A DNA stretch of 61,481 bases from positions 1 to 61,481 of IMG/VR virus record IMGVR_UViG_3300040781_000188. One strand, 5' to 3'. Below the pieces are notes generated by a model, which worked only from the letters and a program-made list of their open reading frames with translations, was not told the DNA's origin and did no database searches. This DNA comes from a virus (lineage: Duplodnaviria; Caudoviricetes). The translations under genes were made by a program, and so were the position numbers. Shown here one piece after another: positions 1-61,481 of the stretch (within the stretch, counting starts at the first letter, position 1; each line of letters opens with the position of its first letter).

Positions 1-102
1 ACTAGAGATAATGAAAAATTTTCTTGGATATATGATGATTATAAATATGTAGATGATAATTACGGAACTAATTTAGTTGAGTATTATAATTTATCAAAAT
101 AA
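1..102 (+). CDS. 3' end of an upstream gene (partial)
   Basis: Open frame TRDNEKFSWIYDDYKY...LSK ending TAA at 100-102. Confidence 0.55.
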   Translation, partial: TRDNEKFSWIYDDYKYVDDNYGTNLVEYYNLSK

Positions 103-163
103 AAATGAATCATCCACGAAGGTATTATATATTCAAGTAAAATGTTAGAATTAGGAGAATAAA

Positions 164-1081
164 ATGAATCCAAGTGAAATTTGCGCTAAGAGGAAAGGAA
201 CAAATACTGGGAACACTAGCATATTCTTTTTAACAGAACACTGCAATTTAGATTGTGAATATTGTTATGAATCAAAATGTCGTAAAGATCTTAAAACTCA
301 AAAAGATGCAACAGAACAAGAAATTGTTTCTTTCTTAACTAATCTTAAAGAACAAGAACCAGACACAGCTTCTATTATTAGGTTACTTGGTGGAGAACCT
401 TTACTCCGAATGGATTTAGTCGAATTTTTTATCCGTTCTTGTCATGAAATTAAACCTACTGATCATGTAGAAGGTCATTATACAAAACATGGATTTGCTA
501 TTAATTTAATCACTAATGGAACAGTACTATCTGATCCGAAAAAATTAGATCAATTCGAACAAATCTTGTCTCTCATAGAAGAATATAAAATTGGGTTTGC
601 TTTGGATGTTAGTTATGATGGATCAGGAAATCATCGACGTGTATTTAATAATTCCAGATTACCATCTACAGACACAGTTCTTAAAGTTTTAGATTCTCTT
701 CAAGAACGAAGTATTCAATTTGGTGTTAGTTATGCTGTTCACAAAGATAACCATCTAATGACTGTTGAAGATTTTGTATGGTTATGTGAGCGATATAAAG
801 AGTCGATGAGAAATATTAAGATTAATTATGTCTATAAGGAATTGGCCGAAATCTATGGCGGAGAATTTATAACTACTAATTTTCATCGTAACGCTCTTCG
901 TCCTTATGCCCAGTCGATGTTTAAGAAATATGGCATCCCAGTTTGTTCCGGAGTAATTTGTGATGTTTGTGGTAAATGTGAATATGTTGAATCTACTTGG
1001 ACTATAGGTGTTCCTGGTGGGCAAATTTTTGAAAATGAATCGGTTGAAATTCAAGAATGGGATTATTTTAAGTCTAAATAA
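164..1081 (+). CDS. Radical SAM protein
   Basis: CxxxCxxC (HCNLDCEYC), GGEPLL, ITNGT and SYDG motifs; SD GGAG upstream. Confidence 0.9.
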   Translation: MNPSEICAKRKGTNTGNTSIFFLTEHCNLDCEYCYESKCRKDLKTQKDATEQEIVSFLTNLKEQEPDTASIIRLLGGEPLLRMDLVEFFIRSCHEIKPTDHVEGHYTKHGFAINLITNGTVLSDPKKLDQFEQILSLIEEYKIGFALDVSYDGSGNHRRVFNNSRLPSTDTVLKVLDSLQERSIQFGVSYAVHKDNHLMTVEDFVWLCERYKESMRNIKINYVYKELAEIYGGEFITTNFHRNALRPYAQSMFKKYGIPVCSGVICDVCGKCEYVESTWTIGVPGGQIFENESVEIQEWDYFKSK

Positions 1082-1095
1082 TTTAGGATAATAAA

Positions 1096-1830
1096 ATGGC
1101 TTTATATGATTACGAATTCTCAATATCAGATGACTTTACAAGTTTACCAACAGTCAATGATTTAAATATCACAATATTACAGCAACAGATAGATACAGAA
1201 AATTCAATAACTCCTCCCGTACATCATATATTAGCTAATATTGACGATGATAATTGTCTTATCTATTTCGAAACAGAATTAACATCAGAAGAAGAAGATG
1301 TATTAGCAGGAATAATAGCTAATCATACAGGATTGTTTGAGGACGGCACAGATCCTGATGATGTCCAAGAGGAAGATGGTGGCCCTGCGGATATTAATTT
1401 TGTTTTTGCAGATAGTGCAAACGACTATCATTTGAAGTTTAGTTCTTCGAGTTTTAGAATTGGTTGTCAATTTATATTTAGTGGTAAGAATCAAGGAATG
1501 CCCTCAGGTGTTAAATTAATAGCTGAAGGTGATGGGTGTATTAGACTTTATGATAAGACTAATAATAATATAATATTTGAATGGCATAATAAAGATTTTG
1601 GTAATGATTTTAATATATGGTCAAAAGCACCATTAGATTCGAATTTATTACCATCAAACGAAGCTATCTTTGAATTACAAGCAAAGAAAGATGGTAGTGA
1701 TAATGTTTATATATCTTGTTTTCAGTTAACATATTCGCCTTCAATAACTGATAATGAACCACCAGATCAATCTGGTTCTTGTTGTTGTTCTGAGGGCGGA
1801 AGCGATGATGGTGGCGATGATGACGATTAA
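1096..1830 (+). CDS. Acidic hypothetical protein, possibly virion-associated
   Basis: 244-aa ORF with SD; Asp/Glu-rich; no recognised motif. Confidence 0.6.
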   Translation: MALYDYEFSISDDFTSLPTVNDLNITILQQQIDTENSITPPVHHILANIDDDNCLIYFETELTSEEEDVLAGIIANHTGLFEDGTDPDDVQEEDGGPADINFVFADSANDYHLKFSSSSFRIGCQFIFSGKNQGMPSGVKLIAEGDGCIRLYDKTNNNIIFEWHNKDFGNDFNIWSKAPLDSNLLPSNEAIFELQAKKDGSDNVYISCFQLTYSPSITDNEPPDQSGSCCCSEGGSDDGGDDDD

Positions 1831-1841
1831 CGGAGATAAGT

Positions 1842-2759
1842 ATGATAACACTCAATAAGTATAGAATTTGGTGTGAAACAGAGCAGATGTACTACGAGAC
1901 ATGGGGAGAAACAAGCCCTCCTGCTTGTCCTAATAATTCAGGTCATACGATAGATTCAACTAAAACAACTATTGTTAATAGTTTAACTGAAGAAGAATTA
2001 AGAGATATCTCTGGTAAATTAAGAGTCCAACAGTCATCTAGGCCTATTGGTACTAAAATACATTTTACTGGAAAAGGGGATCATCCAGAATATGTATCTG
2101 ATGTTGGTGGCGGACAAGCTATGAAGTTTGATCACCATATAGGAGATTCACTTACTCAAATTATGTATGTAGATTTTAACTTTGTAGAGAATAGAAGTTT
2201 TATTCACGAAGGTTATGTTACTTGGACTGGATGTAAATTTGACACTATATCATTAGAAATAGTACCGACTGTTACACCTACTATTCCGGCAACAAATACT
2301 CCTTATTTTGTTAATCCTGCTATGCCTCATATTGTATTACCAAAAGAACTTGCTGGTGGACTTAGTAATGTTGATATTACTAGTGATCTTACTCAACCTA
2401 GAGGTGGTTTGATTTATATGCCACAGGCAGGTGACGTTCAATTTGGTCGTCCTCCAGCTTATTGGAATGCAGATTATAATAAAACTACTCATCTTTATGA
2501 AAATATTAGCCCAGCTCCCGGTGGAGATGGTAGGTATAATATATTCACTGTTGAATTTGCTATGTCTGTATTTGCTAACGAACTAATTCTTATGGGTGAG
2601 AATGCCTTGCTTCTTAAAACATCAGACACTGAAGAATTAGGACATGGAATGAGAGTAAGAATAACTGCTAACACTCATGTTAATATAGATGATAACGAAC
2701 CCGATCATGACTGGGGCGCCGGATGCATGCTAACTATGCATAGGACAAGAAGCATATAG
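1842..2759 (+). CDS. Hypothetical protein with N-terminal Cys/His module (YRIWCETEQ...CPNNSGHTID)
   Basis: 305-aa ORF with SD GGAG; module shared with 24516..25559. Confidence 0.65.
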   Translation: MITLNKYRIWCETEQMYYETWGETSPPACPNNSGHTIDSTKTTIVNSLTEEELRDISGKLRVQQSSRPIGTKIHFTGKGDHPEYVSDVGGGQAMKFDHHIGDSLTQIMYVDFNFVENRSFIHEGYVTWTGCKFDTISLEIVPTVTPTIPATNTPYFVNPAMPHIVLPKELAGGLSNVDITSDLTQPRGGLIYMPQAGDVQFGRPPAYWNADYNKTTHLYENISPAPGGDGRYNIFTVEFAMSVFANELILMGENALLLKTSDTEELGHGMRVRITANTHVNIDDNEPDHDWGAGCMLTMHRTRSI

Positions 2760-2770
2760 GAGCAATTATT

Positions 2771-3442
2771 ATGTCGAGTTTATTAGACAACTTTTCTAGA
2801 TATGCTCATGATAAACTATGGTGGAAACTATTAGTTAGATTTATAGGTGATATTAGAGTGTATTGGGGTGGAATGGTTTTATGGGGAGGGTCGTCCTATA
2901 AAATCAAAGGTCCTGATATGAGGTCAATTTTAGATACATTGGTTCCTGGTGATGTATTATTGCGAGTATATAATCATTATATTGGTAGTATATTTGTACC
3001 TGGTTATTGGTCTCATGCTGCTATCTATGTAGGAGACAATAGTGTTATACATATGCTTGGTCATGGTATATGTAAAGAAGACATTCTTACATTTATGCGT
3101 TGTGATGGTATCGCTATTCTTCGATGTACTAAACCAGAATTAATTGGTCCGGCCATTGCTAAAGCGGAAGAATATTTATCAAAAGGAACGGATTATGATT
3201 ATGGTTTTATTCGCGGGGATACAAATCTTTATTGTTCTGAATTAATATACCAAATATTTGATCAACCAGAAGAAGTAAAATTTGATAAATATATATTGCC
3301 AGATGATCTTGCTTGCCAACTATTTGAAGTTATGTATATTAAAGACCATCCTAAATATTCTGTAAAATCAAAAGTTATAATTAAAGACGAACAAGGGGAT
3401 TTAGTTATTGATGTAGAAGAAATAGAAGATGAAGCAAAATAA
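2771..3442 (+). CDS. Permuted papain-like (YiiX/YebB, NlpC/P60) amidase
   Basis: PGDVLL, YWSHAAIYVG, YDY, LYCSELI: His before Cys as in the permuted fold. Confidence 0.85.
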   Translation: MSSLLDNFSRYAHDKLWWKLLVRFIGDIRVYWGGMVLWGGSSYKIKGPDMRSILDTLVPGDVLLRVYNHYIGSIFVPGYWSHAAIYVGDNSVIHMLGHGICKEDILTFMRCDGIAILRCTKPELIGPAIAKAEEYLSKGTDYDYGFIRGDTNLYCSELIYQIFDQPEEVKFDKYILPDDLACQLFEVMYIKDHPKYSVKSKVIIKDEQGDLVIDVEEIEDEAK

Positions 3443-3492
3443 ACCTTTAAGAATTGATCGAGGCCGTATGTGGCTTGGAACGAGGATATAAT

Positions 3493-4077
3493 ATGGCAGA
3501 TTTTGAACGTTCGTTTCTAGCAACTATGGGTCATGAGGGTAAATATTCAAATGATCCGGATGATGCTGGTAAAGAAACTTATAGAGGTATTTCTAGAGTA
3601 TATCATCCAAATTGGGTAGGGTGGCGGCTTATTGATGGACTTAAAAGATCTCCTAATTTCCCAAAGAATCTAGAAAGAGAAAAAGCACTACAAGATTTAG
3701 TTCGCGATTTTTATAAATTAGTTTTTTGGGATAGATTTCAAGGAGACAAGATTCCAGATCAAGAACTTGCCGATGAGATGTTTGATACCGGAGTTAATAT
3801 GAATGTGACTCGGGCTGTCAAGTTTCTCCAGAGAAGTTTAAATTACTTAAACAGAAATTCAAAATTATTTCCAGATATGGTTGATGATGGAGTACTAGGA
3901 CCTACTACTCTAAAATGTTTAGATATTTATATGAAAAATGATCGTATTGATTTATTACTTAAAATGATGAATGTATTACAAGCCCAACATTATATGAATT
4001 ATATGAGTAAGAGTCCAACTCAAGAAAAATATTGTCGCGGGTGGTTTAAAAGGGTTACATTTAAAGTTAACCATTAA
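3493..4077 (+). CDS. Glycoside hydrolase family 108 lysozyme/endolysin with C-terminal peptidoglycan-binding domain
   Basis: HEGKYSNDPDDAGKETYRGI, FDTGVNM, DDGVLGPTT, GWFKRV; start moved to ATG 3493 after GAGGA. Confidence 0.9.
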   Translation: MADFERSFLATMGHEGKYSNDPDDAGKETYRGISRVYHPNWVGWRLIDGLKRSPNFPKNLEREKALQDLVRDFYKLVFWDRFQGDKIPDQELADEMFDTGVNMNVTRAVKFLQRSLNYLNRNSKLFPDMVDDGVLGPTTLKCLDIYMKNDRIDLLLKMMNVLQAQHYMNYMSKSPTQEKYCRGWFKRVTFKVNH

Positions 4078-4088
4078 GGATATTTATT

Positions 4089-4457
4089 ATGGAGAAGAAA
4101 GAAGTCACTGTCATTAGAGAAAGAAGAAAACATAAAAGATCGAAAAAAGTAATTAAGTTTAGAATTACGCCTGAAGAGCAACAAGATATAGTTGGCGAAA
4201 CTAACGATCTTAGTTGTGTAGGTGCTAATTGTAAAATGAACAGTTATGTACCAGAGATGACAAAGTTAGAATTGACTCTTTCCCTTCCTGATGGTGAAGA
4301 ATCTTTTGAAGGTATTGTTGTGCGATGTGATAAAGTCAAAGAAGATGAATATGATACAGCTATATATTTTAGTCAAATTAGTAATGATATAAGAAAGAAA
4401 ATTAATGACTTTATTGATCCAAATTCCGAAGAACAAGAATTTAAAATTGATGGTTAA
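4089..4457 (+). CDS. PilZ domain protein 1
   Basis: RxxxR (ERRKHKR) plus DxSxxG (DLSCVG), GIVVRC. Confidence 0.85.
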   Translation: MEKKEVTVIRERRKHKRSKKVIKFRITPEEQQDIVGETNDLSCVGANCKMNSYVPEMTKLELTLSLPDGEESFEGIVVRCDKVKEDEYDTAIYFSQISNDIRKKINDFIDPNSEEQEFKIDG

Positions 4458-4483
4458 ACAACATTATCAAAGGAGTAAATGTT

Positions 4484-4963
4484 ATGGCTAAATTTCGTTT
4501 AAGAATTCTGGAGAAGTTTGATGTTTGGGCTGATGCCGCTACTGCTTTATCTAATATCACCACAGTCCCTAAGTATGTTGTCATCAAGAAACCAACCCCA
4601 AAAATTGTTGAATATTGGGTTTGTGTACCAATGGTTGGTGATCAATTTGACTATGTTCAGGATCAACTTTTCAATGTAGAGTCCGAACTTAAAGGTCAGG
4701 TCGCGGATCTTGACGCTGCTGTTGCAGATAGAGCCAATATTGTTGATGGGCTTATTCTTGAAATGTCTAATCTTGATGGAACAGTTGATGTTTATACTGA
4801 TGATGATTCGTATGAAAATAATATGGGAACTGATGGTGCTCATCGGGCAACTGAAGGATGGACTCCTGCTAATCAAATCAAACCTTCTGGTCAAGCATTT
4901 AATGATTCCCAGTTGGGTGTTGAAGGTGCCGATTCTAAAGGGTTTGGTAATACTTTAAATTAA
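4484..4963 (+). CDS. Hypothetical protein
   Basis: 159-aa ORF with strong SD AAGGAG. Confidence 0.7.
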   Translation: MAKFRLRILEKFDVWADAATALSNITTVPKYVVIKKPTPKIVEYWVCVPMVGDQFDYVQDQLFNVESELKGQVADLDAAVADRANIVDGLILEMSNLDGTVDVYTDDDSYENNMGTDGAHRATEGWTPANQIKPSGQAFNDSQLGVEGADSKGFGNTLN

Positions 4964-4978
4964 TTGTTTGTTGGAGAT

Positions 4979-5004
4979 TTCCCCCTGTGATTAAGCAGGG
5001 GGAA
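4979..5004 (+). promoter_or_regulatory. Hairpin covering the RBS of the next gene (or weak terminator)
   Basis: TTCCCCCTG / CAGGGGGAA inverted repeat, no U-tract, ending just before ATG 5014. Confidence 0.5.
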
Positions 5005-5013
5005 TACCATAAT

Positions 5014-5226
5014 ATGATAGAAAAGAAGAAATATGTTGGACCAGATAGAAGAGATAGTCTGGTCGATCGACGCCATTATGGATTATATGGTAAATATTTA
5101 CAATGGTTATTTAGAAAGAAAAAAAGATTTTATATATTGATTTGGTTGTCTGGTATTGGTTGGGCGTATATATTTATTGAAATCGGAATTTGGTTAGAAA
5201 GACATGGGATAACCCGCGCATGGTAA
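5014..5226 (+). CDS. Small membrane protein with DRR repeat (YVGPDRRDSLVDRR)
   Basis: DRR motifs followed by one hydrophobic helix; start moved to ATG 5014. Confidence 0.65.
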   Translation: MIEKKKYVGPDRRDSLVDRRHYGLYGKYLQWLFRKKKRFYILIWLSGIGWAYIFIEIGIWLERHGITRAW

Positions 5227-5522
5227 CCGACAATAGACAATTCTTAAGATTAAATAAGTCCGTTGATTTATTAATAAATGATTCTGTACCTGGATGGACT
5301 AATAATCTAAGTTTAGGTGGAATATCCGCTTTTATTAAAAATGATGTGCCATTATTTAAAGAGTTAAGTCTATCCTTAAAATTACCTAGTGGAAATGCTG
5401 TTCTTATAGGTCAATGTTTACGTTTAAGCAAACTAGAAGATGAACTTTATAATGTTGCTATAAGTTTTGAAAATTTACCAAAACGTGTAAGATCTGCGAT
5501 GATAGACTTTATTAATTCCTGA
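5220..5522 (+). CDS. PilZ domain protein 2
   Basis: RQFLR plus NLSLGG; ATG 5220. Confidence 0.8.
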   Translation: MVTDNRQFLRLNKSVDLLINDSVPGWTNNLSLGGISAFIKNDVPLFKELSLSLKLPSGNAVLIGQCLRLSKLEDELYNVAISFENLPKRVRSAMIDFINS

Positions 5523-5534
5523 TAAGTGATTGCT

Positions 5535-5876
5535 ATGAACTCACATTTAGGTAACAGACAATATGAACGAGCTACACATCCTGTTCGATTATCTATAAAT
5601 AAACATATATTAGGATCAACTTTAAATATTAGTATTGGTGGAGCATTTGCTATTGTTAATAAAGAAGTACCAGAGATGGATGAACTTGATATTATTTTAG
5701 AATTACCAGATGGAGACTTTGAAGTTAAAGGTACATGTTTAAGGTCTTCTAGTATGGGAGAAGCTTCGTATCATATCGCTTTATTATTTCAAATAGAGAC
5801 TGAAAATGAAGATAATATATTAAGATTAGCTCGATTTATTAATTGCCAGGAGATGCGTTGCCGGGAGATGCGATAA
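5535..5876 (+). CDS. PilZ domain protein 3
   Basis: RQYER plus NISIGG; ATG 5535. Confidence 0.85.
   Translation: MNSHLGNRQYERATHPVRLSINKHILGSTLNISIGGAFAIVNKEVPEMDELDIILELPDGDFEVKGTCLRSSSMGEASYHIALLFQIETENEDNILRLARFINCQEMRCREMR
5843..5872 (+). repeat. 15-bp tandem duplication
   Basis: TTGCCAGGAGATGCG TTGCCGGGAGATGCG, 1 mismatch. Confidence 0.85.
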
Positions 5877-6112
5877 TGATTTCATTACTCGAGAAAAAAG
5901 TTATTAAAGTAGAAAACACTCCTAATTGGCAAGTACATGATTTCAAGAATCCACCGAATAAGGATATTGCAAAAGATTCTAGAGGGAAACCAATATTTCG
6001 TCGATTCCATCCAAAAGGACGACCAGACCGTTTAATAACCGTCGCGATTAAAAAGAATCCAGGCCCTGCAGGAGGGAAGACGGAAGTCACTTCTGTTTGG
6101 AAGAAAAAATAA
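5876..6112 (+). CDS. Small basic protein with N-terminal tag (MISLLE), putative internal head protein
   Basis: TAATG coupling to the previous gene; shares VENTP...KD..G.PI with 9804..10283. Confidence 0.7.
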   Translation: MISLLEKKVIKVENTPNWQVHDFKNPPNKDIAKDSRGKPIFRRFHPKGRPDRLITVAIKKNPGPAGGKTEVTSVWKKK

Positions 6113-6125
6113 ATAGGAGTAATGG

Positions 6126-6443
6126 ATGATTGACGACAGAAGATTTTATTCTAGAGGAATTATTGAACTAGATATTGCTGTTGGTCCTAGAGCCAAAGGT
6201 AAAACTGTTAATATATCTTTAGGTGGTATTCTTTGTAGGCTTGATACATTTATTCAATCTGATGTTTGTATGGATATTATAATTACTAAGAACGGAGATA
6301 CGATTGAAATGAGAGGGTACTGTAATCGTATCGAGAAAATAAAGAAAAGAGATTATTTAGCATCCATCGAATTTAGTAAAGATTGTATTAGTCCATTTAA
6401 TAAGAATAGACTCAAATTAGCTGAATATTTAAGAGGATATTAA
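6126..6443 (+). CDS. PilZ domain protein 4
   Basis: RFYSR plus NISLGG. Confidence 0.85.
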   Translation: MIDDRRFYSRGIIELDIAVGPRAKGKTVNISLGGILCRLDTFIQSDVCMDIIITKNGDTIEMRGYCNRIEKIKKRDYLASIEFSKDCISPFNKNRLKLAEYLRGY

Positions 6444-6445
6444 AT

Positions 6446-7159
6446 ATGATATCTGTGACTAGAATATATGAAACTTTAGAATTAATGGAACTCGAAGATT
6501 ATATCGAGAATTTAACTGTTGCTTGTTGTGAAACATATCAAGATGAATTTGTTGACGCTGCGGTAAAATATTTAGAAGAAGATGATCATTCTATTTTAGA
6601 TGTTTATTTTGAAAGTCATTCCGAAGTATTAAACGAGCTTAAAGTTAATATTTCAAAAGAGGATGTGGAAGCTGCTAAAAAACATGTTAAAGAAAAATTA
6701 AAAGAATCTGCTAAACAACCAGTTAAGAAATCTCTTATTAGAAAATTAACTAGTAAAATGTATAAGAATAGAGTTGGGCGTGCTATTGTTAAAGGTATCC
6801 GTAAAGCGGGATATGGTACTAAACTTGGTCGAAAAGTTATGGGTAAATATGCGGATGTAAAACAAGCTATGGCTAAAGGTCATAGTGAAATGGGTAAGAA
6901 ATTTACAAAATCAGCAGGACAGTATGGGGCTATGGCTAAAGGTCTTGAAAGAGATGTTATAGGTAATGCATTATATGGAGATACAGCTAAAAATGCAAGA
7001 GATTCTTTTGTGAAAGCTGCCGGTGCTGCAGGACAACGTGCTAGGAGTTCAATGAAAGCAGCAAATCAAACTAAACGTAATTTGAAGATGACAGGTAAAA
7101 GAGAACCAAAAGTTAAATTTTCTATGCCTAAACAAAGAGCTTTACCTCATCCCGCATAA
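6446..7159 (+). CDS. Tagged (MISVTRIYE) protein with acidic N-terminus and basic C-terminus, putative internal head protein
   Basis: Charge switch at VLNE-LKV; Lys/Ala-rich tail. Confidence 0.65.
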   Translation: MISVTRIYETLELMELEDYIENLTVACCETYQDEFVDAAVKYLEEDDHSILDVYFESHSEVLNELKVNISKEDVEAAKKHVKEKLKESAKQPVKKSLIRKLTSKMYKNRVGRAIVKGIRKAGYGTKLGRKVMGKYADVKQAMAKGHSEMGKKFTKSAGQYGAMAKGLERDVIGNALYGDTAKNARDSFVKAAGAAGQRARSSMKAANQTKRNLKMTGKREPKVKFSMPKQRALPHPA

Positions 7160-7174
7160 TCCTGGTAGGTGATA

Positions 7175-7564
7175 ATGCCAAAGAAAAGAATATATTATAA
7201 AGGTAAAAAAGTATCTAAAGGTGAAAAGAAAATAATTGATCATTTACTTAAAAGAGAAATTTCTTTTGAACAAGAGAAGACGTTTGATGATTGTAAAACT
7301 AGGAACAATAGAAAACATCTTCGGTTTGATTTCTTTTTGCCGACATTTAAAGTTCTTATTGAATTTGATGGCGAACATCATTATGGTCCTGTTAATAAAC
7401 ATGCTCGTGCTAAATACGTCCATGAACGTACAGTAATAAATGATCAAATAAAAAATAATTATGTAACAACGACAGGATACGGTTTATTACGGATACCGTA
7501 TTGGGAATATGATAAAATAGAAGAGATAATAGACGAGATGATATCAAATCTAGGAAATAAATAA
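7175..7564 (+). CDS. PD-(D/E)xK (Vsr/DUF559-like) endonuclease
   Basis: SKGEKKI, LRFDFFLP, LIEFDGEHH, LLRIPYW. Confidence 0.8.
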   Translation: MPKKRIYYKGKKVSKGEKKIIDHLLKREISFEQEKTFDDCKTRNNRKHLRFDFFLPTFKVLIEFDGEHHYGPVNKHARAKYVHERTVINDQIKNNYVTTTGYGLLRIPYWEYDKIEEIIDEMISNLGNK

Positions 7565-8625
7565 TGAACCCATCAAATATGGCAAGAAAAATTTTAATAT
7601 TAGATGATGAACAATCTATTGTTGATATTATATCTAAATATTTAATTAGGGTTGGTTATCAACCAATAGGGTTTATTAATGTTGAAAAAGCGTTAGAAAA
7701 ATTCGAACGAACAGAAGATATTTTTCTAGTGTTAACAGATATAGACATGCCAGATATTGACGGTATAACTGTACTTAAATCAATAAAATCGATAAGAATG
7801 GATGTGCAAGTAATTATTGTTTCTGGTGCAGGATCGTCGAATCAAATTGTTGAAGCTTTAAGATACGGGGCTTGTGATTATTTAATGAAGCCAGTTAATT
7901 TTGAATTACTTAATCATTCTATATCTAAATGCTTTGAACGATTTGATTATATTAAACATCGAGATGAATATGAAAAAAATCTCGAGGAACAAGTTAAAAG
8001 ACAAACAGAAAGTATATATTCCTTATTTAATGAATCAATTAAATCGTTGTCTAAAATAACAGCGTTACGAGATCCTTATACTGCTGGTCATCAAAAACGA
8101 GTAACCGATTTAGCTTTAGCTATTAGTCAGGAAATGAATTTAAGTGAAGATATCTGTCAAAGTATTAAAATAGCCGGTTTACTCCATGATGTTGGTAAGA
8201 TTTGTGTTCCAACAGAAATCCTTGTTAAACCTGCAAGATTGACAAAAAAAGAAATAGGATTAATGCAAGAGCATGTCACTGCTAGTTATAATATTGTAAA
8301 GAATATTCCTTTTCAAGATGTATTAAATCATGATGTTGCCGAAATAATACTACAACATCATGAACGTCTTGATGGATCAGGTTATCCTAGAAATCTTAAA
8401 GAAAATGAAATATATTTAGAAACAAAAATACTTTCTGTTTGTGATGTTATAGAATCTATGTCATTACATCGTCCTTATCGTCCCGCCTTAGGATTAAAAA
8501 AGACATTGGATGAAATAAGGAGAGGTTGTGGAACAGTTTATGATAATGATGTTTGTCAGACTGCTATAGCAATATTGGAACCTTATGGAGATAGTTTAAT
8601 GAACTATTTTAAGGGTGAATCATGA
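7564..8625 (+). CDS. Response regulator with HD-GYP cyclic-dinucleotide phosphodiesterase domain (RpfG-like)
   Basis: REC (ILDDE, LTDIDMP, KP) plus RDPYTAGHQKRV, LLHDVGK, HHERLDGSGYP, HRPYR. Confidence 0.95.
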   Translation: MNPSNMARKILILDDEQSIVDIISKYLIRVGYQPIGFINVEKALEKFERTEDIFLVLTDIDMPDIDGITVLKSIKSIRMDVQVIIVSGAGSSNQIVEALRYGACDYLMKPVNFELLNHSISKCFERFDYIKHRDEYEKNLEEQVKRQTESIYSLFNESIKSLSKITALRDPYTAGHQKRVTDLALAISQEMNLSEDICQSIKIAGLLHDVGKICVPTEILVKPARLTKKEIGLMQEHVTASYNIVKNIPFQDVLNHDVAEIILQHHERLDGSGYPRNLKENEIYLETKILSVCDVIESMSLHRPYRPALGLKKTLDEIRRGCGTVYDNDVCQTAIAILEPYGDSLMNYFKGES

Positions 8626-8858
8626 TTTCTCTAGTTGAGTATGAAGTGTTGCAATTCACAAAAAGAGCATATACTGATAAATATCCTGCTATATCGTTAC
8701 CACCAAACATTTCAGATAGAGCAGTCAAAGGAATGGCTTCTCATTTATTGAATATAATAAAACTTCGAGAAAAGAATAACAAACCTTCTGAAGTAGATGA
8801 TAGTCAGGATAAATTTGACGGAACAAATTCAAATTATGATGAAAAGACAAGTATTTAA
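8622..8858 (+). CDS. Small tagged protein (MISLVE)
   Basis: ATGA overlap with the HD-GYP stop. Confidence 0.65.
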   Translation: MISLVEYEVLQFTKRAYTDKYPAISLPPNISDRAVKGMASHLLNIIKLREKNNKPSEVDDSQDKFDGTNSNYDEKTSI

Positions 8859-8909
8859 TTAAAGAATATAATAATTGCCATAGTAGTGTATATGGTGTGG
8901 AGAAGACTA

Positions 8910-9266
8910 ATGAGATCAAAAATTATTTTTGGTTGTTTATTAATCTTTATTTCCTTTATTATTATGGGTGTAGGATTTTCTAAAGGAGATAATGTAACTC
9001 ATTATTCGAACTTCATAACAAAACAAATAAATCAATGTGCGGAACGTAGTCAAAATTTTTGTACTGCAGAAATGCCGAAGATAAAGAGAGAATCTGCAAT
9101 TGATTGTTTAAAGGCTTCTTATTTTTCTTTCCATAGAAAACAATTAATAGACATGATGGTTGAGTATAATATTGGAGTAGAAGAACACCAAATGAGCGTG
9201 TTCTTAAACGGAACGTTCTTTGAAATCCTTAGAACAGCGATTGAAGACTATGATACCAATACATAA
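8910..9266 (+). CDS. Secreted or membrane-anchored hypothetical protein
   Basis: N-terminal hydrophobic segment MRSKIIFGCLLIFISFIIMGVG. Confidence 0.65.
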   Translation: MRSKIIFGCLLIFISFIIMGVGFSKGDNVTHYSNFITKQINQCAERSQNFCTAEMPKIKRESAIDCLKASYFSFHRKQLIDMMVEYNIGVEEHQMSVFLNGTFFEILRTAIEDYDTNT

Positions 9267-9804
9267 TCTTTTTGAACGAAAGTTCATAAGTGGTCCAGAT
9301 TATCAATATAATATGGATGCTTGGAATAATAATAAAACTAATATATTATTAGTGTTAGGTTTGAGTGGTAGTGGTAAGACGACAGATGGCATTTTATTAT
9401 CAAAGAAATATAATGTTGGTTATATCTCTTTGGATGAACTGTTTTATAACCCGATACATGATAAATTTAAAGAAAAAACAGGTCGTTATGCGGCGACAAT
9501 TGAAGAGATGTTAGATATAACTAAAAAGATTAATGTTGGTTTTAAAAAGATGTTACCTACTTTGAAAAAACGGTTTGTTATAGAAGGACTATGGCCGTTA
9601 TTTATGGATCCGAAAGAACTAAAAAATTATTCTATAATAATCAAAGGAACATCTAATTTAAAGTCATCATATCAAGTAAAATCAAGGTCTGATCATCTTA
9701 ATTTGAAAAAATCAGTAGAACGATTTTTATGGACCGCTAATTTTAATAGGCACGTTGATACTCGTATTAAAATGTTTATTCGATATTTTGAAGGATTGAA
9801 ATAA
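9250..9804 (+). CDS. Tagged (MIPIHNLFE) P-loop nucleotide kinase-like protein
   Basis: Walker A GLSGSGKTT, ISLDEL, FVIEG; start moved to ATG 9250. Confidence 0.75.
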   Translation: MIPIHNLFERKFISGPDYQYNMDAWNNNKTNILLVLGLSGSGKTTDGILLSKKYNVGYISLDELFYNPIHDKFKEKTGRYAATIEEMLDITKKINVGFKKMLPTLKKRFVIEGLWPLFMDPKELKNYSIIIKGTSNLKSSYQVKSRSDHLNLKKSVERFLWTANFNRHVDTRIKMFIRYFEGLK

Positions 9805-10283
9805 TGATATCTGTATGTAACTATATAACTCCTATATTTGAAGATAAGAAACCTGATCTTAAAGAGGGCGAATACGCTGTAAGAAAGCGTAAACCTAAAA
9901 AGGTTCTAGATTTCAATCCACGAACTAATCGTATGAAGAAATTTAAACGTACTCAATGGTTTGTTACTAAAATCGCTCCTAAAGATCGTACTGTAGAGAA
10001 CACACCTAAAGATGCTAAAGGGTTTCCCATATGCACACATCAAACATGGCTTATGATTAAAGGAGAACGCAGAACTCCCAACAGCTCTGTTGATAGTTTT
10101 GGTAAATCAGAAGCTAATGGTAGATGGTATGGATGGTCACATAGGGCCATTGCTTCTTTTGGAATTGGTGATGTAGTTAAACCTACTACTTCTGGATTTG
10201 AAAGATTGAAAGAACCATTTACTATTAATTCTGAAGAAAAAGCTAGAGAAGTTGCAAAGAGATTTGCGGAATCTGTTAGCTAG
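9804..10283 (+). CDS. Tagged hypothetical protein (MISVCNYITPIFE)
   Basis: TAATG coupling; WYGWSHRA...FAESVS conserved-looking C-terminal domain. Confidence 0.7.
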   Translation: MISVCNYITPIFEDKKPDLKEGEYAVRKRKPKKVLDFNPRTNRMKKFKRTQWFVTKIAPKDRTVENTPKDAKGFPICTHQTWLMIKGERRTPNSSVDSFGKSEANGRWYGWSHRAIASFGIGDVVKPTTSGFERLKEPFTINSEEKAREVAKRFAESVS

Positions 10284-10292
10284 GAGACTCTT

Positions 10293-10487
10293 ATGTTATC
10301 AATTTTTCAATTATTCGAAATACAACCTAATATGCAAAAAGTGTCAAAAGCGTATTTGGATAAAATCAAGACATTACCTAAAAGTATTAAAAGAGATAAA
10401 CTTTCAAAAGGTTGGATGTTAGCTTTACAAAGACAAAATAAAAGGCCTTCTAGAAAACTTTTGAATTTAGATAATAGTATGTATTAA
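10293..10487 (+). CDS. Small basic tagged protein (MLSIFQLFE)
   Basis: SD AGGAG; tag motif. Confidence 0.7.
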   Translation: MLSIFQLFEIQPNMQKVSKAYLDKIKTLPKSIKRDKLSKGWMLALQRQNKRPSRKLLNLDNSMY

Positions 10488-10509
10488 TATTAAAAGAACC
10501 GATGAAATC

Positions 10510-10716
10510 ATGGAACGTAATCCTAATGTTTTAGAAATGGATAGACGATCAGGAGTTGATAGACGCCAATTTTATAGTGTTGTATATTTTGCGAAAGGCG
10601 GACTAGAGCGAAGATCTGAAATTCCAAGAAGAAAAATTAAATTTGAACGACGACAAAATATCCGTCGAAAATTGAAGGATCGAAGAATTGTTACAAATAT
10701 CATAAAACAAGAGTAG
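10510..10716 (+). CDS. Arg-rich DRR/ERR-repeat peptide
   Basis: DRRSGVDRR, ERRSEIPRR, ERRQNIRR, DRR in 68 aa. Confidence 0.75.
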   Translation: MERNPNVLEMDRRSGVDRRQFYSVVYFAKGGLERRSEIPRRKIKFERRQNIRRKLKDRRIVTNIIKQE

Positions 10717-10725
10717 TGAGTAATT

Positions 10726-11034
10726 ATGATAGATACAAGAAAATATGGAAGAGAACTTAGAAACATACCTATTCGTATAGGTGACATTGAATGTGAAACA
10801 TTTAATCTTAGTCTTGGTGGAGCTAAATGTTATTGTGACAATCCTGTTCTTACTTTAAGAGAATTACCTATATGTTTAACATTACCTGATGGGATTCTAA
10901 ATTTTAAAGGTGTTGTTTTACGCTGTGAAGAAACTATTAAAGATCGATTTGAATTAGGGATATTTTTTAAAAATATATCAATGACGGATGACGATAGAAA
11001 TAAATTAGGTTCTTATTTGGGTTATATTTTTTAA
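10726..11034 (+). CDS. PilZ domain protein 5
   Basis: RKYGR plus NLSLGG, GVVLRC, LGIFF. Confidence 0.85.
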   Translation: MIDTRKYGRELRNIPIRIGDIECETFNLSLGGAKCYCDNPVLTLRELPICLTLPDGILNFKGVVLRCEETIKDRFELGIFFKNISMTDDDRNKLGSYLGYIF

Positions 11035-11053
11035 TTAATAAGGAGCATTTATT

Positions 11054-11272
11054 ATGATTGCAATGTATGAAATGTGGCCATTTAGCAAAAAACAAGATGT
11101 TCCACATCCTGATGAAGGAAAAGAAGCATTAGCTAATAAGGCTGGTGGAACAGATGTGAGCGCATTTAATATGGCAAATCGGCTTAGAAAATTACGTGCT
11201 GCAAAAGAAGATATGTTATCTCAAGCTGGTAATATTGGAAGGAAAGCGGTTACGGTAGCTCAAGGAGATTAA
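11054..11272 (+). CDS. Small tagged protein (MIAMYE)
   Basis: SD AAGGAG. Confidence 0.7.
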   Translation: MIAMYEMWPFSKKQDVPHPDEGKEALANKAGGTDVSAFNMANRLRKLRAAKEDMLSQAGNIGRKAVTVAQGD

Positions 11273-11274
11273 GT

Positions 11275-11520
11275 ATGCTATCTATACTTGAAATGACGGT
11301 AAACTTACATCCAGATGTTAAGAAGTATGCAAAAAATACAACACAACTAAATAAAGGTATATCTAAAGATTTAGCAGATATGGTTGGTGGTGGATCTAAA
11401 GTAGCTCATGATTATTACAAAGGGTTACAGAGGAACCTAAGAAGAAAAGTAGCAAAAATGCAAATTGATAAATTTAAAATGTCAAGAAAAAATCTAGGCG
11501 GACCACAATTAGCTGTTTAG
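11275..11520 (+). CDS. Small basic tagged protein (MLSILE)
   Basis: SD AAGGAG; tag motif. Confidence 0.7.
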   Translation: MLSILEMTVNLHPDVKKYAKNTTQLNKGISKDLADMVGGGSKVAHDYYKGLQRNLRRKVAKMQIDKFKMSRKNLGGPQLAV

Positions 11521-11529
11521 GAATTAAGT

Positions 11530-12954
11530 ATGCAAATACATAACTATTACTCAGATCTGTGTTTATCTGTTCGTACATTATTTGATAATTATATTTTTAA
11601 ACCAACTACTATTCGGTCCTATGATTTTAACATTGCGAACAGGACATTCTCTATTGATAAAGAGTTTAAAACACAGTATGAGTTGCCTGCGTGCATTGTG
11701 ACTTTAAATGATGATCATTATATCTTTGGAGAACGTCCCAATGTTATTCAGCACTTTGGACCGGAAAATCAAATGCAGCATAAGGCTCTTATAAATTTTG
11801 AAACTAATGCTGCCATCACGGTTCAAGAAGAACATGTACAAACTAATATTTCTGTTATGATAAATTGTGAAACACAATTACAAGCTAAAGAACTCGAATT
11901 CACAATCAAACGATATTTGCCTTTGAGTAAATATATTCAAATTCTAGAGTTTACTTCCTTTCTAGAAGTCTCATATGAACATCTGAGAACCCTTGACTAT
12001 GAAAATTATGGCCATAAAATAGCTAACTTATTTACGAAATTAAACGAAAATAAGGGCCAAGTAGAGTATTGTTACTCAATGAGATATCGTCCACATATTC
12101 GTCTAGAAAGTATTTCTTCGAATATAGCCGATTCAAGTCAAAGGGCTTTTTCAGTAAATGCAGAAATTAGTTATTTGACTCAAATGCCGATGTTTACATG
12201 TATTGATAATATACCACAATCTATCGAGGCTATTAATGTTATATACAGTCGGCTTGGTAATGACCCAATATCAGATTATCCTGTACAGAAAGTATTAAAT
12301 ATATTTAAAGAGATTAATTTAGAAGAAAAATTAGGGTCACCTATTCCTAAACCAGTCACAGAAAATGGTAAATGGATCATTGATCCTGATACACAAGTTC
12401 TAAGTTGGGTCGATAGATATACCGGTAATATTTTTGAAGTTGCCTCAAAACCAAATGATGGATATTGGGGGTTGGATGGAAATCAGGTGATTTGGATTAG
12501 AGACTCCGATGGGGAAAAATTCTATTTAGATTCTGAGAAAGAAAGTATTCGAAGGGGATCAATATATGGTCCTGTTTTCCTCAAAATTGGCGATGTTAAT
12601 AAACTCTTTTCAAAGCCGAAGACGTTCATTCGACGTACATATTTAATTTATGATGAAACAGATGTTGGTGCAATGTATACGGATAAGAAGGTTACGTTTT
12701 GTGTAAAATTCGATAAGAATGATTTTGTTATTCATAAACAATATAGATATAATTTTGTTGATAGATATGGTGAAATAATTAGAGATTATCCGTATTTATC
12801 TTGTGATCAAGAAGAAAACAAAGTGTGTTTTTCTGTTGAGGTAAGTGATTGGAAATTTAGGTGGAAACCATCTCTAACCTCTCCGTTAATGATACAATTT
12901 ATAGAACCTTCTCCGACAGGTCTAAAATGTTCAGACTTAGTCACAGGAGGATAA
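11530..12954 (+). CDS. Hypothetical protein, probably structural (neck/tail)
   Basis: 474-aa ORF in structural context; function not recognised. Confidence 0.6.
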   Translation: MQIHNYYSDLCLSVRTLFDNYIFKPTTIRSYDFNIANRTFSIDKEFKTQYELPACIVTLNDDHYIFGERPNVIQHFGPENQMQHKALINFETNAAITVQEEHVQTNISVMINCETQLQAKELEFTIKRYLPLSKYIQILEFTSFLEVSYEHLRTLDYENYGHKIANLFTKLNENKGQVEYCYSMRYRPHIRLESISSNIADSSQRAFSVNAEISYLTQMPMFTCIDNIPQSIEAINVIYSRLGNDPISDYPVQKVLNIFKEINLEEKLGSPIPKPVTENGKWIIDPDTQVLSWVDRYTGNIFEVASKPNDGYWGLDGNQVIWIRDSDGEKFYLDSEKESIRRGSIYGPVFLKIGDVNKLFSKPKTFIRRTYLIYDETDVGAMYTDKKVTFCVKFDKNDFVIHKQYRYNFVDRYGEIIRDYPYLSCDQEENKVCFSVEVSDWKFRWKPSLTSPLMIQFIEPSPTGLKCSDLVTGG

Positions 12955-12964
12955 AGGATTACCT

Positions 12965-13189
12965 ATGTTACCAGTATCACATTTATTAACGGAAGAAATA
13001 CCAGCTAGCGCAATTCGTAATGCTTTTAAACAGGCTGCAGTATGGGGTCTAGGTGGAGCAGTTGCTGCCAAAGTAGGTCAGGAAAAAAAGAAGTCTTTAA
13101 CTAAAGAAGAGAAAAAAGCAAGGTGGAAAGATTTGTTAACACAAACTGGTATTGGAGCAGCAGCCGGCGCAGCTGGATCATTGATTTGA
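12965..13189 (+). CDS. Small tagged glycine-zipper protein (MLPVSHLLTEE)
   Basis: GLGGAVAA and GIGAAAGAAG segments. Confidence 0.7.
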   Translation: MLPVSHLLTEEIPASAIRNAFKQAAVWGLGGAVAAKVGQEKKKSLTKEEKKARWKDLLTQTGIGAAAGAAGSLI

Positions 13190-13230
13190 AATATTATTAA
13201 ACTGTTAACGAAAATCATAAGGAGTAGAAG

Positions 13231-13401
13231 ATGAATGCTTTTGAATTATCGGGTATTTCTGCTGGACTTGGTGCTTTAGGTATGGTTAAAAAATTGCGGA
13301 GAGTTGATGAAGGTAAAGAAATCGCTGCATTAAAGAACACGAAAAAAGAACAAAAGGGCGAAACTCCGAAACCTAAATCGGAAGTTGTTAAGAGTTGTTA
13401 A
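13231..13401 (+). CDS. 56-aa protein MNAFELSGISAGLGALGMVKKLRR (missing from ORF track)
   Basis: SD AAGGAG, ATG 13231, TAA 13399-13401; paralog of the next gene. Confidence 0.8.
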   Translation: MNAFELSGISAGLGALGMVKKLRRVDEGKEIAALKNTKKEQKGETPKPKSEVVKSC

Positions 13402-13432
13402 TTTTTTTCCTTTAATTTATGAGGAGAGTGTT

Positions 13433-13630
13433 ATGCAGTTAACTGAAATGGAATACGTAGGGATATCTGCTGGCCTTGGAGCAATGGCGACGACAAAAAG
13501 AATTCGTCGATTGCAAGAAGGAGAAGTTAGAGTTCCGAAAAATCTTATTGATAAAGATCAAGAGATTAAAGTTGGCGAGGTTAACAAGTATTTTGACTCT
13601 ATGAAAACAGAAGTAGCAGACGAGGGCTAA
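13433..13630 (+). CDS. Small protein with GISAGLGA..KRIRR motif
   Basis: SD GAGGAG before ATG 13433. Confidence 0.75.
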   Translation: MQLTEMEYVGISAGLGAMATTKRIRRLQEGEVRVPKNLIDKDQEIKVGEVNKYFDSMKTEVADEG

Positions 13631-13631
13631 T

Positions 13632-14348
13632 ATGTCGAAAGCTTACAGAGATCTTATTATTAGAGAATCGATCGATGATAGCTTCTTTTATCTCGGGGAA
13701 CCAATGACAGAAATTATTAAAATTCCAGATGTCGATAATCAGGGTGAAGAATTCATTATTGAAATTGCAGAAGATGTTGGTGATGTAGTTCTTCCTTTTA
13801 TCGAATCTAATTTGGAAAAATTTGGCCTAGAATATAACGATGTTATTGGTGAAGATGATTTGTTTGATATTATTTCTGATGTGGTTCTTTCTGAACTTAA
13901 AGCTCCAAGCAAAAAAGCTATTAATAGATATGGTACCCGTGGAGCTACTAAACTCATGAAAGCATCTGCTAAAGCAGGAACTTTAGCTAGATCTGCGCGT
14001 ACTATGGGTACTTTATCTGGTAAGATGAGTTCTTTTGGTGATAGACGAATTGCAGCTGCAAAAGAGCTTTCTAGTAGTGGTAAAGATTGGGCAGGTGCTG
14101 GTGGTGCGGTTGGATATGGTAAAGCTGCTTGGAGAGGAACAAAAGCCGCTGCTCATGCTGGTGCTGGACTAGCTGCTAAGATTGGTGCAGGAATGGCCAC
14201 AGCAAGACAAGGATATTTGCGGGGCGCAGCTAGAAGAACAATGGCTTCAGGATTTGGGGCTGCTACACAACAGAAACGATATCAAGATTTAAGAGATAAA
14301 GAAGCTGCACAAAGAGCAGAACGACTCCGACAAGCCGGTATGGGTTAA
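13632..14348 (+). CDS. Protein with acidic N-terminus and Ala/Gly/Lys-rich C-terminus, putative internal head protein
   Basis: Charge switch at VLSE-LKA. Confidence 0.7.
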   Translation: MSKAYRDLIIRESIDDSFFYLGEPMTEIIKIPDVDNQGEEFIIEIAEDVGDVVLPFIESNLEKFGLEYNDVIGEDDLFDIISDVVLSELKAPSKKAINRYGTRGATKLMKASAKAGTLARSARTMGTLSGKMSSFGDRRIAAAKELSSSGKDWAGAGGAVGYGKAAWRGTKAAAHAGAGLAAKIGAGMATARQGYLRGAARRTMASGFGAATQQKRYQDLRDKEAAQRAERLRQAGMG

Positions 14349-14358
14349 GGAGATACTC

Positions 14359-14994
14359 GTGTTAACTTTTATTCTTAATGAATCATTTCGTGATTATGTA
14401 TTTTATGAAAATGAAGAAAATATACTACTATTAAATGAATATTTAGAATTATTAGAAAATAATCAAGTTACTCCAGATTTAGAACATAAAATATTCGAAA
14501 TCTTAGATCAACACATCTATTATAATTTCGAATTTTATGAAGCAGGTAATACGACTCTTGGTGCTAAATTTCGTAAAGCATTTAAAGAAGAAACAGCTAA
14601 AGCAGATTATAATAAATGGTCAAATAATGATCCTAGACAGCCTGGAATATCTGGTTGGGTTAAGGATAAATTAGGTATTGAAAGTTTTAGACAAGAAGGT
14701 AAAAATATTATTAATAAAGCTAAAACTTCATCAACAAATGCGGTTGCTGATACATCTTATGCTAAGAAGATAAAATCTGCCGCAGAAGCCGGTCTTGCTA
14801 ATATTAAAAAAAGAAGAAAAGATGGGAAAACTGTCCAAGCAGTAGCATCTGCAAGATTAGCTGTTTCTGATCCATCATCTAAGGAAGCAAAAACTTTAAG
14901 GAAACAAAGAGTCAAAGGTTATAATTTGTCTAAATCTGGCAAAATTAGAGAGAAGATATACAAGACGACAAGAAATGTATTAACTAAGAAGTAA
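14359..14994 (+). CDS. Acidic-N/basic-C protein, putative internal head protein
   Basis: SD AAGGAG with GTG start; switch at FYE-AG. Confidence 0.7.
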   Translation: MLTFILNESFRDYVFYENEENILLLNEYLELLENNQVTPDLEHKIFEILDQHIYYNFEFYEAGNTTLGAKFRKAFKEETAKADYNKWSNNDPRQPGISGWVKDKLGIESFRQEGKNIINKAKTSSTNAVADTSYAKKIKSAAEAGLANIKKRRKDGKTVQAVASARLAVSDPSSKEAKTLRKQRVKGYNLSKSGKIREKIYKTTRNVLTKK

Positions 14995-15021
14995 ACTATT
15001 AATCTTTTGGAGGATTTAAAA

Positions 15022-15573
15022 ATGTTTAAGGATGAGACTGAATTGATGGAGTTTATTTGTGAAGGTGATGATGTTATTGTTAATATGGTCGTTACTGAAG
15101 CTATAAAGGATGCTTTCCTTTATGAAGACGAGAATTTCGTTAAGGCTATGGATATGTATGTTGAGCAGTTGGAGACTGACAAGATTGATGAAAAATTAGA
15201 AGAACACCTTTCGACAGTCATATCTGCGTATGTTGATAATAACGCTGATATTTTTGAAAGTCTTTTCGAAGCTAAAATGGGACCGACGCCTACTGGGCCA
15301 CGACCTATTCCGAAACCCAAGATGACTTGGACGGGTGTAAAGCAAAGAGTGAAAATGAAGAAAGCTCAATTTACTCGTGATGCCAAACGTGGTAAGAACA
15401 AGCTCCTTGCTACATTAAGAGCTCGTAAGGCTAAAGTTGGAGATATGGTTAAGTCGGCATATGGTAAAGTTGCAAGTAGCATCAAATCTACTCCTGATGC
15501 GATTAAGGCTGGTCTTGCTTGGGCTAAAGGCATGATTCCTAAGCGTAAAGCTGCTGCTGCAGCCGCTGCGTAA
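15022..15573 (+). CDS. Acidic-N/basic-C protein, putative internal head protein
   Basis: SD GGAGG before ATG 15022; switch at LFE-AK; poly-Ala end. Confidence 0.7.
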   Translation: MFKDETELMEFICEGDDVIVNMVVTEAIKDAFLYEDENFVKAMDMYVEQLETDKIDEKLEEHLSTVISAYVDNNADIFESLFEAKMGPTPTGPRPIPKPKMTWTGVKQRVKMKKAQFTRDAKRGKNKLLATLRARKAKVGDMVKSAYGKVASSIKSTPDAIKAGLAWAKGMIPKRKAAAAAAA

Positions 15574-15613
15574 TCTTATTTTTATAATAAACGATTAAAA
15601 TTTAAATCGGAGG

Positions 15614-16224
15614 ATGAATATGAGTTCTTTTGACGTAAATAAGATTATCAACGAATCGCTGAAGTCGACACTTGATAGTGAACCGCCTGAAGTTATCGTT
15701 GAAAATGAAGAAGTTAACGATGATAAGGGAACAACTGTCAAAGAAGGTTTTATTGTCACTGAAGCTGAATATAAAGAAGCTAAAGGTGGTATCGCTGCAT
15801 TCTTGGAAGGAGTATCAGACGAAAAAAAATAGTAGCCCACTTAGTTGAAGGCGCCCCAATTGAGTGGGCCAAATTAGAGGAAGGCTGGTGGGACACTACT
15901 AAACGCTACTGGGGTGATAAAGTTGCTCGAGGAGCAGGCGGTGTATCAAAAATGGATAATCTTGCTGGACGACAAGCATCTTATGGAGCAGGAATGAAGG
16001 CTGGAAGAAAAGCTGCTTTTGATAATGAGACAACTGGTTCATTACAACGTCGTGCTTTTGGCCGTACTGTTGATGCTGCTGGTGAGAAAGTAGGTGCTGC
16101 TGCTAAAGCCTTTCGCAGAGGTATAGAGGATAATCCGGGTGGTATGGGCGTTGCTGCTTTAGGTGCCGGATTAGCCACTGCTGGTTTAACTAAATTATTA
16201 GGTAGAAAACGTCAAGCTGTTTAA
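15614..16224 (+). CDS. Gene with predicted -1 programmed frameshift (72-aa short form ending 15832; ~203-aa fusion ending 16224)
   Basis: A AAA AAA slippery site then TAGTAG; the -1 frame is open from 15829 into the 15952..16224 ORF. Confidence 0.75.
15823..15869 (+). promoter_or_regulatory. -1 ribosomal frameshift signal (slippery heptamer plus stem-loop)
   Basis: AAAAAAA 15823-15829, 5-nt spacer, 13-bp stem GCCCACTTAGTTG / CAATTGAGTGGGC with two G-U pairs. Confidence 0.75.
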
Positions 16225-16256
16225 TTTAACTTTATTTTATTTTTGGAGGATTTACA

Positions 16257-16568
16257 ATGGGTCAGAAAAGTTATGTCGAAGCTTTAATGGAGAACGAGGA
16301 AACTAAACTTTTTGTCGAGAACAACCAAGAACTTATTAATGAAGCTGTTGCGGCAACATATGATTATGGTAAGACTCTGAAGAACTTTGTTCTGGAAAAC
16401 ATTGAAGAATTTATTGGACAGAACTTAGAAGAAACTTACAAAAACATCCGTTTGTTTTCTGAAGTTGCTACGATGACTTTTGTTAACGAAGCCATTCATG
16501 CTCAGGCTGCTTTGGCCGTTGATAAAGAACAACTCGAAGAGTCAGGCGGAATTAACGAATACCTGTAA
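16257..16568 (+). CDS. Acidic hypothetical protein (scaffold/core-like)
   Basis: SD GGAGG; Glu-rich. Confidence 0.7.
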   Translation: MGQKSYVEALMENEETKLFVENNQELINEAVAATYDYGKTLKNFVLENIEEFIGQNLEETYKNIRLFSEVATMTFVNEAIHAQAALAVDKEQLEESGGINEYL

Positions 16569-16604
16569 TCCAATGGATGTCATATGTCCATGGAGGTATA
16601 CGTT

Positions 16605-16787
16605 ATGATTAGAAAAGAATTGCTTGAAGAAGCCATTCGTGCTGGATTTCGCCGGGCTATAAAGAACAGGCGTAATAAGTGGAAGCGTGACAAAATACTA
16701 AAGAAACTTGGTAGGAAAAAAAGGCGAACGCGTACCTTCCCAGGCTTTTCAAATATAGCAGCTGATGCTCTCGATGGTATGATGTAA
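16605..16787 (+). CDS. Small Arg/Lys-rich protein (MIRKELLEE)
   Basis: SD GGAGGT before ATG 16605. Confidence 0.7.
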   Translation: MIRKELLEEAIRAGFRRAIKNRRNKWKRDKILKKLGRKKRRTRTFPGFSNIAADALDGMM

Positions 16788-16802
16788 TAGAGAGGGATTA
16801 TT

Positions 16803-17015
16803 ATGCTTTCTTTGTTTGAATATTCAGTCTTGCGAGGGAACCCCAAGCCATTAATAGGATCTCTCGCAAGGCGACCAGAGTATATGATGAAGCCAACGAA
16901 GTCTAATATACAGAGAGATAGTGACGAAAAAGTAAAAATTATGTCTTCAATAAATAGATCCAAATTACCAAAGGCGAAGAAATTTTCGACTTGGGGATCT
17001 CGTAAGATGAAATAG
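16803..17015 (+). CDS. Small basic tagged protein (MLSLFE)
   Basis: SD GAGGG; tag motif. Confidence 0.7.
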   Translation: MLSLFEYSVLRGNPKPLIGSLARRPEYMMKPTKSNIQRDSDEKVKIMSSINRSKLPKAKKFSTWGSRKMK

Positions 17016-17023
17016 ATACTGAT

Positions 17024-17074
17024 AAAAAAATGTGACTGGCCGAACATCGGAGGTTATCCTAGTTCGGCCAGTCA
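17024..17074 (-). terminator. Intrinsic terminator between convergent units
   Basis: 13-bp stem TGACTGGCCGAAC / GTTCGGCCAGTCA with A7 tract on the left (U-tract on minus strand). Confidence 0.8.
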
Positions 17075-17109
17075 TTACTACTTTGATTTGTTTCTTATAT
17101 ACCCATAGA

Positions 17110-18480
17110 CTATTCGACGTTGATTACTGTTACATTTTCTTGACTTACATTAATTTGATGTCCGCCGAATATTACGAACACAATCGGTATACTCTTACAC
17201 CACTCGTATTTTTTAATCGAACTTTCGATATCAGAGTACCCATCAGTTAAACATATAACGAGTGATATTTCTGCATTGTATTCGTCTGTTTCCCATGCTT
17301 CTTTTTGTATTCTATCAAACACAGGATTATGAGATGTTCCACCTCGCCCTTCATATCCTTCTACTTTAAGGAATGACATGAATTTATGGGCTTCTGTTTT
17401 ATCAAATTCTTTTTTCTGCTTTACATCTACATCATGAACATATAACCAAACATATTTAAAATATTGGAACGATTGATGTACGACAGATGAACATTTTTTA
17501 AGTTCTTCATCTGACATAGATCCAGAGGAGTCGGTTGCATATATAATTAGTCCTACTCCTTCCCGTTCTTCCATCATCGTTTGTCCTGGTAAAAGAATTC
17601 CAAGTGGACGATATATTTTGTTTGGCATTTTCCATGTTCTATCATCAGGTCTCATTTGGACATTTGTTTTTAATGATTTTTCAAGCAGTTTTTCCCAAGG
17701 GATTTCGACCGCTAACATACTATCCAAAAGAGATGTTAAACTTCCTGGTGATGTTCCACGAGATTTCATGATTTCGTGAAGAGCTCTAGCTTCAGCTAAA
17801 ACTTTTTCATTAGTTTGTAAAACTTGAGCGCTATTACCCTTCACTTTTTTAGGATCAGTTCCACCAACCTGCACGTTAATGGTAAACGTATTCCCATTTT
17901 CATCAGTCACTTCAACCATTGAATCTCCGGCTACTAAATGTACTTGAATATTGCCGGCATTAATTTGTTTCACAATCCAATCGTATGCTTGTTCAACACT
18001 ACATGTAGGTTGTTCTTTATGTAGTTTTTCAAAATAATGATATCGATCATCATAAGGGACAACTGAATGTGCAACATCCATAAGATCACGTTCAACAACA
18101 TGGTCACATGCTGCTGCCCATATACCATGGTCCCTTTGTCCTTTACGGAGGCCGTGGCGCCCTAGGATATGTAATAATTCGTGACAGATAATATACGCAA
18201 GATGTATATGCGTATAATCTTTTCTTTTTACGAGGTCATAATTGATGTGAATTGTGCCGTCCTCAATATCTTTAGTGTCTTTATCGAACAGTACATAACC
18301 TTCTGCATTCATGCCAGGCATTGAATGGATGCTCCATGCGTATGAATATGCACAAGCACCAAAGAAGTTTAGCCCGTCTGCTTTTTTAGATAATTTAATT
18401 TGGGCTTTGTTTATTTTCGTGTTAACTACAGCATCACTACATTCCTCATATTCTTCTTGTGCTGCTGACTCATTATACAT
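17110..18480 (-). CDS. DUF2201-like HExxH metallopeptidase plus vWA domain protein
   Basis: HELLH...RH, AACD, MIDAS DSSGS, GRGGT, LTDGY. Confidence 0.85.
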   Translation of the reverse strand: MYNESAAQEEYEECSDAVVNTKINKAQIKLSKKADGLNFFGACAYSYAWSIHSMPGMNAEGYVLFDKDTKDIEDGTIHINYDLVKRKDYTHIHLAYIICHELLHILGRHGLRKGQRDHGIWAAACDHVVERDLMDVAHSVVPYDDRYHYFEKLHKEQPTCSVEQAYDWIVKQINAGNIQVHLVAGDSMVEVTDENGNTFTINVQVGGTDPKKVKGNSAQVLQTNEKVLAEARALHEIMKSRGTSPGSLTSLLDSMLAVEIPWEKLLEKSLKTNVQMRPDDRTWKMPNKIYRPLGILLPGQTMMEEREGVGLIIYATDSSGSMSDEELKKCSSVVHQSFQYFKYVWLYVHDVDVKQKKEFDKTEAHKFMSFLKVEGYEGRGGTSHNPVFDRIQKEAWETDEYNAEISLVICLTDGYSDIESSIKKYEWCKSIPIVFVIFGGHQINVSQENVTVINVE

Positions 18481-19726
18481 TGGATATCTCCTGGATTAAA
18501 TCATACGTCACATCTGGTTGGAGACTGTTCATTGCTTCTGATAGAATACTATAGACTTGTCGTTTCTTCAAACGTTTTTCGATGTCAATAATATTCTGCA
18601 TGATAATAAGTGCTAAATCACGATATTGATTACAATATTTCAGTACGATTTTTGCAATCGGAACAGATATACTTCTTCTGTCTTTATGATTACTGTAGTA
18701 ATTAACTAACGCATATACTAATGCGTAGCGATCTACAGGAGACGAAGGAAGTTGATATTCGTCCGGATGGGAGACAATATACTCCATATCAAATTTCGAA
18801 TATATTCTGTAGTACTTTGCAAAATCTGCCGATGCTTCTTTACCTACATGAGATGTTGCCAAATACATGACAAGATCTTCTCTCATGATGGTATTGTTTG
18901 CTCGTTCATATGCGTACAACCAATTTGAGAAACGAGTCCATGATCGATTCGATCCCCATGCGACATCGACTTGTTCTTCCATGATCCAATATTGACGATA
19001 TAGATCTTGTTCAAGGAACGAAATAACACCAGGATGTACAGAATTGTTTTCATTGGCCAGTTCTGGCAGACGGCTAGGATTGAATGACAAATGCAACTTA
19101 TCGGTGTTTCTGCCGATAGCAAAGTTTGATTTCCAATATTCAAAACTTGGAATCACATTCATCAATGCCATTCGATTGGTGATTGCCGAGCTATGTGTTC
19201 TTGCGCCTGCTTTGTTACTTGTATTTCCAGCGGCACAGAAAGCACATTTTGCTGGTACTTCATAACCTCGAATTGATCTTTCCGAAAACAATTCCTGCAT
19301 TAGTCCTAGGTGTGTTGAGCCACAAAGATGCATATCGTCAAAGAATACAACAACGACAGGAACATTTTTGTTCTCTGCCAATTGATACATTTGACCAACA
19401 ACATCAGGTAAGGACCACGCTGTTGATCGATAGCTTTTGCCACCAATCTCAATAGTGGCAAATTCAGGAATACCACCGAATTCTTCTTGTGGTTTCATTG
19501 CTGCATGAATTGTGATGAGGGCCCAATTGAGTCTCATACACAGATCTCGCATCATCGATGTTTTACCGATTCCTGGTGTTGATAGTAAATACGGCACTGC
19601 AACGTCTGCTCCATCCCAGATAGCGTCTGGATTTTTTGATGCTTGTAAAGCAAGGTTAAAAGCGAGTAACTCATTCATGGCAGTGTGGATGGGCATTGCA
19701 GTTTTCAAAAATTCCGCGTTGATCAT
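18473..19726 (-). CDS. MoxR-like AAA+ ATPase
   Basis: Walker A STPGIGKT, Walker B VVFFDD, AAGN, SNRSW; SD AAGGAG before ATG 19726; paired with the vWA gene. Confidence 0.85.
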   Translation of the reverse strand: MINAEFLKTAMPIHTAMNELLAFNLALQASKNPDAIWDGADVAVPYLLSTPGIGKTSMMRDLCMRLNWALITIHAAMKPQEEFGGIPEFATIEIGGKSYRSTAWSLPDVVGQMYQLAENKNVPVVVVFFDDMHLCGSTHLGLMQELFSERSIRGYEVPAKCAFCAAGNTSNKAGARTHSSAITNRMALMNVIPSFEYWKSNFAIGRNTDKLHLSFNPSRLPELANENNSVHPGVISFLEQDLYRQYWIMEEQVDVAWGSNRSWTRFSNWLYAYERANNTIMREDLVMYLATSHVGKEASADFAKYYRIYSKFDMEYIVSHPDEYQLPSSPVDRYALVYALVNYYSNHKDRRSISVPIAKIVLKYCNQYRDLALIIMQNIIDIEKRLKKRQVYSILSEAMNSLQPDVTYDLIQEISNV

Positions 19727-19759
19727 TCGAACTTCTCCTTTCTTAGGTGGTACATAATT

Positions 19760-20113
19760 ATGGAAATACAAAAGACTGACATGTTAAGTGCATTTAGTCT
19801 TTATCCAACCGATAAGATTAAATTGATTGAAGAATTTTCTAAACCAATACATAATAATGTGTTTTTTAACAATTTAGAAATATTACAACAAGATAGTGAA
19901 TTTATTTTATTTAATGTAGAAAAATGGAGTATGAGACCTGAAGTTTTTTGTCAAGATAAATATAACGAATCTCATTTCTATCAGGTCATTCTTTTGGTAA
20001 ATAACATAAAGTCTATATTTGACTTTATTCCTGATAATTTCGTAGACCGAATTATACTGGCTCCAAAGTATCAACAAATAATAAAGTTATTAGGTCAGAC
20101 CATTTATACATAA
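19760..20113 (+). CDS. Baseplate wedge gp53/LysM-like protein
   Basis: RPEVFCQDKY...YQVILLVNNI pattern; ATG 19760. Confidence 0.55.
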   Translation: MEIQKTDMLSAFSLYPTDKIKLIEEFSKPIHNNVFFNNLEILQQDSEFILFNVEKWSMRPEVFCQDKYNESHFYQVILLVNNIKSIFDFIPDNFVDRIILAPKYQQIIKLLGQTIYT

Positions 20114-20114
20114 T

Positions 20115-20143
20115 ATTTCTTTATAACATTTATAAATATTAAA
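20115..20143 (-). promoter_or_regulatory. Conserved promoter-like motif, copy 1
   Basis: Plus strand ATTTCTTTATA-N9-AATATTAAA, same as 51714 and 52701. Confidence 0.6.
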
Positions 20144-20163
20144 AAACCAAAGGAGTAGACCGA

Positions 20164-21171
20164 ATGTCATCAAATGATAAAATCGATGGGTCTAAAAGAC
20201 TTACGGGCAGTTTCCCGTCTCAAAATTACGCTCCTTCTCCTCTTAGTAATATGCTAGAAAAAGGAGAAGAAAATATTTTATGGTATGATCGGGATCATTC
20301 TAATAAAGATGTATATGATGTATTTAATAATGATTTTAATTTGTTTTTGACAAAACTACCATCAAATAATGTAAAGAAATATGTATCTAATGTATTCAAT
20401 AAATCATTAATTTTTATTGGAGTATCTAAAATTTCATCACCTGTTGTATTTAACAGAATATTAATGACCAAATCATTAGATCAATTAGCTGGTATCGTTT
20501 TAGATTCTGGTGATTTAGAAATCCGTTTAGAGGTTGGAGAATCTGCAAGAATAGATGATTGTGTCTATGCTACCTATTTTGGTCTAATTAGGGCCGCAGT
20601 TATTGCTAATAAAAATGCAATTCAAAAAGAAAAAGATTTGCATAAAACTTTAGTGCTGTTTCTTTTTCAGACATTGCTTCGAGCATTAGGTAAAGGTGCA
20701 GTATATAATGAGAAACATAGACAATTTATAATGCTGTCATGCGCTTATATATTTTATAGACATTATTTCCAACAAAAGCATTTATCTGCTGTTAGTTTTG
20801 TTAAGAGAAATTTTAAGGATAATATTAAACCTGATGTGATGAAGGAGGCAATGGACCAAATTGCTTTATCTTCTAAATATTCAACAATACAAGACATATC
20901 TAAGATTTTGATAGATTTAAAAGTTATTACAAATAATCCTAATCAGATCACTATTTCTTTGATGAAAATGTTATCTAATAAAGGGTATTATTGTGTATCT
21001 GGATCTTTAGATTTTTTTATAAGCTTTGTTATATTATGTAGATATCCAACAGGTCTTTTTCCGAGAACAGCGACTGTTGGAGATAAAGTTCACAAGAATG
21101 TTGAAGATTCGATGACAAAATATCTTAATTCTTTGAAGTATAATACTAAAATTATAACGAAAGAATATTAA
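20164..21171 (+). CDS. Hypothetical protein
   Basis: 335-aa ORF, SD AAGGAG. Confidence 0.7.
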   Translation: MSSNDKIDGSKRLTGSFPSQNYAPSPLSNMLEKGEENILWYDRDHSNKDVYDVFNNDFNLFLTKLPSNNVKKYVSNVFNKSLIFIGVSKISSPVVFNRILMTKSLDQLAGIVLDSGDLEIRLEVGESARIDDCVYATYFGLIRAAVIANKNAIQKEKDLHKTLVLFLFQTLLRALGKGAVYNEKHRQFIMLSCAYIFYRHYFQQKHLSAVSFVKRNFKDNIKPDVMKEAMDQIALSSKYSTIQDISKILIDLKVITNNPNQITISLMKMLSNKGYYCVSGSLDFFISFVILCRYPTGLFPRTATVGDKVHKNVEDSMTKYLNSLKYNTKIITKEY

Positions 21172-21182
21172 GGAGAACAATT

Positions 21183-21761
21183 ATGGATTTCGCAAAAGGT
21201 CGTTGTATCGTGATGAAAAAAGAATATGATAATTGCTTAGTAATTCCCAAAGGTACATTTTCTTCTTCACGAGATGCGTTTATTTCTGAAGAAGGAATAC
21301 TTAAAATTAAAGAATTATCGACTGCTGAAGATGCCAAAGTTAAAGAGAATGCTGTTTGTTGTATGAATCGTCAAGTATATGATAAATGTTTAGTTGTCCC
21401 AACGGGAGTATTGCATCCTAAAGTCTCTATGACTATTTCTTTTGAAGCTATCGATGGTATATTAGGTGCTATTAAAAATAGGCCTGTTGAAGATAAAAAA
21501 GAAAAGGCTCCAAAGAAACCAACTAAGAAAGAATTGGCTGCGGAAAAAGCCGCAGTGGAAAAAGAATCAGCCTTATCTGCTCTTATAGTTGAAAGAGATG
21601 TTATGGAAGAGAATATTATGTTTATTGAAGATTCATTAAAAGAAGCATCTCCAGAAGAAGCTCCGAAACTTCAAGAAGAATTAACTAATACCCAGGATGC
21701 GCTAAAAGAGAAATTACAACAGATTGATGAGTTTAAACAAATTGATCCTTCCAAAGGATAA
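21183..21761 (+). CDS. Hypothetical protein with internal repeat and coiled-coil C-terminus
   Basis: YDNCLVIPKG / YDKCLVVPTG repeat. Confidence 0.7.
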   Translation: MDFAKGRCIVMKKEYDNCLVIPKGTFSSSRDAFISEEGILKIKELSTAEDAKVKENAVCCMNRQVYDKCLVVPTGVLHPKVSMTISFEAIDGILGAIKNRPVEDKKEKAPKKPTKKELAAEKAAVEKESALSALIVERDVMEENIMFIEDSLKEASPEEAPKLQEELTNTQDALKEKLQQIDEFKQIDPSKG

Positions 21762-21766
21762 TTTAT

Positions 21767-21958
21767 ATGTTATCTATTGTTAGATATTTAAATGAAACTT
21801 GGAGCGCAACTCCGATTCAACCGCCTGTTGGATCAGTATCTAGTGGATATCAAAATATCATTGATCGAAATCTAAAAACAGGAAATGGGCAATTTTTATT
21901 ACTAAGGAAAAACAAAGATGATAAGTCTATTAGAATATCCTATGCCCCAAAGAAGTAA
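21767..21958 (+). CDS. Small tagged protein (MLSIVRYLNE)
   Basis: SD AAGGA; tag motif. Confidence 0.65.
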   Translation: MLSIVRYLNETWSATPIQPPVGSVSSGYQNIIDRNLKTGNGQFLLLRKNKDDKSIRISYAPKK

Positions 21959-22250
21959 TTCTGTGGCTCCTATTGGACCGATGACTAATACTTTGCGCCC
22001 AAGATCCCCTATGAATTCACGATTTGTTAGAATGGGAACACCTGTACGGAGAGCAAGTTTAAGTACAAGTGTTCCCTCTGTACCAAGTAAGAATAATTTA
22101 GGTTTGGGGAATATTGATCGTATGAGGAGAAATGTTAGTGTCTCTCCCACTACAGGTACAAAGATGTCATCAACAGGATTAAAATTAGCTGGGAAAAATG
22201 TGCCACCGGGAACAGCTATAATGAATGTCCCAGTTAGGAGATTACGATGA
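21918..22250 (+). CDS. Tagged low-complexity basic protein (MISLLE)
   Basis: SD AAGGA; Pro/Ser/Arg-rich. Confidence 0.65.
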   Translation: MISLLEYPMPQRSNSVAPIGPMTNTLRPRSPMNSRFVRMGTPVRRASLSTSVPSVPSKNNLGLGNIDRMRRNVSVSPTTGTKMSSTGLKLAGKNVPPGTAIMNVPVRRLR

Positions 22251-22729
22251 ATTCAACCCTTTTAAAGGTTGCTGTTAGTAATGAATTAATGTTAGAAAAT
22301 CAAATACCAAGAGATCCTTCATTAAGTAGGATAGTAAAAGATCCATCTGTTGTTAAATTTATCACTTTAAGTAAAAAACTTTTAAATAAAGAATTAACGC
22401 CACAAGAAAAGAAAGAATATCCCAATCTATTAAAAGATCCTAAAGTACAGGCATATATTCAAGCATCAAAGAAAGTAGGTCAAAGAATAGGTTGGATTAA
22501 AGGTGGAATTTCAGGAACAGTTATTGGAGGATTAGCTAGTACAGGACCATCTGCTGCATTAGGTGCCACCGGTATTGGTCTTGCTGCTCTTGCACTTTTA
22601 GGTGCTATCGCTGGTGGATTATCTGTAGGTTATTTGGCTTCTAAGATTTATGGCATATTAAGAAAATGGAAAACTGAAGAAGAACTTACTAAGGGCGGAT
22701 TAGATAGTGGCGCATTAGTAAGATTGTAA
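22247..22729 (+). CDS. Glycine-zipper membrane-like protein
   Basis: Long Gly/Ala hydrophobic stretch. Confidence 0.7.
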   Translation: MNSTLLKVAVSNELMLENQIPRDPSLSRIVKDPSVVKFITLSKKLLNKELTPQEKKEYPNLLKDPKVQAYIQASKKVGQRIGWIKGGISGTVIGGLASTGPSAALGATGIGLAALALLGAIAGGLSVGYLASKIYGILRKWKTEEELTKGGLDSGALVRL

Positions 22730-22806
22730 AGGGAGGCGAACATGATATATTTAAATCTGTTTAGGATATCTTTACGATTTAAACTCCCTCTGTGTAAAGG
22801 AATATT

Positions 22807-23082
22807 GTGACACAAGAAGAAATATTAAGTAAAAATCGATCTATAATAGGTAATATTGAAGTTGAAGTCGAAATTCGTGTTGGTTCGACTAAGATGTTAA
22901 TTGAGGATATATTAAAATTAGGACCTCAAGCAATTATTAAATTAAATAAATCAAAATATGATCCATTAGATGTATTCGTTAATGGAGTATTATTTGCAAG
23001 AGGGACAGTCGTGAAGATCTCTGGGAGGGATACCTATGGGATCAAAATTACTGAATTCATATCCCCAGACCAACGGATGTAA
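22807..23082 (+). CDS. fliN: Flagellar motor switch FliN-like (SpoA domain) protein
   Basis: IEVEVEIRVG.TKM.I.DILKL...IIKLNK...PLDVFVNG.LFARG.VV...YGIKITE is the SpoA/FliN signature. Confidence 0.85.
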   Translation: MTQEEILSKNRSIIGNIEVEVEIRVGSTKMLIEDILKLGPQAIIKLNKSKYDPLDVFVNGVLFARGTVVKISGRDTYGIKITEFISPDQRM

Positions 23083-23098
23083 AGTAAGGATATCTGAC

Positions 23099-23443
23099 AT
23101 GTACAAAAACCGCCGAGATAATAATCGTATTGAAGTAGGGATAGATGTAACATATATTCTAGCCGATGGATCTGAAGTTAGAGTGTGTCGGACTGTTGAT
23201 GTAAGTCCAGGAGGAATGGCTATTTATGCAGATCAAATATTCCATGCGAAGACACCTTTAAAGTTTTATTTTAATACTAAACCTAAAGAAGTGTTTGATT
23301 GTGAAGTTGTATGGTGTCATAAAATCCCAGTTGTTGCAGGAGACATTCCTAAACCTTGTGAGTATAAAGTTGGACTTAAATATGGTGACGCTATTCTTGA
23401 AAGAGTAAGCGAAATCTTAAATGAAATAGAGGCAAGGAAATAA
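23099..23443 (+). CDS. PilZ domain protein 6
   Basis: RDNNR plus DVSPGG, EVVWC, KVGLKY; ATG 23099 after AAGGA. Confidence 0.85.
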   Translation: MYKNRRDNNRIEVGIDVTYILADGSEVRVCRTVDVSPGGMAIYADQIFHAKTPLKFYFNTKPKEVFDCEVVWCHKIPVVAGDIPKPCEYKVGLKYGDAILERVSEILNEIEARK

Positions 23444-23445
23444 CA

Positions 23446-24513
23446 ATGCCGTTAGGATTCGAATCAAATTCGTTGATTGAACATGAATTTATTGGAACTG
23501 TTTTACCAGATTTAGATCCTTTACAAAAAGGCAGATATAGAGTACATATCCCAGAATTGATGCAACATATATCAGAACAAAATGGTATATGGTGTAAGAA
23601 TCATGTGCATGCGTGGAGAATAACTCCTTCCGCTGATGGTGAGTATGGGAGTTATTTTCCACTTCATGCGGATACTAAAGTCATTATTAAATTTTATAGT
23701 AACGATATAAACACTGGGTATATTTGTCGAATAATATCTGATGCCTTAGATCAGACAGATAAAGAAGGACAAGATGCAGTAACCGTTAAACCATCATTGA
23801 AAGATAGAGATGAACAATATATAATCTTTAAAACGCCGAAAAAATTCAATGTATTTTATGCAAATGAAGAAACTGAAAACGAACCGAACACAATTTACTT
23901 AGTATATAATCGAGACGGTAATCCGGAGAGGAGAACGGTTTATCGTATTGATGAATCGGGTATCCATCTTTGGACTCGTGATAATAGAAGGGTCAGAATA
24001 TTATTAGATGAAAATAGACAAATTGATGGAAACCAAACCGAATATATTAAACTTTCTAGAAAGCGAAATATTGGAGAGCATGATAGTCTAGCAGTACGTG
24101 GAAATAAGATAACTAATGTGATAGAAAATGAAGACCGTACTGTTTATAAGACTAGAACAACTAATATACACGAGAATGAAGATAAGACTATTAAGAAAGA
24201 CCAAATTGAAAATGTAGAAGGTAATAAAGATAATCTCATCAAAGGAAATCTTACAATTCAAGTGCAAGGTGAATGTTCGATATCTGTTGATGGAAAATGT
24301 AATATATGGAGTGGATCGGAAATTAATGCTGTTGCTCCTATGATTAATTTAAATTGTGGTACAGCTTCTAAAGTACCATCCAAGACGTCTAAACCTGCAG
24401 AACCTGCGTTACCAAAAACAACAGTGCGTGATCTTGGACCTGGGGAAACTGAGGAATATGATCTTGAAGATTCTGTTGGTGATAAATGTGATGACGCAAC
24501 TAAGAGGGTTTAA
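23446..24513 (+). CDS. Baseplate hub/central spike (T4 gp5/VgrG-like)
   Basis: DLDPLQKGRYRVHIP OB-fold start; 8-residue VxGNxxxx beta-helix repeats; INLN end. Confidence 0.8.
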   Translation: MPLGFESNSLIEHEFIGTVLPDLDPLQKGRYRVHIPELMQHISEQNGIWCKNHVHAWRITPSADGEYGSYFPLHADTKVIIKFYSNDINTGYICRIISDALDQTDKEGQDAVTVKPSLKDRDEQYIIFKTPKKFNVFYANEETENEPNTIYLVYNRDGNPERRTVYRIDESGIHLWTRDNRRVRILLDENRQIDGNQTEYIKLSRKRNIGEHDSLAVRGNKITNVIENEDRTVYKTRTTNIHENEDKTIKKDQIENVEGNKDNLIKGNLTIQVQGECSISVDGKCNIWSGSEINAVAPMINLNCGTASKVPSKTSKPAEPALPKTTVRDLGPGETEEYDLEDSVGDKCDDATKRV

Positions 24514-24515
24514 TA

Positions 24516-25559
24516 ATGGATATAAGTTTAACAGAAGGTATTAAGTTTGGTAAAGAAGATCTTTGTAAGGATACTGGAGATCAGATTACGGATCTACAAA
24601 GAGGATTTGAAACAACAATCTCGATGGGCAGAGGATTTGGAACTAAAGGGCTCACTGAAGGAATATCTGGTATAATTGATGCTGGTGGAGAATCTGCTTT
24701 AGGAGATTTAGATCTAGGAATTGCCGGACTTAAAGATAAATCTAATGGAATGTTTAGTTCTATTGATACTTTTAAAAATGATATAGCTAGTGGGAGTATT
24801 GTTGATGGATTAAATGTTAATGTAGGTTCTATTGTTGATTGTTTAACAGGTTTCGATTTATCAAAATTCGGAATAGGTGATGATGGTGACACTTCTAAAG
24901 TAAATATAAGTAGCACTAATAAGATTTTAGAAGAAACTATGTCTACTATGTCTACTTCTATAATGAATGAATTAAGTCAATTGATGGGGCCTGCCGAAAA
25001 AGCTCTTATGGACGGTGTAGATAAATTAAGAAACTTACTTGATATAGATGCTTTAGATAAGTTGTTCCAATTAACTGGATGTTTACAGAATTGTCCTGGA
25101 GCAGAAAGTTATCAAGGAACAGACACTTCTATTAATTCATATACTGTTTATTGTTTAACAGAACAAAAAGAATTTATAGTTTATTCTTCAACACCACCAG
25201 TCGGACCGTATGTTTGTCCAACAGATTCAAATCATGTGTGTGATGAAGAATTAACAAAAATAAAACAAAAAAATATTCCTTCTCATTTAGGAATAGAATC
25301 TAAATTATCTGCTATAGGACTAACTATAAATGGTGAAGTGGATTGGGAATCTCCGGCTCTAGAAGGTTTAGAAATTCCTACTAAATTAATAGATAATGTG
25401 AATATAGTGACGGAATTTAAAAAAGATATTGAAAATAAAGTGTCATTAGCGAAAAAATTTTCACCTTTGCCGGAATTACCTACTTTACCTAAATTACCAA
25501 CATTGAATAACCCAATTAAAGATTTGGATATGTCTGGAAAGATTGCAGCATTATTTTAA
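24516..25559 (+). CDS. Hypothetical virion protein with Cys/His module
   Basis: Follows the spike gene; YTVYCLTEQ...CPTDSNHVCD. Confidence 0.65.
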   Translation: MDISLTEGIKFGKEDLCKDTGDQITDLQRGFETTISMGRGFGTKGLTEGISGIIDAGGESALGDLDLGIAGLKDKSNGMFSSIDTFKNDIASGSIVDGLNVNVGSIVDCLTGFDLSKFGIGDDGDTSKVNISSTNKILEETMSTMSTSIMNELSQLMGPAEKALMDGVDKLRNLLDIDALDKLFQLTGCLQNCPGAESYQGTDTSINSYTVYCLTEQKEFIVYSSTPPVGPYVCPTDSNHVCDEELTKIKQKNIPSHLGIESKLSAIGLTINGEVDWESPALEGLEIPTKLIDNVNIVTEFKKDIENKVSLAKKFSPLPELPTLPKLPTLNNPIKDLDMSGKIAALF

Positions 25560-25577
25560 ATAATTAAAGAGGCAATC

Positions 25578-25949
25578 ATGTCTAATAAATTAAAAACATT
25601 TGTTATTGATGATGATGATTCTGTTATGCGTGTTTTTGTGTTGTTATTAGAAAAACTAGGTTGCGAGTCTAATATGGCATTATCTACTAAACATGCGATT
25701 AAATTAAATAACAAAGAATTATTAGATTCTGATCTTGTATTTTTAGATATAGGAATACCAGGTGAATCTTTTAAATCTAATCTTGATGATTTATTTAGTT
25801 TAAAAAAAGATATGAAAATAATTGTAATGTCTGGTGCAATTTATGATGACGAACGAACTCTAATGAAAGATCGAGGAGTTTATAAAATTATAAGTAAGCC
25901 TGTGTCCTTAGAAGAGTTAAAAGAAATTATAGGTCTCATAGGAGAATAA
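25578..25949 (+). CDS. Single-domain response regulator (REC)
   Basis: VIDDD, VFLDIGIPG, VMSG, SKP. Confidence 0.9.
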   Translation: MSNKLKTFVIDDDDSVMRVFVLLLEKLGCESNMALSTKHAIKLNNKELLDSDLVFLDIGIPGESFKSNLDDLFSLKKDMKIIVMSGAIYDDERTLMKDRGVYKIISKPVSLEELKEIIGLIGE

Positions 25950-25954
25950 TCGTT

Positions 25955-28900
25955 GTGCAAAAAAATGTTTGTAGGATATTATTGGTTATATTATTATTAA
26001 TAATACCAACACTTTCTAATGCTAATTTTAAACTTAGAGTTGGCGTTTACGAAAATTATCCAGTTATTTTTATGGATGGTGATACACCGAAAGGTTTATT
26101 CATTGATATATTAGAGCATGTTGCTAAGGGTGAAGGTTGGACTCTTGAATATGTTAAATGTGATAGCTGGATAGAGTGTTTCCAAAAAGTAAGATTTGGT
26201 GGTATTGATATTCATGTAGGTGTCGCGTATTCAATTGAAAGAGACGATTATTTAGATTATAATAAAGAATCAATTCTTACATATTGGACAACAATATATC
26301 AGAGACCTTTAGGTGGAATCAACAATATTTTAGATTTGGATGGTAAAACTGTCGCTGTTATGGAAGGTGATTATAATGCTGAAGAATTTATAAATTTAAC
26401 TGAAGAATTCGACATTAATTGTGAGTATGTATGGGTAAAACAACCAATAGAAGTTTTTGATAAATTAGTGAATAATGAAGTTTCTGCGGCTATTATAAAT
26501 AGTATTAGTGGTATGGTTAATAGTGTCGATTATGATGTAAGACAGACATCTATTGTATTTAATCCTTTTGGATCTTTTTTTGTAACACGAGAAGGTAAAT
26601 TCCCTTTAGTGTTACAAGCTATTGATGATCATATTAAAATTGAAAAGAAAGATAAATTGTCATATTATCATTCTCGATTAAATTATTGGATTTCCAAAAT
26701 TAATCCAAGTTATAAAATTGACTTGATATTTATTTATTTATTTTGTGGAGCATTAGGTTTAGTTTTTATATTTTTATATTTTAAAGAAAAGGAAACTAAA
26801 GCTCCAATTAGAATAAGTTTAGTATATTTAATTATAGGAACTATTTGGATTGTTGTTAGTGATAATCTTATGTTTGGGATCACTGATCCAGAAAATTACA
26901 GGCAGTTTCAAACGTTAAAAGGTATATTGTATGTTATATTAACTACATGTCTAATATTTGTTCTTATTAGACATAGTATTCAAAGAATAAGAGATAATGA
27001 AACGAGATATAGTAAAGTAATACAGACTGTTCCACATGGAATGTTAGAACTAGATAAATATGGTGTGATTAAGTTAGCGAACACTACATTTTTTGAAATG
27101 ATTGGATATGGTAATGGTGAATTAATAGGTCAGAAAGTTCAAAGTTTTGTTGATTCTAAATCTATTAAAGATATTAATGAAATGCTTGGTAGTATACGTC
27201 AAGGTTATCCTAATAAAAACACTAATTGGTTTGGTAAAGCGGTAACTAAACGTGGAAGGACTATTGATATTGAGGTAAATTGGAGTTATTTGTATGGAGA
27301 TGATCATATATCTGGTATAGTTGCTGTTGTTACCGACAACACAGAAAAGAATAAAATTCAGATTAGATCTCAAGTAGCTAATGAGATATTAAATTTACTT
27401 AACAGAACTATCGAAATAGATGAAACTATACAGCAGTGTTTAGATTTATTAAAAGATAAACTTTTTATATCTGCTGTCGCTGTGAGATTGACTAAAGATG
27501 GAGATTACCCGTATTTTAAATCTCAGGGGTTCGATGAAGTTTTCACAGAAAAAGAAAAGTGCCTTTTAGCAGTGAAAGAAGTAATTTGTGTTGATCCACA
27601 TGATGAAGACTGTGAACATGTTTTAGATTGTCTTTGTGGTTGTGTTATTGAATACGATGAAGAAATATCTCCTACTCATTTCACAGAAAAGGGATCTTTT
27701 TGGTCGAATAATCTTTGTCAATTCTTCCAGAATTTGTCTATTGAAGATAAAGAACGATATCATATAAGAGGTTCTTGCGAAGTTGCAGGTTTTAAATCTA
27801 TTTGTCTTATTCCTCTTCGTTTTGGGAATAGAACAATTGGTTTGTTACAATTAAATGACAGACGCGTAGGTGTATTTACTAAAGATGTTATTAATTTCTT
27901 TGAAGGAATTGCTGATAGTTTAGGTATAGCTTTATATCGAAAAGTAACAGAATTAGAATTAACGAAAAGTGAACGTACTCTAAATGCTATATTTAATGCG
28001 GCTCCTATTGGTATGGGTATAATTAATAACAGGATTTTTGGAGTAACAAATAAGCATCTTCATAAAATGATAGGTCGTGGGCCAGAAGAACTTTTTGGTA
28101 AAAGTGCAAGAATACTTTATCCTACTCAAGAAGAATATGAAAGAGTTGGTCGAGAAAAACATCCTCAAGTCGAAAAATATGGTATAGGATGGGTCGAAAC
28201 CAAATTCAAACATAAAGACGGTACAATTAAGGATATTATTCTTAGTTCTTCAAGTATTGGTGAAGATGGTGAAATGGTTTTTACTAGTGTTGATATAACA
28301 GAACGTAAAAATGCTGAAGAAAAGATTATAAGAAGTGAAGTGAAGTATAGAGGATTATTTGAAAACATGTTAGATGGTTTCGCTTTACATGAAATAATAG
28401 TTAATGGTCACGGGGTACCTATTGATTATAGATATTTAACTGTTAATCCTGCATTTGAAAGAATAACAGGGTTTAAAAAAGATTATGTTGAAGGAAAAAC
28501 TGTTAAAACTGTGTTACCTAAAATAGAGGATCATTGGATTCAAAGATTTGGTAATGTTGCTTTAACAGGGGAATCTGATAATTTCGAAGAAGAAGTTATG
28601 AGTATGGATAATAGAGTTTTTGAGGTAACAGCATATAGCCCTAAAACAAATCAATTTGCGGTTTTATTTCAAGACATAACTGATCGTAAAAGGGCAGAAA
28701 ACGATCTAAAAGAGAAAAATGATCAATTTGATAAGTTAATATCAGGGTTATTTGATGGGTTTGTTAGAGTGTCATTAGACAGAATTGTTATTTCTGCTAA
28801 TCGTGCTTTTTGTGAAATGATTGGTTACACTGAAGATGAATTAAAAGCTATTACATTTGAGAATTTTACACATCCTGATGATTGGGTGTGGGAGAAACCT

Positions 28901-30283
28901 ATTGTTGAAAAATTAGTAAATGGCGAGCAAATACCCCCTTATGAAAAAAGATATATCCATAAAGATGGGAGTGTTATAGATATTGAACTTGCTCCTTATC
29001 CTATTTCTGATGATTCTGGTAATGTTGTTGAATTATGGGGTATTGCAAAGAATTTAACGCCAGTTAGAAATGTTCAATTAGAAATAATAGAAAAAGAAAA
29101 ACAATTACGTCGGGCTTCTAAAATGGAAGCTGTTGGTACTTTAGCTGGTGGATTAGCTCATGACTTTAATAATATTATTCAAATAGTAAGTGGTAATGTT
29201 CAATTAATGCGTATGGATTTGGATTCTGACGGAAAAACTTCTGATTGGAGTAAAATGTTAAATGATATGTTAGAAGCTTCTGAGAGAGGAGCTGCTATTG
29301 CAAAACGTCTTTTAACTTTTAGTCGTCAAGTCGAAAGCCATCTTGTACCAATTGATATCAATGATGAAATTATTATTGCTCATAAATTATTAGACAGAAC
29401 TGCAACGTGGCCGGTTTTAGTTAATATTAAATTAGATCTTGATGAAGATATTTGTTTAATTTTAGCGGACTCTACACAGATTAATCAGATCGTTACAAAT
29501 CTATGTATTAATGCTAAAGATGCAATGCCTTCTGGTGGATCAATAACAATTAAAACTAGAGTTGCAGAATTAGATGAATTATATTGTCGTTCTCAACCTG
29601 AAGCTGTCCCGGGAAGATACGTTTGTATGGTAGTTGCTGATGATGGTATAGGTATGAAAGCTTCTATTCTTGAAAGAATATTTGAACCATTTTTCACAAC
29701 TAAAAGTACAGGAAAAGGAACAGGATTAGGTTTAGCTGTTGTTTATGGTATTGTTAAAAATCATAATGGTTTTATAACTGTATATAGCGAAGAAAATATC
29801 GGAACGGAGTTCAAAGTGTATGTGCCATGTACAGATCAAACTCTTAGAGAAAATAATAGTTCTTCTGTTTGTGATTTATCTCAAGGTAATAAAGAATTAA
29901 TACTTATTGTAGATGATGAGTCTAGTATACGGTTTATTCTTAAAGATATATTAAGAAGGTATAATTTTAAAGTTCTCGAAGCTAATAATGGAACTACTTG
30001 TTTAGATTTATATAGTAAATATATGGATAAAATAGAACTTGTTATTTTAGATCTAGTTATGCCTGGAATAAGCGGAACAGAAACATTAAAAGAAATTTTA
30101 AAGATTAATCCTGATGCTAAAGTTATTATTTCTAGTGGGTATTCGTCTAATGGTCCAGTTAAAGATTCAATTGAAAATGGAGCATATTCTTTTATAAATA
30201 AACCATATACATTAAATAATCTTATTAGTGTCATTAAGAGAGTTCTTAGTGGCAAAAGAGATGGAGTAGATGAGATATGTTAA
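25955..30283 (+). CDS. Membrane hybrid histidine kinase (periplasmic solute-binding domain, TM helices, PAS, GAF, 3 PAS, HisKA, HATPase, REC)
   Basis: [60 protein letters not shown]. Confidence 0.95.
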
Positions 30284-30519
30284 GCATTCACCATTTATTG
30301 GAAAGTAACATACTTCAGATTGGGCCGAATGCAGAAAGCGATGTTGAAGAACTTTCTCCAGAAGGCGATAAATTAGATAAACAAATTATTAAAAATGCGT
30401 TTACTGGTGGGGATCGTACTCATGGAGAAGTCGATCCAAAAGCATCGCCTCCGAATCCTGATGCAGCATATAAATATGTAAATACACCACTTGAAAGAAT
30501 TACTAAGACACGAATATAA
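30277..30519 (+). CDS. Small tagged protein (MLSIHHLLE)
   Basis: Overlaps the kinase stop; tag motif. Confidence 0.7.
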   Translation: MLSIHHLLESNILQIGPNAESDVEELSPEGDKLDKQIIKNAFTGGDRTHGEVDPKASPPNPDAAYKYVNTPLERITKTRI

Positions 30520-30649
30520 TTCTTGGGTGGCTAACAATCACTGGTTCTAATGTTTAATATATTAGGTAATGATATTATTATTATTAAAAATTATTTCTCC
30601 TAATTGCTTTGTTTATTTGTTAGTCACCCAATTTATTTTGGAGAGAATT

Positions 30650-31111
30650 ATGATAAGTTTATTTGACCAAGGATTCTTAAACAGAAACTGGGGCAAATTA
30701 GCTCTTGGTGGTGGAGCTCTTGCTGTAGGCTCGATGGTTGGTGATGACCCAGAGAATTTTAAAAGTGTTACAAAAAAAGCAATGACCTCTACTAAAAACA
30801 CGATACAAGACACCCCTAAATCGATTCCTAGAGTAATAAAAAATAACTCTAATTATAATGATTTTGGTAAAGCAACAACCGCTTGGAAAGAAAAAGGTGG
30901 TAAAGCTGTTATGCAAGTGAGGCAGAGACTTTCCAATATAGATCCGGATGCCGCCGTTCAAAAGGGAGCTAGAAAAATAGGACAAATAGCAAGAACAACT
31001 AAAGACTATACAGATCGAACTGCAGGTAGTTTTAGAAGTGGTTATTCTGCTAATATTCCTAAATTGCCTAGCGAAAAATACGATGCTCGAGGAAGGATTA
31101 CTGGCTTATAA
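30650..31111 (+). CDS. Tagged basic protein (MISLFDQ) with Gly-rich helix
   Basis: SD GGAG before ATG 30650. Confidence 0.7.
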   Translation: MISLFDQGFLNRNWGKLALGGGALAVGSMVGDDPENFKSVTKKAMTSTKNTIQDTPKSIPRVIKNNSNYNDFGKATTAWKEKGGKAVMQVRQRLSNIDPDAAVQKGARKIGQIARTTKDYTDRTAGSFRSGYSANIPKLPSEKYDARGRITGL

Positions 31112-31191
31112 TTAGGGTGAATTTAACTCTATTATAAGACTGGAAGGTTTCTTGAGTGTGAACTCTACCTTCCTTTATATTCCCTTGTAAC

Positions 31192-31222
31192 GGCGGGGGA
31201 GAAATAATCTCCCTCGCCTTCT
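31192..31222 (+). terminator. GC-rich hairpin, probable terminator
   Basis: GGCGGGGGAGA / TCTCCCTCGCC; weak U-tract. Confidence 0.55.
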
Positions 31223-31237
31223 CATTAGGAAGATAAT

Positions 31238-31870
31238 ATGTATGTAAAATTAAAAAACACATATAAAATACTACATGAAGCAGATTCAGATATCCGATTA
31301 GATATTACTAAAGATGCTGCTAGTATTTCTAATAAATTTAAAATAAAGCCTCAAGGGTTTATTTTACAAGATACATACAATAATCCTTTCCTCCCTGTTA
31401 GACCAAGACCTAGAGTCGATACATCTAAAATGGATCTTGTTGAAGTCTTTAAAAGAGTTCGTGAATTGTATGGAAGATTTTCGATGAGCTTTCTTCCATG
31501 GCATTATGTTTGTGAACTTGTTGGTGATAGGTATTATGTTTTTAATACTAGACCAATAGACTTACAATTTCCAATGACGACTAATGATGTTTTGAGGTTT
31601 AAGGAAAGAAAGAAAACTTGGGATAATGTGACTAATATTTTTATGAATGATAGAGTTTTTGATATTAGTGAAGCTATTCATATATGCATTATCGGAGATA
31701 CTAATTTAGATGTTTATCCAAAAAAGATTTATGAACAAATAGGCAGAACGTGCATGGTCCCTTTTGTTAGGTATTTTAAATTACCAGAAGGGTTATTTCA
31801 GCGCACGTTTCCATTTAATATTGGCAAACGATTTAATATGAACTTATTGACTAAATTTGTGAGACGGTAA
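31238..31870 (+). CDS. Hypothetical protein, possibly a degenerate amidase_2 fold
   Basis: LPWHYV and AIHICIIGD resemble N-acetylmuramoyl-L-alanine amidase motifs. Confidence 0.45.
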   Translation: MYVKLKNTYKILHEADSDIRLDITKDAASISNKFKIKPQGFILQDTYNNPFLPVRPRPRVDTSKMDLVEVFKRVRELYGRFSMSFLPWHYVCELVGDRYYVFNTRPIDLQFPMTTNDVLRFKERKKTWDNVTNIFMNDRVFDISEAIHICIIGDTNLDVYPKKIYEQIGRTCMVPFVRYFKLPEGLFQRTFPFNIGKRFNMNLLTKFVRR

Positions 31871-32103
31871 TGAAAGACTTATTTCTTTTATCATTGCTAT
31901 TTATTTCATTTCTTTTTTCGTCTTGTACTTATTGTAAATCACGAAAATATATTTCGTATCAAGATAAATTAAAAATTGACAAACAAATTCAATTAATAAA
32001 AGAATTAGCAACCGATTGTAGATATGGAGATTTTATAAAATGTTACCAAATTAACCCGGAAATTGAGAATTTAGAATCGATGTTAGAATCCAATGATTTA
32101 TAA
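31870..32103 (+). CDS. Small putative lipoprotein
   Basis: Hydrophobic leader ending FSSC. Confidence 0.55.
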   Translation: MKDLFLLSLLFISFLFSSCTYCKSRKYISYQDKLKIDKQIQLIKELATDCRYGDFIKCYQINPEIENLESMLESNDL

Positions 32104-32172
32104 CAAATTCTAAGTTTGTATAGAAATTTTATAAGTGGTGTCAATTACTTATAATTTCCGAGGAGAAATGAA

Positions 32173-33459
32173 GTGACAACTGTTTGTGCAGAAGTGAGAC
32201 CTGAGTCCCAATCTTTATGTGAAAACAGTTTAAGGACAGATTCAGTGCAAGATAATTCATACATCATACTTAAAAATTATTTAGGTGGGGAATTAAAAAA
32301 TTTCAGTAAAGAGAACTCAAGACCTGTTATAGGTTGTTTGAGATCAAGGACATTAAAGAAGTATGTTGAGAAACTTAGGAGTGTGCATTGTCAGTCTTTA
32401 GTAAATAGATCTGCGGTTGTCGAAGATTTATTTATTTTACAACAAACCGTCTTGTGTCTTTATAGGTATAATACTGAATTTTTAAATCTCTCTTATCCCG
32501 AATATCGCTCTAAAGTTTTATATCCTAATGTGATATATATTTTGCTACGATTATTGACAAATGGGCATAAATTTTTACAAACCGCGATTAGGAGTGTGTA
32601 TAACGAAATATGTAGAAAGTCCTACAGTGTCGTTTATTCACACATTAATACATTTTATCTAGATCATGATGTTATTAAAACAGATGTATTGTATGAATTT
32701 CTTGGTAATGGATTAAAGAAATTTAACCCACTAGATGTTGATGATATAACTGTGTTTTATAAGTGTGTATTTAGAAATATTTTTCAATATTATTTTAGAA
32801 AAGAGAAGAGAATAAATACTGTGTATGATTCTGTTTGGGAAATAGAACAATCTGTCGATAGTATAGTTTCTATTCCGGTCAGATTAGGATTATATCGTGA
32901 TGTATTATATGATTTACAAACTCTAAAATTTTATGAAAAATCGCCGACTATGTTACAATTAAGTTATAACTATAAAGTGTTTAAGAATGTTATAACTTCT
33001 AACGAATTTCAAGGTGTTTATTTTGGTTGCGAAAGAGATAGTTCTATCATTAATAATGATGAATATAAATTAATGAAGTTTTATGATGATGATATTGAAA
33101 GTAATGGAGTATTAGAGAAAATAAAAAAGTTACCAACAATCTATAAATTATTAAAGTGTGTTCATATAATTAATCCGAACAGTAGACCATATAATGAAAT
33201 GTTAATAAAACCAAAGGTCGTACAAACTGCGGTTTTAGAAGAACTAGCATATCCTTTCAGAAATATGTTCAATGAAGACTATATCTATGGTATACTTGAT
33301 AAAATTGCAGAAAATTTTACAAAGACAATACTCTCTGGTGAATATGTAAATTTGTTTACTCTTTCAAATGTTAAAATAGATCAAATAACCTTTACACAAC
33401 AATTGAAAAAATTTATAGGTATATGTTTAACAGAATCAGGGAGAAGGAATGACGAATGA
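32173..33459 (+). CDS. Hypothetical protein
   Basis: 428-aa ORF, SD GAGGAG, GTG start. Confidence 0.7.
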   Translation: MTTVCAEVRPESQSLCENSLRTDSVQDNSYIILKNYLGGELKNFSKENSRPVIGCLRSRTLKKYVEKLRSVHCQSLVNRSAVVEDLFILQQTVLCLYRYNTEFLNLSYPEYRSKVLYPNVIYILLRLLTNGHKFLQTAIRSVYNEICRKSYSVVYSHINTFYLDHDVIKTDVLYEFLGNGLKKFNPLDVDDITVFYKCVFRNIFQYYFRKEKRINTVYDSVWEIEQSVDSIVSIPVRLGLYRDVLYDLQTLKFYEKSPTMLQLSYNYKVFKNVITSNEFQGVYFGCERDSSIINNDEYKLMKFYDDDIESNGVLEKIKKLPTIYKLLKCVHIINPNSRPYNEMLIKPKVVQTAVLEELAYPFRNMFNEDYIYGILDKIAENFTKTILSGEYVNLFTLSNVKIDQITFTQQLKKFIGICLTESGRRNDE

Positions 33460-33988
33460 TGAATTAAAAAATGCAGATGCTTCGACATCAGATACTTATG
33501 ATTATATTGGTGATGATTTTTCTAAACAAAAGAGTGAATTAGAAAAACAAATTATTGTCATGACGACAAGACAATCTGAAATTCAAAATCATATTCTTGC
33601 AATAGAACAAAATATTTCGTTTCTTAATAGCTATATAGCTAAGAATAAAGAGGATCAAGAGAAACAAAGAGTTGGGCGAGGAGCAATATCAAAGAATATT
33701 GAATTACTTGCAAAATTATATCAAGTGTACAGAGAATTCGAAGATACAAAGGTTCGTTATTATAAGAATATTTCTGATGACACATATAGATTTCATCATT
33801 TAATCTCTGTTGATATTAGGAGAATAGATGAAAAATTTTCAGCTGTTGAAGGTGGAGATTTCTTTGGTGTTATAAAAGAAATGATGAATTTAATTCAACA
33901 TGTTCAAAATGAACATGGTGGAAAGATTCCCTTGACAGAGGATCTTCAAGGAGATTTAGTAAAAACAAATCCGGAGTATGACTTATGA
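33449..33988 (+). CDS. Coiled-coil hypothetical protein
   Basis: 179-aa ORF coupled to neighbours. Confidence 0.7.
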   Translation: MTNDELKNADASTSDTYDYIGDDFSKQKSELEKQIIVMTTRQSEIQNHILAIEQNISFLNSYIAKNKEDQEKQRVGRGAISKNIELLAKLYQVYREFEDTKVRYYKNISDDTYRFHHLISVDIRRIDEKFSAVEGGDFFGVIKEMMNLIQHVQNEHGGKIPLTEDLQGDLVKTNPEYDL

Positions 33989-34230
33989 TTTCTATTCGAT
34001 ATTTATTTGAAACGTCAAAATATAAGCCTTGGATGGTAGGCACACCTGTACAAATAGGTGGTCCTGGGTATCCAACTGGGGATTTAAGACTAACTAAGGC
34101 GCCACCGGGTCAAATGTTGGCTTTACAAAAAAATGCAGAGCAGTTAACTAATGTTCAAAATGCTGAAATGAAAAAAGAATTAAGAAGGAAAAGGAATCTT
34201 ACTCCAGCAGAACTTGCTAGCGGAGCATAG
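33985..34230 (+). CDS. Small tagged protein (MISIRYLFE)
   Basis: ATGA overlap; tag motif. Confidence 0.7.
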   Translation: MISIRYLFETSKYKPWMVGTPVQIGGPGYPTGDLRLTKAPPGQMLALQKNAEQLTNVQNAEMKKELRRKRNLTPAELASGA

Positions 34231-34239
34231 GAGATTATA

Positions 34240-34473
34240 ATGTTATCTCTGTCTAAATATTACAACAAAATAGAAGAACGGGATATGGTTGTGATAAGAA
34301 GAATTGAACGAAAAGAATCTTATCCTCCAAAACCCGATGATGGTGAAGATGAAGTAGAAACTGTTTCAACTCCAGAAGAGGATGTTTCTGTTGTAAAAGG
34401 TAAAGAAATAAATAAAACAACTGGTGAAGAGATAGAAAAAGAACCTGTCGTAATAAGGCGAATGAAGAAATAA
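34240..34473 (+). CDS. Small tagged protein (MLSLSKYYNKIEE)
   Basis: SD GGAG; VVIRR at both ends. Confidence 0.7.
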   Translation: MLSLSKYYNKIEERDMVVIRRIERKESYPPKPDDGEDEVETVSTPEEDVSVVKGKEINKTTGEEIEKEPVVIRRMKK

Positions 34474-34494
34474 CAGTTTTGGAGGCGAACTATA

Positions 34495-35948
34495 ATGGCA
34501 AGAAAGAATCAAACTGTAAATACACAAGACTTATCGACCCTAGAATTAGCAGATCAAAACCTTACAGATAAACTAGGGGAAGCATTTGATAAAATTATTG
34601 AAAGAGATTTTGGACATTTGATGGCTCCAGAACCTATTGTAACACCATTCGGAGTGCAACATTTAGATGCACTCTTAGGTGGCGGTATAGTATCATCTGA
34701 CCCTATTCTCTTCAGCAGTACACCAGAAACAGGTAAGTCCACTTTAGCTTTTCAATTTAGTAAAGCTTTTCAAATGTTATATCCTAACTCGGTTGTTGTG
34801 TATTTAGATATTGAAGGATCTGGAAATAAGAAAGAAAGTGAATTCAGACAATCTAGACAAGAAATCTTTGATTAGACTTAAATCGTTTTAAGCATGAACC
34901 TATCGTAGTAACTGTTGATGGTGTTTTTGAATTAATGGAACGTTTGATTCAAATTAAACAACAGTTTGAAGAAAAACTAAACAAACAGTTTTATATTGCT
35001 TTTATTTGGGATAGTATTGCGTCGACTCCTATCCCTAAAACTTTAGAAGCTGAAAATCCAAATTCTATTATTGGAGCTAAGGCTAGACAAGTTAGTTTTC
35101 TTTTGGACAAATATACTCCTCTAATTAAATTTAACAAGGTTACTTTAATTTGTATAGATCAGATTAGAGCTAATATTAAAATTGATGGCCCATATGTTCA
35201 ACAAGAGAAATCTGTTGGTACATTTAAAGATTATAAATCCGCAACTAATATTTATGCATTACAACATAGAACTCAGCAGTGGATTTTTCTAAGTAAAAAG
35301 AAAGTTTTGCCACCATCTGAAGGACTAGGTATTGATGGATGGTATATGGATATTTATACTGAGAAGAATAAACTTGCTCCGAGTCAACATGCTGTTACTT
35401 GTGTATTTGATAAAAAGACAGGCATTCATAAGTTTTGGTCTGAGTTTACATTTCTTATGGAACCTACTCCGAGTGAGAAAAAGATTTATAAGAGCTCTCC
35501 TCCTGCTTCATTATTTATGATGAAGAAAGTATCTCCAAGGGTTAAACTTGTCGTAACAGATGAACATGGAACTAAAATGTGGGAGAGTGAACCGTTCTAC
35601 AGAAAAAACGCAAATGAAAAATATGAATCAGATCCTGAATTTGCAAAATGGTTTGATTATGCTGTTCAAGTGAGTGTGTATAATAGAATTACTCAAGGTA
35701 TATTCAAATGTGATCAAGGTCAATATGATGCCGTTTCTGATGAATGTACTATTGACCCAACAGTCCATAATGTCTTAGTAGATACTTTGGGTGATGAAGA
35801 TACTGTCGGTGCAGCTCCGGAAATACAGAATGAAACGCAAGAGCCTCAGGAAGAAGTAGAACAAGTTGGTGAGGAATTTTTCCTCGGACAACCAGCTGTT
35901 GAAGCAAAATCTGGGTATAAATCTGTATTTGAATCAGATACGCCGTAA
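34495..35948 (+). pseudogene. uvsX: RecA/UvsX-like recombinase interrupted by a 1-nt frameshift near 34870 (real or sequence error)
   Basis: LDALLGGG, PETGKST, YLDIE in the first ORF; IWDSIA, IDQIR, EKNK in the second; adding one G gives IFGLDLNRF. Confidence 0.8.
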
Positions 35949-35955
35949 CCAAATT

Positions 35956-36022
35956 GAGTCGGGAAGGATTGATAGTCGTGTGTCTGACAACTCCTTCATT
36001 CTATTCTTTCCGACTCTTTTTT
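35956..36022 (+). terminator. Long-loop intrinsic terminator
   Basis: GAGTCGGGAAGGA / TTCTTTCCGACTC followed by T6. Confidence 0.7.
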
Positions 36023-36036
36023 AATGGGAGACCACA

Positions 36037-36924
36037 ATGGATGTGCCGTTTCTGAAAACCACTATCGAAGCATATATTGCAAAAAATAGAATGCGCGAAA
36101 GATTAAATAGCAATGATGTTTTTGAAGAAGTTTATTCTCTCGTTACTCTTATTCGAGAACAAGATATAGAACTATACCATAAATTATATGATACTGGTCG
36201 AATGACACAAGTGTCAATTATTGATGATTATTTAAATATGACATACCGAGAAGATGAATTAGATTCAATTAAAGAATCTATTGGGTTAGGAATTGGTTTA
36301 ACTCTTAGTGCTATTGTAATGTATTTAAAAGGCGAACCTCTTACTAGAGCAGGGTTTAAGATTTTAGATAAAATCGCTTCTGGATTTGAGAAGTTGGGGG
36401 CATTTCTATCAAGACGTGGCAGATATTGGAAATTTAGTTATGCTATTATTAGACAAAACGCTGATAAGTGTTATAAAAAATGTGGCATTAAAGAAGAAGA
36501 TATAACGAGTATGATGTATTTTTCAACAAGATCTAATACTCATAGTAAAATGCCAGCGTCTGGTAAATCCTTAGAAAAAGGAAACTGTTTGGCTGAATGT
36601 TATGTTAATTCCACTATTGAAGTTATTGTATTAACCACTAAAAGTTATTTTGTTTGTTTGAAGAAGACTGGTGATTTTTCGGTAGTTGAAAAGTTAAGAC
36701 CGGATGATACTATAAAAATTATTTCTGGGTTAAAGCTTTCTTCTGCATGTGATGAATATTACAAAGAAATGCAATATCTTTTTAAAGAATTTAATCAATT
36801 ATTAGATCATGTGTATGGAAATAATCGTGACGAGAAACAGAAGGCCCTTATTAGATTAAGAAACTCTCTTATTGAAGCCAGAAATCAAATTTCAAAAACT
36901 AACGATGTTAGACGATTTAATTAG
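36037..36924 (+). CDS. Hypothetical protein
   Basis: 295-aa ORF, SD GGGAG. Confidence 0.7.
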   Translation: MDVPFLKTTIEAYIAKNRMRERLNSNDVFEEVYSLVTLIREQDIELYHKLYDTGRMTQVSIIDDYLNMTYREDELDSIKESIGLGIGLTLSAIVMYLKGEPLTRAGFKILDKIASGFEKLGAFLSRRGRYWKFSYAIIRQNADKCYKKCGIKEEDITSMMYFSTRSNTHSKMPASGKSLEKGNCLAECYVNSTIEVIVLTTKSYFVCLKKTGDFSVVEKLRPDDTIKIISGLKLSSACDEYYKEMQYLFKEFNQLLDHVYGNNRDEKQKALIRLRNSLIEARNQISKTNDVRRFN

Positions 36925-36937
36925 GAGATTTTGACAA

Positions 36938-37261
36938 ATGGAAAAGGAAGACATTAATTTTTTTGACGGACTAAGCGATGAAGAATTGATGAAGGAAAGT
37001 ATTAGTCTTATTGATTTTATGGAACCTGATGAGATTGATGAGAGTCTTCGTATGTCTATTACTAAAATAGATCGCAAGGATAAGCTTGCTCGTCTTGGCG
37101 GATCTATGGCTGCTAAATTAGCCAAGGAAAGAAACGACCCCGATTACAAAAAGATGATTAAATTTAAAAAATTATGGATTAAATACAAAGAAAAAGTAAT
37201 GAGAAAATATGGAATGCGTGGTAAGCAAGCTGCTCGTAAAGCTGCGATGAAAACTAAATAG
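36938..37261 (+). CDS. Acidic-N/basic-C small protein, putative virion protein
   Basis: Charge switch at IDE-SLR. Confidence 0.7.
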   Translation: MEKEDINFFDGLSDEELMKESISLIDFMEPDEIDESLRMSITKIDRKDKLARLGGSMAAKLAKERNDPDYKKMIKFKKLWIKYKEKVMRKYGMRGKQAARKAAMKTK

Positions 37262-37285
37262 TTTTTAATTTTAAGGGAGAGTATT

Positions 37286-37702
37286 ATGTCATATCAAACG
37301 TTTGTGGAGAAGAATAAGGTTAATGGTGTAGAGAAAGTAACTATCGAAGAAGCTGTTGAAAATTGGAACGCATTATCTCTTGAAGAACGTGCAGAATTAA
37401 TTCAAGAAGTGAAAGAAGAAAACGATCCCGAGCAAATTAAATTTCTTAGAGAAGTTTCTGAAAAAGCCAAAACAAAACCGGGAACTGAAGTTGGTGGATC
37501 TGGTGATGTTACAGGTGATGACCTTACAGTTAAAAAAGGTGGTAAAGGCGAAGACATTGTTGATGATCCTAATGCTTCCACATCGAATGTATTAAAGGTT
37601 GCACAAGCTGCCGGTATTGGTGCTGGAGTTGGTGCTATGTCTTTAGCTAAGAAACTTCGTAGAGAGCAGGCTTCCGAATCTAAAACTTCTGGGAATGAAT
37701 AA
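37286..37702 (+). CDS. Putative internal head protein (MSYQTFVE), paralog A
   Basis: LSLEERAELI.EVKE and AGVGAMSLAKKLRR shared with the next gene. Confidence 0.75.
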   Translation: MSYQTFVEKNKVNGVEKVTIEEAVENWNALSLEERAELIQEVKEENDPEQIKFLREVSEKAKTKPGTEVGGSGDVTGDDLTVKKGGKGEDIVDDPNASTSNVLKVAQAAGIGAGVGAMSLAKKLRREQASESKTSGNE

Positions 37703-37729
37703 TTTATAACAAATTATTATGGGGGAATT

Positions 37730-38503
37730 ATGTCATATCAAACATTATTGGAAAATTTGAAAACTGGTGAAGAAGTTGTTACTGAAGAAGTTGAAATTAA
37801 CGAACTTACTTTAGGTTGGTTATGTCTCTCTCTCGAAGAGCGTGCAGAACTGATTAAAGAAGTAAAAGAAAAAGGCACAGATTTTACAAAGCAACTTCTT
37901 AGAGAAATTGTTGAAGATGCTAAAGCTAATCAAGAAGTTTACGAAGCACGTTATATGCCAGCTGAAGAATGGGATAAACTAGAGGCTGCTGCCAGAGACA
38001 CTGCTAAACGTATTCCAAAAGAAGAATGGGGTAAAACTTTAAAGAAGGTAGATGATAGAATTGATGCTGATCAAGCCCTAACTAAAAAACTTAGTAATGT
38101 CCCGCTTATAGGTAAAACAGCGAAAAACTTCGGAAGTGGCGCAGGTTCGGCAGAGGCTGGAATTAAAGCAGCTAGGGCGACTAATGCTCTTGGTGCTTCT
38201 CCGGAAACAAGTACTAGGGTTGGTATAAAAGTTGCACGTGGAGTCGAAGGTGCAAAAGAAGCCGCAGATGCTGTGAAAGGTGCTGCTGGTAAAGTGGGAT
38301 CAGCTATTTCTGGCGCTGCTAGTAAAGCTGCTAGTAAAGCTGAAGATGTTGGTGAGAAACTTGCTGATTTTGCTAAAGAAAAAGGTGGTAAAACGGGAGC
38401 CATTATTGGGGCATCCACTGCTGCCGGATTAGGTGCTCTTGCTTTAGCTAAGAAACTTCGTGCTAAGAAGGCGGAAAGTTCTCCCGCTGCAGCTGCGAAA
38501 TAG
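37730..38503 (+). CDS. Putative internal head protein (MSYQTLLE), paralog B
   Basis: LSLEERAELI.EVKE and AGLGALALAKKLR; Ala/Lys-rich. Confidence 0.75.
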   Translation: MSYQTLLENLKTGEEVVTEEVEINELTLGWLCLSLEERAELIKEVKEKGTDFTKQLLREIVEDAKANQEVYEARYMPAEEWDKLEAAARDTAKRIPKEEWGKTLKKVDDRIDADQALTKKLSNVPLIGKTAKNFGSGAGSAEAGIKAARATNALGASPETSTRVGIKVARGVEGAKEAADAVKGAAGKVGSAISGAASKAASKAEDVGEKLADFAKEKGGKTGAIIGASTAAGLGALALAKKLRAKKAESSPAAAAK

Positions 38504-38516
38504 ATTGATTTTAATA

Positions 38517-38536
38517 GGGGAGGTTAACGCCTCCCC
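38517..38536 (+). terminator. GC hairpin after paralog pair
   Basis: GGGGAGG TTAACG CCTCCCC. Confidence 0.55.
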
Positions 38537-38612
38537 GATAAAATTAAATTCAAAAGTTATATAGAAATAGTTTTATTATACTTATAATATAATAAAACTT
38601 AAACAGGAGGTC

Positions 38613-39596
38613 TTGTTTGTGCCGAATGAATTTAGTGATGTAGTCAAAATAATCAGTGGAGAGAATGACGATAATATTGCAAGTAAAATTAGTGGTAATC
38701 AACCACCGGTAAAACATGATGAACCTATTGAAGTGGAAGAAAAAATTATTGTTGATGAGCGACGAATGCCATTTGATGTTGCCACATTTGCTAGAGAAGT
38801 TGCGGATAAATCAGAAAATAAAAATCGAGTGTATGCACAAGTCGCGTCCAATATTAATGCCTATGACGTTTCAGATAATTGTATCCGAAAGATTGTTTAT
38901 AAATTATTAAAAACTCCCGTTCAATCATTTGGCGATAAATGGCTACCTGTTCTTTTTAGGGCCACGTTAGGTTCTGCTTGTCATGATTTTATACAAGGTA
39001 TAAGTAAACAATTTACTGAAAGTGAAATATCATTAAAAATACCTTCTATAAGATTTAGTGGACGATTAGATAATTTAATCGGAAATAATGTACTTGTTGA
39101 AATAAAAAGTTGTACGTTTGAAGATTATAATAAAATTATAAAGAATCAAAGACCAAGAGTTTCTGATTTTAATCAGGTGATGACATATAAATATATTTTA
39201 GAAAATCATTTAGAAGAAGCTAAAGATAAATCTATTAAAGTAAGATCAAATAAACCTTCTCTTGATAAGTATAAGATAGACACTATACAATTTCTTTATT
39301 TAGCACATGATTTAACGACTAGCGATATTGAAGATTTATCCACTGCCTTGAAACTTATTAAGTCTGTTAAGAAGTTGTTAAATTCTAAACGTAATCCATT
39401 TTATTTCATAACAAGCTTAGTTGTCGATACTAATTGTTTTGATGAAACTCCATATATTAATTATATTAAAGATAAAATATCTCAAATTAATCATTATGTT
39501 GATACTAATAAATTGCCGCCTGCCGAAGATAAATATGTGAATAGATCTCAATGTTTCTTTTGCATCTATTCCCCTATATGTGACATTAAAAAGTGA
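38613..39596 (+). CDS. Cas4-like PD-(D/E)xK exonuclease with Fe-S cysteines
   Basis: NCIRK, GSACH, GRLD, VEIKS, QVMTY, C-terminal CFFCIYSPIC. Confidence 0.8.
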   Translation: MFVPNEFSDVVKIISGENDDNIASKISGNQPPVKHDEPIEVEEKIIVDERRMPFDVATFAREVADKSENKNRVYAQVASNINAYDVSDNCIRKIVYKLLKTPVQSFGDKWLPVLFRATLGSACHDFIQGISKQFTESEISLKIPSIRFSGRLDNLIGNNVLVEIKSCTFEDYNKIIKNQRPRVSDFNQVMTYKYILENHLEEAKDKSIKVRSNKPSLDKYKIDTIQFLYLAHDLTTSDIEDLSTALKLIKSVKKLLNSKRNPFYFITSLVVDTNCFDETPYINYIKDKISQINHYVDTNKLPPAEDKYVNRSQCFFCIYSPICDIKK

Positions 39597-39608
39597 TGTG
39601 GTGATATA

Positions 39609-40499
39609 ATGAATATAGATAGATTGTGTGAACATCTTGAAAAGAATTTAGATCTTACTGAGTTTATTTTTGAAGTTTCACCAAGTCGTTCCCCATTACT
39701 TAAAGAGATAGAAACCAATTTTGATATTATAAGAAAAAGTTTAGTGTCTAATAATGAATCAAACAGAAGAGTTATTTTAAAACAAGTAACATTGTTAAGA
39801 AAGAATATCAAAGCTTTCACAGGTATTAATGCTGTGTATTTTTCGATTAAACCTGATTTATTTAACGCATATGTCCATACTAAATATAAAAACATTCTTC
39901 CTAAGTTATTCTCCAAAGAAAATGTTTCTAAATTTAGTGGTATAAAAGCTGAAGAATCTCCAAAATATATTGAAGGAGTATATATTGTCTTTGGTGATAA
40001 ATTAATCAAAGAAATATCACCAAGACAGTCGACATCTATATTGTTACATGAAATTGGGCACATCTATCAATATACATCAAAGATGTCATATATCACTCCA
40101 TGGATATTAAAAAATACAAGTCAATTTGCTATACTTGGGACTCTTATAAATCCAGTTACTATACCTGTCGCATTATTGTTATTTGGTTTTGCTAGAACTC
40201 TTACATTTTTTGATCATGTTGGTGAATTTAAAAGTGACGAATACGCTGTCAAATATGGGTACGGTGATGAGATGGCGAAAGTAATGTATAAATTTAGTCA
40301 ATATTATAAGAAACCCAAAGAATCATCTTGGTTAAGATCAACTGTTGCATTTATTAAAAATATATTTTCTCTTTCAACGCATCCAGAAGAAACAAAAAGA
40401 GTTTGTGCTATTATAGATAAAATGAAAAAAGATTATAAGAAGAAATACCCAAAGATGTCCAAGGAGATATCGACGATTTATGCAGATATTAAGTGCTAA
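39609..40499 (+). CDS. M48-like zinc metallopeptidase
   Basis: LLHEIGH, EFKSD.YA.KYGYG, STHP. Confidence 0.8.
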   Translation: MNIDRLCEHLEKNLDLTEFIFEVSPSRSPLLKEIETNFDIIRKSLVSNNESNRRVILKQVTLLRKNIKAFTGINAVYFSIKPDLFNAYVHTKYKNILPKLFSKENVSKFSGIKAEESPKYIEGVYIVFGDKLIKEISPRQSTSILLHEIGHIYQYTSKMSYITPWILKNTSQFAILGTLINPVTIPVALLLFGFARTLTFFDHVGEFKSDEYAVKYGYGDEMAKVMYKFSQYYKKPKESSWLRSTVAFIKNIFSLSTHPEETKRVCAIIDKMKKDYKKKYPKMSKEISTIYADIKC

Positions 40500-40517
40500 T
40501 TTCTAAGGGGTAAAATA

Positions 40518-42695
40518 ATGAATTTGACAGGAAACCTACTGTATTCTAAAGCTACTGCTGGATTGAGAGATCCTAAAAATATTATAAAGGATAACCAGTT
40601 TAAATTAGTTTATATATACCCCATGTTGATAGATAGTAAGTTACAAGGAGAATATGGTAACATGTTGCGGGATTTCATGGCCGTCTCAATGTTGAAAGAG
40701 ATATTTGTAAGTAATGCTCTTAACATTGTTGCTATGGCGTCTAATGATTATCCTCTATCTGATGAGCGTGGGAATAAAATCGATACTCATGCGATGATTA
40801 GTAAAACTGTCGCAACTGGTTATCCTGGAATGGATAAGGACACTGAACGGCAGACTTTAGAAATACCAAGCAATCGTCCAAAAGTAGACCCGTATGAATT
40901 GAAGCAAAGAATACAAGAAAAAACAGCAATGATTAAAAAGTATTTAGCAACAGAACCTCGAATGAAAACTCTTAATCCTTATGTTGAATTAATTACTTTG
41001 GAAAATATGATTGATGTACCAGTTATTGTTGGAACAAAAGCTTATCCATCGGATACATTATCTCTAGCATTTTTAATATCTGTTGCTTTAGCTCATGGTA
41101 GACGTCTTGATAATAGAAATGATATAGATTATATTTTTAGAGTTATGAGAAATATAGATCCTGCAGATTCTTCTTCTCTTTTTGTTGGAATGGTAAATAA
41201 AACTCAGAAGAAACAAACAGGAGCTATTCTTAATTGGATTGAAAACTCTAATAGTAAAGTTGCCGGGATTACTAGAGCTGCTGATAAATATTTATTGAAA
41301 CCAATGGCTAGATTTACAGGATTAAGTAAACCAGAACCTACTGCCATATATGTTAAAGATAGAACAAATGCTAGAGAACAGACTTTTAAAGATTTTGTCA
41401 CAGCTTCGGCTGATCAATCTAGAAGGGGTCAATTTGATATATTGAATGTACTGAAATCAGATATTGATGATTTACAATTATATTTCAAATTTATGACTGA
41501 ACCTGCTCTTTTAGCTAATCAGTTTGGGTTAAAGAAAGATTATTCTCAATTAAAAACTGCTACACAAAAAATTTCTGTAACTGCGCGAGGAATCTTTGAA
41601 GAAATGGAGCATACATTTGCTTCATATATGAGTACGATTGGTAACGCGTATATGCAATCTTGCGCGATGTTAATGTGGCCGCATCAAACAGATTTAGATT
41701 ATGTGTCACTTAAAGGTGCTATAATAGATAATGAGATGTTTTCTGATTTATTTAAAGCGACAGAAGAAGTCGCAAAATCAGTTGAACAACATTTTCATCA
41801 AGGTACACCACAAGAAAGAGAAAATGATGTTAAAGTACTATCTAAAATTTGTTCTAAGACCTTAGGTGATGTACAAAAGAGGATACAACGATTAGGTGAA
41901 AGTGTAGCAGAAAATAGAATTGTTAGTCCATATTATACTCTTGAAGATTTTAATAATTTTGCTGAAAAAGCATTAGATGCTATGAGTGAATTTTCAACTC
42001 AAATATCTATAATGCAAAAACAAGTTACTAAAGTAATGAACGCATCAGAAGAAATATTAGGACCGAAAGGAATAGATGGTATTATAACTTCTCATGTTGA
42101 TGAATTTTTCACAAAAGTTCAATCTAAAGTATGGCCAGATCGAAATAACAGTTCATTTAAGATTAATAAATATGATACGGGAGAAGATTATCCTAATGAT
42201 AAGGCTTCTATAATTGATGATGATAATGTCATTACTAATACAGTGAATCGATTTCGAGAAGGAACTGCTAATTGGTTTAAAATGTTATATATGTATTCCT
42301 TAATGGAAGCAATTTGTAAATTTTCAACAGTGATTGATATATCCTTAGAAACTGTCAAGAATGATGCGTTAGATTTGCCTAACTATTCATTAGTCATTCC
42401 GCTAGAGACAGTAGCTATGTTACACGCTGCTGTTATTGCAAAGAATTGGCGAACTATGATAAAAAGTGAAGAATCACAAAATACTAACTTGACAGACAAT
42501 TATATTAAGGGTATAGTAAAATTTGTAACTAAGAGATTAGATATCCCGAACCTTTTTGTGATAGACACAAAAAAGAATCAAATCTTTTATAAGTTACAAT
42601 ACATGAGTGTAGTACATAAATCAAATTTGAATACTTTTAAGACATTTGTAGCAACAATGACATCAACAGAATTAGAGAATAGGAACTCATATTAA
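40518..42695 (+). CDS. Large hypothetical protein, probably virion
   Basis: 725-aa ORF with SD. Confidence 0.7.
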   Translation: MNLTGNLLYSKATAGLRDPKNIIKDNQFKLVYIYPMLIDSKLQGEYGNMLRDFMAVSMLKEIFVSNALNIVAMASNDYPLSDERGNKIDTHAMISKTVATGYPGMDKDTERQTLEIPSNRPKVDPYELKQRIQEKTAMIKKYLATEPRMKTLNPYVELITLENMIDVPVIVGTKAYPSDTLSLAFLISVALAHGRRLDNRNDIDYIFRVMRNIDPADSSSLFVGMVNKTQKKQTGAILNWIENSNSKVAGITRAADKYLLKPMARFTGLSKPEPTAIYVKDRTNAREQTFKDFVTASADQSRRGQFDILNVLKSDIDDLQLYFKFMTEPALLANQFGLKKDYSQLKTATQKISVTARGIFEEMEHTFASYMSTIGNAYMQSCAMLMWPHQTDLDYVSLKGAIIDNEMFSDLFKATEEVAKSVEQHFHQGTPQERENDVKVLSKICSKTLGDVQKRIQRLGESVAENRIVSPYYTLEDFNNFAEKALDAMSEFSTQISIMQKQVTKVMNASEEILGPKGIDGIITSHVDEFFTKVQSKVWPDRNNSSFKINKYDTGEDYPNDKASIIDDDNVITNTVNRFREGTANWFKMLYMYSLMEAICKFSTVIDISLETVKNDALDLPNYSLVIPLETVAMLHAAVIAKNWRTMIKSEESQNTNLTDNYIKGIVKFVTKRLDIPNLFVIDTKKNQIFYKLQYMSVVHKSNLNTFKTFVATMTSTELENRNSY

Positions 42696-42707
42696 GGGAG
42701 TCAAACC

Positions 42708-43430
42708 ATGTTTAATAATGAAGATCAGTTAAGTATTATGACTGAAGCCAGAAGCGTATTAAGTCGAATTGATGATGATAGATCTAAAAACATTAGCGCA
42801 TTAGAAGAAGCCCGTCGTGTTGCAAAACATAAAGATATGGGACGAGCGATGTATGAAATTTATGACCCTGTTATTTTCGAAGGCAAAATTAGAGTTGATA
42901 TGATGTATTACGAACAACTGTTTCAGAAATTAGAGCCTGAAGTTAAAGAGAAATTGCAAGAATCTATGGCGCATTTATTTACTAATATCCGTAAAATCTA
43001 TGAATGTATTAATATCAAACCAGAAATTTATGGTAAGGGTATAAACGAAGAAATTATTGATGAATCGATTGAACACGCTCAGCGTAAATTATCTAAAGCT
43101 ATTTATGAAAATCTTGATAAAAATTTCTATCGTCTTAATGAGGAACAAAGACAATCTAAATATTATGAAATTTGTAAGGGAACAATTAAAGATCTTATGG
43201 CTGAAGGAATGGAATCCGATTCTGCTGTTTCTTTCAGTATAAAGACTGCCGTTATTCAAGAATTGTTGAAAAGTATAGCATTCCCATTTTCTGCTTGGAC
43301 TCGTACTAAGCATTTAATGGAGAGTGTACAGTATGCAAAGGTATTTGACCAGGATAGATTAATTAATCTTGTAGAAAGCTTCGAAAAGAAGATCTTTAAT
43401 ATTTCCAAAATAATTGCTACCTGTGTTTAA
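42708..43430 (+). CDS. Hypothetical protein
   Basis: 240-aa ORF, SD GGGAG. Confidence 0.7.
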   Translation: MFNNEDQLSIMTEARSVLSRIDDDRSKNISALEEARRVAKHKDMGRAMYEIYDPVIFEGKIRVDMMYYEQLFQKLEPEVKEKLQESMAHLFTNIRKIYECINIKPEIYGKGINEEIIDESIEHAQRKLSKAIYENLDKNFYRLNEEQRQSKYYEICKGTIKDLMAEGMESDSAVSFSIKTAVIQELLKSIAFPFSAWTRTKHLMESVQYAKVFDQDRLINLVESFEKKIFNISKIIATCV

Positions 43431-43457
43431 AAATCCCACCCCTAAGGAGCATACAAA

Positions 43458-44726
43458 GTGTCTGAAATAGCAAAACTTTATCAGATAATGAGACAACAGT
43501 TCCATTCTAATCCTAGAATAGAACGTCAGGTTTATCAAGACATTTCAAGATTTGTAAGCACAGCATTTACGCAATCCATGCAATCTGACGAAGGATATTG
43601 TTTTAAATTTAGTCTTCCTAATACGGAAGTAATGAAACTATATAAAACGATAGGGTTTGAGATTAAAGAGGTGTTTGACGCATACAAAAAAGATTGGGGC
43701 GCTCCTGCGATGACTAATCAGATGCATAGCGACCCTTACTATCAAATTCTCCTTTTGATTACTTATTACGGAATACTGGAGAAAAAAGAACACCTTTATA
43801 ACCATGCCATGATGCTTTGTTTGATGCGTATATGGAATGGTCGAAAAGTAAGATATATTAAATTTTGCGATAAAAAGATCATGAAGTATGTTACTACTCA
43901 TATGGTAACTAAAAAACATAATGTCGCAAAATACGATACCCCTATTAGTCTATTGCATGATTATTATATTCCTACACTTTATAAGAAATATGGTCCTGAA
44001 ATTAAAAGGAATCCTGCGAAGTTACAACAGTTATTCCAGCAAATGTGGTCTCGTATTAATCAGTTATTTGTATATAATATGAGAACCAGTTTATCGACTG
44101 GAAAAAAAGAAGCACAAGGCGGGATATTACATTTATACATGAAAGCCAAGAAAGATGGAATGTCTCTTTCTAATCCGATTATTGGAATGGGAGATGATAA
44201 TCAACCTCCTGGCTTTGATGAATATTCTACAGTACATGTCCGTGATGAAATGACAAATGACATCACAGACTATATTACAATGAATCCGAATCCGACGTAT
44301 CCTCCTAGTTTAATTAGATATTTTAACGAAAGATTTAACGTTAAAGAAGCAACTATTGGGGCCATATTAAAGGCCATGCATAATCATCAGTATCAAGCGA
44401 TTTTGCAGGATTTAGTTAGTGTTATTCTATCACGGACAAATGTTCTCGAAAAAGTTGATGTCTGTAAAACTAATTATTCAACCGTTGTTAAACGAAATAT
44501 TATATCAAGTAAAAATAATCCAGATACAAAAAAGATTCAAAAACTTTGTAATATTCTTCTTAAAAAGATTTTCGATAATGATTTAAAAGACGATACTGGT
44601 AAACCTCTCACGAAGGTATACGAGAAATATAGTGATGTCTATCAGATCCAAATTAGGAATGTGTTAGTCTATGGAATTGTTCACAATATTAAGAAGACAA
44701 TTTGCCGTGGCAATTTCTCTTCATAA
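43458..44726 (+). CDS. Hypothetical protein
   Basis: 422-aa ORF, SD AAGGAG, GTG start. Confidence 0.7.
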   Translation: MSEIAKLYQIMRQQFHSNPRIERQVYQDISRFVSTAFTQSMQSDEGYCFKFSLPNTEVMKLYKTIGFEIKEVFDAYKKDWGAPAMTNQMHSDPYYQILLLITYYGILEKKEHLYNHAMMLCLMRIWNGRKVRYIKFCDKKIMKYVTTHMVTKKHNVAKYDTPISLLHDYYIPTLYKKYGPEIKRNPAKLQQLFQQMWSRINQLFVYNMRTSLSTGKKEAQGGILHLYMKAKKDGMSLSNPIIGMGDDNQPPGFDEYSTVHVRDEMTNDITDYITMNPNPTYPPSLIRYFNERFNVKEATIGAILKAMHNHQYQAILQDLVSVILSRTNVLEKVDVCKTNYSTVVKRNIISSKNNPDTKKIQKLCNILLKKIFDNDLKDDTGKPLTKVYEKYSDVYQIQIRNVLVYGIVHNIKKTICRGNFSS

Positions 44727-44733
44727 GAAACCG

Positions 44734-44767
44734 ATTAGGCCTAATGTGATAATGCATTAGGCCTAAT
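44734..44767. repeat. Twin 12-bp palindromes (operator-like or hairpin)
   Basis: ATTAGGCCTAAT at 44734-44745 and 44756-44767. Confidence 0.85.
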
Positions 44768-44786
44768 TAGTCATTGGAGTTGTATT

Positions 44787-45596
44787 ATGACAAGCTCTTT
44801 GGCAACAGTTGATATTATGGATATAATAAAGCATGATGGTGATTCACATGCTCATTTAGATTTTTTTCAAGAAATGTTGTTGAAGAATTTTAATCCAGAT
44901 ATAAATGGATATACTCTTTTATTTTTTGTGCCTCCCCCTCTTAGTGGTTTAAAATTTACTCAACACAGCCCTATCGATGGAGCTATAATATCTGAAGGTA
45001 ATAAGCAACAAATAGAAGAGAGTTTATTAACCATTGCTAAATTTATTACTTTCGCGGCTGTAGATTTTTCAACACCACAAGAACAATTAAACACTGAAAG
45101 AGTATCATCAAGAAGTGGCGGTATTCCTTATGCAACTGAATATTCGACGTCAGAACAAATGTCAGTTTCATATCTCGATGACGCAAATTTAACAATTTAT
45201 AATTTTCATCAAGTTTGGATGCATTATATATGGGATTTATTAGAAGGTAAATTAGCTCCAGATGATCAATATTTAAAACCAAGATATGAGAAGATTAATA
45301 ACGTAGGTAATTTTGATTATGGTGATTTTTATGCTGCAATTGATTATGCTTCTTCATTTTATGTTGCTAAATATAAACCAGATCTTAAAACAATTACATA
45401 TATTGGTAAATGTATTGGTTGTTTTCCTCAATCATTACCTTCTAAAGAATTAATAGGGCAAAGAACCACTAATGAATTGACTATGTTGCCTTTCCAATAT
45501 TTTTGCGCTGCGTATCGTGGTGAAGTTATAGTAAACGGTCATTCAAATTGGATATTGGAAGAATTTAGAACAAATGTGTTATCTACTTTTGGATAA
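44787..45596 (+). CDS. Structural protein, possibly tail tube-like
   Basis: Precedes the baseplate wedge gene; size and beta-rich pattern only. Confidence 0.45.
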   Translation: MTSSLATVDIMDIIKHDGDSHAHLDFFQEMLLKNFNPDINGYTLLFFVPPPLSGLKFTQHSPIDGAIISEGNKQQIEESLLTIAKFITFAAVDFSTPQEQLNTERVSSRSGGIPYATEYSTSEQMSVSYLDDANLTIYNFHQVWMHYIWDLLEGKLAPDDQYLKPRYEKINNVGNFDYGDFYAAIDYASSFYVAKYKPDLKTITYIGKCIGCFPQSLPSKELIGQRTTNELTMLPFQYFCAAYRGEVIVNGHSNWILEEFRTNVLSTFG

Positions 45597-45608
45597 ATGG
45601 AGTATGTT

Positions 45609-48497
45609 ATGGCAGAGAGCTCTGTTGTGAATTTTAGAACTCCTCAAGAATTCATAGAATACTATTCAACACAAATGAAGCTTGAATTGTCTGTTTATGA
45701 TTTACAGGTTAATAAATTAGGTTTCATTGGGTTTTTTCTTAATTTACTAGGATATACTAATTATGATGCCAAGCAATATTATGATTCTCTTTTTAAAGAA
45801 TCTTTTATTGCTACATCACAGGAGACAGAGAATTTATATTTCCATTCTGCAACATATGGATACTTGCCGACTTTTGCTACACCTTCTAATGCGTTTGGCG
45901 ATGTTATTTTTGATTTTGCTCTTCTTCCTAAAATGCCAGCGGGTGTAGTTAAAAGAGAAGCAATTATAGGGGCTGATGAAGTTATAAATTTCGAACAAGA
46001 TGGATATAACTTTATTAGCGAATCAAAATATAAGTTTATAGAATCTGTCGACGGTTATAGTTCTATTGTTACAACCAAAGAAGGCCGAGTTAATCAGATA
46101 CCATCTGCTAATTCTGAAGTGCATGCACCTTTTCAGGATTTTAATCAGTATAAGATAGAAGAATTTACACTAACTTTGCCTAATTATAGTTTCGGTACAT
46201 ATTACCCATATGTTGTTGAAATTGATGATGGGCATATTAGCGACATCACTGTTAGTATTAAAACGAAAAACAGTAGCACCGAAGAAGAGTATCAAGTTAA
46301 GTATGTTAAATATTTTGAAGAGAGTTTTTCTAAAACTGTTTTTCTTAGAAAATTAACATCGAAGAAATTTGTAGTTGAATTTGGGTCTGGTGTAAGAGGT
46401 GCATATATTCCTTCGGCAACTGTTAATATTTCAGTCAAGATAACAAAAGGTGAACAAGGTAATATTTCTAAAGAATCATATATTGGTCCAAAAAATTATG
46501 TTGTAATTGTTAATTATTATAGTGCAGCATATAATAATAAAATAGAGACTTTAGCAGCTCAAAGTGCTCAGAAATTTATTAAGATGCATTTTCAATACTC
46601 TAAAGATGGGGAAAACCCTCTTACTGGAGATGAATTAAGAAATCAAATTGTTTCACATATCCAAAGTTATGATATGTTAGTTTCTGAGCGCGACTTTTAT
46701 AATATAGCTCAGAAGTATATAAACGATTTTAAATTCTTGTTCAAGAAAACTAACGTACAAGAAAATATATTTTATTTGTGTAGATCGTTTAGAGACAAAT
46801 ACCAGTTAGTTTGTCCGACAACAAACTTAACCATTCCAGAGATTGATAATACATTATTTACGACAAATGAAACATCCTCAATTCTTGATGTTGGTGAAGT
46901 TGAGGCTGGTAATATTACTTATAATATTTTACCATCCGATGGATTCAATAATGCTGTAGAGACAGTTATAGTTGTAGATGCTATTTCTAGAGAATCATTA
47001 ATATCTGGTGATTATTCTTTTGTTTTCGAATCAAATGAAGTTCTTTGTTCCAACCAGACTGACTATGATAATATTAATGTTAGTGATTGGATTTACCCGC
47101 AAGATAATTTCGATAATAGATTACAGGTACTAAGTAAAGATGACACAGATGGGTATAAATTAATTCTTTCGGGATTGTATCAAGGAATTGATTCTACTGG
47201 AGATTTAGTAGTTTATTCTCCAACATCTATTCAGTTAGATTGGGATGCAGTTCCTGGAGCAGTTAAATATAAAATTTTTAAATCATATGATAATATAGAT
47301 TATCAATGTATAAACGTTTATACAAATCAAGTTATAGATGACGGTACTAATTTTGTAGATTGTTCATATTACACTAGTCAAGAATTAGTATTTAATCCTA
47401 TTTTTGATATTGCTGGTAAAACAATGATTAGCCCATTCCTTTATAAGTTTAATAGTTTTATGGGATGGTATGATGGGTATCTTCTTTATGATAGTTTAAT
47501 TGTCCATTTTTCAGAAACTAAGAACACTGGTCTTTCTAACTATGATATTCCTGTTTTATATTTCTTTATAAGGTATGATATTAATCAAGCTAAAACTATT
47601 ATAGAATTAAAATCACATCAAGACATATCACAATATCAATTTAGCATCACAATAAGTGAGAAAAGTATATATAATCAATTACTCACTAATATTAATACAA
47701 CAACATTTCGATATGAATATGATGTTGATGATGGTCTCTTTTGGGAAGAATTTCAGATTCAATTATTTGCCACAACAACATATGACCATTCTTTTGAAGG
47801 TATGACGAATTCTATTTATCAAGTTAATGATATAAAAGATCAATTAGTTGTTCATAAGCATAAAGAATTTGTCTATGTTGGAGAAACAATAGATTCTATT
47901 AACAATTTTATTATTAATATTCCTCTTATTGGTTATGATGAATTTATTGATGATGAAGAATTCTATCAGAATAAAATTAAACAGTACATTATAGATAACG
48001 ATATTCCTGGTAATAGAATGGTATCAGATGATTTACAATTTAGATTTCTTGATACTATACAGGTATCTTCATATTATCTAGAGAATTTTACGACCCAAAA
48101 ATATAATAGTTTTGAAATTAAATTCCCACTCAATCTTTCTATTGAAATCCTTGTAGATAGCGATCTTGTTATCAAGAGAAAAATAAACCTTGCAGAGAAA
48201 ACTTCAGACTTCAATTTGATGGTTGCTGATTGGTTACAAAAGAATCATACTGGAACCAGTATAGCGTTTTACAATAGTCAAGTTGTAGATCTAATACATA
48301 CTGATCAAGAATGGATTAAACAAGTAGTTGTTGAATTAACAGATTCAGTGGGGACAGTTATTCCTAATGGTATAGAAACTCTTTCTGACCGTCAAGGACT
48401 GAAAAATATTAAAGATGATAAGTTAGGAATTATTAAGTACACGTCTTGGTTTTGGCATTGGAATGTTGATAATATTGATATTAAAATGACGCTTTAA
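45609..48497 (+). CDS. Baseplate wedge subunit (T4 gp6-like)
   Basis: ESFIATSQ, VEFGSGVRG, GENPLTGDELR...LVSERDF motifs; ATG 45597 or 45609. Confidence 0.7.
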   Translation: MAESSVVNFRTPQEFIEYYSTQMKLELSVYDLQVNKLGFIGFFLNLLGYTNYDAKQYYDSLFKESFIATSQETENLYFHSATYGYLPTFATPSNAFGDVIFDFALLPKMPAGVVKREAIIGADEVINFEQDGYNFISESKYKFIESVDGYSSIVTTKEGRVNQIPSANSEVHAPFQDFNQYKIEEFTLTLPNYSFGTYYPYVVEIDDGHISDITVSIKTKNSSTEEEYQVKYVKYFEESFSKTVFLRKLTSKKFVVEFGSGVRGAYIPSATVNISVKITKGEQGNISKESYIGPKNYVVIVNYYSAAYNNKIETLAAQSAQKFIKMHFQYSKDGENPLTGDELRNQIVSHIQSYDMLVSERDFYNIAQKYINDFKFLFKKTNVQENIFYLCRSFRDKYQLVCPTTNLTIPEIDNTLFTTNETSSILDVGEVEAGNITYNILPSDGFNNAVETVIVVDAISRESLISGDYSFVFESNEVLCSNQTDYDNINVSDWIYPQDNFDNRLQVLSKDDTDGYKLILSGLYQGIDSTGDLVVYSPTSIQLDWDAVPGAVKYKIFKSYDNIDYQCINVYTNQVIDDGTNFVDCSYYTSQELVFNPIFDIAGKTMISPFLYKFNSFMGWYDGYLLYDSLIVHFSETKNTGLSNYDIPVLYFFIRYDINQAKTIIELKSHQDISQYQFSITISEKSIYNQLLTNINTTTFRYEYDVDDGLFWEEFQIQLFATTTYDHSFEGMTNSIYQVNDIKDQLVVHKHKEFVYVGETIDSINNFIINIPLIGYDEFIDDEEFYQNKIKQYIIDNDIPGNRMVSDDLQFRFLDTIQVSSYYLENFTTQKYNSFEIKFPLNLSIEILVDSDLVIKRKINLAEKTSDFNLMVADWLQKNHTGTSIAFYNSQVVDLIHTDQEWIKQVVVELTDSVGTVIPNGIETLSDRQGLKNIKDDKLGIIKYTSWFWHWNVDNIDIKMTL

Positions 48498-48502
48498 ATA
48501 AA

Positions 48503-48529
48503 GGTCCTCCTCTGTATAAGGGGAGGACC
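48503..48529 (+). terminator. Hairpin after baseplate gene
   Basis: GGTCCTCCT / GGGGAGGACC; no clear U-tract. Confidence 0.5.
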
Positions 48530-48544
48530 AGTAGGTTAGATATT

Positions 48545-48616
48545 ATGAAAGACGTAGGAACATATATAATCCTATTTCTATTAGCTATATGTGTTATGTA
48601 TATGATTTTTCATTAA
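48545..48616 (+). CDS. 23-aa hydrophobic peptide MKDVGTYIILFLLAICVMYMIFH
   Basis: Fills the intergenic gap; AGGT upstream; single TM-like helix. Confidence 0.4.
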   Translation: MKDVGTYIILFLLAICVMYMIFH

Positions 48617-48631
48617 ATATATGAGGGAATT

Positions 48632-48817
48632 ATGTTATCTATATCTAGATTATTTGAAGAAATATCATCATTTCCGCTTTCAAGGAAACTACAGAAAACC
48701 GCATCTAAATTATATATGCGTGGTACCCCAGAATATAACACTATTGCTCAAAGAATTGCGGAAAAGGCTAAAACAGTTTCTCCAAAATATCAAGCAATGA
48801 AAAGGAAGCTTTCGTAA
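48632..48817 (+). CDS. Small basic tagged protein (MLSISRLFEE)
   Basis: SD GAGGG; tag motif. Confidence 0.7.
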   Translation: MLSISRLFEEISSFPLSRKLQKTASKLYMRGTPEYNTIAQRIAEKAKTVSPKYQAMKRKLS

Positions 48818-49176
48818 TGCTATACACATACAAAGCCAAATATTTATCTAATTATGATGGGGACACTATCGACTTCTTAGTTGATTTAGGTTTTGGTATT
48901 TCTTATAAAATAAGAGTAAGGTTATTAGGGGTTAATACTCTAGAAATAAGATCTAAGATTGAAGAAGAAAGAGTTAAGGCAAGATTAGCAAGAGATGTTG
49001 TAAAAATTGAATTGTCTAATGCTGAAGAAATTATAATCAAAACAAAAAAAGATAAGACCGGCAAATATGGTCGATATTTGGCCGATATATTATATAAGCG
49101 CGATAAAATGGCAGAGATGCCAACTAGTTTGGCTCAATTACTTTTAGAACGAGAATTAGCTGTTCCGTATGAATAA
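48817..49176 (+). CDS. Thermonuclease (SNase-like)
   Basis: YDGDTI, VRLLGVNTLE, GKYGRYLA. Confidence 0.9.
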   Translation: MLYTYKAKYLSNYDGDTIDFLVDLGFGISYKIRVRLLGVNTLEIRSKIEEERVKARLARDVVKIELSNAEEIIIKTKKDKTGKYGRYLADILYKRDKMAEMPTSLAQLLLERELAVPYE

Positions 49177-49537
49177 AGAAAGACTTGCTATGATAACTGT
49201 CGAAAGAAGAAAACACAATAGAATTAAAACACCTAAAATTTCATTTGCTGCTATTACCGGTAAAGAACTTTCTATGATAGTAAATAAGAAAGTTGTATTT
49301 GGTAGAGTGTACGATATAGATCCTGATGGGTTATGTGTAACATCTGATACGTTATTACCCGAGGGTAAAAATATTGAATTAATATTAAGACTATTTAAAA
49401 AAGATGTGAAATTTAATGGTAATATTATTCGAGCTAATAAAGAACACGACACTACATTTCTGGCGTTTCTATTTAATTGGAAAAATACACCAGAACAGAG
49501 TAAAGAATTTCTTCAAAAATTCTTAGAGACTATATGA
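49169..49537 (+). CDS. PilZ domain protein 7
   Basis: ERRKHNR plus variant DIDPDG, GNIIR. Confidence 0.75.
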   Translation: MNKERLAMITVERRKHNRIKTPKISFAAITGKELSMIVNKKVVFGRVYDIDPDGLCVTSDTLLPEGKNIELILRLFKKDVKFNGNIIRANKEHDTTFLAFLFNWKNTPEQSKEFLQKFLETI

Positions 49538-49544
49538 GGATAAA

Positions 49545-50075
49545 ATGTTATCATTACTAAAACTATTTGAACTACAAGATTTACCTTGGAGATACAAACG
49601 TGGTGGCAGAGTACCTTTTGGTGCAGATAAAGTTAACGCTGCTATGTTTGCTTGGTTTGTTTTCCATGATGGAGAAAAACCTCCTTTTATACCAGGTAGA
49701 GTAGTTAATCATCCAGAGAAGAACTGGAAAGGTATGGGCGTAGATAAAGTTATACCTACTAAAGCTCTAGATGATTTATATGCTATTAAACAAATTCAAG
49801 GTAGAGCAAGTTGTCAAGGTACTCTTACGGATGCAAATGGTGAATTAGAAGTTCCTACTTACTATATATTTAGACCTCTTAATCAAGATAAACGATATGT
49901 TGAAACTATAGTAAACAAACTAAATAAATATTCAGATGTTAAATCTAATTACGATATAGGATTAGGTAATGAATTTCGTATAGGTGTTGTTGGGAATATG
50001 TCTTATGAAACTAATCCTAAAAGTTTTACTAAATGGTGGAATGAGTTACCAATTAAGATTAAGAAATCATTATAA
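49545..50075 (+). CDS. Tagged hypothetical protein (MLSLLKLFE)
   Basis: SD GAGGA; contains RASCQG. Confidence 0.7.
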   Translation: MLSLLKLFELQDLPWRYKRGGRVPFGADKVNAAMFAWFVFHDGEKPPFIPGRVVNHPEKNWKGMGVDKVIPTKALDDLYAIKQIQGRASCQGTLTDANGELEVPTYYIFRPLNQDKRYVETIVNKLNKYSDVKSNYDIGLGNEFRIGVVGNMSYETNPKSFTKWWNELPIKIKKSL

Positions 50076-50084
50076 ATAAAAATT

Positions 50085-50254
50085 ATCCTTCCCCATGGGT
50101 ATAGGGGAAGGTGTATCTAAAGTGTCGCCCAGACACTCTATTCCCTTTGGTCGCTATCCTGGATTTTGTCCATGTCGCGGGATAGTTTTTGCCGAGAAAG
50201 TACGAATCTTTCGATTCGAATGGACACCTAAGGGACAAGGTGTCTTACTCCCCG
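50085..50254 (-). ncRNA. Candidate structured non-coding RNA of unknown class
   Basis: Five hairpins including a GAAA tetraloop on the minus strand, terminal hairpin, promoter-like motif directly upstream. Confidence 0.6.
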
Positions 50255-50262
50255 TTAATATA

Positions 50263-50291
50263 ATTTCTATATATCTAAAGAGAATATAAAA
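50263..50291 (-). promoter_or_regulatory. Conserved promoter-like motif, copy 2
   Basis: ATTTCTATATA-N9-AATATAAAA, 2 mismatches to the consensus. Confidence 0.55.
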
Positions 50292-50824
50292 TGATATCTA
50301 TATCTCAACTTTTAGAACAAGAAAATCAAGTCCAAATCTATTGTGATATGGATGGAGTGCTTACGGATTTTAACGAGTCTGCTAAAAAGATTGGATGGAA
50401 AGGTCCACTTCCAGCGGTTACAAAAGAGGATAAATCAGCACTCTGGAAAATGGTAGTAGGAAATGCCGAAAAATTTTGGGGCGATATGCCTTGGAAAGAA
50501 GACGGTAAAATACTTTGGGAATTCATTAAGCCATATGATCCTATACTTTTGACATCTGTCGCTAATAGTCTAAGTTCAAAGTTGGGCTCAGGCGGAAAAC
50601 GTGGAAAAGAACGTTGGGTTGGGAGAGAGTTAGGTCGGGATTATGTCAAAAACAATCTGATCGTTGTAGCTTCGCATGGAAAAACTAAATATGCAAAGAA
50701 GGGTTCTATTTTAATCGACGATTTTGAAAAAAATATAATTCCTTGGGAATCTGCTGGTGGGATTGGTATTTTACATACGTCAGCTGATAGAACTATAGAT
50801 GAGTTAAAGAAACTATTGCAATAA
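50291..50824 (+). CDS. Tagged (MISISQLLE) HAD-family 5'(3')-deoxyribonucleotidase-like phosphatase
   Basis: IYCDMDGVL, ILLTS, K, ILIDD motifs. Confidence 0.88.
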   Translation: MISISQLLEQENQVQIYCDMDGVLTDFNESAKKIGWKGPLPAVTKEDKSALWKMVVGNAEKFWGDMPWKEDGKILWEFIKPYDPILLTSVANSLSSKLGSGGKRGKERWVGRELGRDYVKNNLIVVASHGKTKYAKKGSILIDDFEKNIIPWESAGGIGILHTSADRTIDELKKLLQ

Positions 50825-50844
50825 AAAAGACGGGTTACGTCTTT
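50822..50844 (-). terminator. Terminator between convergent genes
   Basis: AAAGACG GGTTA CGTCTTT with A-tract on the left. Confidence 0.55.
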
Positions 50845-51065
50845 CCTCCATAAACGGGGCATTCGCCTTCGTCATATGGGTTCATCTCTACGGCCTCGCG
50901 AATAATGTACTCCGCAACGCTTTCGAGGGCTATGCGGATACTACTCACTGGAATCTCTTCCAGGTTCTTCTCCGCATAGGTTAAGGTTACTGGGAAAGCT
51001 ATTCCCAGTACTCGGACGAGCTCATAAAGCTCATCCTGCCCCAGGCCTTCCAGCTGTTTGATCAT
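50835..51065 (-). CDS. Small hypothetical protein (MIKQLEGLG...); minus strand, ORF-track label is wrong
   Basis: Reverse complement reads AAGGAGGCCCAT ATG ATC AAA CAG. Confidence 0.75.
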   Translation of the reverse strand: MIKQLEGLGQDELYELVRVLGIAFPVTLTYAEKNLEEIPVSSIRIALESVAEYIIREAVEMNPYDEGECPVYGGKT

Positions 51066-51110
51066 ATGGGCCTCCTTTGTTGTGGTTTGAGGTGCATTCG
51101 CCTTCGTCAT
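50859..51110. repeat. 17-bp direct repeat pair
   Basis: GCATTCGCCTTCGTCAT at 50859-50875 and 51094-51110. Confidence 0.9.
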
Positions 51111-51273
51111 GGGTTTATTTTTACAAACTTTTTGTTCGTTTTATCTTATGATATTTCTTGTGCATAATCGAACAATTACGCACTCCCAAGCACCCTCATA
51201 AGTAGGGTCCGCGCCAGCACCACAATGGTGACTGGAATTAGGAATCTCGCGGGCGCAGCTATAACGATTCGCT

Positions 51274-51654
51274 TTACCTTGCTAGAGCAAGGCATCCGAC
51301 GATACTACCGTCGGACTTACGAACCATCCTTGCAACGGTCAACAGATCGGTTCTACCCGTCTGTCGAGCAGCGTTGGCAGTGATAGCTGAGACGATGTAG
51401 AATACACCTTTTTCAGGTGCAGGGAGATTTTCAACCTCCCCATATTCCAACCCAATAGTTGGAATATTTTCTATCGCCTCTGCATCTACCTCGACTACTG
51501 AGCAACGTGGAACGTTGCCCGAGGTTGCAGGGATCTCGCAAACGACGACAGGGTCGCCCACGAGGTTATAACTCCGAGTACGTTTGTTGTACTCGGCACA
51601 CACTGGCGACAGAATTGTCACCGCATGTGGCGTCATATTGATGACGCTGGTCAT
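51274..51654 (-). CDS. Conserved phage hypothetical protein (NxTPH...LPAP...YIVS...RxDL...G.IVGC family); minus strand, ORF-track label is wrong
   Basis: Reverse complement reads AAGGAGAAAGGGTT ATG ACC AGC GTC. Confidence 0.8.
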   Translation of the reverse strand: MTSVINMTPHAVTILSPVCAEYNKRTRSYNLVGDPVVVCEIPATSGNVPRCSVVEVDAEAIENIPTIGLEYGEVENLPAPEKGVFYIVSAITANAARQTGRTDLLTVARMVRKSDGSIVGCLALAR

Positions 51655-51713
51655 AACCCTTTCTCCTTACAAGAGAAAGTCATTTAATTGCCCAGCGTTG
51701 GGGCTTAATTCTA

Positions 51714-51742
51714 ATTTCTTTATATGATTTTTGAATATTAAA
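51714..51742 (-). promoter_or_regulatory. Conserved promoter-like motif, copy 3
   Basis: ATTTCTTTATA-N9-AATATTAAA(GGATAAA). Confidence 0.65.
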
Positions 51743-51743
51743 G

Positions 51744-51762
51744 GATAAAGCCCCGAAGGGCT
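51744..51762 (-). terminator. UUCG-tetraloop terminator-like hairpin
   Basis: Minus strand AGCCC TTCG GGGCT TTAT right after the stop of 51761..52243. Confidence 0.7.
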
Positions 51763-52243
51763 ACTCCTTAAATTCGTTAATAATGACTGTTTTACATTTC
51801 TCTAGATATGCTATAACCCCATCAATCACTATATCTTCATCTTCATCGTGTTCTTCTAAATGTTTATGTATCATATCTAGCAGATATATATGCAGAAACA
51901 TATTATTATAAAAAGGTTTAAGATCATTGAAGTGGTTAGCATAATCAGATACATCGTGTGTTAACTTAAATTTTCCTTCCTTATCATAACCAACAAATTG
52001 ATTAGGTAATGCATACATCAATGTATCATCTGAATCTATAATAGTGGCGAATTTATCGAATACAAAAGCTCTACCCATCATTTTTGTTATGTCACTATCT
52101 AGGTGATCATCTAGAGTTCTTATCATTTCTTCCATTAATTCTTCACTGAACTCATCAATTAGTCTTTGCGATAAATAAAGTTCTAACCGGTCTGTGAAAA
52201 CTTTAATAAGTGATTTTTTCATTACCTCTAACCATTCAGCCAT
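51761..52243 (-). CDS. Hypothetical protein
   Basis: 160-aa acidic ORF, SD AAGGA. Confidence 0.75.
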   Translation of the reverse strand: MAEWLEVMKKSLIKVFTDRLELYLSQRLIDEFSEELMEEMIRTLDDHLDSDITKMMGRAFVFDKFATIIDSDDTLMYALPNQFVGYDKEGKFKLTHDVSDYANHFNDLKPFYNNMFLHIYLLDMIHKHLEEHDEDEDIVIDGVIAYLEKCKTVIINEFKE

Positions 52244-52273
52244 TTTAATCCTTTCATCTTTTTTTGATAGAGA

Positions 52274-52663
52274 TTAATAATAGACATATATGTGAGTCGA
52301 ATTAGCAGTTTCCAAAACTCTATTTAATTCTCTTTCCCATGTTTTTGCATCAAGATTACTGGGTAATTCTGTTATTGTTGCTCCAAGAAATATTCTTAAT
52401 TTACAAGATAAATTTGGATGTATTAATGTGCCGTCTTTACGTTTATCACAAATTGGTATTATTTCTAAATTTATATCTGATGTGTAATATTCTTTATTGT
52501 GATGTATTAGAATTGATTTTGGTTCATCTTTGATTACATTAATCATATGCCCTAATATCTCACCATTAAATAGAACATCCCAATTACTTCGATTTATTCT
52601 TGGCATTTGTTTAATTAAAGATTTGGTCATTCGACGTTTCATTGTTACGATTTCAATTTCCAT
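52274..52663 (-). CDS. Hypothetical protein
   Basis: SD GGAG before ATG 52663. Confidence 0.7.
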   Translation of the reverse strand: MEIEIVTMKRRMTKSLIKQMPRINRSNWDVLFNGEILGHMINVIKDEPKSILIHHNKEYYTSDINLEIIPICDKRKDGTLIHPNLSCKLRIFLGATITELPSNLDAKTWERELNRVLETANSTHIYVYY

Positions 52664-52700
52664 TTTTGTCTCCATAATAAAAGTTAATGTTAGAAGAATC

Positions 52701-52729
52701 ATTTCTTTATATAATTGTTAAATATTAAA
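52701..52729 (-). promoter_or_regulatory. Conserved promoter-like motif, copy 4
   Basis: ATTTCTTTATA-N9-AATATTAAA(GGATAAA). Confidence 0.65.
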
Positions 52730-52739
52730 GGATAAAAGT

Positions 52740-53243
52740 ATGGCAAAATTTCGTCATTTTGAGGAAAGTAGAATCCAACTTGGTGTTGGGGAAGTACACA
52801 TTCAAGAAGTAAGTGATGGTGTACATCTTACTATTAGCGAAGAAATAGAACACAGTATTCGATTAGGTATTCCAAATGAACATGGAACTACTTATAATTA
52901 TTGGCGCGATATTGTTAATATATTAAAAGATGATGAAGACTCAATTAAATTAGCTTCTGCTATAGTTGAATTAGAAGACTCTGATCTAAATCAAGAAGAA
53001 TTGCCTAAACCATTAAGACCAGAATTTGTTAATTTCTCTGATAATAATATTGATTGGATTGGAATAAAATTATTGACTTCGAATGGAGATCCTATTCTTG
53101 TCTGTTGGGAAAAAGGATCAGGCATTCCTATACCAACTATTTCATTTAATTTAGATTGGATAAAGAAAGCGACTAAAATTGGACAGTCTGTATTTTATCA
53201 AGAACTCGCCAAAGTTTGTTCGAAAGTGTTAGACGAAGTATGA
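52740..53243 (+). CDS. Hypothetical protein
   Basis: 167-aa ORF, SD AAGGA. Confidence 0.7.
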   Translation: MAKFRHFEESRIQLGVGEVHIQEVSDGVHLTISEEIEHSIRLGIPNEHGTTYNYWRDIVNILKDDEDSIKLASAIVELEDSDLNQEELPKPLRPEFVNFSDNNIDWIGIKLLTSNGDPILVCWEKGSGIPIPTISFNLDWIKKATKIGQSVFYQELAKVCSKVLDEV

Positions 53244-53407
53244 AAACTAAAATTATAAATCAATGTGATCTAAAACATTTAGAGCAATTGATTACTTGTC
53301 CATATTATGAATGGAGATTATCTCCATTTAAATGTAATTGGAAATCATTATCTGATGAATGCTTGAATAAAAAAGCACAAGAATATTGGCTTAATAAAAG
53401 GGACTGA
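53240..53407 (+). CDS. Small four-Cys protein
   Basis: ATGA overlap at 53240. Confidence 0.55.
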   Translation: MKTKIINQCDLKHLEQLITCPYYEWRLSPFKCNWKSLSDECLNKKAQEYWLNKRD

Positions 53408-53409
53408 TT

Positions 53410-54072
53410 ATGATACCTATTTCATATTTATTTGAAGTAAGTAGATTAAAAAAAGAAATCAGATTAGGGAAACTGTCTGATGAAGGTATAATGAAAGCTC
53501 GAATGGCAGGACAAATCAAGCCTTTTCATAAATGGAGAAAAGGTATCGATAAAGGGACTAATGAACTTATTCGAAAATCAGGAGCAAAGAAATTAGTTTC
53601 TTCTGATTCATTTGGTGTTCATAAAGACAGAATTTATTCAAATGTACCACAGATGATGACAAGAGATGGAGAGAGACTTGTTGTTCTTCCAAAAACGTCC
53701 TCATCATTTTATAAAGACAAAAATCTTAGTCCTCGTGATGCTACTATTATAAATAGACATGAAGCGGACGAATCTCGGTATGGTAAAGAATATAAAAATA
53801 AATTTGGAGTTAATTTAGCAGGGAGATTTTCAAAACGGGAAGGGACAGGAGAGAAACATGTTTCTGCAAGAGTTACAAAGAGGGAATCAGAAAATCTCAA
53901 TACTGGAAAAGCATATGGACTAGGGTCTTTCCTCAGGTCTCATCGTGAAAAAACTGGAGAATCTAATTTAGTAAAGAAATCAGATAAAGAACTCAAAAAA
54001 ATTGAGAGTAGAAGAATTAAAGATTTTTTGAAGAAAAGTAATCAAATCTCTCCTGAACTGAATTTATATTAA
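53410..54072 (+). CDS. Tagged basic protein (MIPISYLFE)
   Basis: Tag identical to that of the next gene; contains RHEADE. Confidence 0.75.
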   Translation: MIPISYLFEVSRLKKEIRLGKLSDEGIMKARMAGQIKPFHKWRKGIDKGTNELIRKSGAKKLVSSDSFGVHKDRIYSNVPQMMTRDGERLVVLPKTSSSFYKDKNLSPRDATIINRHEADESRYGKEYKNKFGVNLAGRFSKREGTGEKHVSARVTKRESENLNTGKAYGLGSFLRSHREKTGESNLVKKSDKELKKIESRRIKDFLKKSNQISPELNLY

Positions 54073-54083
54073 AGGATTGTAAA

Positions 54084-54497
54084 ATGATACCTATTTCATA
54101 TTTATTCGAACAACCACAAGAATTACCTCCAGAAGAACAGGGTAATCTTGCTGATCGTATTTATGTTAGAGCGTTAGAAAGAGTACCTACTCCCGAACAA
54201 GATGAAGAAGCAGCAATTAGTGATGAAGCTGCTGCAAAAATAGAACAAGAAAAACAGGCAGCGAAAGTTGCTGCAGCTACTGCAGAAATGCGGAATAGAG
54301 ATCCAGAATTAAAACAATTAAAAGCCGCAGAAGCTATTCATAATAAACAAGCTGCTGAAGATGTTAAATCACTAGAACAGGGCGCAGTTCCTCCTAATGT
54401 AGAGCAAGATAAGGCCGAACAAGCCGCTGCTATGCAAGGCCCGCCCGAGGGTAATTCCCAAGGGCAAGTCCAAGAGAATTTATTTCAATATATTTAA
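54084..54497 (+). CDS. Tagged acidic Gln/Glu/Ala-rich protein (MIPISYLFE)
   Basis: SD AAGGA; tag motif. Confidence 0.75.
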   Translation: MIPISYLFEQPQELPPEEQGNLADRIYVRALERVPTPEQDEEAAISDEAAAKIEQEKQAAKVAAATAEMRNRDPELKQLKAAEAIHNKQAAEDVKSLEQGAVPPNVEQDKAEQAAAMQGPPEGNSQGQVQENLFQYI

Positions 54498-54511
54498 GGA
54501 GTCTCGAAGAC

Positions 54512-55270
54512 ATGAGTAATAATTTGGTTATTGATCCTATAATTCATAATTTACCAGTTGCTATATTAGTTGTTGATAAAGAGCGAAAAGTAATGTTGTC
54601 TAATAAAGCTGCTGAGTTCCTTGCAAATAAATCAGAGTCACAATTATTTGATTTATATGGCGGACAAGCTTTAGGCTGTATTCATGCAGATTCTGAAGAA
54701 GGTTGTGGATTTACAGAACATTGTGATGCTTGTGATGTTAAAAATGCAGTTTTAGAAACATTCTTATCAAAGAAAGATAGAGAGTCGTTTGATACAAAAA
54801 TTAATTTAAAATTATACGGGTCTAGAGATATAAAAGTATCTGCAACATATTTAAATTTAGATGAAATTAGAGATGAAATTGTTAGTGTTGAAAGAAGAAT
54901 AAGTCGTGGTAGAAGAGAGAGTGATTTGCGTAAAGAAATGGTTATAGTTGCTATGGAAGATGTGACTGAGTTTAAAAAGAAAGAACGAATGTCTGCAACA
55001 TTAGAAACTGTTGGTGCATTATGTCATGAAATGAATCAACCATTGCAAGTTCTAGAAGGATCTCTTTCTCTTATTAAACTTGATTTGGATAGTCCGAAAG
55101 ATAAAAATAAAGAAATAAATGAAAATCTTAAAATTGCATATGAAGCACAAGTTAAATTAGCTAAAATTATATCGGATCTTAAACAATTAAAAGAATACGA
55201 AACGAAACAATATTTATCTGGTCGAATATTAGATATTGAAAAATCTGCAAATAGTGGTGAATTGTCATGA
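54512..55270 (+). CDS. PAS plus HisKA-only (no ATPase domain) signalling protein
   Basis: PAS start LPVAILVVD...SNKAA, Cys cluster GCIH...GCG.TEHC..C, H-box ALCHEMNQPL; no HATPase motifs. Confidence 0.8.
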   Translation: MSNNLVIDPIIHNLPVAILVVDKERKVMLSNKAAEFLANKSESQLFDLYGGQALGCIHADSEEGCGFTEHCDACDVKNAVLETFLSKKDRESFDTKINLKLYGSRDIKVSATYLNLDEIRDEIVSVERRISRGRRESDLRKEMVIVAMEDVTEFKKKERMSATLETVGALCHEMNQPLQVLEGSLSLIKLDLDSPKDKNKEINENLKIAYEAQVKLAKIISDLKQLKEYETKQYLSGRILDIEKSANSGELS

Positions 55271-55286
55271 AGAAAATGAGGAACTA

Positions 55287-57411
55287 ATGTTTCAAAGATC
55301 TGCATCTATAAGCAAGATGGTAAGGGCGAAAAAAATTAATCAAGTTTCTCCCGCTGAGAAAAAACGCAGAGCTTTAGAAATATGGAAGTGCAGAACTAAT
55401 CCTTTCTATTTTATTCATAATTATTGTTTTCTTGATGAAGGTGGAGGTCAAACTCTTTATAAGAAAGAGTTAATGCATAATAAAATGCGAAGAGTTGTTA
55501 GATCAATTTTTCGTTATAAAAAATGCATATTGATGGCTTCTCGTCAGTTAGGAAAATCTACTATTGCTGCTTGTTTAGTTGCATGGTCTATGGTATTTTT
55601 TCCGAGAAATAAAGCAGTCATATTGAACATGAAACAAGATGCTGGTAAACGGAATCTAAGAACAATTAAATTCATAATAAAGAATTTGCCGGTTTGGATG
55701 GTTTCAGAAAGACCATTCAAGAATAAGAGTGATGCGGTAACATATTGTGAATTGTTTAATGATAGTAGAATCGATTAATTATTAGTCGCCTCATACGGTA
55801 ACGTATGTTGAATAACTCTGTGAATTCAGGGGAAGCCTAAGTCATAACAGATATGGTAATCCTGAGCCAAGCTTGTGTCCGCTAACACAGGAAGGTGCAA
55901 CGACTATCCCGAGAGGGAGTACACTGGAAGCCCAGTGGAAGCGCAGAGCATCCTAGTTTAAAGATGGACTCTAGGATGATGATATAGTCTAGACTATATG
56001 GAAACATATAGCAGTCCACAAAAGGACGCCTAGAATTTAGCGAATTCTAGGGAATGAATCGGTATTCTACCCAGCAACGACCCATGACCCTTCAACATTA
56101 GCACGTTCTTTGACTGTTGCAGTATTGTATATTGACGAATCTGCTTTTATCAAGTATATGGATGAAATTTATGGTTCAGCACAACAAACATTATCTAAGG
56201 CAAGGGAGCAAGCTAAGAAGTACAATTATCCATACTTTATGTTGGTGACAAGTACTCCTAACGGTACTCAAGGTGATGGTGAGTGGTTTTATAATCGTTG
56301 GGGAAATGCTGTTGAATCTGATGAATTGTTTGTTCCTAATGACCATGGTCTTGAAGATTGGAATCCAGATATTGATATCGATGAAACAGTAAAAGATATG
56401 TCAAGAAATACTTTTATTCGTGTTAGATATCACTGGAGTGAAGATCCAACTAAAGATGAACAATGGTATTTGGAACAATGTCAGGAACTTGGGGATCAAC
56501 GTAAAGTTAACCAGGAACTTGATTTACTTTTTGTCGGTACAACACAATGTATTTTTGAGGATGAGACATTAGCTGCATTCGAAGCTAAAACTCCAGTCAC
56601 GACTTTACCCTGCCCACACCATTCTAAATTAGACATTTTTGTCAACGAATTAGATAAAAACGATTGGTACATTATTGGATGTGATACTGCACAATCCCTA
56701 ACAGGTGCATTTTGTGCTATTCAAATATATGGATTTAGAGAATTTAATCAAATTGCCGAACTAAGTAATAAGTACGGGTCGTACCATAATTTTGGTGAAG
56801 CCATTCATTATGTGTTCCAATGGCTTTATTCTCAAGTTGGTCCAAGAATTATTTTAGCAATAGAGAATAATACGATTGGACAAGCTCCAATTGAATATTT
56901 AACTAAAAGTGTTACGACATTTGATTATATGCCTTTCTTAGAAAGAGATGTTGATAAAACTGGAAATTTAAAGCATGAGTTAGGGATTAAGACAACCGGA
57001 TTAACAAAACCGTTAATGGTAGGATGTCTTGTTGAATGTATCAACGAAAATATATTAGGATTTAAATCTAGAAATTTAATTAATCAATTTGGGACTATTG
57101 AAAAAACAAATTCAGGAACTATTCGATCAAATTCAGTAACTGATTTATTTATGGCATCTTGTTTCTGTGCTTTTACAAGAAAACGTAGAGCTATGGAGAT
57201 TATGCCACAGATTCAATTTACAAATCAACAAATTCAAGTTCAAATATTAAAAACTGTTCAAACAGCAGCATCAATTGCTGGAACAAAAGACTATATTAAA
57301 TTCACAGAAAAGAAAGATGATATATCTCATATTGTTGGTATTGATGATGATTATAATTTTGAAAAAACAGATGATATAGATTCTGCATTTTTGCCATTTA
57401 TTAATATGTGA
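55287..57411 (+). CDS. terL: Terminase large subunit, two exons (55287-55775 and 56062-57411, 612 aa spliced)
   Basis: Walker A ASRQLGKS, Walker B VLYIDE, TSTPNG, QEL, nuclease IGCDTA; exons join in frame as DSRID-VFYP. Confidence 0.92.
55776..56061 (+). ncRNA. Group I self-splicing intron (286 nt, no ORF)
   Basis: P1 CGAT/GTCG with U-G at the splice site; P AATTCAGGGGAA, Q AATCCTGAGC, R GCAACGACTA, S GATATAGTC; terminal G 56061. Confidence 0.92.
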
Positions 57412-57422
57412 TAGAGGTGTAT

Positions 57423-60400
57423 ATGGCTAATTATGGAACTTCTCCAGAAGTGATGAGAGTTGCGGCAATGTTAGAAGCCCAACGAACTCAGCAACCCCGT
57501 GCCGGACAAACTACAACTGGTGCAGGGGACATGACTGATTATATGCGATCAGAATTGGATGCTGAAAGAAATAGTAGAGTAGGAGCTACTATTCGTAAAT
57601 ATACAATGTATCCTGGTATGGCATTGTCTACTCTCGCTCGTATGGGACCACAGCTTGATTTAGAAAAGAAAATTGCAGCTTTATCAAAGACCATATCAGC
57701 ATCAAGAAAAGGTGTTAGTGGTGGAATGGATCCTGCCGCAATTTCTGATCTTATTACTAAAATTGGTGGAGTTGGTTATTTAGGTAGTATGGCTCCGCTC
57801 AATGTTATGAAACAAAAACGTATGGCTTATGAGCGTGGATTTAAAGGTCAATTAGGAGCAACAGGAACTGCTTCTAGTGCTTTAGATTCATTAAGTATGT
57901 TAAATAGAACTCTTGCCATGCCTAGAGTAGCAAGTATGATTTATGGTGGTGGAATGCCTAGTAGTTTACAAGGATCATTAGGTATGTATGGTGCTGGTGT
58001 TCCGATGGCCAAAGGTCTTGCAAAAATGACAGGAGCTTCATTACCAGCTGGAATGACGACTGGATTTGGTGGAGCAATGACTGGCATGTTACCAATGATA
58101 GCCGCTCAAATGGGGTTATCAATAATGAAACAGAAAAAGATACAAGCTATTACTGCTCAACGATCTTCAGGAGCAAAAGAAGCTAATAAATTTTCTATTT
58201 CACAACAAATTGATTCACAAATTAATATGCTTGCTGCTAGAGGTCAAATACAACCTGCGGATCAATTAAAACTTACATTATTGAAGTGGATTGAACATCA
58301 CACTTCTGTTATGCCCGAAATATATGCAGAACAAATGTATATTCGTGAAGAGAAAGAAAAGGGCGGAACAGGAGCAGGTAAATCTTATAATAGGTCGTTA
58401 ACAACTGATGATAGTATGGGTGCGATCGCCACTCTTATTGATAAAGTAGAAGGTGGCGCTTCTAAATTCATTGCTAAATATGATCCGTTTAGTCAGTTGT
58501 TTAATTTCTTATCGACTGGAAAATTGCCGAAAGCATTTCAAGATGAATTAGAGCAAGTATATCAAGGTAGTACAAGAGAAGAAGATATTAAATTAGCTCG
58601 TGCTAGAGGAATATCTATTGCCCATTCTAGGTTATTAGATTTAACTTCTAGACAACTTGTTGATTTAGCTCCTAACCATGAAGCAAAAATGATTACGCTA
58701 CTTAGTGGTTCGTATGATTTACAAAGGTTAATGGGTAGCGAATTACTTACAATAAGAAGAACTGGTTATGGTATATCAGATACTATGGCCAAAAGCGATG
58801 ATGTTACTAAAACTGGTTTAGGAAAACTTTTAGATGGATTGAAATCTATACCTGCATCGTTAGGTAATATTCCTGGTGTGAATGCTCTCTTAAATGTTGC
58901 TAAAATGCCTTTTACGATGGGACGTAAAGTAAGAGGGGCTGTTAGTAGCGTTTGGGGTGGTGCTAGAGATTTCTTGTTAGGTGGCGAAGATACTTCTAGA
59001 CTTCTTGGAAGTGAAGAAGAACTCAGAAAGAAAGCTGGTGTTTATAAGTCTCCACAAGATATGGCAACGGATTACATGGGCAGAGGATTGCCTGATGTAA
59101 TGGAAGAAATGAGATCTGTTGCGTGGAGACAGTTAACTGAATTAACAAATATTTATGTTGTGCTAGGACAAATTCTTCATGGATCAACAGGTATTAAACC
59201 AAAACGGATTGAACCGTTTTCCACAGAATCCAAAAAAGGCATATGGAGTTATACTGCTGGTAAATACCTTGATGAAAAAGGTTACGCGGATCAAACAAAA
59301 CAAGATAGAGAAAGAATGCAGTTTGCTCTTGAAGATGCATTCCGAGGTTCTAGTATAGATCGTCTATCTTGGTTTTTTGATCAAGGATCAAGTATAGACC
59401 AACGACTTAATAAGGCAACTGAACGTATTAGAAAAATACAGAGTATGCCTTTAGAGGCCGCAAAAAGAATAAATGCAGGAGAAGGTACTGGTCTTAGAGA
59501 TACTTTACAAATGGCATTATTTGCTCCATTTTTGGATATTGAAGATGTAACACTTACACCTGAAGAAACTATTGAAGCTGCAATGTTTAGACAAAGAGGT
59601 GTAAGACAAAGAGGTAGAGCTCGTCCAGTACCTGGTTGGTTTGGATTAGAAACTGAAAGAGAACGAGCGGCCTATGAAACTGATATCAGTGCTAAATATG
59701 AACGTTTTATGGCAATGATGAAAGGTGGTGGATTAGCCACTGCTGGAGGTATTGGATTAGGTGGTGCGGCATCTGTATTATCTGGTGGTGCATTATTTCC
59801 GCTCTTGATGGGTATGATGGGCGGTGGTGCCATGGGTATGATTCCTGAAGCCAAACTTCAAATGCAACAAATGGGGTTAGGTGATATAAATCAGGAAGAA
59901 CTTGCTAGAGTTATGTTTGGTATTCCGAAAGGAACAATACCAAATGAAGATAAAGGAAGAATAAGAGACAATCTTAAGAAAATATTACCGTCTAAATTAT
60001 ATGATCAATTGAATGTTAAAGATGATAAGTTCTTTGATACATTATCTAATATGCCATATATTCAGATGGGTATGCATGGGAGTACTGTTATTCCGGATTG
60101 GTCTGATTTAACAGGTGGCGGAGGTAAATCTCCTACCAGTGGACCGGGTATGTTGATTAAGTTTCCAGATTCAGAGATTATGAAAAGGGAACCTTTGCCA
60201 GTAATGATTGCTGCTATATCTAGAGATCTTTCAGGTCCATATGGTGCTCTTAGAGTAATTGAAGGCGGTAAAAAGAAATCTATTGCAGATATGAATCAAA
60301 TGTCATTGCCGGGTTTCGGAATAGCAAAAACAGATCGGGCGAAACAAAAAACAGGTGCTGTTGGTGCTAAAATTAAGGAAGATGGGTGGTTATATGTTCA

Positions 60401-61481
60401 TAAGGGTGAAGAAGTTGTCACCGCATCTAAAACAAGTACTCGAACAACAGCACAAGAATTAGAAGAAATTGAAAAGAAACGAATGTCTAATAGAATTCTT
60501 GGATCATTAGATAGATTCGATAATTATCTAAAAGAACTTGTCGAAAATACTGAATCGCTCGATGATGATGGTAAGGGTACAAAAACTGGTAAACCAAAAG
60601 CTAACTTGTTTAAGAAAATGTTAGGTGGTATGAGTATGCCTGGTATGAGTACGTTATTACCTCTTCTTATGATGGGTGGAAGTTTAGGAATGGGTGGAGG
60701 ATTATTACCAGGACTAATGGCTGCAGGAATGTTTGCTCCACGAGCATTAGGAAGTTTAGTGTCAGGAGCTGGAGGACTTGCTTGGAAAGGTATGAAAGGC
60801 GTTGGTGGCATGTTTATGGAAAGTGGTACGGATAAATCTGTAAAAGGTGCTGGTAAAGGATCATTTGACCTTTTTGGAAAAGCTATGCCAAAAGTAGGTA
60901 GTATTGGTAAATCTGGATTAAAACTTGCTGGTAAAGCTGCAGGTAAACTTGCGTTACCTTTAACATTACTCATGGGTGCGTATGAACTCATAACTGATGC
61001 TATGAAAGGTTGGAAAGAAGGTGGAATTGTTGGCGCTCTTAAACAAGCGTTTATGGGAGACAAAGAAGGTGGTATCTCATCTATGTTTAAAGGTATGGGT
61101 AAATACGCTGCTATTGGTGCAGGCATTGGCCTCATTGGTGGTCCTCCAGGAGCTTTAGCCGGTGGCCTTATTGGTACAGCAGTTGGTGGTATAATTGGGT
61201 TCTTAGGTCAAGATAAAATGGCAAGTTTATATGATAAATTTGCCGAATTTACTGGTGCGAAAATGGTTGCTGATTTATTCCCAGGAACCTATGGTAAGAA
61301 ATTTGCTTATGCTGGTGCTATTGTACCTATCATGGGACCTCTTGCTGGTGGTATAGTAGGATCGATTGTTGATGTATTTAGAACTATATTTAGTGACGAT
61401 CCAATGGGCAGAATAACGGATGGGCTTATTGGTTGGTTACCGGCATGGGCTCTTAAATTATTAGGTATAGAGAAAAAAGTA
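57423..61481 (+). CDS. Tape measure-like protein, partial (>1353 aa, runs off the window; missing from ORF track)
   Basis: SD GAGGTG, ATG 57423; the same frame still reads as protein at the window end and the track reports no stop; Gly/Ala/Met-rich helices, VHKGEEVV motif. Confidence 0.7.
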   Translation, partial: MANYGTSPEVMRVAAMLEAQRTQQPRAGQTTTGAGDMTDYMRSELDAERNSRVGATIRKYTMYPGMALSTLARMGPQLDLEKKIAALSKTISASRKGVSGGMDPAAISDLITKIGGVGYLGSMAPLNVMKQKRMAYERGFKGQLGATGTASSALDSLSMLNRTLAMPRVASMIYGGGMPSSLQGSLGMYGAGVPMAKGLAKMTGASLPAGMTTGFGGAMTGMLPMIAAQMGLSIMKQKKIQAITAQRSSGAKEANKFSISQQIDSQINMLAARGQIQPADQLKLTLLKWIEHHTSVMPEIYAEQMYIREEKEKGGTGAGKSYNRSLTTDDSMGAIATLIDKVEGGASKFIAKYDPFSQLFNFLSTGKLPKAFQDELEQVYQGSTREEDIKLARARGISIAHSRLLDLTSRQLVDLAPNHEAKMITLLSGSYDLQRLMGSELLTIRRTGYGISDTMAKSDDVTKTGLGKLLDGLKSIPASLGNIPGVNALLNVAKMPFTMGRKVRGAVSSVWGGARDFLLGGEDTSRLLGSEEELRKKAGVYKSPQDMATDYMGRGLPDVMEEMRSVAWRQLTELTNIYVVLGQILHGSTGIKPKRIEPFSTESKKGIWSYTAGKYLDEKGYADQTKQDRERMQFALEDAFRGSSIDRLSWFFDQGSSIDQRLNKATERIRKIQSMPLEAAKRINAGEGTGLRDTLQMALFAPFLDIEDVTLTPEETIEAAMFRQRGVRQRGRARPVPGWFGLETERERAAYETDISAKYERFMAMMKGGGLATAGGIGLGGAASVLSGGALFPLLMGMMGGGAMGMIPEAKLQMQQMGLGDINQEELARVMFGIPKGTIPNEDKGRIRDNLKKILPSKLYDQLNVKDDKFFDTLSNMPYIQMGMHGSTVIPDWSDLTGGGGKSPTSGPGMLIKFPDSEIMKREPLPVMIAAISRDLSGPYGALRVIEGGKKKSIADMNQMSLPGFGIAKTDRAKQKTGAVGAKIKEDGWLYVHKGEEVVTASKTSTRTTAQELEEIEKKRMSNRILGSLDRFDNYLKELVENTESLDDDGKGTKTGKPKANLFKKMLGGMSMPGMSTLLPLLMMGGSLGMGGGLLPGLMAAGMFAPRALGSLVSGAGGLAWKGMKGVGGMFMESGTDKSVKGAGKGSFDLFGKAMPKVGSIGKSGLKLAGKAAGKLALPLTLLMGAYELITDAMKGWKEGGIVGALKQAFMGDKEGGISSMFKGMGKYAAIGAGIGLIGGPPGALAGGLIGTAVGGIIGFLGQDKMASLYDKFAEFTGAKMVADLFPGTYGKKFAYAGAIVPIMGPLAGGIVGSIVDVFRTIFSDDPMGRITDGLIGWLPAWALKLLGIEKKV

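Follow-up and report, generated by a model that had tools for sequence, protein, structure and literature searches.

What would a tailed phage do with a set of cyclic-dinucleotide and two-component signalling proteins encoded between its structural genes, and do these genes belong to the phage at all? The question is raised by a 61,481-bp partial genome from an uncultured giant phage of microbial mats, an IMG/VR virus record taken whole and referred to here as the window. The record has no terminal repeats and a CheckV completeness of 22%, which corresponds to about 22% of the phage genome. From its 143 ORFs of at least 60 aa, 86 non-nested ones were chosen, all of which were scanned against Pfam. 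Five context genes identify the sequence as that of a phage, namely an endolysin, a protein with a tail-terminator fold, a gp5-like hub, a tail tube and a large terminase split over two ORFs:

3454..4077, + strand: endolysin (GH108 and PG_binding_3)
11530..12954, + strand: tail-terminator/neck-like protein, bounding the PilZ/HD-GYP island (AF2 model and Foldseek)
23446..24513, + strand: gp5-like baseplate hub (phrog_430, E 1.8e-15)
44787..45596, + strand: tail tube / virion structural protein (phrog_21400 and phrog_45)
55236..57411, + strand: large terminase in two ORFs, 55236-55778 and 56110-57411 (phrog_5989, Terminase_6N)

The AF2 model of the 11530..12954 product (pLDDT 71) matched the phiKZ neck chain 9xps_w (E 3e-6) and T4 gp15 (4huh/4hud) in Foldseek, and the terminase showed about 25% identity to annotated jumbo myovirus terminases by tblastn. 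We place the lineage among uncultured AT-rich jumbo tailed phages of microbial mats and sediments, with an estimated genome of ~280-315 kb. The original prediction had set the signalling genes in a virion gene region, which is correct as far as the endolysin, tail-terminator-like, hub, tube and terminase neighbours are concerned, but genes resembling recombinases, nucleases and peptidases are found there too, along with many unknowns.

The signalling inventory itself was recovered as proposed, with seven PilZ proteins, a REC-HD-GYP, a FliN-like protein, a stand-alone REC, a hybrid kinase, a PAS-HisKA protein and two Arg-rich peptides with DRR/ERR motifs. The Pfam scan returned every expected domain (PilZ, HD_5, Response_reg, FliMN_C, HisKA and HATPase_c); 43 families were matched, and the counts, taken from 25 of these 43, give among the matches listed seven members for PilZ, three for Response_reg, two each for PAS and HisKA, and one each for HD_5, HATPase_c and FliMN_C. 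No GGDEF, EAL or Hpt domain was detected in the window at E<=0.1, in agreement with the claim that it encodes no GGDEF cyclase, and GGDEF was found in 0/10 relatives (G001, the complete 314,837-bp G022 and eight others). The genes concerned, with an SNase-like and a Tad6-like neighbour, are:

4089..4457, + strand: PilZ1, single-domain, 122 aa, 11 nt 3' of the endolysin gene (Pfam PilZ 35.1 bits)
4987..5226, + strand: peptide of 79 aa containing DRRDSLVDRR, hydrophobic stretch at the C-terminus (from sequence)
5190..5522, + strand: PilZ2, likely start ATG at 5220 (Pfam PilZ 27.0 bits; both motifs intact)
5526..5876, + strand: PilZ3 (Pfam PilZ 30.2 bits; both motifs intact; G001 orthologue 33% identity)
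6126..6443, + strand: PilZ4, divergent copy (Pfam PilZ 19.9 bits, below the 22.5 cut-off)
7564..8625, + strand: predicted REC-HD-GYP response-regulator phosphodiesterase, 353 aa (HD_5 126.4 bits, REC 77.5 bits)
9804..10283, + strand: Tad6-like protein of the anti-Thoeris family, inside the PilZ/HD-GYP island (Pfam Tad6)
10510..10716, + strand: 68-aa Arg-rich peptide with repeated DRR/ERR (from sequence)
10726..11034, + strand: PilZ5 (Pfam PilZ 29.1 bits; both motifs intact)
22807..23082, + strand: FliN-like SpoA-domain protein, 91 aa (FliMN_C E 1e-20)
23036..23443, + strand: PilZ6, likely start 23099, between the FliN-like and gp5-like hub genes (Pfam PilZ 38.9 bits)
25578..25949, + strand: stand-alone REC protein, 5 nt upstream of the kinase (Response_reg E 1e-13)
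25955..30283, + strand: membrane hybrid histidine kinase, 1442 aa (Pfam, hydropathy, sequence)
48817..49176, + strand: SNase-like nuclease, paired with PilZ7 (Pfam SNase 24.2 bits, cut-off 21 bits)
49169..49537, + strand: PilZ7, 8-nt overlap with the SNase-like gene (Pfam PilZ 29.2 bits)
54512..55270, + strand: PAS-HisKA protein, inserted just before the terminase gene (HisKA 27.6 bits, PAS 23.2 bits)

As had been noted, packing is tight around these genes, their coordinates giving overlaps of 1-8 nt (5874-5876/5876, 7564, 8622-8625, 30277-30283 and 49169-49176) and gaps of 2-5 nt (5522/5526, 6443/6446, 23443/23446 and 25949/25955). The motifs RxxxR and [DN]xSxxG form the c-di-GMP signature of PilZ domains. 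In the window RxxxR is present in 7/7 copies and [DN]xSxxG in 6/7, the exception being PilZ7, which keeps RKHNR and has a degenerate DIDPDG in place of the second motif; two of the five G001 copies also lack the latter. The pairs read RKHKR and DLSCVG in PilZ1 (54% identity to its G001 orthologue), RFYSR and NISLGG in PilZ4 (37%), and RDNNR and DVSPGG in PilZ6. Six of the seven copies exceed the Pfam threshold and PilZ4 is a clear paralogue by phmmer (E 4e-7 to 1e-6), while P0125 is 85% identical to PilZ2 over 5220-5519.

The REC-HD-GYP has intact LLHDVGK and HHERLDGSGYP motifs. In an alignment with 4mcw, the solved structure of an HD-GYP metal-dependent phosphohydrolase that we take to be the c-di-GMP phosphodiesterase PmGH, the HD motif and HHERLDGSGYP line up. 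Since the enzyme is equally similar to 4mcw (E 1.3e-26) and to the 3'3'-cGAMP-specific phosphodiesterase 5z7c (E 4.4e-26), both c-di-GMP and 3'3'-cGAMP are possible substrates. Orthologues at 46-48% identity occur in G001 (47%), L145, L147 and L152, and the nearest bacterial homologues show 33-41% over the full length. In a 108-row tree the copies of the subclade group together (support 92), and this grouping suggests that the gene was acquired once by the subclade.

The kinase comprises, in order, a signal/TM segment, a periplasmic SBP_bac_3-like domain, three TM-like segments, PAS, GAF, three PAS, HisKA, HATPase_c and REC. Its 1692-aa G001 counterpart is 38% identical over 1105 aa and is likewise preceded by a REC; in the window this stand-alone REC shows the residues DDDD, D57, S and K. 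A hybrid kinase normally reaches its response regulator via an Hpt protein. The PAS-HisKA protein has an H-box (CHEMNQPL) and no HATPase_c, and a search of G001 gave no match to it. The FliN-like protein scores 73.5 bits against TIGR02480, below the 84.05 cut-off, and was found only in the window phage; given its absence from G001, G022 and L152, we do not regard it as part of a conserved module, and both it and the PAS-HisKA gene appear to be non-conserved among the relatives. The two Arg-rich ORFs matched no Pfam or NCBIfam family and nothing in G001, and the Desulfobacterota-like host proposed for the phage is weakly supported. The Tad6-like protein scores 64 bits against a 27-bit cut-off over profile positions 54-145, with orthologues at 41-79% identity in G001, L145-L148 and L152.

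In regards to ownership, signalling domains of this kind are typical of bacteria, the record is fragmentary and without terminal repeats, and some GenBank entries labelled 'phage' that carry genes of this sort look bacterial (e.g. the MaAM05 region with pomA, fliM, fabI and engB), all of which would fit host DNA mis-joined to phage or a bacterial contig miscalled as viral. However, 63 of the 86 window proteins are common to and collinear with G001, in which the PilZ genes, the REC-HD-GYP and the REC-kinase pair hold the same positions, and the same interleaving recurs in several contigs that were assembled independently from other samples. In L145, L147, L148, L150/L151 and L152 the tail-terminator gene is preceded by the island (PilZ, REC-HD-GYP, Tad6-like, PilZ), with PilZ5 orthologues upstream of that gene in G001, L145, L148 and L152; the HD-GYP is missing from the island in L146, and gene order and copy number vary among relatives. 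A PilZ HMM built for the clade matched 9 of 81 related sources, all in one subclade, with seven copies in the window and five in G001. Phage hallmark genes stand on both sides, the GC of the signalling genes is uniform with the rest (z-scores of -1.42 to +0.42 against the phage gene mean), read depth is flat across 20 kb in runs X1 and X2, and one 16,012-nt contig of X1 spans 5778-21789, from PilZ3 through the tail-terminator gene. A second study yielded pieces with 95-99% identity to the window. A chimeric assembly, named beforehand as what would overturn the prediction, is thus ruled out by synteny, GC, depth and the bridging contig, and we hold an artefact of either kind to be extremely improbable. 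The idea of a resident phage system is well supported by synteny in related contigs at 30-54% protein identity, native GC and flat X1 depth.

Given that related phages carry most of the toolkit, the phage probably reprogrammes host lifestyle signalling. The explanation that we favour, at slightly better than even chances, is a vertically inherited accessory module that takes over the host c-di-GMP network during infection and lowers, buffers or reads the messenger. The phage-made hybrid kinase would enter the host membrane, sense through a solute-binding-like domain in the periplasm and PAS/GAF domains in the cytoplasm, and phosphorylate one or both of two receivers, the single REC encoded next to it and that of the HD-GYP enzyme. 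Once activated, the enzyme would hydrolyse c-di-GMP, and since the phage encodes no cyclase the net effect would be a lowered messenger. Five to seven small PilZ proteins with c-di-GMP-binding motifs could soak up what remains, or could be phage-owned effectors coupling messenger level to neighbour-encoded partners (endolysin, SNase-like nuclease, baseplate hub). In the window phage only, the flagellar switch may be a target of the FliN-like protein, and the kinase-dead PAS-HisKA might act by interfering with either a kinase or a response regulator. That the system drains or sequesters cyclic dinucleotides, rewires motility or blunts immunity, as first proposed, is a reasonable prediction from the intact motifs. 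If so, the likely pay-off would be a low-c-di-GMP 'motile, non-matrix' virocell that disperses, loses pili or exopolysaccharide receptors and excludes superinfecting phages.

On the side of takeover we counted the intact domains and motifs, the lack of GGDEF, EAL and Hpt, the G001 collinearity, the conserved island, the HD-GYP tree, GC, depth and the RpfG-type architecture. Against it were counted the equal similarity of the HD-GYP to 5z7c and 4mcw, the lack of an Hpt in the window (~22% of the genome) though a hybrid kinase normally needs one, the Tad6-like gene in the island and the faster divergence of the signalling genes, the non-conserved FliN-like and PAS-HisKA genes, and the missing second motif in PilZ7 and 2/5 G001 copies. 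Because of the Tad6-like gene in the same island, the main rival is a role in anti-defence, where the HD-GYP would destroy CBASS or type III CRISPR di-/oligonucleotides and the PilZ proteins would serve as sponges alongside a Thoeris inhibitor. That gene is conserved with the island, copy number and order vary between relatives, and the signalling genes diverge faster than the others (median identity to G001 of 36.6% vs 55.1%, Mann-Whitney p=0.0007), so that an arms-race role would fit. The closeness of the enzyme to a cGAMP-specific phosphodiesterase points the same way, jumbo-phage HD-GYPs are predicted, in the part of Iyer et al. (2021, PMC7824862) available, to act against SMODS and CRISPR nucleotides, and small multi-copy binders resemble the sponge logic set out in the accessible portion of a review (PMC13728456). 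However, the enzyme here has a receiver domain, a REC and a sensor kinase of 1442-1692 aa are retained next to the hub gene, and PilZ copies also lie outside the island, beside the hub and SNase-like genes. The PilZ motifs are those of c-di-GMP binding, we know of no PilZ that binds immune nucleotides, and the known anti-defence phosphodiesterases and sponges are to our knowledge small, unregulated proteins, which leaves this role rather unlikely.

More doubtful still is that the phage reads c-di-GMP, with PilZ sensors tuning lysis timing, host-DNA degradation and tail assembly to the biofilm or motile state of the host, and the kinase and HD-GYP setting the gain. Several PilZ genes have a gene for a phage enzyme or structural protein as a close neighbour: PilZ1 directly follows the endolysin in the 4/4 loci covering that junction (window, G001, L146 and L147), in the window, G001 and L152 the hub is preceded by a PilZ, and one follows the SNase-like gene in the window, G001 and L145. 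Yet in a phage genome packed this densely adjacency by itself carries little weight, PilZ was not seen fused to any of these partners, and the order of the island genes is shuffled between relatives.

Among known systems, a REC-HD-GYP with a cognate-looking kinase is the architecture of RpfG-type housekeeping c-di-GMP signalling, and the window enzyme shares architecture and catalytic motifs with RpfG-type proteins and with PmGH (4mcw), PA4781 (4r8z) and V-cGAP3 (5z7c), from which it differs in being virus-encoded, the phage copies forming their own tree group. The PilZ proteins have the fold signature and c-di-GMP motifs of single-domain PilZ receptors and of the YcgR flagellar brake, and one copy adjoins a FliN-like gene; unlike YcgR, they lack a YcgR-N/PilZN domain and occur as five to seven paralogues on a phage. 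Their nearest non-phage relatives are tandem proteins of two to four PilZ domains, and we found no report of a phage PilZ family in the literature. HD-GYP phosphodiesterases of jumbo phages have already been published (Iyer, Anantharaman, Krishnan, Burroughs & Aravind 2021, PMC7824862). From those described in the available part of that article, in which the word PilZ does not appear, the window enzyme differs by its N-terminal receiver and the accompanying sensor kinase, single REC and PilZ family; among 29 IMG/VR loci with relatives of the HD-GYP, only one record also has a PilZ.

Small nucleotide-messenger binders next to a messenger-destroying enzyme, clustered with another anti-defence gene, recall Tad1, Tad2, Acb1, Acb2 and Acb4 as presented in the accessible portion of the review (PMC13728456), but the fold family differs, the predicted ligand is housekeeping c-di-GMP and the enzyme is under putative two-component control. 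Finally, as far as the available text of these reports goes, Zip and PlzR bind host PilZ (PMC13434031; PMC11461919) and other phage peptides bind YfiN (PMC8085984), so that phages are seen to manipulate the c-di-GMP/PilZ axis, partly for superinfection exclusion. Those are small inhibitors of host proteins, whereas the window phage brings its own PilZ proteins, phosphodiesterase and kinase.

The window has 143 ORFs of 60 aa or longer; we picked 86 that are not nested, and seven of these encode proteins with a Pfam PilZ domain (PF07238), the number given in the original prediction. Six of these copies scored 27.0-38.9 bits, over the gathering cut-off of 22.5, and PilZ4, which on its own fell under that cut-off at 19.9 bits, was identified as a paralogue by phmmer. 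The c-di-GMP-binding motifs of PilZ, RxxxR and [DN]xSxxG, are largely intact, the former being present in 7/7 copies and the latter in 6/7, with DIDPDG instead in PilZ7. The signalling genes are packed tightly, with several overlaps of 1-8 nt. PilZ1 had no match at E<=0.01 in 50,697 GenBank phage records, the five PilZ copies examined match no PHROG family, and PilZ is present in only 1 of the 29 HD-GYP-bearing viral records of IMG/VR. Outside phages, the proteins nearest to the phage PilZ profile are tandem proteins with 2-4 PilZ domains; among the closest, the database proteins P0122 and P0128 (412-413 aa) have four tandem domains, and many others have two.

The REC-HD-GYP protein (353 aa; HD_5, PF13487, 126.4 bits) is intact as had been claimed, since every motif aligning to the solved HD-GYP structure 4mcw is present (LLHDVGK, QHHERLDGSGYP, GH..RV and CDV), and the same motifs are invariant in 15 relatives. 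The similarity to 4mcw, which we take to be the c-di-GMP phosphodiesterase PmGH, was E 1.3e-26, versus E 4.4e-26 for the cGAMP-specific 5z7c. Three REC domains were recovered with Response_reg (PF00072; E 1e-13 to 3e-25): that of the HD-GYP protein, with pocket residues DDE, D59, S and K, that of the predicted stand-alone REC, which has the full pocket (DDDD, D57, S and K), and that of the hybrid kinase, where the phospho-acceptor is the D in LDLVMPG. The kinase (1442 aa) begins 5 nt after the single REC and is complete, as foreseen, with HisKA, HATPase_c and a C-terminal REC in a single protein. Its full order is a signal/TM segment, a periplasmic SBP_bac_3-like domain, three TM-like segments, PAS, GAF, three PAS, HisKA, HATPase_c (79.4 bits) and REC (78.8 bits); the HisKA domain scored 26.3 bits, slightly below the 26.9 cut-off, with the H-box AHDFNN present. 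In the predicted PAS-HisKA protein at 54512 we confirmed PAS, HisKA and the H-box, the ATPase domain being absent, and this protein, whose gene was found in this phage only among the relatives compared, may serve as a phosphatase or as a decoy without kinase activity. Both DRR/ERR peptides are genuine ORFs; neither matches a family or has a counterpart in the collinear IMG/VR relative G001. The domain search also bore out the claim that the window has no GGDEF cyclase; EAL was likewise absent from the window, as was Hpt at E<=0.1, the window being about a fifth of the genome.

The original prediction further named a FliN homologue, and this call holds at the level of the domain and not of the NCBI equivalog: the 91-aa protein has a SpoA/FliMN_C domain (PF01052, 69.6 bits against a cut-off of 23.8), but its score with the NCBI FliN equivalog TIGR02480 (73.5 bits) is under the cut-off of 84.05. 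Because of this, and since its best bacterial identity is 49% (Thermodesulfobacteriota proteins), we call it FliN-like. The gene was found in this phage only among the relatives compared, it has no PHROG match, and a word-based homologue search with the protein retrieved itself alone. Its presence suggests that it acts on the flagellar switch in a host that has flagella. In the four phyla searched, matches at E<=1e-16 were found in 8/301 Thermodesulfobacteriota (counted from the E-values listed in a search run at E<=1e-8), 1/301 Campylobacterota, 0/301 Spirochaetota and 0/301 Bacillota; together, the HD-GYP and FliN-like matches are too weak to name a host. One of the 7 tblastn records matching the FliN-like protein, the one inspected, was the Microcystis phage MaAM05, which we rejected as a phage FliN precedent: the matching stretch (L303, MW495066.1 106474-114719) is annotated pomA, ompA, fliM, fabI and engB, and looks like bacterial chromosome rather than phage.

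The window is from a tailed jumbo phage, as indicated by its terminase, tail/neck fold, hub, tube and endolysin genes, with a genome that probably exceeds 200 kb given a CheckV completeness of 22% for the 61,481 bp of the window (a whole IMG/VR virus record, linear), and thus a genome near 280 kb, and given a 314,837-bp relative (G022) with direct terminal repeats and a terminase 57% identical. The virion and lysis genes are the following:

C92 amidase, start 2771
GH108 endolysin, start 3454
Tail-terminator/neck-like protein g11530, start 11530; AF2 model (27 sequences, pLDDT 71) with Foldseek matches to a phiKZ neck chain, T4 gp15 and T5 p142
gp5-like baseplate hub, start 23446; phrog_430
Tail-tube/virion protein, start 44787
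Large terminase in two ORFs, 55236-55778 and 56110-57411; phrog_5989 (E 7e-20), Terminase_6N match, about 25% identity to annotated jumbo-myovirus terminases

The two terminase ORFs are about 330 nt apart; in G001 the gene is split alike, the pieces lying about 50 nt from each other, and in G022 it consists of two adjacent pieces. A true split gene, an intron or a programmed frameshift could each explain this. Genes for the capsid, portal and sheath were not identified in the window, and PDB profile searches with g43458, g32173, g11530 and g40518 gave no meaningful match. We dropped g43458 as a candidate tail sheath, its AF2 model (3 sequences, pLDDT 68.5) being all-helical, with no Foldseek match at E<=0.001. 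The signalling genes also have non-virion neighbours, namely a radical-SAM protein, UvsX/RecA-like pieces, a Cas4-like nuclease family, an M48 peptidase and a minus-strand pair of HNH-like and ATPase genes, and the remaining neighbours are mostly without family. The claim that the toolkit is dispersed through the virion gene region thus fits only in part: hub, tube, terminase, tail-terminator and endolysin genes are indeed there, but many of the neighbours are non-virion or family-less.

The plus strand holds 79 of the 86 chosen ORFs, GC ranges from 29 to 41% along the window, and ARAGORN found no tRNA in it. The only long minus-strand block (16580-19771) comprises the HNH-like gene (phrog_1314) and the ATPase gene (phrog_1297); it is syntenic with g16257, g19685 and g20164 in most of 78 related metagenome loci, and this conserved synteny rules it out as a mobile island. 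Two minus-strand ORFs, 50838-51110 and 51277-51654, have a GC of 51% versus a gene mean of 34%, no Pfam match and no G001 counterpart, and may be a recent insertion. The RecA/UvsX/KaiC-like recombinase is in two parts, a 126-aa Walker-A piece (34495-34875) and a piece of 337 aa (34935-35948), both of which are kept in G001 (78 and 69% identity) and in G022.

In regard to the origin of the signalling genes, the evidence says that they are resident in the phage and not chimeric. The predicted interleaving recurs in related phages. In G001 (109,194 bp, 35% GC, 41% complete), which 63 of the 86 window proteins match in the same order by tblastn, PilZ1 follows the endolysin gene (54% identity), and further PilZ copies, the nuclease-like g7169, the REC-HD-GYP (47%), the Tad6-like gene (70%) and PilZ5 are also present. 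A PilZ immediately precedes the hub gene of G001, and its REC is followed by a kinase of 1692 aa with the same architecture. Single-protein IMG/VR scans with the HD-GYP or tube protein retrieved no relative, alignments being required as queries. Scanning metagenomes with the tail-terminator protein yielded 78 loci, of which L145 to L152 have a copy 55-60% identical, and the island, that is the PilZ, REC-HD-GYP, Tad6-like and PilZ block upstream of g11530, is found in all of these loci that reach upstream (L146 without the HD-GYP) and not in more distant relatives. In L147 (at about 4178) and L148 (at about 2974) a kinase-like gene, 27% identical to the window kinase by tblastn, lies inside the island, so that the layout of the module varies across the subclade. 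A PilZ HMM built from the window copies matched 9 of 81 sources, all within that subclade, with no match in the complete G022 or in 71 other loci. G022, which has 30 of the 86 proteins in common with the window, has an HD-GYP gene adjoining that of the tail terminator, and its REC proteins number two or three; PilZ and GGDEF were not found in it, nor was a sound match to FliN.

In a FastTree phylogeny without bootstraps of 108 REC-HD-GYPs (18 rows dropped for length, plus two duplicates), the subclade proteins cluster with a support of 92, next to two other viral contigs and then a Desulfovibrio MAG, and the G022 protein is placed elsewhere on a long branch. For bacterial REC-HD-GYPs the identity does not exceed 41%, and the matches belong to many phyla, 'delta' lineages being frequent. 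As had been stated, the signalling genes share the composition of the phage, their GC lying between -1.42 and +0.42 SD of the gene mean of 0.340. The check on read coverage also goes against a chimeric assembly: among the 10 runs found for the window, which are from microbial-mat and sediment metagenomes and include none listed as RNA, mat run X1 has a flat depth of 12.8-15.5 in 30/30 bins, and an X1 contig of 16,012 nt bridges 5778-21789 with 6 differences, so that the window may stem from the X1 sample. A second study has two runs with pieces 95-99% identical over the PilZ and HD-GYP genes, and public proteins 72-85% identical to the HD-GYP and PilZ2-4 of the window indicate that a closer sister phage exists.

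The island also includes a gene (9804-10283) with a match to Tad6 (PF25188; 64 bits versus a cut-off of 27) over profile positions 54-145, the C-terminal two thirds, the N-terminal 83 residues being different. Its product is 41-79% identical within the subclade and 35-41% in the distant PilZ-less relatives L173, L174 and L181. According to a review, Tad6 binds the Thoeris sensor ThsB (PMC13728456). The Tad6-like protein begins with a leader, M-[LI]-[SP]-[ILV]-x-x-[LYF]-[LFIY]-(E), common to many ORFs and found on none of the PilZ, HD-GYP, REC, kinase and FliN-like proteins:

Strict leader, ORF starts 9250, 9804, 10293, 12965, 21767, 30277, 33985, 34240, 48632, 49545, 50291, 53410 and 54084
Looser variants, ORF starts 5876, 6446, 8622, 11275, 13385 and 21918

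Strict matches number 13 in the window versus a shuffled mean of 0.1, 9 versus 0.3 in G001, and 2 versus 0.7 in G022. The codons differ among copies and there is no common upstream DNA motif beyond the RBS, which places the signal at the peptide level. By analogy, the leader resembles capsid-targeting or prohead-protease propeptides, such as the T4 CTS or the phiKZ sequences cleaved after Glu.

With a degrading enzyme and receptors and no cyclase, the net action of the phage on c-di-GMP would be removal and capture. The PilZ proteins would be buffers or phage-owned effectors. That PilZ1 (endolysin), PilZ6 (hub) and the PilZ linked to the SNase gene have constant neighbours hints at roles as adaptors, adjacency being weak evidence. 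The enzyme is joined to a receiver domain, and the phage retains a large sensor kinase that includes a periplasmic ligand-binding domain; since a receiver-gated enzyme under a sensor kinase follows a regulated housekeeping logic, as in RpfG-type systems, we lean slightly towards a takeover of host c-di-GMP signalling. The module could instead serve against cyclic-nucleotide defence, which we consider unlikely even though several observations point that way. The Tad6-like gene is part of the island, the enzyme is equally close to a cGAMP-specific phosphodiesterase and to the phosphohydrolase 4mcw, and the signalling genes diverge faster than the others (median identity to G001 of 36.6% versus 55.1%, p=0.0007). 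Jumbo-phage HD-GYPs have also been predicted to degrade immune nucleotides (Iyer et al. 2021, PMC7824862). However, a receiver domain and a sensor kinase speak for regulated signalling rather than for a constitutive anti-defence nuclease. Takeover and anti-defence roles could also coexist.

Beyond host takeover as such, we tentatively propose, as a possible if doubtful reading, a giant-phage lineage with a complete and self-contained sensory pathway, in which an environment-sensing membrane kinase would control a receiver-gated c-di-GMP phosphodiesterase. A radiating family of PilZ receptors would accompany it, as c-di-GMP sponges or as adaptors bringing phage enzymes and, in this phage, the host flagellar switch under control of the virus. 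If true, the infected cell would sense its surroundings and alter motility, matrix, receptors and lysis on viral terms; the PilZ family would be the first from viruses, and the takeover would count as a new class of viral control over second messengers. A conserved viral kinase, a regulated phosphodiesterase and multiple PilZ proteins would show viruses importing a whole circuit and evolving their own effector family. c-di-GMP governs swimming versus biofilm and the surface structures used as phage receptors. With the seven small PilZ proteins and the 353-aa enzyme as a directly testable set, it can be asked whether viruses sequester or degrade c-di-GMP in order to disperse, to exclude superinfecting phages or to evade immunity in mat and sediment communities.

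We rate the finding as phage auxiliary signalling and host-takeover genes assembled from known domains. PHROG families exist for hybrid kinases and response regulators, and HD-GYP in jumbo phages is already in print (PMC7824862). We found no paper on phage-encoded PilZ in the main texts of a mostly non-subscription literature, and jumbo-phage gene tables could list it. Phages are known to interfere with the c-di-GMP axis by small inhibitors of the host PilZ (PMC13434031, PMC11461919) or of a host cyclase (PMC8085984).

Follow-up and report, generated by a model that had tools for sequence, protein, structure and literature searches.

We report that a stretch of viral DNA of 61,481 nucleotides (referred to here as the window) encodes seven stand-alone PilZ proteins, along with a receiver-linked HD-GYP protein, another receiver, and a membrane sensor kinase. 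We give a probability of about one half to the reading that the seven genes encode minimal c-di-GMP receptors of a phage lineage, which would act as separate adaptors and form the read-out arm of a phage-borne circuit. The virus probably does more than soak up c-di-GMP, in that it would read this signal and rewire it in the cells it infects, and the most likely targets are the motility and surface behavior of the infected cell. The window represents an estimated 22% of the genome of a T4-like jumbo phage; the fragment of its collinear, diverged relative, G001, covers 41% of an estimated genome.

Seven stand-alone PilZ genes

The original prediction listed five PilZ genes of 100 to 122 aa within 7 kb, starting with ATG at 4089, 5220, 5535, 6126, and 10726. 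All five are present, with these starts inside ORFs, but the count was an underestimate, since two more copies were found at 23099-23443 and 49169-49537; both of these, PilZ-F and PilZ-G, lie outside the region described initially (4089..11034). The seven genes are listed below with their scores against PF07238 (Pfam PilZ); the motifs referred to are RxxxR and [D/N]xSxxG.

4089..4457, + strand: PilZ-A, stand-alone PilZ protein of 122 aa (35.1 bits; both motifs intact)
5220..5522, + strand: PilZ-B1, 100 aa from the ATG at 5220, in an ORF that opens with TTG at 5190 (27.0 bits; motifs intact)
5535..5876, + strand: PilZ-B2, 113 aa from the ATG at 5535, in an ORF that opens with GTG at 5526 (30.2 bits)
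6126..6443, + strand: PilZ-D, 105 aa (19.9 bits; PilZ fold in an AlphaFold2 model)
10726..11034, + strand: PilZ-E, 102 aa (29.1 bits)
23099..23443, + strand: PilZ-F, 114 aa, in an ORF that opens at 23036 (38.9 bits)
49169..49537, + strand: PilZ-G, 122 aa (29.2 bits; second motif degenerate, DIDPDG)

The curated cut-off of 22.5 bits was passed by six of the seven copies (27.0 to 38.9 bits), PilZ-D falling under it. PilZ was the only Pfam family matched by the seven proteins above cut-off and also the only one at E <= 0.001; PilZ-A additionally lists PMSI1 at an E value of 0.037, far under the cut-off of that family. No PHROG family matched the five copies tested at E <= 0.001, PilZ was not found in GenBank phages or PHROGs, and we found no paper on a phage PilZ protein. 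When a profile built from the copies was run against the 230 window ORFs of at least 45 aa, no PilZ-like ORF was detected beyond these seven.

Fold evidence covers two of the seven copies, PilZ-A and PilZ-D. AlphaFold2 modeled PilZ-A as a PilZ barrel plus a helix (pLDDT 73.5), with PilZ-domain structures as the top Foldseek matches, and PilZ-D as a PilZ barrel followed by a C-terminal helix (pLDDT 87). The best solved matches of the two models are PilZ domains of BcsA, MrkH, MotI, YcgR, and MapZ, and the MapZ-CheR1 structures 5xly and 5y4r are among the fold matches. For PilZ-D, which has six matches at E <= 0.001, the best are MotI, the BcsA PilZ domain, and MapZ, with Bacillus subtilis MotI at the top (TM 0.71). 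Judging from the modeled fold, these solved matches, and the 32.7 bits that its G001 orthologue scores with PF07238, PilZ-D is a PilZ domain despite its sub-cut-off score. MotI was also the sole solved protein matched by sequence (HMMER, E 5e-6). The likeness to MotI is at the level of the domain, and other PilZ structures score nearly as high.

Ligand-binding motifs and shared sequence features

RxxxR is kept in all seven window copies and is invariant across the 16 sequences of the clade. The second motif, [D/N]xSxxG, is kept in six of the seven, the exception being PilZ-G, which has lost the serine; among the clade sequences it is complete in 12 of 16, the serine being replaced in PilZ-G and three relatives. 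The alignment bears out the earlier statement that both motifs are intact in the five copies listed at that time. Loss of the serine in a quarter of the sequences (4/16) while the genes persist implies that ligand capture alone does not explain their retention.

A downstream segment had also been described as common to four copies, and the signature LP[DS]G...G.(V/C)(V/L)R indeed occurs in PilZ-A, PilZ-B1, PilZ-B2, and PilZ-E among the seven of the window. Of 260 PilZ domains from the 150 top-ranking library hits, only 7 carried it, and that set contains P0012, P0015, and P0019, which are themselves orthologues of window copies; this rarity makes it a genuine shared feature of the four. PilZ-A has, in addition, a C-terminal F-x-I-D tail, kept in 11 of 13 distinct orthologues, which lies outside the PilZ fold in a low-confidence segment of the model (pLDDT under 50) and looks like a docking motif.

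Old paralogues of a phage lineage

The shared segment had been taken to suggest duplication inside the phage. Duplication within the phage lineage is supported, although it must be ancient, since the copies are only 14 to 35% identical to one another and the only DNA repeat between them is 27 nt long, over the motif. Five of the seven copies have positional orthologues in G001, and each has a separate library orthologue (52 to 100% identity). PilZ-A is the copy retained at each of the four relative loci, and so in five phages including that of the window: its orthologues in L001, L013, L014, and L015 are 51 to 55% identical and follow a GH108 lysozyme gene. PilZ-B1 is 85% identical to library orthologue P0019 and groups with PilZ-B2 and L001:11216 (SH-aLRT 84); PilZ-B2 is 81% identical to P0012, and its best match in G001, L001:11216-11566, is 33% identical and in the same position. 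The orthologues of PilZ-D (L001:14305-14691, 37% identity), PilZ-E (L001:18531-18893, 34%, syntenic), and PilZ-F (L005:13823-14224, 37.5%) are more distant than the closest library sequences: PilZ-F is identical to P0040 over 114 aa. PilZ-G has a library orthologue, P0099, at 52% identity, and follows an SNase-like gene, as the G001 orthologue of PilZ-D also does.

In a maximum likelihood tree, in which the phage origin of library-only entries was deduced from orthology, the lineages of PilZ-B1, PilZ-B2, PilZ-D, and PilZ-E form one clade with weak support (70), and PilZ-F does not fall within the clade that the other copies belong to. A tree holding the five originally listed lineages together was slightly better (+5.06 lnL), and a single origin was not rejected (AU p 0.59). 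Together with the G001 and library orthologues, the phylogeny that had been proposed as a check supports paralogues that diversified within a phage lineage and not recent acquisitions from a host. Outside phages, the closest relatives of PilZ-A are encoded by stand-alone PilZ genes (~120 aa) that lie among bacterial housekeeping genes, which places PilZ-A in a free-standing bacterial receptor family.

Signaling genes and other neighbors

The following genes of the window bear on the function of the PilZ proteins.

7564..8625, + strand: REC-HD-GYP response regulator, predicted c-di-GMP phosphodiesterase (HD_5 126.4 bits, Response_reg 77.5 bits)
25578..25949, + strand: single-domain CheY-like receiver (Response_reg 47.9 bits)
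25955..30283, + strand: membrane hybrid sensor histidine kinase (from its Pfam domains)
22807..23082, + strand: 91-aa protein with a FliN C-terminal (SpoA) domain (PF01052 70.0 bits)
4484..4963, + strand: conserved protein of 159 aa, found after PilZ-A in every relative
4987..5226, + strand: small membrane protein with a conserved N-terminal [DE]RR..DRR motif and a C-terminal hydrophobic helix
9804..10283, + strand: Tad6-like protein, possible anti-Thoeris gene in the PilZ block (PF25188 64 bits)
10510..10716, + strand: small, soluble protein rich in arginine, which carries a DRRSGVDRR motif and adjoins PilZ-E

In the translation of 7564-8625, the HD and HHExxDGxGYP motifs and the Asp and Lys positions of the receiver are all intact, as expected from the sequence of an RpfG-type HD-GYP response regulator. 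The kinase is predicted to comprise, in order, a signal or transmembrane segment, a periplasmic solute-binding-like domain, transmembrane helices, PAS, GAF, HisKA, HATPase, and REC, the hydrophobic segments lying within its N-terminal 382 residues. Together the REC-HD-GYP protein, the receiver, and the kinase make up a regulated module that looks complete, and all three signaling genes are kept in G001: the REC-HD-GYP protein has an orthologue of 47% identity, the CheY-like receiver a positional counterpart (L005:11229-11597, 64.2 bits), and the kinase an orthologue of 1692 aa. Neither fragment, window or G001, contains a GGDEF (diguanylate cyclase) or EAL gene.

On the strength of this gene content, we propose that the membrane hybrid kinase of the phage would sense conditions outside the infected cell via its periplasmic ligand-binding domain and would phosphorylate the phage receivers, one of which, fused to the HD-GYP phosphodiesterase, would lower c-di-GMP. 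The diverged PilZ proteins would bind c-di-GMP through RxxxR and [D/N]xSxxG, and each would relay its level to a different host or phage partner protein, in the manner of bacterial single-domain PilZ adaptors. Gating of an HD-GYP enzyme by a receiver domain is more in keeping with signaling than with the constitutive breakdown of an immune signal, and old, individually conserved paralogues spanning a pI range of 5.1 to 9.7 show the pattern of subfunctionalized adaptors with different surfaces.

Motility is suggested by MotI, which is the only solved protein matched by sequence and also the top fold match of PilZ-D, and by the FliN-domain gene, which ends 16 nt upstream of PilZ-F. The FliN-like protein scores 73.5 bits with TIGR02480, under the cut-off of 84, and is 30 to 43% identical to the FliN regions of four bacterial metagenome-assembled genomes, the IEDILKLG block being invariant. 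It has no counterpart in G001 and, within the phages compared, is confined to that of the window; its adjacency to PilZ-F may be incidental. It is conceivable, though doubtful, that the phage possesses a complete circuit that senses, degrades, and reads the signal, with up to seven PilZ adaptors steering the flagellar motor, surface adhesion, and perhaps the timing of lysis (PilZ-A has a fixed position beside lysozyme genes), so that the phage would adjust what the infected cell does to the conditions outside it.

Other neighbors are conserved in position. The 4484-4963 protein, which matched no Pfam or NCBIfam family, has orthologues of 40 to 46% identity directly after PilZ-A in L001, L013, L014, and L015. 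The window, G001, L014, and L015 all keep the motif and hydrophobic helix of the 4987-5226 protein, whose gene always lies just upstream of a PilZ-B gene, and a homologue of the 10510-10716 protein adjoins the PilZ-E orthologue in G001. The Tad6-like protein has orthologues in G001 (70% identity) and L013 (50%). Tad6 is described in PMC13728456 as a ThsB binder and not a sponge. The presence of this gene in the block makes an anti-defense neighborhood possible, a counterpoint to the circuit.

Sinks, sponges, and ligand-independent adaptors

A pure c-di-GMP sink, too, would appear as a degrading enzyme accompanied by many binders. PilZ proteins that have no partners could, with the HD-GYP enzyme, lower free c-di-GMP and outcompete host receptors, thereby turning off matrix production and motor braking. 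Six of the seven window copies retain both binding motifs and no output domain, many copies could raise the binding capacity, and the two fragments encode an enzyme for degradation with neither GGDEF nor EAL genes. However, duplication for dosage predicts similar copies, and those of the phage are deeply diverged, differ widely in charge, and are each separately conserved; the serine has been lost in 4 of the 16 clade sequences, a tail beyond the fold of PilZ-A is conserved, and relative L013 retains PilZ-A only within its 16 kb. We therefore regard a physiological sink as unlikely, and the proposal that the copies serve as a sponge by dosage meets the same objections.

The original prediction went further and envisaged a sponge against CBASS; its alternative, a competing adaptor, comes close to the separate adaptors that we favor. 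Here the PilZ proteins would trap c-di-GMP, or a different cyclic dinucleotide, that a CBASS system such as TIR-STING produces, and the HD-GYP protein would destroy the signal in the manner of Acb1. STING systems are found in Bacteroidota, which the 32% G+C of the window would fit. The proteins are small and retain the ligand motifs, the Tad6-like gene lies in the same block, and an HD-GYP gene of Microcystis phage MaAM05 is annotated, by annotation only, as a 3'3'-cGAMP phosphodiesterase. Bacterial STING is activated by c-di-GMP, according to PMC8748872 and PMC8204762. Nevertheless, the receiver-controlled HD-GYP protein, the second receiver, and the membrane sensor kinase argue for regulated signaling, the FliN-like gene hints that the host has flagella and uses c-di-GMP in the ordinary way, and in Pfam the seven proteins match no described sponge family. 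Sponges are generally known as one gene per phage, as opposed to the seven diverged paralogues present here. Those described in PMC13728456 are small homo-oligomers of other folds. An anti-defense role is accordingly very unlikely.

It is similarly improbable that some or all copies are ligand-independent adaptors, like the nonbinding PilZ of Xanthomonas, with PilZ-F a possible virion or injected protein: this would suit the serine loss in PilZ-G and its relatives, the position of PilZ-F directly upstream of a gp5-like baseplate hub gene in both the window and G001, and the loss of binding described for stand-alone PilZ proteins in bioRxiv 10.1101/814665, but the persistence of RxxxR in 16/16 and of the second motif in 12/16 sequences, across such distant paralogues, points to ligand binding.

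Significance

The choice of bacteria between swimming and settling is set by c-di-GMP, and to our knowledge phage interference with it is limited to a few small inhibitors that act on host enzymes. If the circuit is real, a phage clade with its own sensor kinase, degrading regulator, and diversified receptors would exemplify a virus that operates a second-messenger network inside its host. The seven small proteins are a tractable set, whose partners would reveal the host processes that a jumbo phage needs to control. Were the sponge reading correct instead, phage nucleotide sponges would gain a new fold in PilZ and, with it, a tool against immunity based on c-di-GMP.

Comparison with known systems

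Bacterial single-domain PilZ adaptors include MapZ (PA4608), which binds CheR1, HapZ (PA2799), which binds the receiver of the kinase SagS, and Caulobacter DgrA. The phage proteins share with them a length of ~100 to 125 aa, an architecture of PilZ barrel plus C-terminal helix, the two c-di-GMP motifs, the lack of any other domain, and the occurrence of several diverged paralogues in one genome. Unlike these adaptors, they are virus encoded, and their sequence similarity to the solved adaptors is too low for HMMER, MotI excepted.

B. subtilis MotI/DgrA (YpfA, PDB 5vx6), which acts on MotA, and Escherichia coli YcgR are c-di-GMP-dependent flagellar clutch and brake proteins. The sequence match to MotI, its similarity to the PilZ-D model, and the FliN-domain gene beside one phage copy recall these proteins, whereas the phage proteins are devoid of the extra N-terminal PilZN-type domain, so that the likeness is limited to the PilZ domain.

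In Xanthomonas, the hybrid sensor kinase RpfC controls the REC-HD-GYP phosphodiesterase RpfG, with PilZ proteins downstream. The phage similarly has a hybrid kinase, a motif-intact REC-HD-GYP protein, and PilZ proteins in one genome, but its genes are dispersed over 26 kb, a signal synthase is absent from the fragments, the kinase has a periplasmic binding-protein-like sensor, and phosphotransfer is putative. Finally, the PilZ proteins resemble the sponges Tad1, Tad2, Acb2, and Acb4 in being small, phage encoded, and potentially able to bind a cyclic nucleotide while leaving it intact; those sponges, as presented in PMC13728456, belong to other folds and families and are homo-oligomers aimed at immune signals, whereas the phage PilZ proteins would be seven diverged receptors of a housekeeping signal, encoded beside regulated signaling genes.

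PilZ genes in a T4-like phage genome

At 61,481 bases, the window corresponds to one IMG/VR virus record; it is classed as linear, is estimated to be 22% complete, and has a G+C content of ~32%. The + strand carries nearly all window genes, and no tRNA genes were found in the window. A gp5-like baseplate hub, a tail-tube-like protein, and a T4-type terminase are among the encoded proteins. A diverged relative, G001 (IMGVR_UViG_3300028920_000044; 109,194 bases, 41% complete), is collinear with >60 kb of the window, with protein identities of ~25 to 78%, and further encodes a T4-like portal, a prohead protease, a family-B DNA polymerase, a DnaB-like helicase, and SSB. Given the phage genes of the window and the T4-like gene set of its collinear relative, the PilZ genes sit within a T4-like jumbo phage genome and not in flanking bacterial DNA.

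We note that a group I intron (full-length RF00028 match, 111.8 bits) at 55766-56011 splits the terminase large-subunit gene into two ORFs (55236-55778 and 56110-57411), compared to one 617-aa ORF in G001. A RecA/UvsX/KaiC-like gene (34495-35948) is also present as two ORFs (34495-34875 and 34935-35948), with a single 484-aa ORF in G001; the break in this gene had no Rfam match.

The original prediction placed five PilZ genes in the window, and all were found among its ORFs at the claimed positions (PilZ-A to PilZ-E in the list below), with RxxxR and [D/N]xSxxG intact in each, as had been stated. Two further copies, PilZ-F and PilZ-G, lie beyond these five, and a profile built from the copies detected no eighth PilZ among the 230 window ORFs.

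PilZ genes of the window and their counterparts in G001
PilZ-A, 4089: counterpart with 54% identity
PilZ-B2, 5526/5535 (tandem sister PilZ-B1, 5190/5220): counterpart with 33% identity
PilZ-D, 6126: counterpart with 37% identity
PilZ-E, 10726: counterpart with 34% identity
PilZ-F, 23036/23099-23443 (PilZ, 38.9 bits): counterpart with 37.5% identity
PilZ-G, 49169-49537 (PilZ, 29.2 bits; second motif DIDPDG): no counterpart

Four of the five predicted copies reached the Pfam PilZ cutoff of 22.5 bits, at 27.0 to 35.1 bits; PilZ-D scored 19.9 bits, under the cutoff. A structure model of PilZ-D, built with an alignment of nine relatives (pLDDT, 87.0), displays a six-strand barrel and a C-terminal helix, and among solved structures it is closest to MotI, the BcsA PilZ domain, and MapZ (6 matches at E ≤ 0.001). 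The PilZ-A model has the same fold (pLDDT, 73.5); its top Foldseek rows are PilZ domains throughout, none at E ≤ 0.001. The downstream signature reported to be shared by four copies was borne out, with 4 of the 7 window copies carrying it versus 7 of 260 PilZ domains drawn from the best 150 library matches. Given its rarity in the other PilZ domains examined, we rejected the idea of this LPDG...G.VLR segment as nothing more than common PilZ sequence.

Signaling genes around the PilZ copies

From position 164 to ~16,500, the window is a tight co-directional gene array. The following signaling and associated genes were identified in the window.

Signaling and associated genes of the window
7564-8625: REC-HD-GYP protein (HD_5, 126.4 bits; receiver, 77.5 bits)
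9804-10283: Tad6-like protein (PF25188, 64 bits, over the C-terminal two-thirds of the profile)
22807-23082: FliN C-terminal (SpoA) domain protein, 91 aa (70.0 bits)
25578-25949: CheY-like receiver
25955-30283: hybrid kinase, 1442 aa, directly after the CheY-like receiver
54512-55270: PAS-HisKA protein without the ATPase domain ("incomplete" histidine kinase), just upstream of the terminase gene

In the REC-HD-GYP translation, the HD motif, the HHExxDGxGYP motif, and the receiver acidic pocket are all readable. The hybrid kinase comprises a signal/TM segment, a periplasmic solute-binding-like domain, further TM helices, PAS, GAF, a kinase core, and a receiver; its G001 counterpart has 1692 aa. 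The genes for the HD-GYP protein, the single receiver, the hybrid kinase, and the Tad6-like protein are also present in G001. An Rfam search of the window at gathering scores gave no c-di-GMP riboswitch. The occurrence of a phosphodiesterase gated by a receiver domain, with a sensor kinase alongside, suggests regulated signaling.

The Tad6-like protein is 70% identical to its counterpart in G001 and 50% identical to that in L013, a further relative locus, and is possibly the product of an anti-Thoeris gene. Tad6 is described as a ThsB binder and not a sponge (PMC13728456).

Two small arginine-rich protein families with a [DE]RRxG..DRR motif (4987-5226 and 10510-10716), one membrane anchored and one soluble, each adjoin a PilZ gene; both are kept in G001, and the 4987-5226 family is also present in the relative loci L014 and L015. 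An SNase-like nuclease gene lies immediately 5' of PilZ-G (gene pair at 48817-49537) and of the PilZ-D orthologue in G001 locus L001 (gene pair at 14034-14691); in L013, no PilZ gene follows the nuclease gene. The lysine-rich protein of 6446-7159 has two tandem paralogues in G001 (L001, 12554-14024).

Proposed adaptors in a phage circuit, or a possible sink for c-di-GMP

We favor, with a probability of roughly one-half, a model in which the PilZ proteins act as separate adaptors in a phage c-di-GMP circuit. A physiological c-di-GMP sink is a less probable account, to be entertained only tentatively. Retention of both motifs would suit such a sink, or a sponge, as would the Tad6-like neighbor and the presence of a degrading enzyme with no cyclase in the sequenced fragments, where no GGDEF or EAL match was found in six frames of either the window or G001. 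On the other hand, a pure sponge would not be expected to consist of paralogues that are deeply diverged, yet each conserved. The pI of the window copies spreads from 5.1 to 9.7, and 4 of the 16 clade sequences (PilZ from the window and relatives) have another residue in place of the motif serine, with RxxxR invariant. PilZ-A further carries an F-x-I-D tail outside the fold, present in 11 of 13 distinct orthologues (segment pLDDT, <50).

The original prediction had raised the possibility of a sponge acting against CBASS. The same features speak for this idea, which is nonetheless disfavored and very improbable, since the companion phosphodiesterase is receiver gated and accompanied by a sensor kinase, and none of the seven PilZ proteins matches a sponge family. 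That the PilZ fold is used independently of ligand also seems highly doubtful.

Paralogy, synteny, and origin

Pairwise identity among the window copies is 14 to 35%, and the sole DNA repeat between copies is 27 nt, over the second motif; any duplication among them would thus be old. Each of the five PilZ genes of G001 is the positional counterpart of a window copy, and a hub gene is found immediately downstream of the 23036 copy and of its G001 counterpart. Duplication inside the phage, as originally envisaged, is therefore in keeping with these five positional counterparts and with the tree test described below; a recent date is not, given the low identities.

L013, L014, and L015 are shorter phage-like metagenome contigs with 33 to 36% G+C, in which the order lysozyme, PilZ-A, 4484-like gene is kept. 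L015 also carries the next PilZ; the 16 kb of L013 contain no PilZ besides PilZ-A and no HD-GYP gene. Immediately upstream of PilZ-A, window positions 2771-4077 encode a C92/NlpC-P60-like amidase and a GH108 lysozyme with a PG_binding_3 domain, and the lysozyme-then-PilZ-A order is fixed in four of four relative loci (L001, L013, L014, and L015). Scans of viral contigs with the single proteins PilZ-E and HD-GYP brought up no relatives, and a profile of a conserved 474-aa neighbor retrieved G001 only.

A profile of the 16 clade sequences gave 10,673 matches at E ≤ 0.001 among 1.84 billion representatives. Many of the best library matches are tandem PilZ-PilZ proteins, and each window copy has its own library representative, with 52 to 100% identity. 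In a FastTree analysis of the 260 domains from the 150 best library matches plus the 16 clade sequences, 13 of the latter were placed in a single clade of 61 rows (support, 95) that excluded PilZ-F, PilZ-G, and the orthologue of PilZ-F. IQ-TREE was run on 87 of the 276 rows, comprising the whole 61-row clade, the remaining 3 clade sequences, 22 randomly picked rows (among them library protein P0099), and library protein P0040, with 189 rows left out. A quick search again grouped the 61 rows (SH-aLRT, 93) and returned four orthologue groups (support, 83 to 94), with an unresolved backbone; the 5190, 5526, 6126, and 10726 lineages formed one clade at a weak support of 70. With the five predicted lineages constrained to one group, the likelihood exceeded that of the free search by 5.06 units (AU test, P = 0.591). 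A single origin is thus compatible with the AU test and not rejected; it is not proven, because the group was named after the tree was seen and library-only rows are assigned to phages by inference.

The nearest other relatives of PilZ-A include stand-alone PilZ genes of ~120 aa (30 to 38% identity), on contigs with housekeeping neighbors such as PurE, TrmB, NAD kinase, and an ABC permease. A bacterial stand-alone PilZ was probably captured once and then diversified within the phage lineage.

A possible link to motility

The FliN-like gene ends 16 nt before ATG 23099, the PilZ-F start implied by the identical library protein P0040, and its IEDILKLG block is identical to that of bacterial FliN. 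MotI is the only solved protein matched by sequence (E = 5e-6) and the top fold match of PilZ-D; together with the FliN-like gene beside PilZ-F, this points to a link with motility, which is weakened by the absence of the FliN-like gene from G001. Among the papers listed by a literature search, none dealt with FliN homologues of phages.

Occurrence, transcripts, and host

Near-identical DNA was detected in runs labeled microbial mat metagenome (share of words, 0.79 to 0.97), one of which may be the source sample, at a lower share in the runs of a second study, and at small shares only in runs labeled sediment. RNA-library run X11 yielded three short contigs, which map to 4464-4892, 6859-7092, and 7857-8101, and no contig covering a PilZ gene; given these contigs and the small share, the run is uninformative on transcription or its level. 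A promoter and terminator scan of 2500-12000 gave counts at the level of shuffled sequence. FliN-like, HD-GYP, and PCMT queries against species genomes matched scattered phyla at 25 to 51% identity. In the library, the PilZ-E-lineage protein P0075 is assigned to a 4.4-kb contig of a Melioribacteraceae MAG; we claim no host from these matches.

Relation to known phage genes

The five PilZ proteins tested matched no PHROG family at E ≤ 0.001, and the DNA of window 4000-11100 had no match in GenBank phages. A tblastn search of 50,697 GenBank phage records (E ≤ 0.01) returned no match for the 4089, 23099, and 10726 copies. In the text available to a full-text search on PilZ and phage, no paper on phage-encoded PilZ-domain proteins appeared, and the words "phage" and "virus" are absent from a comparative PilZ-domain survey (bioRxiv 10.1101/814665). 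Phage proteins acting on host PilZ or on a host cyclase are the subject of three reports (PMC11461919, PMC13436744, and PMC8085984). HD-GYP-like genes occur in 107 matching phage records, 5 of which cover at least 80% of the query.

Follow-up and report, generated by a model that had tools for sequence, protein, structure and literature searches.

Results

A recurrent peptide at gene starts

The stretch of DNA analysed here (the window; 61,481 nucleotides) is a 61-kb fragment of an uncultured T4-related jumbo phage; it ends before the head module and contains no head genes. About one quarter of its genes begin with a tag peptide of the form M-[IL]-[SPAT]-[ILVMF]…E, and translation at each of the 22 gene starts for which a preliminary description had quoted such a peptide recovered every one of them (22/22). 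The tag is 6–13 residues long, with a short form of 6 residues and a long form of 9. The members are listed below together with their counterparts in G001, a 109-kb relative that is syntenic with the window.

5876..6112, + strand: tagged ORF, 78 aa, pI 10.5; tag MISLLE (5876-5893)
6446..7159, + strand: tagged ORF, 237 aa; tag MISVTRIYE (6446-6472); orthologue in G001 tag-like too
8622..8858, + strand: tagged ORF, 78 aa; tag MISLVE (8622-8639)
9250..9804, + strand: tagged ORF, 184 aa; tag MIPIHNLFE (9250-9276); body possibly P-loop kinase-like, as a lead only
9804..10283, + strand: tagged ORF, 159 aa; long tag MISVCNYITPIFE (9804-9842), the tag of the G001 orthologue having 9 residues; Pfam Tad6 (Thoeris inhibitor) match in the C-terminal part, 64 bits
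10293..10487, + strand: tagged ORF, 64 aa; tag MLSIFQLFE
11054..11272, + strand: weak member, 72 aa; MIAMYE, with Met at P3 and hence no L/I-x-E
11275..11520, + strand: tagged ORF, 81 aa; tag MLSILE
12965..13189, + strand: tagged ORF, 74 aa; tag MLPVSHLLTE(E); tagged orthologue in G001
14359..14994, + strand: doubtful member, 211 aa; GTG start, VLTFILNE; N-terminus of the G001 orthologue similar, without Glu
16803..17015, + strand: tagged ORF, 70 aa; tag MLSLFE; similar tagged ORF in G001
21767..21958, + strand: tagged ORF, 63 aa; tag MLSIVRYLNE; N-terminal part of a gene found in G001 as one undivided 164-aa ORF
21918..22250, + strand: ambiguous, 110 aa; MISLLE; overlaps the 21767 ORF, both corresponding to the one 164-aa ORF in G001
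30277..30519, + strand: tagged ORF, 80 aa; tag MLSIHHLLE; tagged orthologue in G001
30650..31111, + strand: tagged ORF, 153 aa; MISLFD, with Asp in place of Glu
33985..34230, + strand: tagged ORF, 81 aa; tag MISIRYLFE; tagged orthologue in G001 (51% identity)
34240..34473, + strand: tagged ORF, 77 aa; long tag MLSLSKYYNKIEE; tagged orthologue in G001
48632..48817, + strand: tagged ORF, 61 aa; tag MLSISRLFE
49545..50075, + strand: tagged ORF, 176 aa; tag MLSLLKLFE; tagged orthologue in G001
50291..50824, + strand: tagged 5'(3')-deoxyribonucleotidase, 177 aa; tag MISISQLLE, outside the modelled fold
53410..54072, + strand: tagged ORF, 220 aa; tag MIPISYLFE; Atlas search gave no lead to function
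54084..54497, + strand: tagged ORF, 137 aa; tag MIPISYLFE; tagged orthologue in G001 (62% identity)

Four of these (21918, 14359, 11054 and 30650) are doubtful members of the set, and the MISLLE at 21918 may mark a Met inside a frameshifted gene that also includes the 21767 ORF.

As a regular expression, M-[IL]-[SPAT]-[ILVMF] opens 24 of the 89 proteins called in the window, namely the 22 listed starts plus 1842 and 5526, which we do not count as tags. In the comparison with shuffled N-termini that had been set beforehand as a test, permuting residues 2–15 of each protein gave on average 1.2 matches and never more than 6 in 500 shuffles; at internal Met positions the expression fits 6 times in 422. 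A six-frame scan of the window found no further convincing copy. The ORFs at 37286 and 37730, which start M-S-Y-Q-T, resembled the T4 tag and were set aside as paralogues over their first 65 residues. All listed tags start with ATG except that at 14359 (GTG). Each start is the earliest, or almost the earliest, in its ORF, and a GGAG/AGGA-type ribosome site precedes most of them.

That the conservation lies in the nucleic acid, as a translation-start enhancer or a recombination cassette of which the peptide is a by-product, would fit the AT-rich first codons and the invariable position of the tags at gene starts; we consider it highly improbable. Synonymous codons vary at every position (Ile: ATA 8, ATT 4; Leu: TTA 8, CTA 1, CTT 1; Ser: TCT 10, TCA 3, AGT 2, AGC 1), including between the unlinked Ser families TCN and AGY, the DNA upstream of tagged genes shows no conservation past the ribosome site, and positions 7-9 (L-F-E) are kept as residues in lineages whose core proteins are roughly 27-55% identical. 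Since the codons vary and the upstream DNA is unconserved, selection acts on the peptide, in agreement with the earlier view that conservation is mainly at the protein level. The tag is also portable: after removal of the first 14 residues, the 22 tagged bodies gave no pairwise BLASTP match at E <= 0.01, which bears out the claim that the proteins are unrelated beyond the tag. As had likewise been stated for the signalling, baseplate and terminase genes, the PilZ, receiver, histidine-kinase, FliN, gp5-hub and terminase genes of the window are untagged.

The T4 late-promoter octamer was not enriched (11 matches vs 13.6 expected), and no late-promoter motif shared by the tagged genes was found, which counts against capsid targeting. 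In G002, a 286-kb relative, eight genes lie downstream of a TATATAGA-type motif; two of them are tagged and three belong to the tail-and-baseplate region, numbers too small to carry weight. A palindrome frequent in the spacers of G002 has no copy in the window.

The tag in related phages

The tag is conserved in relatives of the window, on about 20-35 genes each in G001 and in the near-complete G002 (95% complete), and occurs in three further contigs of the protease clade described below. Tagged starts in G001 number about 24 by eye and 19 by a strict filter; in G002 the four-residue pattern fits 36 of 466 ORFs, 35 of which additionally carry E or D. Several G001 copies end LFVD, LFID, LFG or LFND, i.e. 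without Glu, and Glu is absent within 16 residues in 6 of 73 tags, both of which count against capsid targeting. A DNA pattern scan returned 19 loci, of which seven (L011, L013, L014, L016, L022, L025 and L026) have no start fitting the tag pattern and are probably chance matches; L008 and L023 are single isolated matches in GC-richer DNA, and the sole four-residue fit in L018 is an unrelated 799-aa ORF. Capsid-protein identity to the nearest cultured phages is about 21-23% over most of the sequence, and a tblastn search with a 966-aa window protein gave no match in cultured phages. We found no description of the tag in the literature on capsid targeting in jumbo and metagenomic phages, bioRxiv supplements and subscription journals being outside the scope of that search.

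Size, charge and turnover of the tagged proteins

Tagged window proteins have a median length of 95.5 aa and a median pI of 9.84, as opposed to 167 aa and 6.70 for untagged ones (p = 6e-4), and the tagged proteins of G002 follow the same short-and-basic trend. None of the 22 tagged proteins has a homologue in G002, compared to 24 of the 67 untagged ones (p = 5e-4), and when untagged proteins are limited to <= 240 aa the counts are 0/22 and 8/43 (p = 0.044). The tagged cargo is thus fast-changing, because it lacks G002 homologues although core genes have them; to judge from these sequences, the label is conserved and the cargo turns over.

In the structural model of the nucleotidase, residues 1–10 have a mean pLDDT of 53 vs 93.5 for the whole-model average, which places the tag outside the fold. 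Among the 120 nucleotidase homologues listed, the 20 that fit the regular expression and 3 near-matches all fall within the 24 most similar; homologues further away have either a different N-terminal extension or none at all. Two cargo proteins are enzymes of the nucleotide-metabolism type, with no obvious benefit from carriage in the head, which counts against capsid targeting.

Prohead protease and head module

A protease of gp21 fold is known from G001 and G002, where it lies between the portal and major capsid protein genes in the order found in T4 (portal, small protein, protease, capsid protein). It matches Pfam S77 at 27.2 bits (cut-off 27) and phrog_207 at E = 5.6e-17. A profile of both proteases gave nothing meaningful against PDB sequences, and a fold search was therefore needed to place them: the AlphaFold model matches only T4 gp21 (5JBL; Foldseek E = 7.6e-10; TM-score 0.76, normalised to the 5JBL chain). 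Relatives of the protease carry both S77 and S80 Pfam labels, which counts against assuming gp21 specificity. E19 (in F-I-x-E, residues 16-19) and E34 (in I-L-E-E) are invariant in 42 sequences of the family.

The motif after which T4 gp21 cleaves, L/I-X-E (PMC9026906), recurs at the window tags: [LI]-x-E is present within 13 residues in 20/22 of them (exceptions 11054 and 30650), in 12/67 untagged N-termini and in 12% of internal 13-mers. The tag shares this motif with head proteins of the clade. Among its full-length capsid-protein homologues, 80/81 have [LIV][FY]E among residues 1-14 (in 76 of the 80, the Glu occupies position 6, 7 or 8), and the N-terminal pattern M-x(2-9)-[LI]-[FY]-E likewise occurs in 80/81. 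The N-terminus of the protein encoded between portal and protease reads M-L-L-V-E-V-L-F-E in G002; its G001 counterpart contains T-I-L-E at residues 11-14. Inside proteins, [ST][IL][LFVY]E is not clearly enriched in the window (8 vs 5.8 ± 2.4 in shuffles) and occurs 19 times in G001 (vs 9.8 ± 3.4); the overall excess over shuffles being weak, we dropped it as a genome-wide argument.

These features bear on a reading of the tag as a signal for sorting, stability or partner binding that has nothing to do with the capsid, for instance an N-terminal degron setting when accessory proteins are removed, a peptide bound by a chaperone, or an address for export or for another compartment. A hydrophobic N-terminus is generic, two cargo proteins resemble cytoplasmic enzymes, and the tagged window genes sit among signalling and accessory genes rather than head genes, an arrangement that counts against capsid targeting. 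Such a signal would nevertheless leave unexplained the [LI]-F-E start of the capsid protein (80/81) and the core-position protein, the gp21 motif that ends 20/22 tags, and the tendency of tagged proteins to be small and of high pI, and we judge it unlikely. The FliN, radical-SAM and PilZ systems were rejected as partners of the tag, since their genes have no homologue in G002, which uses the tag.

The tagged proteins could also be directed to the prohead and cleaved there as structural material, i.e. as core, scaffold or DNA-condensing fillers, largely degraded or inactive in the next host, rather than injected effectors. Most are small and very basic, like DNA-binding fillers, and in neither G001 nor G002 did we recognise a separate scaffold gene between those for the protease and the capsid protein. 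A structural set should however be conserved, yet 0/22 have a G002 homologue, and the Tad6 domain and the nucleotidase fold among the carriers are functional domains; we therefore hold a purely structural role to be decidedly unlikely.

Comparison with known systems

In T4, six residues are removed from Alt at ITE-6 (PMC5694885), the highly basic internal proteins carry a tag of about 10 residues (PMC8442874), and sufficiency of the tag peptide alone for loading a foreign protein into the head is shown for T4 only (PMC9026906). The T4 internal-protein tag resembles the window tag as a short N-terminal peptide on unrelated, basic, fast-evolving proteins with a hydrophobic-x-Glu end. Like T4, the clade encodes a protease of gp21 fold, known from the relatives, and its portal, terminase and capsid genes are of T4 type. 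Unlike the T4 10-mer quoted in PMC8442874, the window tag reads M-I-S-I-x-x-L-F-E, with the hydrophobic-x-Glu end alone in common, and we regard it as a probable functional analogue of the T4 tag with its own code, not the same peptide.

The six-residue Alt propeptide (ITE-6) is matched by the short form of the clade (M-I-S-L-L-E etc.), which also has six residues and ends [LI]-x-E; the invariant F-I-x-E of the clade protease parallels the candidate LIE-9 site in T4 gp21. Unlike the T4 cases, each a single protein, the short form lies on at least six unrelated window ORFs. T4 has a handful of carriers, in contrast to 22 in 61 kb here and about 35 per genome; one tagged gene in four is far above the T4 precedent and counts against capsid targeting. 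Also unlike T4, the window carriers include enzymes and a Tad6-like protein, and the tag, known here from sequence alone, resembles the N-terminus of the clade's own capsid protein.

The jumbo phages phiKZ, 201phi2-1 and SPN3US process many head proteins after Glu with a distant gp21 relative, the S80 protease, and some homologues of the clade protease carry the S80 label as in these phages. The phiKZ-type propeptides are mostly >100 residues and not one shared peptide (PMC5694885), and their cleavage motif is S/A-x-E (PMC9026906). The window tags differ from this combination of long propeptide and S/A-X-E in having 6-13 residues and Leu or Ile at P3 in 20/22.

Encapsulin cargo-loading peptides are short portable peptides, usually C-terminal and not cleaved, that load unrelated cargo into a shell of HK97-type fold. 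They embody the same concept as the window tag and differ from it in the peptide end and the expected cleavage; no homology is implied.

Discussion

We propose that M-I/L-S/P-I/V-(x-x-L)-F/L-E is probably a T4-type capsid-targeting propeptide removed by the head protease, used at an unusual scale. The hydrophobic N-terminal part of the tag, which is similar to the N-terminal tip of the major capsid protein of the clade itself, would bind the assembling core or scaffold during head assembly and thereby draw the attached protein into the prohead, where the gp21-type prohead protease would cut after the Glu of [LI]-x-E. The small, mostly basic mature protein would remain in the head with the DNA and may enter the next host with it. 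The likening of the tag to a T4 leader in the preliminary description passed all the indirect tests run (protease fold, L/I-x-E ends, capsid N-terminus, and small, basic, fast-changing carriers); from these, in a window that has no head gene and a set with a few doubtful members, we infer binding, cleavage after the Glu, packaging and injection of the tagged proteins. Injection, for which that description took the cargo to be loaded, is one possible purpose among several.

A bolder and tentative version of the capsid-targeting reading is that the N-terminal tip of the capsid protein was copied as a universal address, with dozens of fast-changing proteins, among them the Tad6-like Thoeris blocker, the nucleotidase and the kinase-like enzyme, pre-loaded and injected as an arsenal. 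If so, the tag would let injected anti-defence and takeover proteins be found by sequence, and the N-terminal extensions on the nucleotidase family in other phage lineages would be equivalent lineage-specific codes.

If the tag works as proposed, it would allow the proteins that an uncultured giant-phage clade injects or carries in its head to be recognised from sequence data, and the tag's carriers, otherwise ORFans, would be prime candidates for anti-defence and host-takeover functions. It would also provide a new short tag with which to load foreign proteins into phage heads. The T4 capsid-targeting principle would then extend to dozens of kinds of cargo, under codes that vary from lineage to lineage, and the link between the tag and the capsid-protein N-terminus suggests how such codes may arise.

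A short N-terminal peptide constrained at the protein level

The preliminary description had listed 22 gene starts in the window that share a short N-terminal peptide (the tag), typically ending in Glu, and all 22 translations match the peptides quoted there. The start codon used is the first or almost the first of its ORF in 22/22 cases, and a GGAG or AGGA site precedes most of these starts. The pattern M-[IL]-[SPAT]-[ILVMF] opens 24 of the 89 called window proteins (the 22 listed plus 1842 and 5526, neither of which was accepted as tagged), as against 1.2 on average and 6 at most in 500 shuffles of residues 2-15; at internal Met positions it occurs in 6/422. The tags take a six-residue form (M-I-S-L-L-E and similar), a nine-residue form (M-I-S-I-x-x-L-F-E) or one of a few longer variants. 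The claims that codons vary and that the proteins diverge past the tag also held: codons differ at every tag position (Ser is TCT in 10, TCA in 3, AGT in 2 and AGC in 1), and no pair among the 22 gave a BLASTP match at E <= 0.01 once the first 14 residues were cut off. As the ribosome site is the sole element common to the DNA upstream of the tagged genes, and as the codons vary, the constraint acts on the peptide. A signal at the nucleic-acid level is contradicted by the codon variation, and we consider it extremely improbable.

Four members of the set (21918, 14359, 11054 and 30650) are doubtful. The overlapping ORFs 21767 and 21918 (21767-22250) form one 164-aa ORF in G001, a syntenic relative; the cause is a frameshift close to an A-run or else a genuine split, and if the gene is frameshifted, the Met at 21918 may lie inside it. 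ORF 14359 has a GTG start and an orthologue without the Glu, while the tags of 11054 and 30650 end in M-Y-E and L-F-D, respectively.

Genomic context

The 61,481 bases of the window are the entire record for this genome. Its G+C content is ~32%, almost every gene lies on the + strand, and Pfam and PHROGs assign a gp5-type baseplate hub, tail tube and sheath-like genes, a T4-type large terminase, a UvsX-like recombinase, an endolysin and an unusual, large signalling set. From this gene set we conclude that the window is a piece of a T4-related jumbo phage, stopping short of the head genes. The signalling proteins are eight PilZ proteins, two receivers (one joined to an HD-GYP domain, the other a lone receiver), a hybrid histidine kinase of 1,442 aa with PAS and GAF domains, a second PAS-HisKA protein and a FliN-domain protein that adjoins the baseplate hub.

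Features of the window outside the tagged set
4089-11034, 22807-30283, 49169-49537, 54512-55270: signalling set, no member tagged
17110-19771, - strand: gene pair, DUF2201 metallopeptidase/VWA-like protein and AAA ATPase, kept in G001 and G002
34495-34875 and 34935-35948, + strand: UvsX-like recombinase, two ORFs with a 59-nt gap
50835-52702, - strand: four-gene block, G+C 0.41 vs ~0.32
55766-56011, + strand: group I intron (Rfam RF00028, 111.8 bits) interrupting the large terminase gene

The terminase halves around the intron (55236-55778 and 56110-57411) correspond to a single unbroken gene of 617-618 aa in G001 and in G002, a relative of a second lineage, and the recombinase is likewise undivided in both (484 aa and 467 aa, respectively). 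The four genes of the minus-strand block at 50835-52702 have no homologues in G001 or G002, and the block may be an insertion.

Tag and cargo in related genomes

G001, an IMG/VR contig of 109 kb (CheckV, 41% complete), is syntenic with the window. tblastn matches to it were obtained for 63/89 window proteins, 15 of them from the tagged 22, and 11 of these 15 orthologues retain a tag-like N-terminus; in G001 as a whole, inspection by eye gives ~24 tagged starts and a strict filter 19. G002 (285,572 bp, 95% complete, 29% G+C) was found via a DNA pattern encoding M-I-x-I-S-x-L-F-E. The four-residue pattern opens 36 of its 466 ORFs, 35 of which also have the E or D, and tagged ORFs are often grouped in tandem, as arrays of 57-100-aa genes. 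Homologues in G002 exist for 24/67 untagged window proteins, which are core genes, vs 0/22 tagged ones (p = 5e-4); with untagged proteins limited to <=240 aa, the comparison is 8/43 vs 0/22 (p = 0.044). The label stays conserved, and the proteins bearing it are exchanged. Separately, a 20-base perfect palindrome around GGCAAGATCTTGCC is present in 11-12 of 48 upstream spacers of >=45 nt in G002 (intergenic regions L028-L042) and has no copy in the window.

The proteins that bear the tag in the window are short and basic, with a median length of 95.5 aa and a median pI of 9.84 (vs 167 aa and 6.70; p = 6e-4), and the pI differs in the same direction in G002 (9.16 vs 6.57; p = 0.003). Three have recognisable bodies.

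Tagged proteins with recognisable bodies
9250-9804: P-loop nucleotide kinase-like, an Atlas lead only
9804-10283: Tad6-like (Pfam Tad6, 64 bits, C-terminal part)
50291-50824: 5'(3')-deoxyribonucleotidase

Tad6 is reported in an editorial to bind ThsB (PMC13728456). The nucleotidase model has a mean pLDDT of 93.5, as against 53 for residues 1-10, and its first strand begins at residue 15. Among 120 listed homologues, the 20 matches to the tag expression and 3 near-matches all fall within the 24 most similar; remoter ones are extended in other ways or begin a few residues ahead of the catalytic D-x-D. The label on one and the same enzyme thus varies, or is missing, from one phage lineage to another. 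Recurring acidic-ended extensions in other phage lineages (homologues P0145-P0240), e.g. those that open with M-Y-K-L-T or M-I-K-L-K, may correspond to the tag, each in its own lineage. Another N-terminal module is also repeated: short Glu-ended peptides (M-N-A-F-E, M-T-K-L-E) precede a glycine-rich G-I-S-A-G-L-G-A-L stretch on several small proteins (13231-13630 of the window; 91425-91748 of G001).

The basic bias would be consistent with tagged proteins acting as fillers inside the head, without injection; this explanation is at odds with the turnover of the cargo and with its functional domains, and we regard it as decidedly unlikely.

Head proteins and the prohead protease

Both relatives have the T4 gene order of T4-type portal, small protein, protease and major capsid protein. 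The capsid protein starts M-D-T-L-F-E in G001 and M-Y-E-Q-A-I-F-E in G002, followed in both by N-Y-E-M-F, and [LIV][FY]E lies within the first 14 residues of 80/81 full-length homologues (39-93% identical), with the Glu at position 6 in 36, 7 in 30 and 8 in 10; among 73 tags of the window, G001 and G002, the first Glu falls at position 6 in 18, 7 in 7, 9 in 31 and 10 in 6. The protein between portal and protease, where T4 core proteins sit, starts M-L-L-V-E-V-L-F-E in G002; its G001 counterpart carries T-I-L-E at residues 11-14. On five of five IMG/VR contigs with this protease clade, the capsid gene opens with this peptide, with one or more small tagged ORFs within 10 kb. This shared peptide is the strongest link of the tag to head assembly. 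In the structural block of the window, two adjacent paralogues (37286-38503, + strand; 46% identical over 65 residues) both start M-S-Y-Q-T and carry [LFV]-x-E at residues 6-8, which may be another processed N-terminus.

The protease is placed by Pfam in S77 (27.2 bits; cut-off 27) and by PHROGs in phrog_207 (5.6e-17), and its many metagenomic homologues are labelled S77 and/or S80. A protease identical to that of G001 is encoded on a 306-kb contig. The AlphaFold model of the protease, built from 42 sequences (mean pLDDT 69.5), matches T4 gp21 (5JBL) alone, with E = 7.6e-10 and a TM-score of 0.76 normalised to the 5JBL chain. His90, Ser156 and Asp183 are invariant in the family alignment, as are, near the N-terminus, Glu19 (in F-I-x-E) and Glu34 (in I-L-E-E), which are possible self-processing sites.

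Passages of PMC9026906 state that gp21 cleaves after L/I-X-E and itself has LIE-9, that in the IPIII tag, 10 residues long, targeting depends on positions 4 and 7 and processing on positions 8 and 10, and that Asp at position 10 blocks processing and leaves targeting intact. T4 tags are given as 10-20 residues long, and Alt as losing six residues at ITE-6, in parts of PMC5694885. In our set, [LI]-x-E falls within 13 residues in 20/22 tags vs 12/67 untagged N-termini and 162/1,320 internal 13-mers. A sorting or degradation signal without relation to the capsid would leave the capsid-protein N-terminus, the protease motif and the basic bias unexplained, and we think it unlikely.

A proposed T4-like capsid-targeting propeptide

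The proposal of a T4-like capsid-targeting leader, removed by a gp21-type protease after the Glu, is the best-supported reading, given the capsid-protein start, the L/I-x-E motif, the gp21-fold protease and the basic bias; we infer it, and hold it to be somewhat probable. Counting against it, the capsid proteins of the nearest cultured phages are only ~21-23% identical over most of their length, head genes are absent from the window itself, the acidic residue of some tags is Asp or is missing, nucleotide-metabolism enzymes would not obviously be of use in the head, a search for promoter evidence of co-expression of tagged and head genes found none, and the share of genes tagged, one in four in the window, is well above the T4 precedent.

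The capsid-targeting principle is already known from T4, whose internal-protein tag and 'highly basic' internal proteins are stated in PMC8442874 and whose internal proteins are described, in a passage of PMC3012670, as diverse defence proteins conserved only in the targeting sequence. On the reading proposed, the principle is alike and the code of this clade differs from that of T4. New would be this other code, which an uncultured jumbo-phage clade places on 20-35 genes in each genome and which echoes the capsid protein's own start.

Follow-up and report, generated by a model that had tools for sequence, protein, structure and literature searches.

A hybrid sensor kinase and a stand-alone receiver conserved in a clade of jumbo phages: candidate parts of a virus-borne signalling relay

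Background

In Caulobacter, the CckA–ChpT–CtrA/CpdR system comprises a hybrid kinase, a DHp-type phosphotransferase, a terminal regulator and a Rec-only protein. In the RpfC/RpfG system of Xanthomonas, a hybrid sensor kinase controls a REC-HD-GYP c-di-GMP phosphodiesterase. Kinases of the BvgS/EvgS type carry periplasmic Venus-flytrap (SBP_bac_3) domains, and the SagS–HapZ–HptB system of Pseudomonas aeruginosa works through a PilZ adaptor that attaches to a hybrid kinase at its receiver. The sensory systems familiar from phages are small and cytoplasmic, for example their receptors for quorum-sensing or arbitrium signals.

The present analysis concerns a stretch of viral DNA of 61,481 nucleotides (IMG/VR record IMGVR_UViG_3300040781_000188, referred to here as the window), which encodes a full-size membrane sensor kinase with a predicted extracytoplasmic ligand-binding domain. 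No description of a phage-borne hybrid sensor kinase system like this was found in the literature searched. The kinase appears to have been retained under selection through deep divergence with its sensor modules swapped, and alongside it the phage encodes receivers, PilZ readers and a phosphodiesterase for cyclic dinucleotides. The preferred reading, given a probability of about 0.5, is that a CckA-like kinase and a Rec-only protein coupled to it in translation form a genuine working phage gene pair, which is vertically inherited within a jumbo-phage clade (genomes of about 270–300 kb) and feeds a signalling relay.

The kinase and its receiver

The span 25578–30283, initially annotated as a membrane hybrid kinase plus a receiver, corresponds exactly to two genes, the second of which encodes a chain of sensor and signalling domains.

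25578–25949, + strand: stand-alone receiver (Rec-only), 123 aa, with D11–D14, D57, S85 and K107 (Pfam Response_reg 1.7e-12)
25955–30283, + strand: hybrid sensor histidine kinase of 1442 aa, whose GTG start follows the receiver stop codon by 5 nt (phrog_5982, 1.7e-132)
26033–26689, + strand: periplasmic SBP_bac_3-like (Venus-flytrap type) sensor, residues about 27–245, between TM1 (5–23) and TM2 (Pfam 4.5e-7, residues 27–104)
26723–26968, + strand: three hydrophobic TM segments, residues 257–275, 283–305 and 320–338 (Kyte–Doolittle scan)
27005–27337, + strand: PAS 1, residues 351–461 (PF00989, 3.3e-10)
27365–27949, + strand: GAF with C559, C561 and C608 and a variable Cys-rich insert, residues 545–558 (Pfam GAF 3.2e-7)
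27983–29059, + strand: PAS 2 (weak), PAS 3 and PAS 4 (Pfam 19.9; 28.9/27.0; 49.1 bits)
29135–29830, + strand: transmitter, made up of HisKA (DHp, with H1069) and of HATPase_c, which bears the N, G1, F and G2 boxes (Pfam)
29900–30235, + strand: C-terminal receiver with an S-G-Y (FATGUY-like) motif and D1366 (Pfam Response_reg 8.2e-24, residues 1316–1427)

The receiver ORF starts with ATG and has AAAGAGG 5 nt upstream, while AGGAG at 25940–25944, within the 3' end of the receiver gene, lies 10 nt ahead of the kinase GTG. The kinase itself is an unbroken reading frame of 1442 aa, and its domains were called with Pfam on the full protein and on nine pieces of it. The resulting order is a signal/TM segment, the SBP_bac_3-like periplasmic domain, three TM segments, PAS, the Cys-bearing GAF, three further PAS, HisKA, HATPase_c and REC, which by domain content makes the protein the multi-input sensor that the initial annotation had proposed.

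The amino-acid-binding-type periplasmic domain and the membrane helices described earlier were both recovered. The SBP_bac_3 match at residues 27–104 reaches 30.1 bits, above the cut-off of 26.4, its alignment covering the first lobe only, and the top PDB sequence match of the domain is 3h7m, a 'Sensor protein' (7.8e-6), followed by glutamine-binding proteins. The positions of the four hydrophobic segments place the SBP-like domain, by prediction, outside the cell and the part from PAS to REC inside. Of the four PAS domains claimed, three exceed the Pfam threshold (among them PAS_4/PAS_8 at 797–913 and PAS_3/PAS_9 at 924–1035), but PAS 2 at residues 677–783 stays at 19.9 bits, under the cut-off of 22.6. 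The GAF assignment was upheld by Pfam (residues 594–660), by an AF2 model of the piece 470–672 (pLDDT 90.3) and by Foldseek matches, which are GAF folds. The 19-residue string that had been taken as its Cys-rich insert occupies residues 545–563, and only the first part of it (545–558) is a variable, low-confidence insert; C559 and C561, together with C608, are unchanged in each of the 69 homologues that were aligned for this GAF subtype.

By motif content, the protein is classed as a class I hybrid histidine kinase (HisKA, HATPase_c and REC). HisKA spans residues 1061–1124 (29.4 bits on the piece) and HATPase_c 1172–1292 (3.3e-23); the DHp domain has the H box AHDFNN, with H1069 as the predicted phospho-accepting His. 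All ATP-binding boxes are present, namely N at 1182–1191 (N1186), G1 DDGIGM at 1229–1234, F FEPFF at 1243–1247 and G2 GTGLGL at 1255–1260, and the receiver pocket is complete (D1320/D1321, D1366, S1394, K1416), so that the boxes earlier described as intact are so.

Phage carriage

The kinase locus is flanked by phage genes, including an endolysin (3454–4077), a tail-tube-like protein (44787–45596), TerL (55236–57411) and a baseplate hub that belongs to the same gene string as the kinase.

23036–23443, + strand: PilZ protein, first in the string PilZ-hub-ORF-REC-kinase, RxxxR and DxSxxG present (Pfam PilZ 1.1e-9; orthologues in four related contigs)
23446–24513, + strand: gp5/VgrG-like baseplate hub, 2 nt after the PilZ gene (Gp5_trimer_C 3.4e-9, Phage_base_V, phrog_430)
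24516–25559, + strand: ORF between hub and receiver, conserved in related contigs in place only (23–27% identity)
30277–30519, + strand: 80-aa ORF overlapping the kinase stop, 46–52% identical in G704, L189 and L249, where it also follows the kinase
31192–31218, + strand: terminator-like hairpin of 11 pairs (8 G-C), the first downstream of the string (hairpin scan)

The hub is 61–76% identical among related contigs, and the ORF at 24516–25559 gave no Pfam or PHROG match. The hairpin is weak evidence for a terminator, because the region has two hairpins against 2.9 expected.

Sixty-two ORFs of the window have their best match in collinear order on the IMG/VR phage contig G704, in agreement with the earlier view that a phage carries the kinase. 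CheckV rates the window (61.5 kb) as 22% complete and G704 (109 kb) as 41% complete, which implies about 270 kb, and a contig of 306,383 bp carries a member of the kinase cluster of G704. The window is probably a fragment of a jumbo phage with a genome of roughly 270–300 kb, a size extrapolated from partial contigs. A short lytic cycle, with which multi-input sensing had been contrasted, is not a given for a phage of this size. The initial annotation took such sensing as a hint of a long or carrier-state infection; no lysogeny gene was found within the window, that is, within 22% of the genome. The kinase is a gene of the phage and not an assembly artefact.

Conservation and selection

The GAF motif retrieved 80 metagenome loci, five of which (L186, L189, L224, L249 and L256) share the phage genes of the window. 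Together with G704 they make up six related contigs, with these genes in the same order. Five of the six have the hub, the ORF, the receiver (122–128 aa, immediately upstream of the kinase) and the kinase (1450–1702 aa), while L189 begins 47 bp ahead of its kinase. Since relatives keep the kinase and the receiver at the same spot, the virus probably reads its surroundings through a signalling relay of its own.

In a FastTree phylogeny of the kinase core, with cellular rows drawn from among the matches listed and from samples of 401 genomes, the orthologues form a clade of 13 rows with 100% local support that contains none of the 91 cellular rows; context is visible for five of the 13, and all five are phage. 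Core identity is 53–58% within the clade and at most 48% outside it among the rows compared. Fourteen catalytic and acceptor residues and the three GAF cysteines are identical in 7/7 phage orthologues, and the acceptor pocket of the Rec-only protein is unchanged in 6/6. Against the six other phage orthologues, DHp is 57–68% and CA 60–64% identical (47–68% for DHp, CA and REC together); the periplasmic domain shows 19–22% identity, belongs to another family (ABC_sub_bind) in four relatives and is missing in one. Judged by these alignments, the transmitter is conserved while sensor domains are exchanged across the phage clade.

The kinase and the Rec-only protein also appear to be under purifying selection: NG86 dN/dS in the closest pairs is 0.24–0.32 for the kinase, 0.19–0.49 for the receiver and 0.11–0.14 for the hub, ratios that are rough because dS in these pairs is 0.7–1.0, near saturation. 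Kinases of other jumbo phages are scattered among bacterial sequences in the tree, which indicates that capture from hosts occurs, and similar kits have been acquired independently by unrelated jumbo-phage records.

A proposed relay

The window encodes further proteins through which a signal could pass; the genes at 7564 and 54512 had already been named as candidate partners, and their domain content is as then described.

7564–8625, + strand: REC-HD-GYP phosphodiesterase (RpfG-like), proposed terminal regulator (HD_5 1.2e-36, Response_reg 1.1e-21)
54512–55270, + strand: PAS-DHp protein of 252 aa that lacks an ATPase domain, with H172 and four invariant Cys; candidate phosphotransferase (PAS and HisKA matches)
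4089–11034, + strand: five small PilZ ORFs at 4089–4457, 5190–5522, 5526–5876, 6126–6443 (weak) and 10726–11034 (Pfam PilZ)
49169–49537: another small PilZ ORF (Pfam PilZ)

The REC-HD-GYP protein has intact motifs (HDVGK at 208–212, HHERLDGSGYP at 265–275), is present in both the window and G704 (47% identical orthologue) and has homologues of 44–48% identity that JGI names 'response regulator RpfG family c-di-GMP phosphodiesterase'. Its best PDB match is the c-di-GMP enzyme 4mcw (1.3e-26), followed by the 3'3'-cGAMP phosphodiesterase 5z7c (4.4e-26). Because HD-GYP enzymes can also act on 3'3'-cGAMP, c-di-GMP is the most likely substrate only. Contigs of 114,794 and 306,383 bp seem to carry REC-HD-GYP together with kinases of the clade; the link between the two proteins is one of co-occurrence alone, because the genes lie 17 kb apart, as they do in G704. 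As to the direction in which the output would go, no GGDEF domain was found in the five phage records searched. Including the one that heads the kinase string, there are seven PilZ ORFs, six of them above the Pfam cut-off, and the PilZ motifs RxxxR and DxSxxG fit c-di-GMP. A Tad6-like Thoeris inhibitor is encoded at 9804–10283, beside the PilZ and HD-GYP genes.

The PAS-DHp protein belongs to a family of nine (237–258 aa) with an invariant H box and no ATPase domain in any member. Two unrelated jumbo-phage records have similar small PAS-HisKA genes 2–5 kb from SBP_bac_3 hybrid kinases. The absence of a homologue from the 109 kb of G704 counts against the relay, as does the failure to detect an Hpt domain in six frames of either the window or G704 (E up to 1) or in the kinase protein. 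The kinase receiver has S-G-Y-S in 7/7 orthologues, with I or V at the F position of FxSGY; among the Rec-only proteins S-G-Y occurs in four of six orthologues, and the window's own copy lacks the Y, a further point against the relay. Of the three receivers in the window (22% of the genome), none has a DNA-binding domain.

The sequences show that the gene pair is intact, carried by a phage, conserved and under purifying selection, and that each proposed part of the relay retains its catalytic and acceptor residues. Following infection, the kinase would insert into the host inner membrane and integrate an external solute signal, received by the periplasmic domain, with cytoplasmic signals received by the four PAS domains and the Cys-bearing GAF (perhaps redox or metal). 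It would autophosphorylate on H1069 and transfer the phosphoryl group to its own D1366, from which a histidine phosphotransferase, either the phage PAS-DHp protein or a host Hpt, would carry it to the phage Rec-only and REC-HD-GYP proteins. The HD-GYP enzyme would then set the level of a cyclic dinucleotide, most likely c-di-GMP, that the seven PilZ proteins may read. Were the relay to operate in this way, the virus would rewire the cells it infects to answer cues of its own choosing, and what a phage wants to know of its environment would become a testable question.

A wider reading is tentative and rather doubtful, namely that jumbo phages have equipped themselves with second-messenger circuits on several occasions, the circuit being passed on by vertical descent in this clade and gained by independent capture in at least four other lineages. 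Such a circuit would comprise a membrane hybrid kinase with exchangeable sensors, a Rec-only protein, a Cys4 PAS-DHp phosphotransferase that lacks an ATPase domain, REC-HD-GYP and PilZ readers; the virus would sense the medium and the redox or energy state of the host, and could decide when the infected cell lyses, goes dormant or disperses.

Alternative explanations

That an assembler fused a bacterial kinase to phage DNA has a negligible probability and is already contradicted, although P0003, a partial sequence on a 3.8-kb contig and a close relative of the top match, is labelled as a Melioribacteraceae MAG protein. The same junctions (hub, ORF, receiver, kinase and an ORF of 80–89 aa) recur in independent contigs from different assemblies at 35–49% kinase identity. 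No near-identical host gene was found: the best match among 5.8 billion proteins is 48% identical and lies not in a bacterium but on a 98-kb contig of a related phage of the same type, and in two samples of 401 genomes, taken from the phylum and the class to which an 'Ignavibacteriae' MAG belongs, no partial kinase match exceeded 38% identity. G+C shows no step (0.28–0.32 over the kinase gene, 0.30–0.35 alongside), and the Logan assembly of run X2, from another sample, contains 0.93 of the sampled words from 23000–32000. Kinases labelled as bacterial MAG proteins, such as P0003, can therefore be phage genes. It is also very improbable, and likewise already contradicted, that the kinase is a decaying passenger, captured by chance from a host and without a role in infection. 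Host capture does occur in other jumbo phages, and PHROGs classes the family as of unknown function, but the gene is intact in all seven diverged phages with every catalytic residue and a low dN/dS, the partner receiver is kept too, and the absence of frameshifts noted at the outset holds across three near-identical population copies, two further full-length ones, on other contigs, differing by 3 and 4 internal residues.

Two other functions concern the wiring rather than the gene. The kinase might feed host Hpt proteins or response regulators, or drain them as a phosphatase, and so reprogramme host transcription, motility or cell cycle, with the Rec-only protein as a phosphate sink or kinase regulator. 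The window and G704 lack Hpt and a DNA-binding response regulator, the H box HDFNN contains the phosphatase-type motif D-x-x-N, and many kinase homologues are CckA-type by JGI name, a class that acts through separate transferases. This host takeover is nevertheless unlikely, as three receivers and a DHp-only protein are encoded by the phage, and the divergence of the kinase core follows the phage clade rather than a host group visible in the tree. Slightly less likely again is a regulated counter-defence with the same wiring, in which HD-GYP would destroy defence cyclic nucleotides (e.g. CBASS 3'3'-cGAMP), PilZ proteins would be sponges and the kinase would only gate the response. In its available part, Iyer et al. 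2021 (PMC7824862) assigns the HD-GYP enzymes of jumbo phages, by prediction, to counter-nucleotide defences. The 5z7c match and the neighbouring Thoeris inhibitor would suit such a role, but a periplasmic solute sensor with five cytoplasmic sensor domains is an odd input for a countermeasure that needs instant action, and both the best PDB match and the PilZ motifs point to c-di-GMP.

Comparison with known systems

The proposed phage relay resembles the CckA system in the H box AHDFNN, in the order PAS-HisKA-HATPase_c-REC, in the JGI names of many homologues and in a separate DHp-bearing protein without an ATPase domain. According to the accessible part of one source, the FxSGY 'FATGUY' motif marks intermediary receivers of the CckA class and also occurs in CpdR (PMC9981736); its S-G-Y part is present here in the kinase receiver and in most Rec-only orthologues. 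Unlike that system, the phage has no ChpT (54512–55270 is PAS plus HisKA, with no CA-like part) and no CtrA-like DNA-binding regulator among the three receivers of the window. An HD-GYP phosphodiesterase would take the terminal position; the kinase input includes a periplasmic solute-binding domain and GAF, FxSGY has I or V in place of F, and the carrier is a virus.

As in RpfC/RpfG, a membrane hybrid kinase is found together with a REC-HD-GYP protein whose HD and GYP motifs are intact, but the phage kinase lacks the C-terminal Hpt of RpfC, its sensor is not related to the membrane domain that senses DSF, and the two genes are not adjacent but 17 kb apart. The BvgS/EvgS type shares the SBP_bac_3-like domain ahead of membrane segments, followed by PAS, transmitter and receiver; the phage kinase differs in its single, weakly matching flytrap where that type has two, in its four TM segments and lack of Hpt, and in an additional GAF and PAS array. 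The combination of an Hpt-less hybrid kinase with single-domain PilZ proteins, one of whose genes heads the conserved string, recalls SagS–HapZ–HptB in gene content. An HD-GYP phosphodiesterase on a jumbo phage is shared with the enzymes of Iyer et al. 2021 (PMC7824862), which the part of that paper at hand presents as stand-alone counter-defence proteins, with no mention there of a classical two-component kinase; in the present phage, by contrast, the HD-GYP enzyme bears a receiver and is accompanied by a kinase, a Rec-only protein and PilZ receptors.

The receiver–kinase gene pair

Two tightly packed ORFs on the + strand, lying downstream of a phage baseplate gene, encode a stand-alone receiver and a hybrid histidine kinase. 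The domains of the kinase were assigned with Pfam, which was applied to the whole protein and to nine pieces of it.

23446–24513: gp5/VgrG-like baseplate hub, 1 kb upstream of the receiver
25578–25949, + strand: stand-alone single-domain receiver (Rec-only protein), 123 aa, Response_reg 1.7e-12
25955–30283, + strand: hybrid kinase, 1442 aa, GTG start
Kinase residues 5–23, 257–275, 283–305 and 320–338: four hydrophobic segments
Kinase residues 27–104: SBP_bac_3, just over the cut-off, only the first lobe aligned
Kinase residues 351–461: PAS
Between this PAS and the next: GAF
Kinase residues 677–783: weak PAS, 19.9 bits, below the cut-off of 22.6
Kinase residues 797–913 and 924–1035: two further PAS domains
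Kinase residues 1061–1124: HisKA (DHp)
Kinase residues 1172–1292: HATPase_c (CA)
Kinase residues 1316–1427: Response_reg (REC)

The GTG of the kinase is located 5 nt past the receiver stop codon, and the pair looks translationally coupled, because an AGGAG inside the receiver gene precedes this GTG by 10 nt. A sigma-70 promoter scan of the region was uninformative (52 sites versus 53.5 expected). The positions of the four hydrophobic segments suggest that the solute-binding-like domain is extracellular, while the part from the first PAS to the REC domain would be cytoplasmic. Among solved structures, the outer domain is closest to the periplasmic sensor domain of a kinase, 3h7m (7.8e-6), with glutamine-binding proteins next. 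The catalytic motifs of the kinase are complete, including H1069 in AHDFNN and the N, G1, F and G2 boxes, and the residues D1320/D1321, D1366, S1394 and K1416 are present in its receiver.

The ORFs, Pfam domains and full set of catalytic motifs thus bear out the initial annotation of a membrane hybrid sensor kinase plus receiver at 25578–30283, and the multi-input sensing proposed there is supported by the SBP_bac_3-like, PAS and GAF domains ahead of the transmitter. Its count of four PAS domains holds for the three that exceed the Pfam cut-off, but the remaining one (677–783) is sub-threshold.

Phage carriage and soundness of the assembly

The same annotation held that the pair is carried by a phage, and this is supported by the gene content of the window, which includes the hub, an endolysin, a tail-tube-like protein and a large terminase, as well as by related contigs. 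The best matches of 62 window ORFs are found in unchanged order on G704, a related IMG/VR phage contig, where the hub precedes an ORF and the genes for a receiver of 122 aa and a hybrid kinase of 1692 aa, in that order. The completeness assigned by IMG/VR and CheckV, 22% for the window, which spans the entire record, and 41% for the 109,194-bp G704, suggests a genome size of about 270 kb. Among 80 loci recovered in a metagenome scan with a GAF-domain motif, five (L186, L189, L224, L249 and L256) carry non-signalling phage genes of the window, which were found on none of the other 75. The hub–ORF–receiver–kinase order is present in four of these phage loci; the fifth, L189, begins 47 bp before the kinase.

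Misassembly, in which a host gene would have been joined to phage DNA, is contradicted by these shared junctions and by several further observations. Three near-identical full-length copies of the kinase occur on different contigs with 0, 3 and 4 internal residue differences, a Logan assembly of another sample contains 0.93 of the sampled words of 23000–32000, and there is no G+C step at the kinase gene edges; at 0.05 and 0.11, the word shares of RNA run X10 and of sediment run X9, respectively, are too low to count as evidence. The best match to the kinase among 5.8 billion proteins, P0002, has identical architecture and only 48% identity, and it is not a near-identical host gene: its 98-kb contig, L186, carries phage genes of the window, so the nearest relative of the kinase is another phage.

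A partial protein, P0003, bears the database label 'MAG: Melioribacteraceae bacterium'; it is closely related to the L186 kinase and probably comes from a piece of phage DNA that was binned with a bacterial MAG. No full-length cellular relative was found in 401 genomes from the phylum and 401 from the class of an 'Ignavibacteriae' MAG. Since only partial matches of 27–38% identity were obtained, in 10 of the 401 genomes of each sample, the Melioribacteraceae label is at most a weak hint of the host.

Origin and evolution of the kinase

A FastTree phylogeny of the DHp–CA–REC core comprised 208 rows: the window, 71 IMG/VR loci, 58 database proteins and 78 others (77 bacterial or archaeal genome loci and the phage-contig locus L098). 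The window kinase falls into a 13-row clade with 100% local support, formed with G704 and eleven database proteins, within which core identity is 53–58% (at most 48% beyond it). The nearest rows outside the clade belong to Thermodesulfobacteriota, and none of the cellular genome loci in the tree falls inside. The existence of a phage-specific clade is well supported but not proven by these sequence comparisons, because genomic context could be inspected for five of the 13 members, all five being phage, and because the cellular rows were drawn in part from the best 80 of 616 stretches of a genome-contig scan with generic patterns, which cannot show absence from bacteria.

In the closest pairs, in which dS is near saturation (0.7–1.0), dN/dS was 0.24–0.32 for the kinase, 0.19–0.49 for the receiver and 0.11–0.14 for the hub. 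Across seven phages the identity reaches 57–68% in the DHp, 60–64% in the CA and 47–54% in the REC domain. The outer domain, membrane part, first PAS, GAF and second PAS are shared by the window and L186 at 51–66%, whereas the third and fourth PAS domains of the window are 45–47% identical to those of L189 and 20–25% to those of L186. In four relatives the outer domain is of the ABC_sub_bind type rather than SBP_bac_3, and the L189 kinase has no outer domain. A conserved transmitter combined with sensor domains that differ among phages is the signature of a functional kinase that is exchanging its inputs. The receiver and kinase are a conserved, selected component of this probable jumbo-phage lineage.

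The GAF domain

Kinase residues 470–672, modelled with an alignment of 69 homologues, are predicted to adopt a confident GAF fold (pLDDT 90.3, pTM 0.89). A fold search with this model returned generic GAF structures, including free methionine-sulfoxide reductases (fRMsr), and a PDB sequence search gave weak, generic GAF matches only. Of the Cys-rich insert described initially, a variable, low-confidence stretch (residues 540–559) was recovered, but the cysteine motif lies only partly within it: C559 and C561 (C-x-C-G), as well as C608, are invariant in all 69 aligned homologues, the third cysteine being about 47 residues beyond C-x-C-G (residues 559–608, window 27620–27780). A redox- or metal-linked role of these cysteines is a guess. 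The C-x-C-G subtype is widespread, the 69 metagenomic homologues being mostly on contigs of 45–67% G+C without phage genes.

Kinases in other jumbo phages and in phage collections

An alignment-based IMG/VR scan for relatives of the kinase core yielded 101 stretches, of which 80, corresponding to 79 distinct loci, were kept; among the 79 loci listed, only G704 shares the window's other genes. All six contigs of 144–358 kb that were examined encode a hybrid kinase, and five carry typical jumbo-phage genes (such as RNA ligase, NT5C, phage metallopeptidase, NADAR and NAD-salvage genes). On the sixth, L163 (144 kb), the kinase neighbours are only DUF5662, a caspase-domain protein and mostly unmatched ORFs. 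In five of the six records, the kinase receiver is present throughout, with a further stand-alone-sized receiver frame in four; three of the five contain an HD-GYP domain, fused to REC in one of them, and three a large terminase with phrog_2. In the tree, the kinases of these other jumbo phages are interspersed with bacterial ones, an arrangement that suggests independent captures.

A tblastn search of 50,697 phage records with the kinase gave 56 partial matches, none spanning 80% of the query; megablast of window positions 20000–40000 against the phage database gave no match, and a single-protein pattern scan of viral contigs produced 18 pattern matches, none of them confirmed. The annotated phage records inspected as precedents were rejected as bacterial-looking, among them glnL/glnG and arcB contigs labelled Acinetobacter phage. 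One match, L266 (MW495066.1, 225830–234618), in a 274-kb 'Microcystis phage', lies beside adjacent rnhC, coaE, sasA and aspS, and this stretch looks bacterial rather than viral. Such kinase genes sit undiscussed in phage collections, since PHROGs already has an unannotated family, phrog_5982, that matches the kinase (1.7e-132).

No account of a hybrid kinase or phosphorelay encoded by a phage turned up in full-text literature searches. Six signalling terms have zero occurrences in the main text of Al-Shayeb et al. 2020 (PMC7162821). In passages of Iyer et al. 2021 (PMC7824862), jumbo-phage HD-GYP enzymes are assigned to counter-defence, no phage kinase is described, and histidine-kinase signalling is named only as a setting in which a divergent receiver domain never occurs; the supplements of both papers may list such genes.

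Other genes of the window

A group I intron (55766–56011, + strand; Rfam RF00028, 111.8 bits, E 3e-28) lies inside 55236–57411 and divides the large terminase gene into 55236–55778 and 56110–57411; the G704 counterpart is an uninterrupted 617-aa ORF. The UvsX/RecA-like recombinase is encoded by two ORFs (34495–34875 and 34935–35948, + strand) separated by 60 nt, and is unsplit (484–522 aa) in G704, L186 and L189. As there is no Rfam match at this split, it may be due to a frameshift, stop, small insertion or sequencing error. Among the PilZ genes and close to a REC-HD-GYP gene, in a possible anti-defence neighbourhood, lies the gene for a Tad6-like protein (9804–10283, + strand; PF25188, type I Thoeris inhibitor, 2e-17), which shares 70% identity with the G704 orthologue. 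A radical SAM protein (164–1081) is found at the start of the window, and a pair encoding an AAA ATPase and a DUF2201 metallopeptidase/VWA-like protein (17110–19771, − strand) is conserved in G704, L186 and L224.

A putative phosphorelay

Three further genes are candidate parts of a circuit with the receiver and kinase.

7564–8625: REC-HD-GYP protein, HD and HHERLDGSGYP motifs intact
23036–23443: PilZ ORF with RxxxR and DxSxxG, heading a PilZ–hub–ORF–receiver–kinase string
54512–55270, + strand: PAS and DHp protein, H box with H172, no ATPase domain

The window encodes three receivers in all (the Rec-only protein, the kinase REC and REC-HD-GYP), and G704 has the same three. Among solved structures, REC-HD-GYP is closest to phosphodiesterases of c-di-GMP and cGAMP. 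The window also has seven small PilZ ORFs, six of them over the Pfam cut-off, and the PilZ-headed gene string recurs in four relatives (G704, L186, L224 and L249). A complex model of the 23036 PilZ protein with the kinase receiver, the Rec-only protein and c-di-GMP, built without controls, gave a score of 0.00 and a mark of 0.32, values that count neither for nor against binding. GGDEF was found in none of the five phage records searched, and Hpt in neither the window nor G704.

The DHp-only protein belongs to a family of nine (237–258 aa, about 250), all lacking a CA domain, with four invariant cysteines (C56, C65, C71 and C74) in the PAS-like part and an invariant H-E-x-N-x-P-L-Q in the DHp; a homologue was not found in the 109,194 bp of G704. 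In two unrelated jumbo-phage records, similar small PAS-HisKA genes (L149:12830–13483 and L163:15979–16638) are found close to hybrid kinases with an SBP_bac_3 domain.

Most likely, the gene pair supplies the input to a phage-encoded phosphorelay, with inferred phosphotransfers, by which cyclic-dinucleotide signalling would be controlled. According to passages of Bruderlin et al. 2023 (PMC9981736), intermediary receivers of the CckA class and Rec-only proteins of relays carry an S-G-Y motif. This motif is present in the kinase receiver of all seven orthologues and in four of six Rec-only proteins, the window's own copy being without it. The closest functional analogy for the phage system would be CckA–ChpT–CtrA/CpdR, with an RpfG-like output and with the DHp-only protein as a candidate for the place of ChpT.
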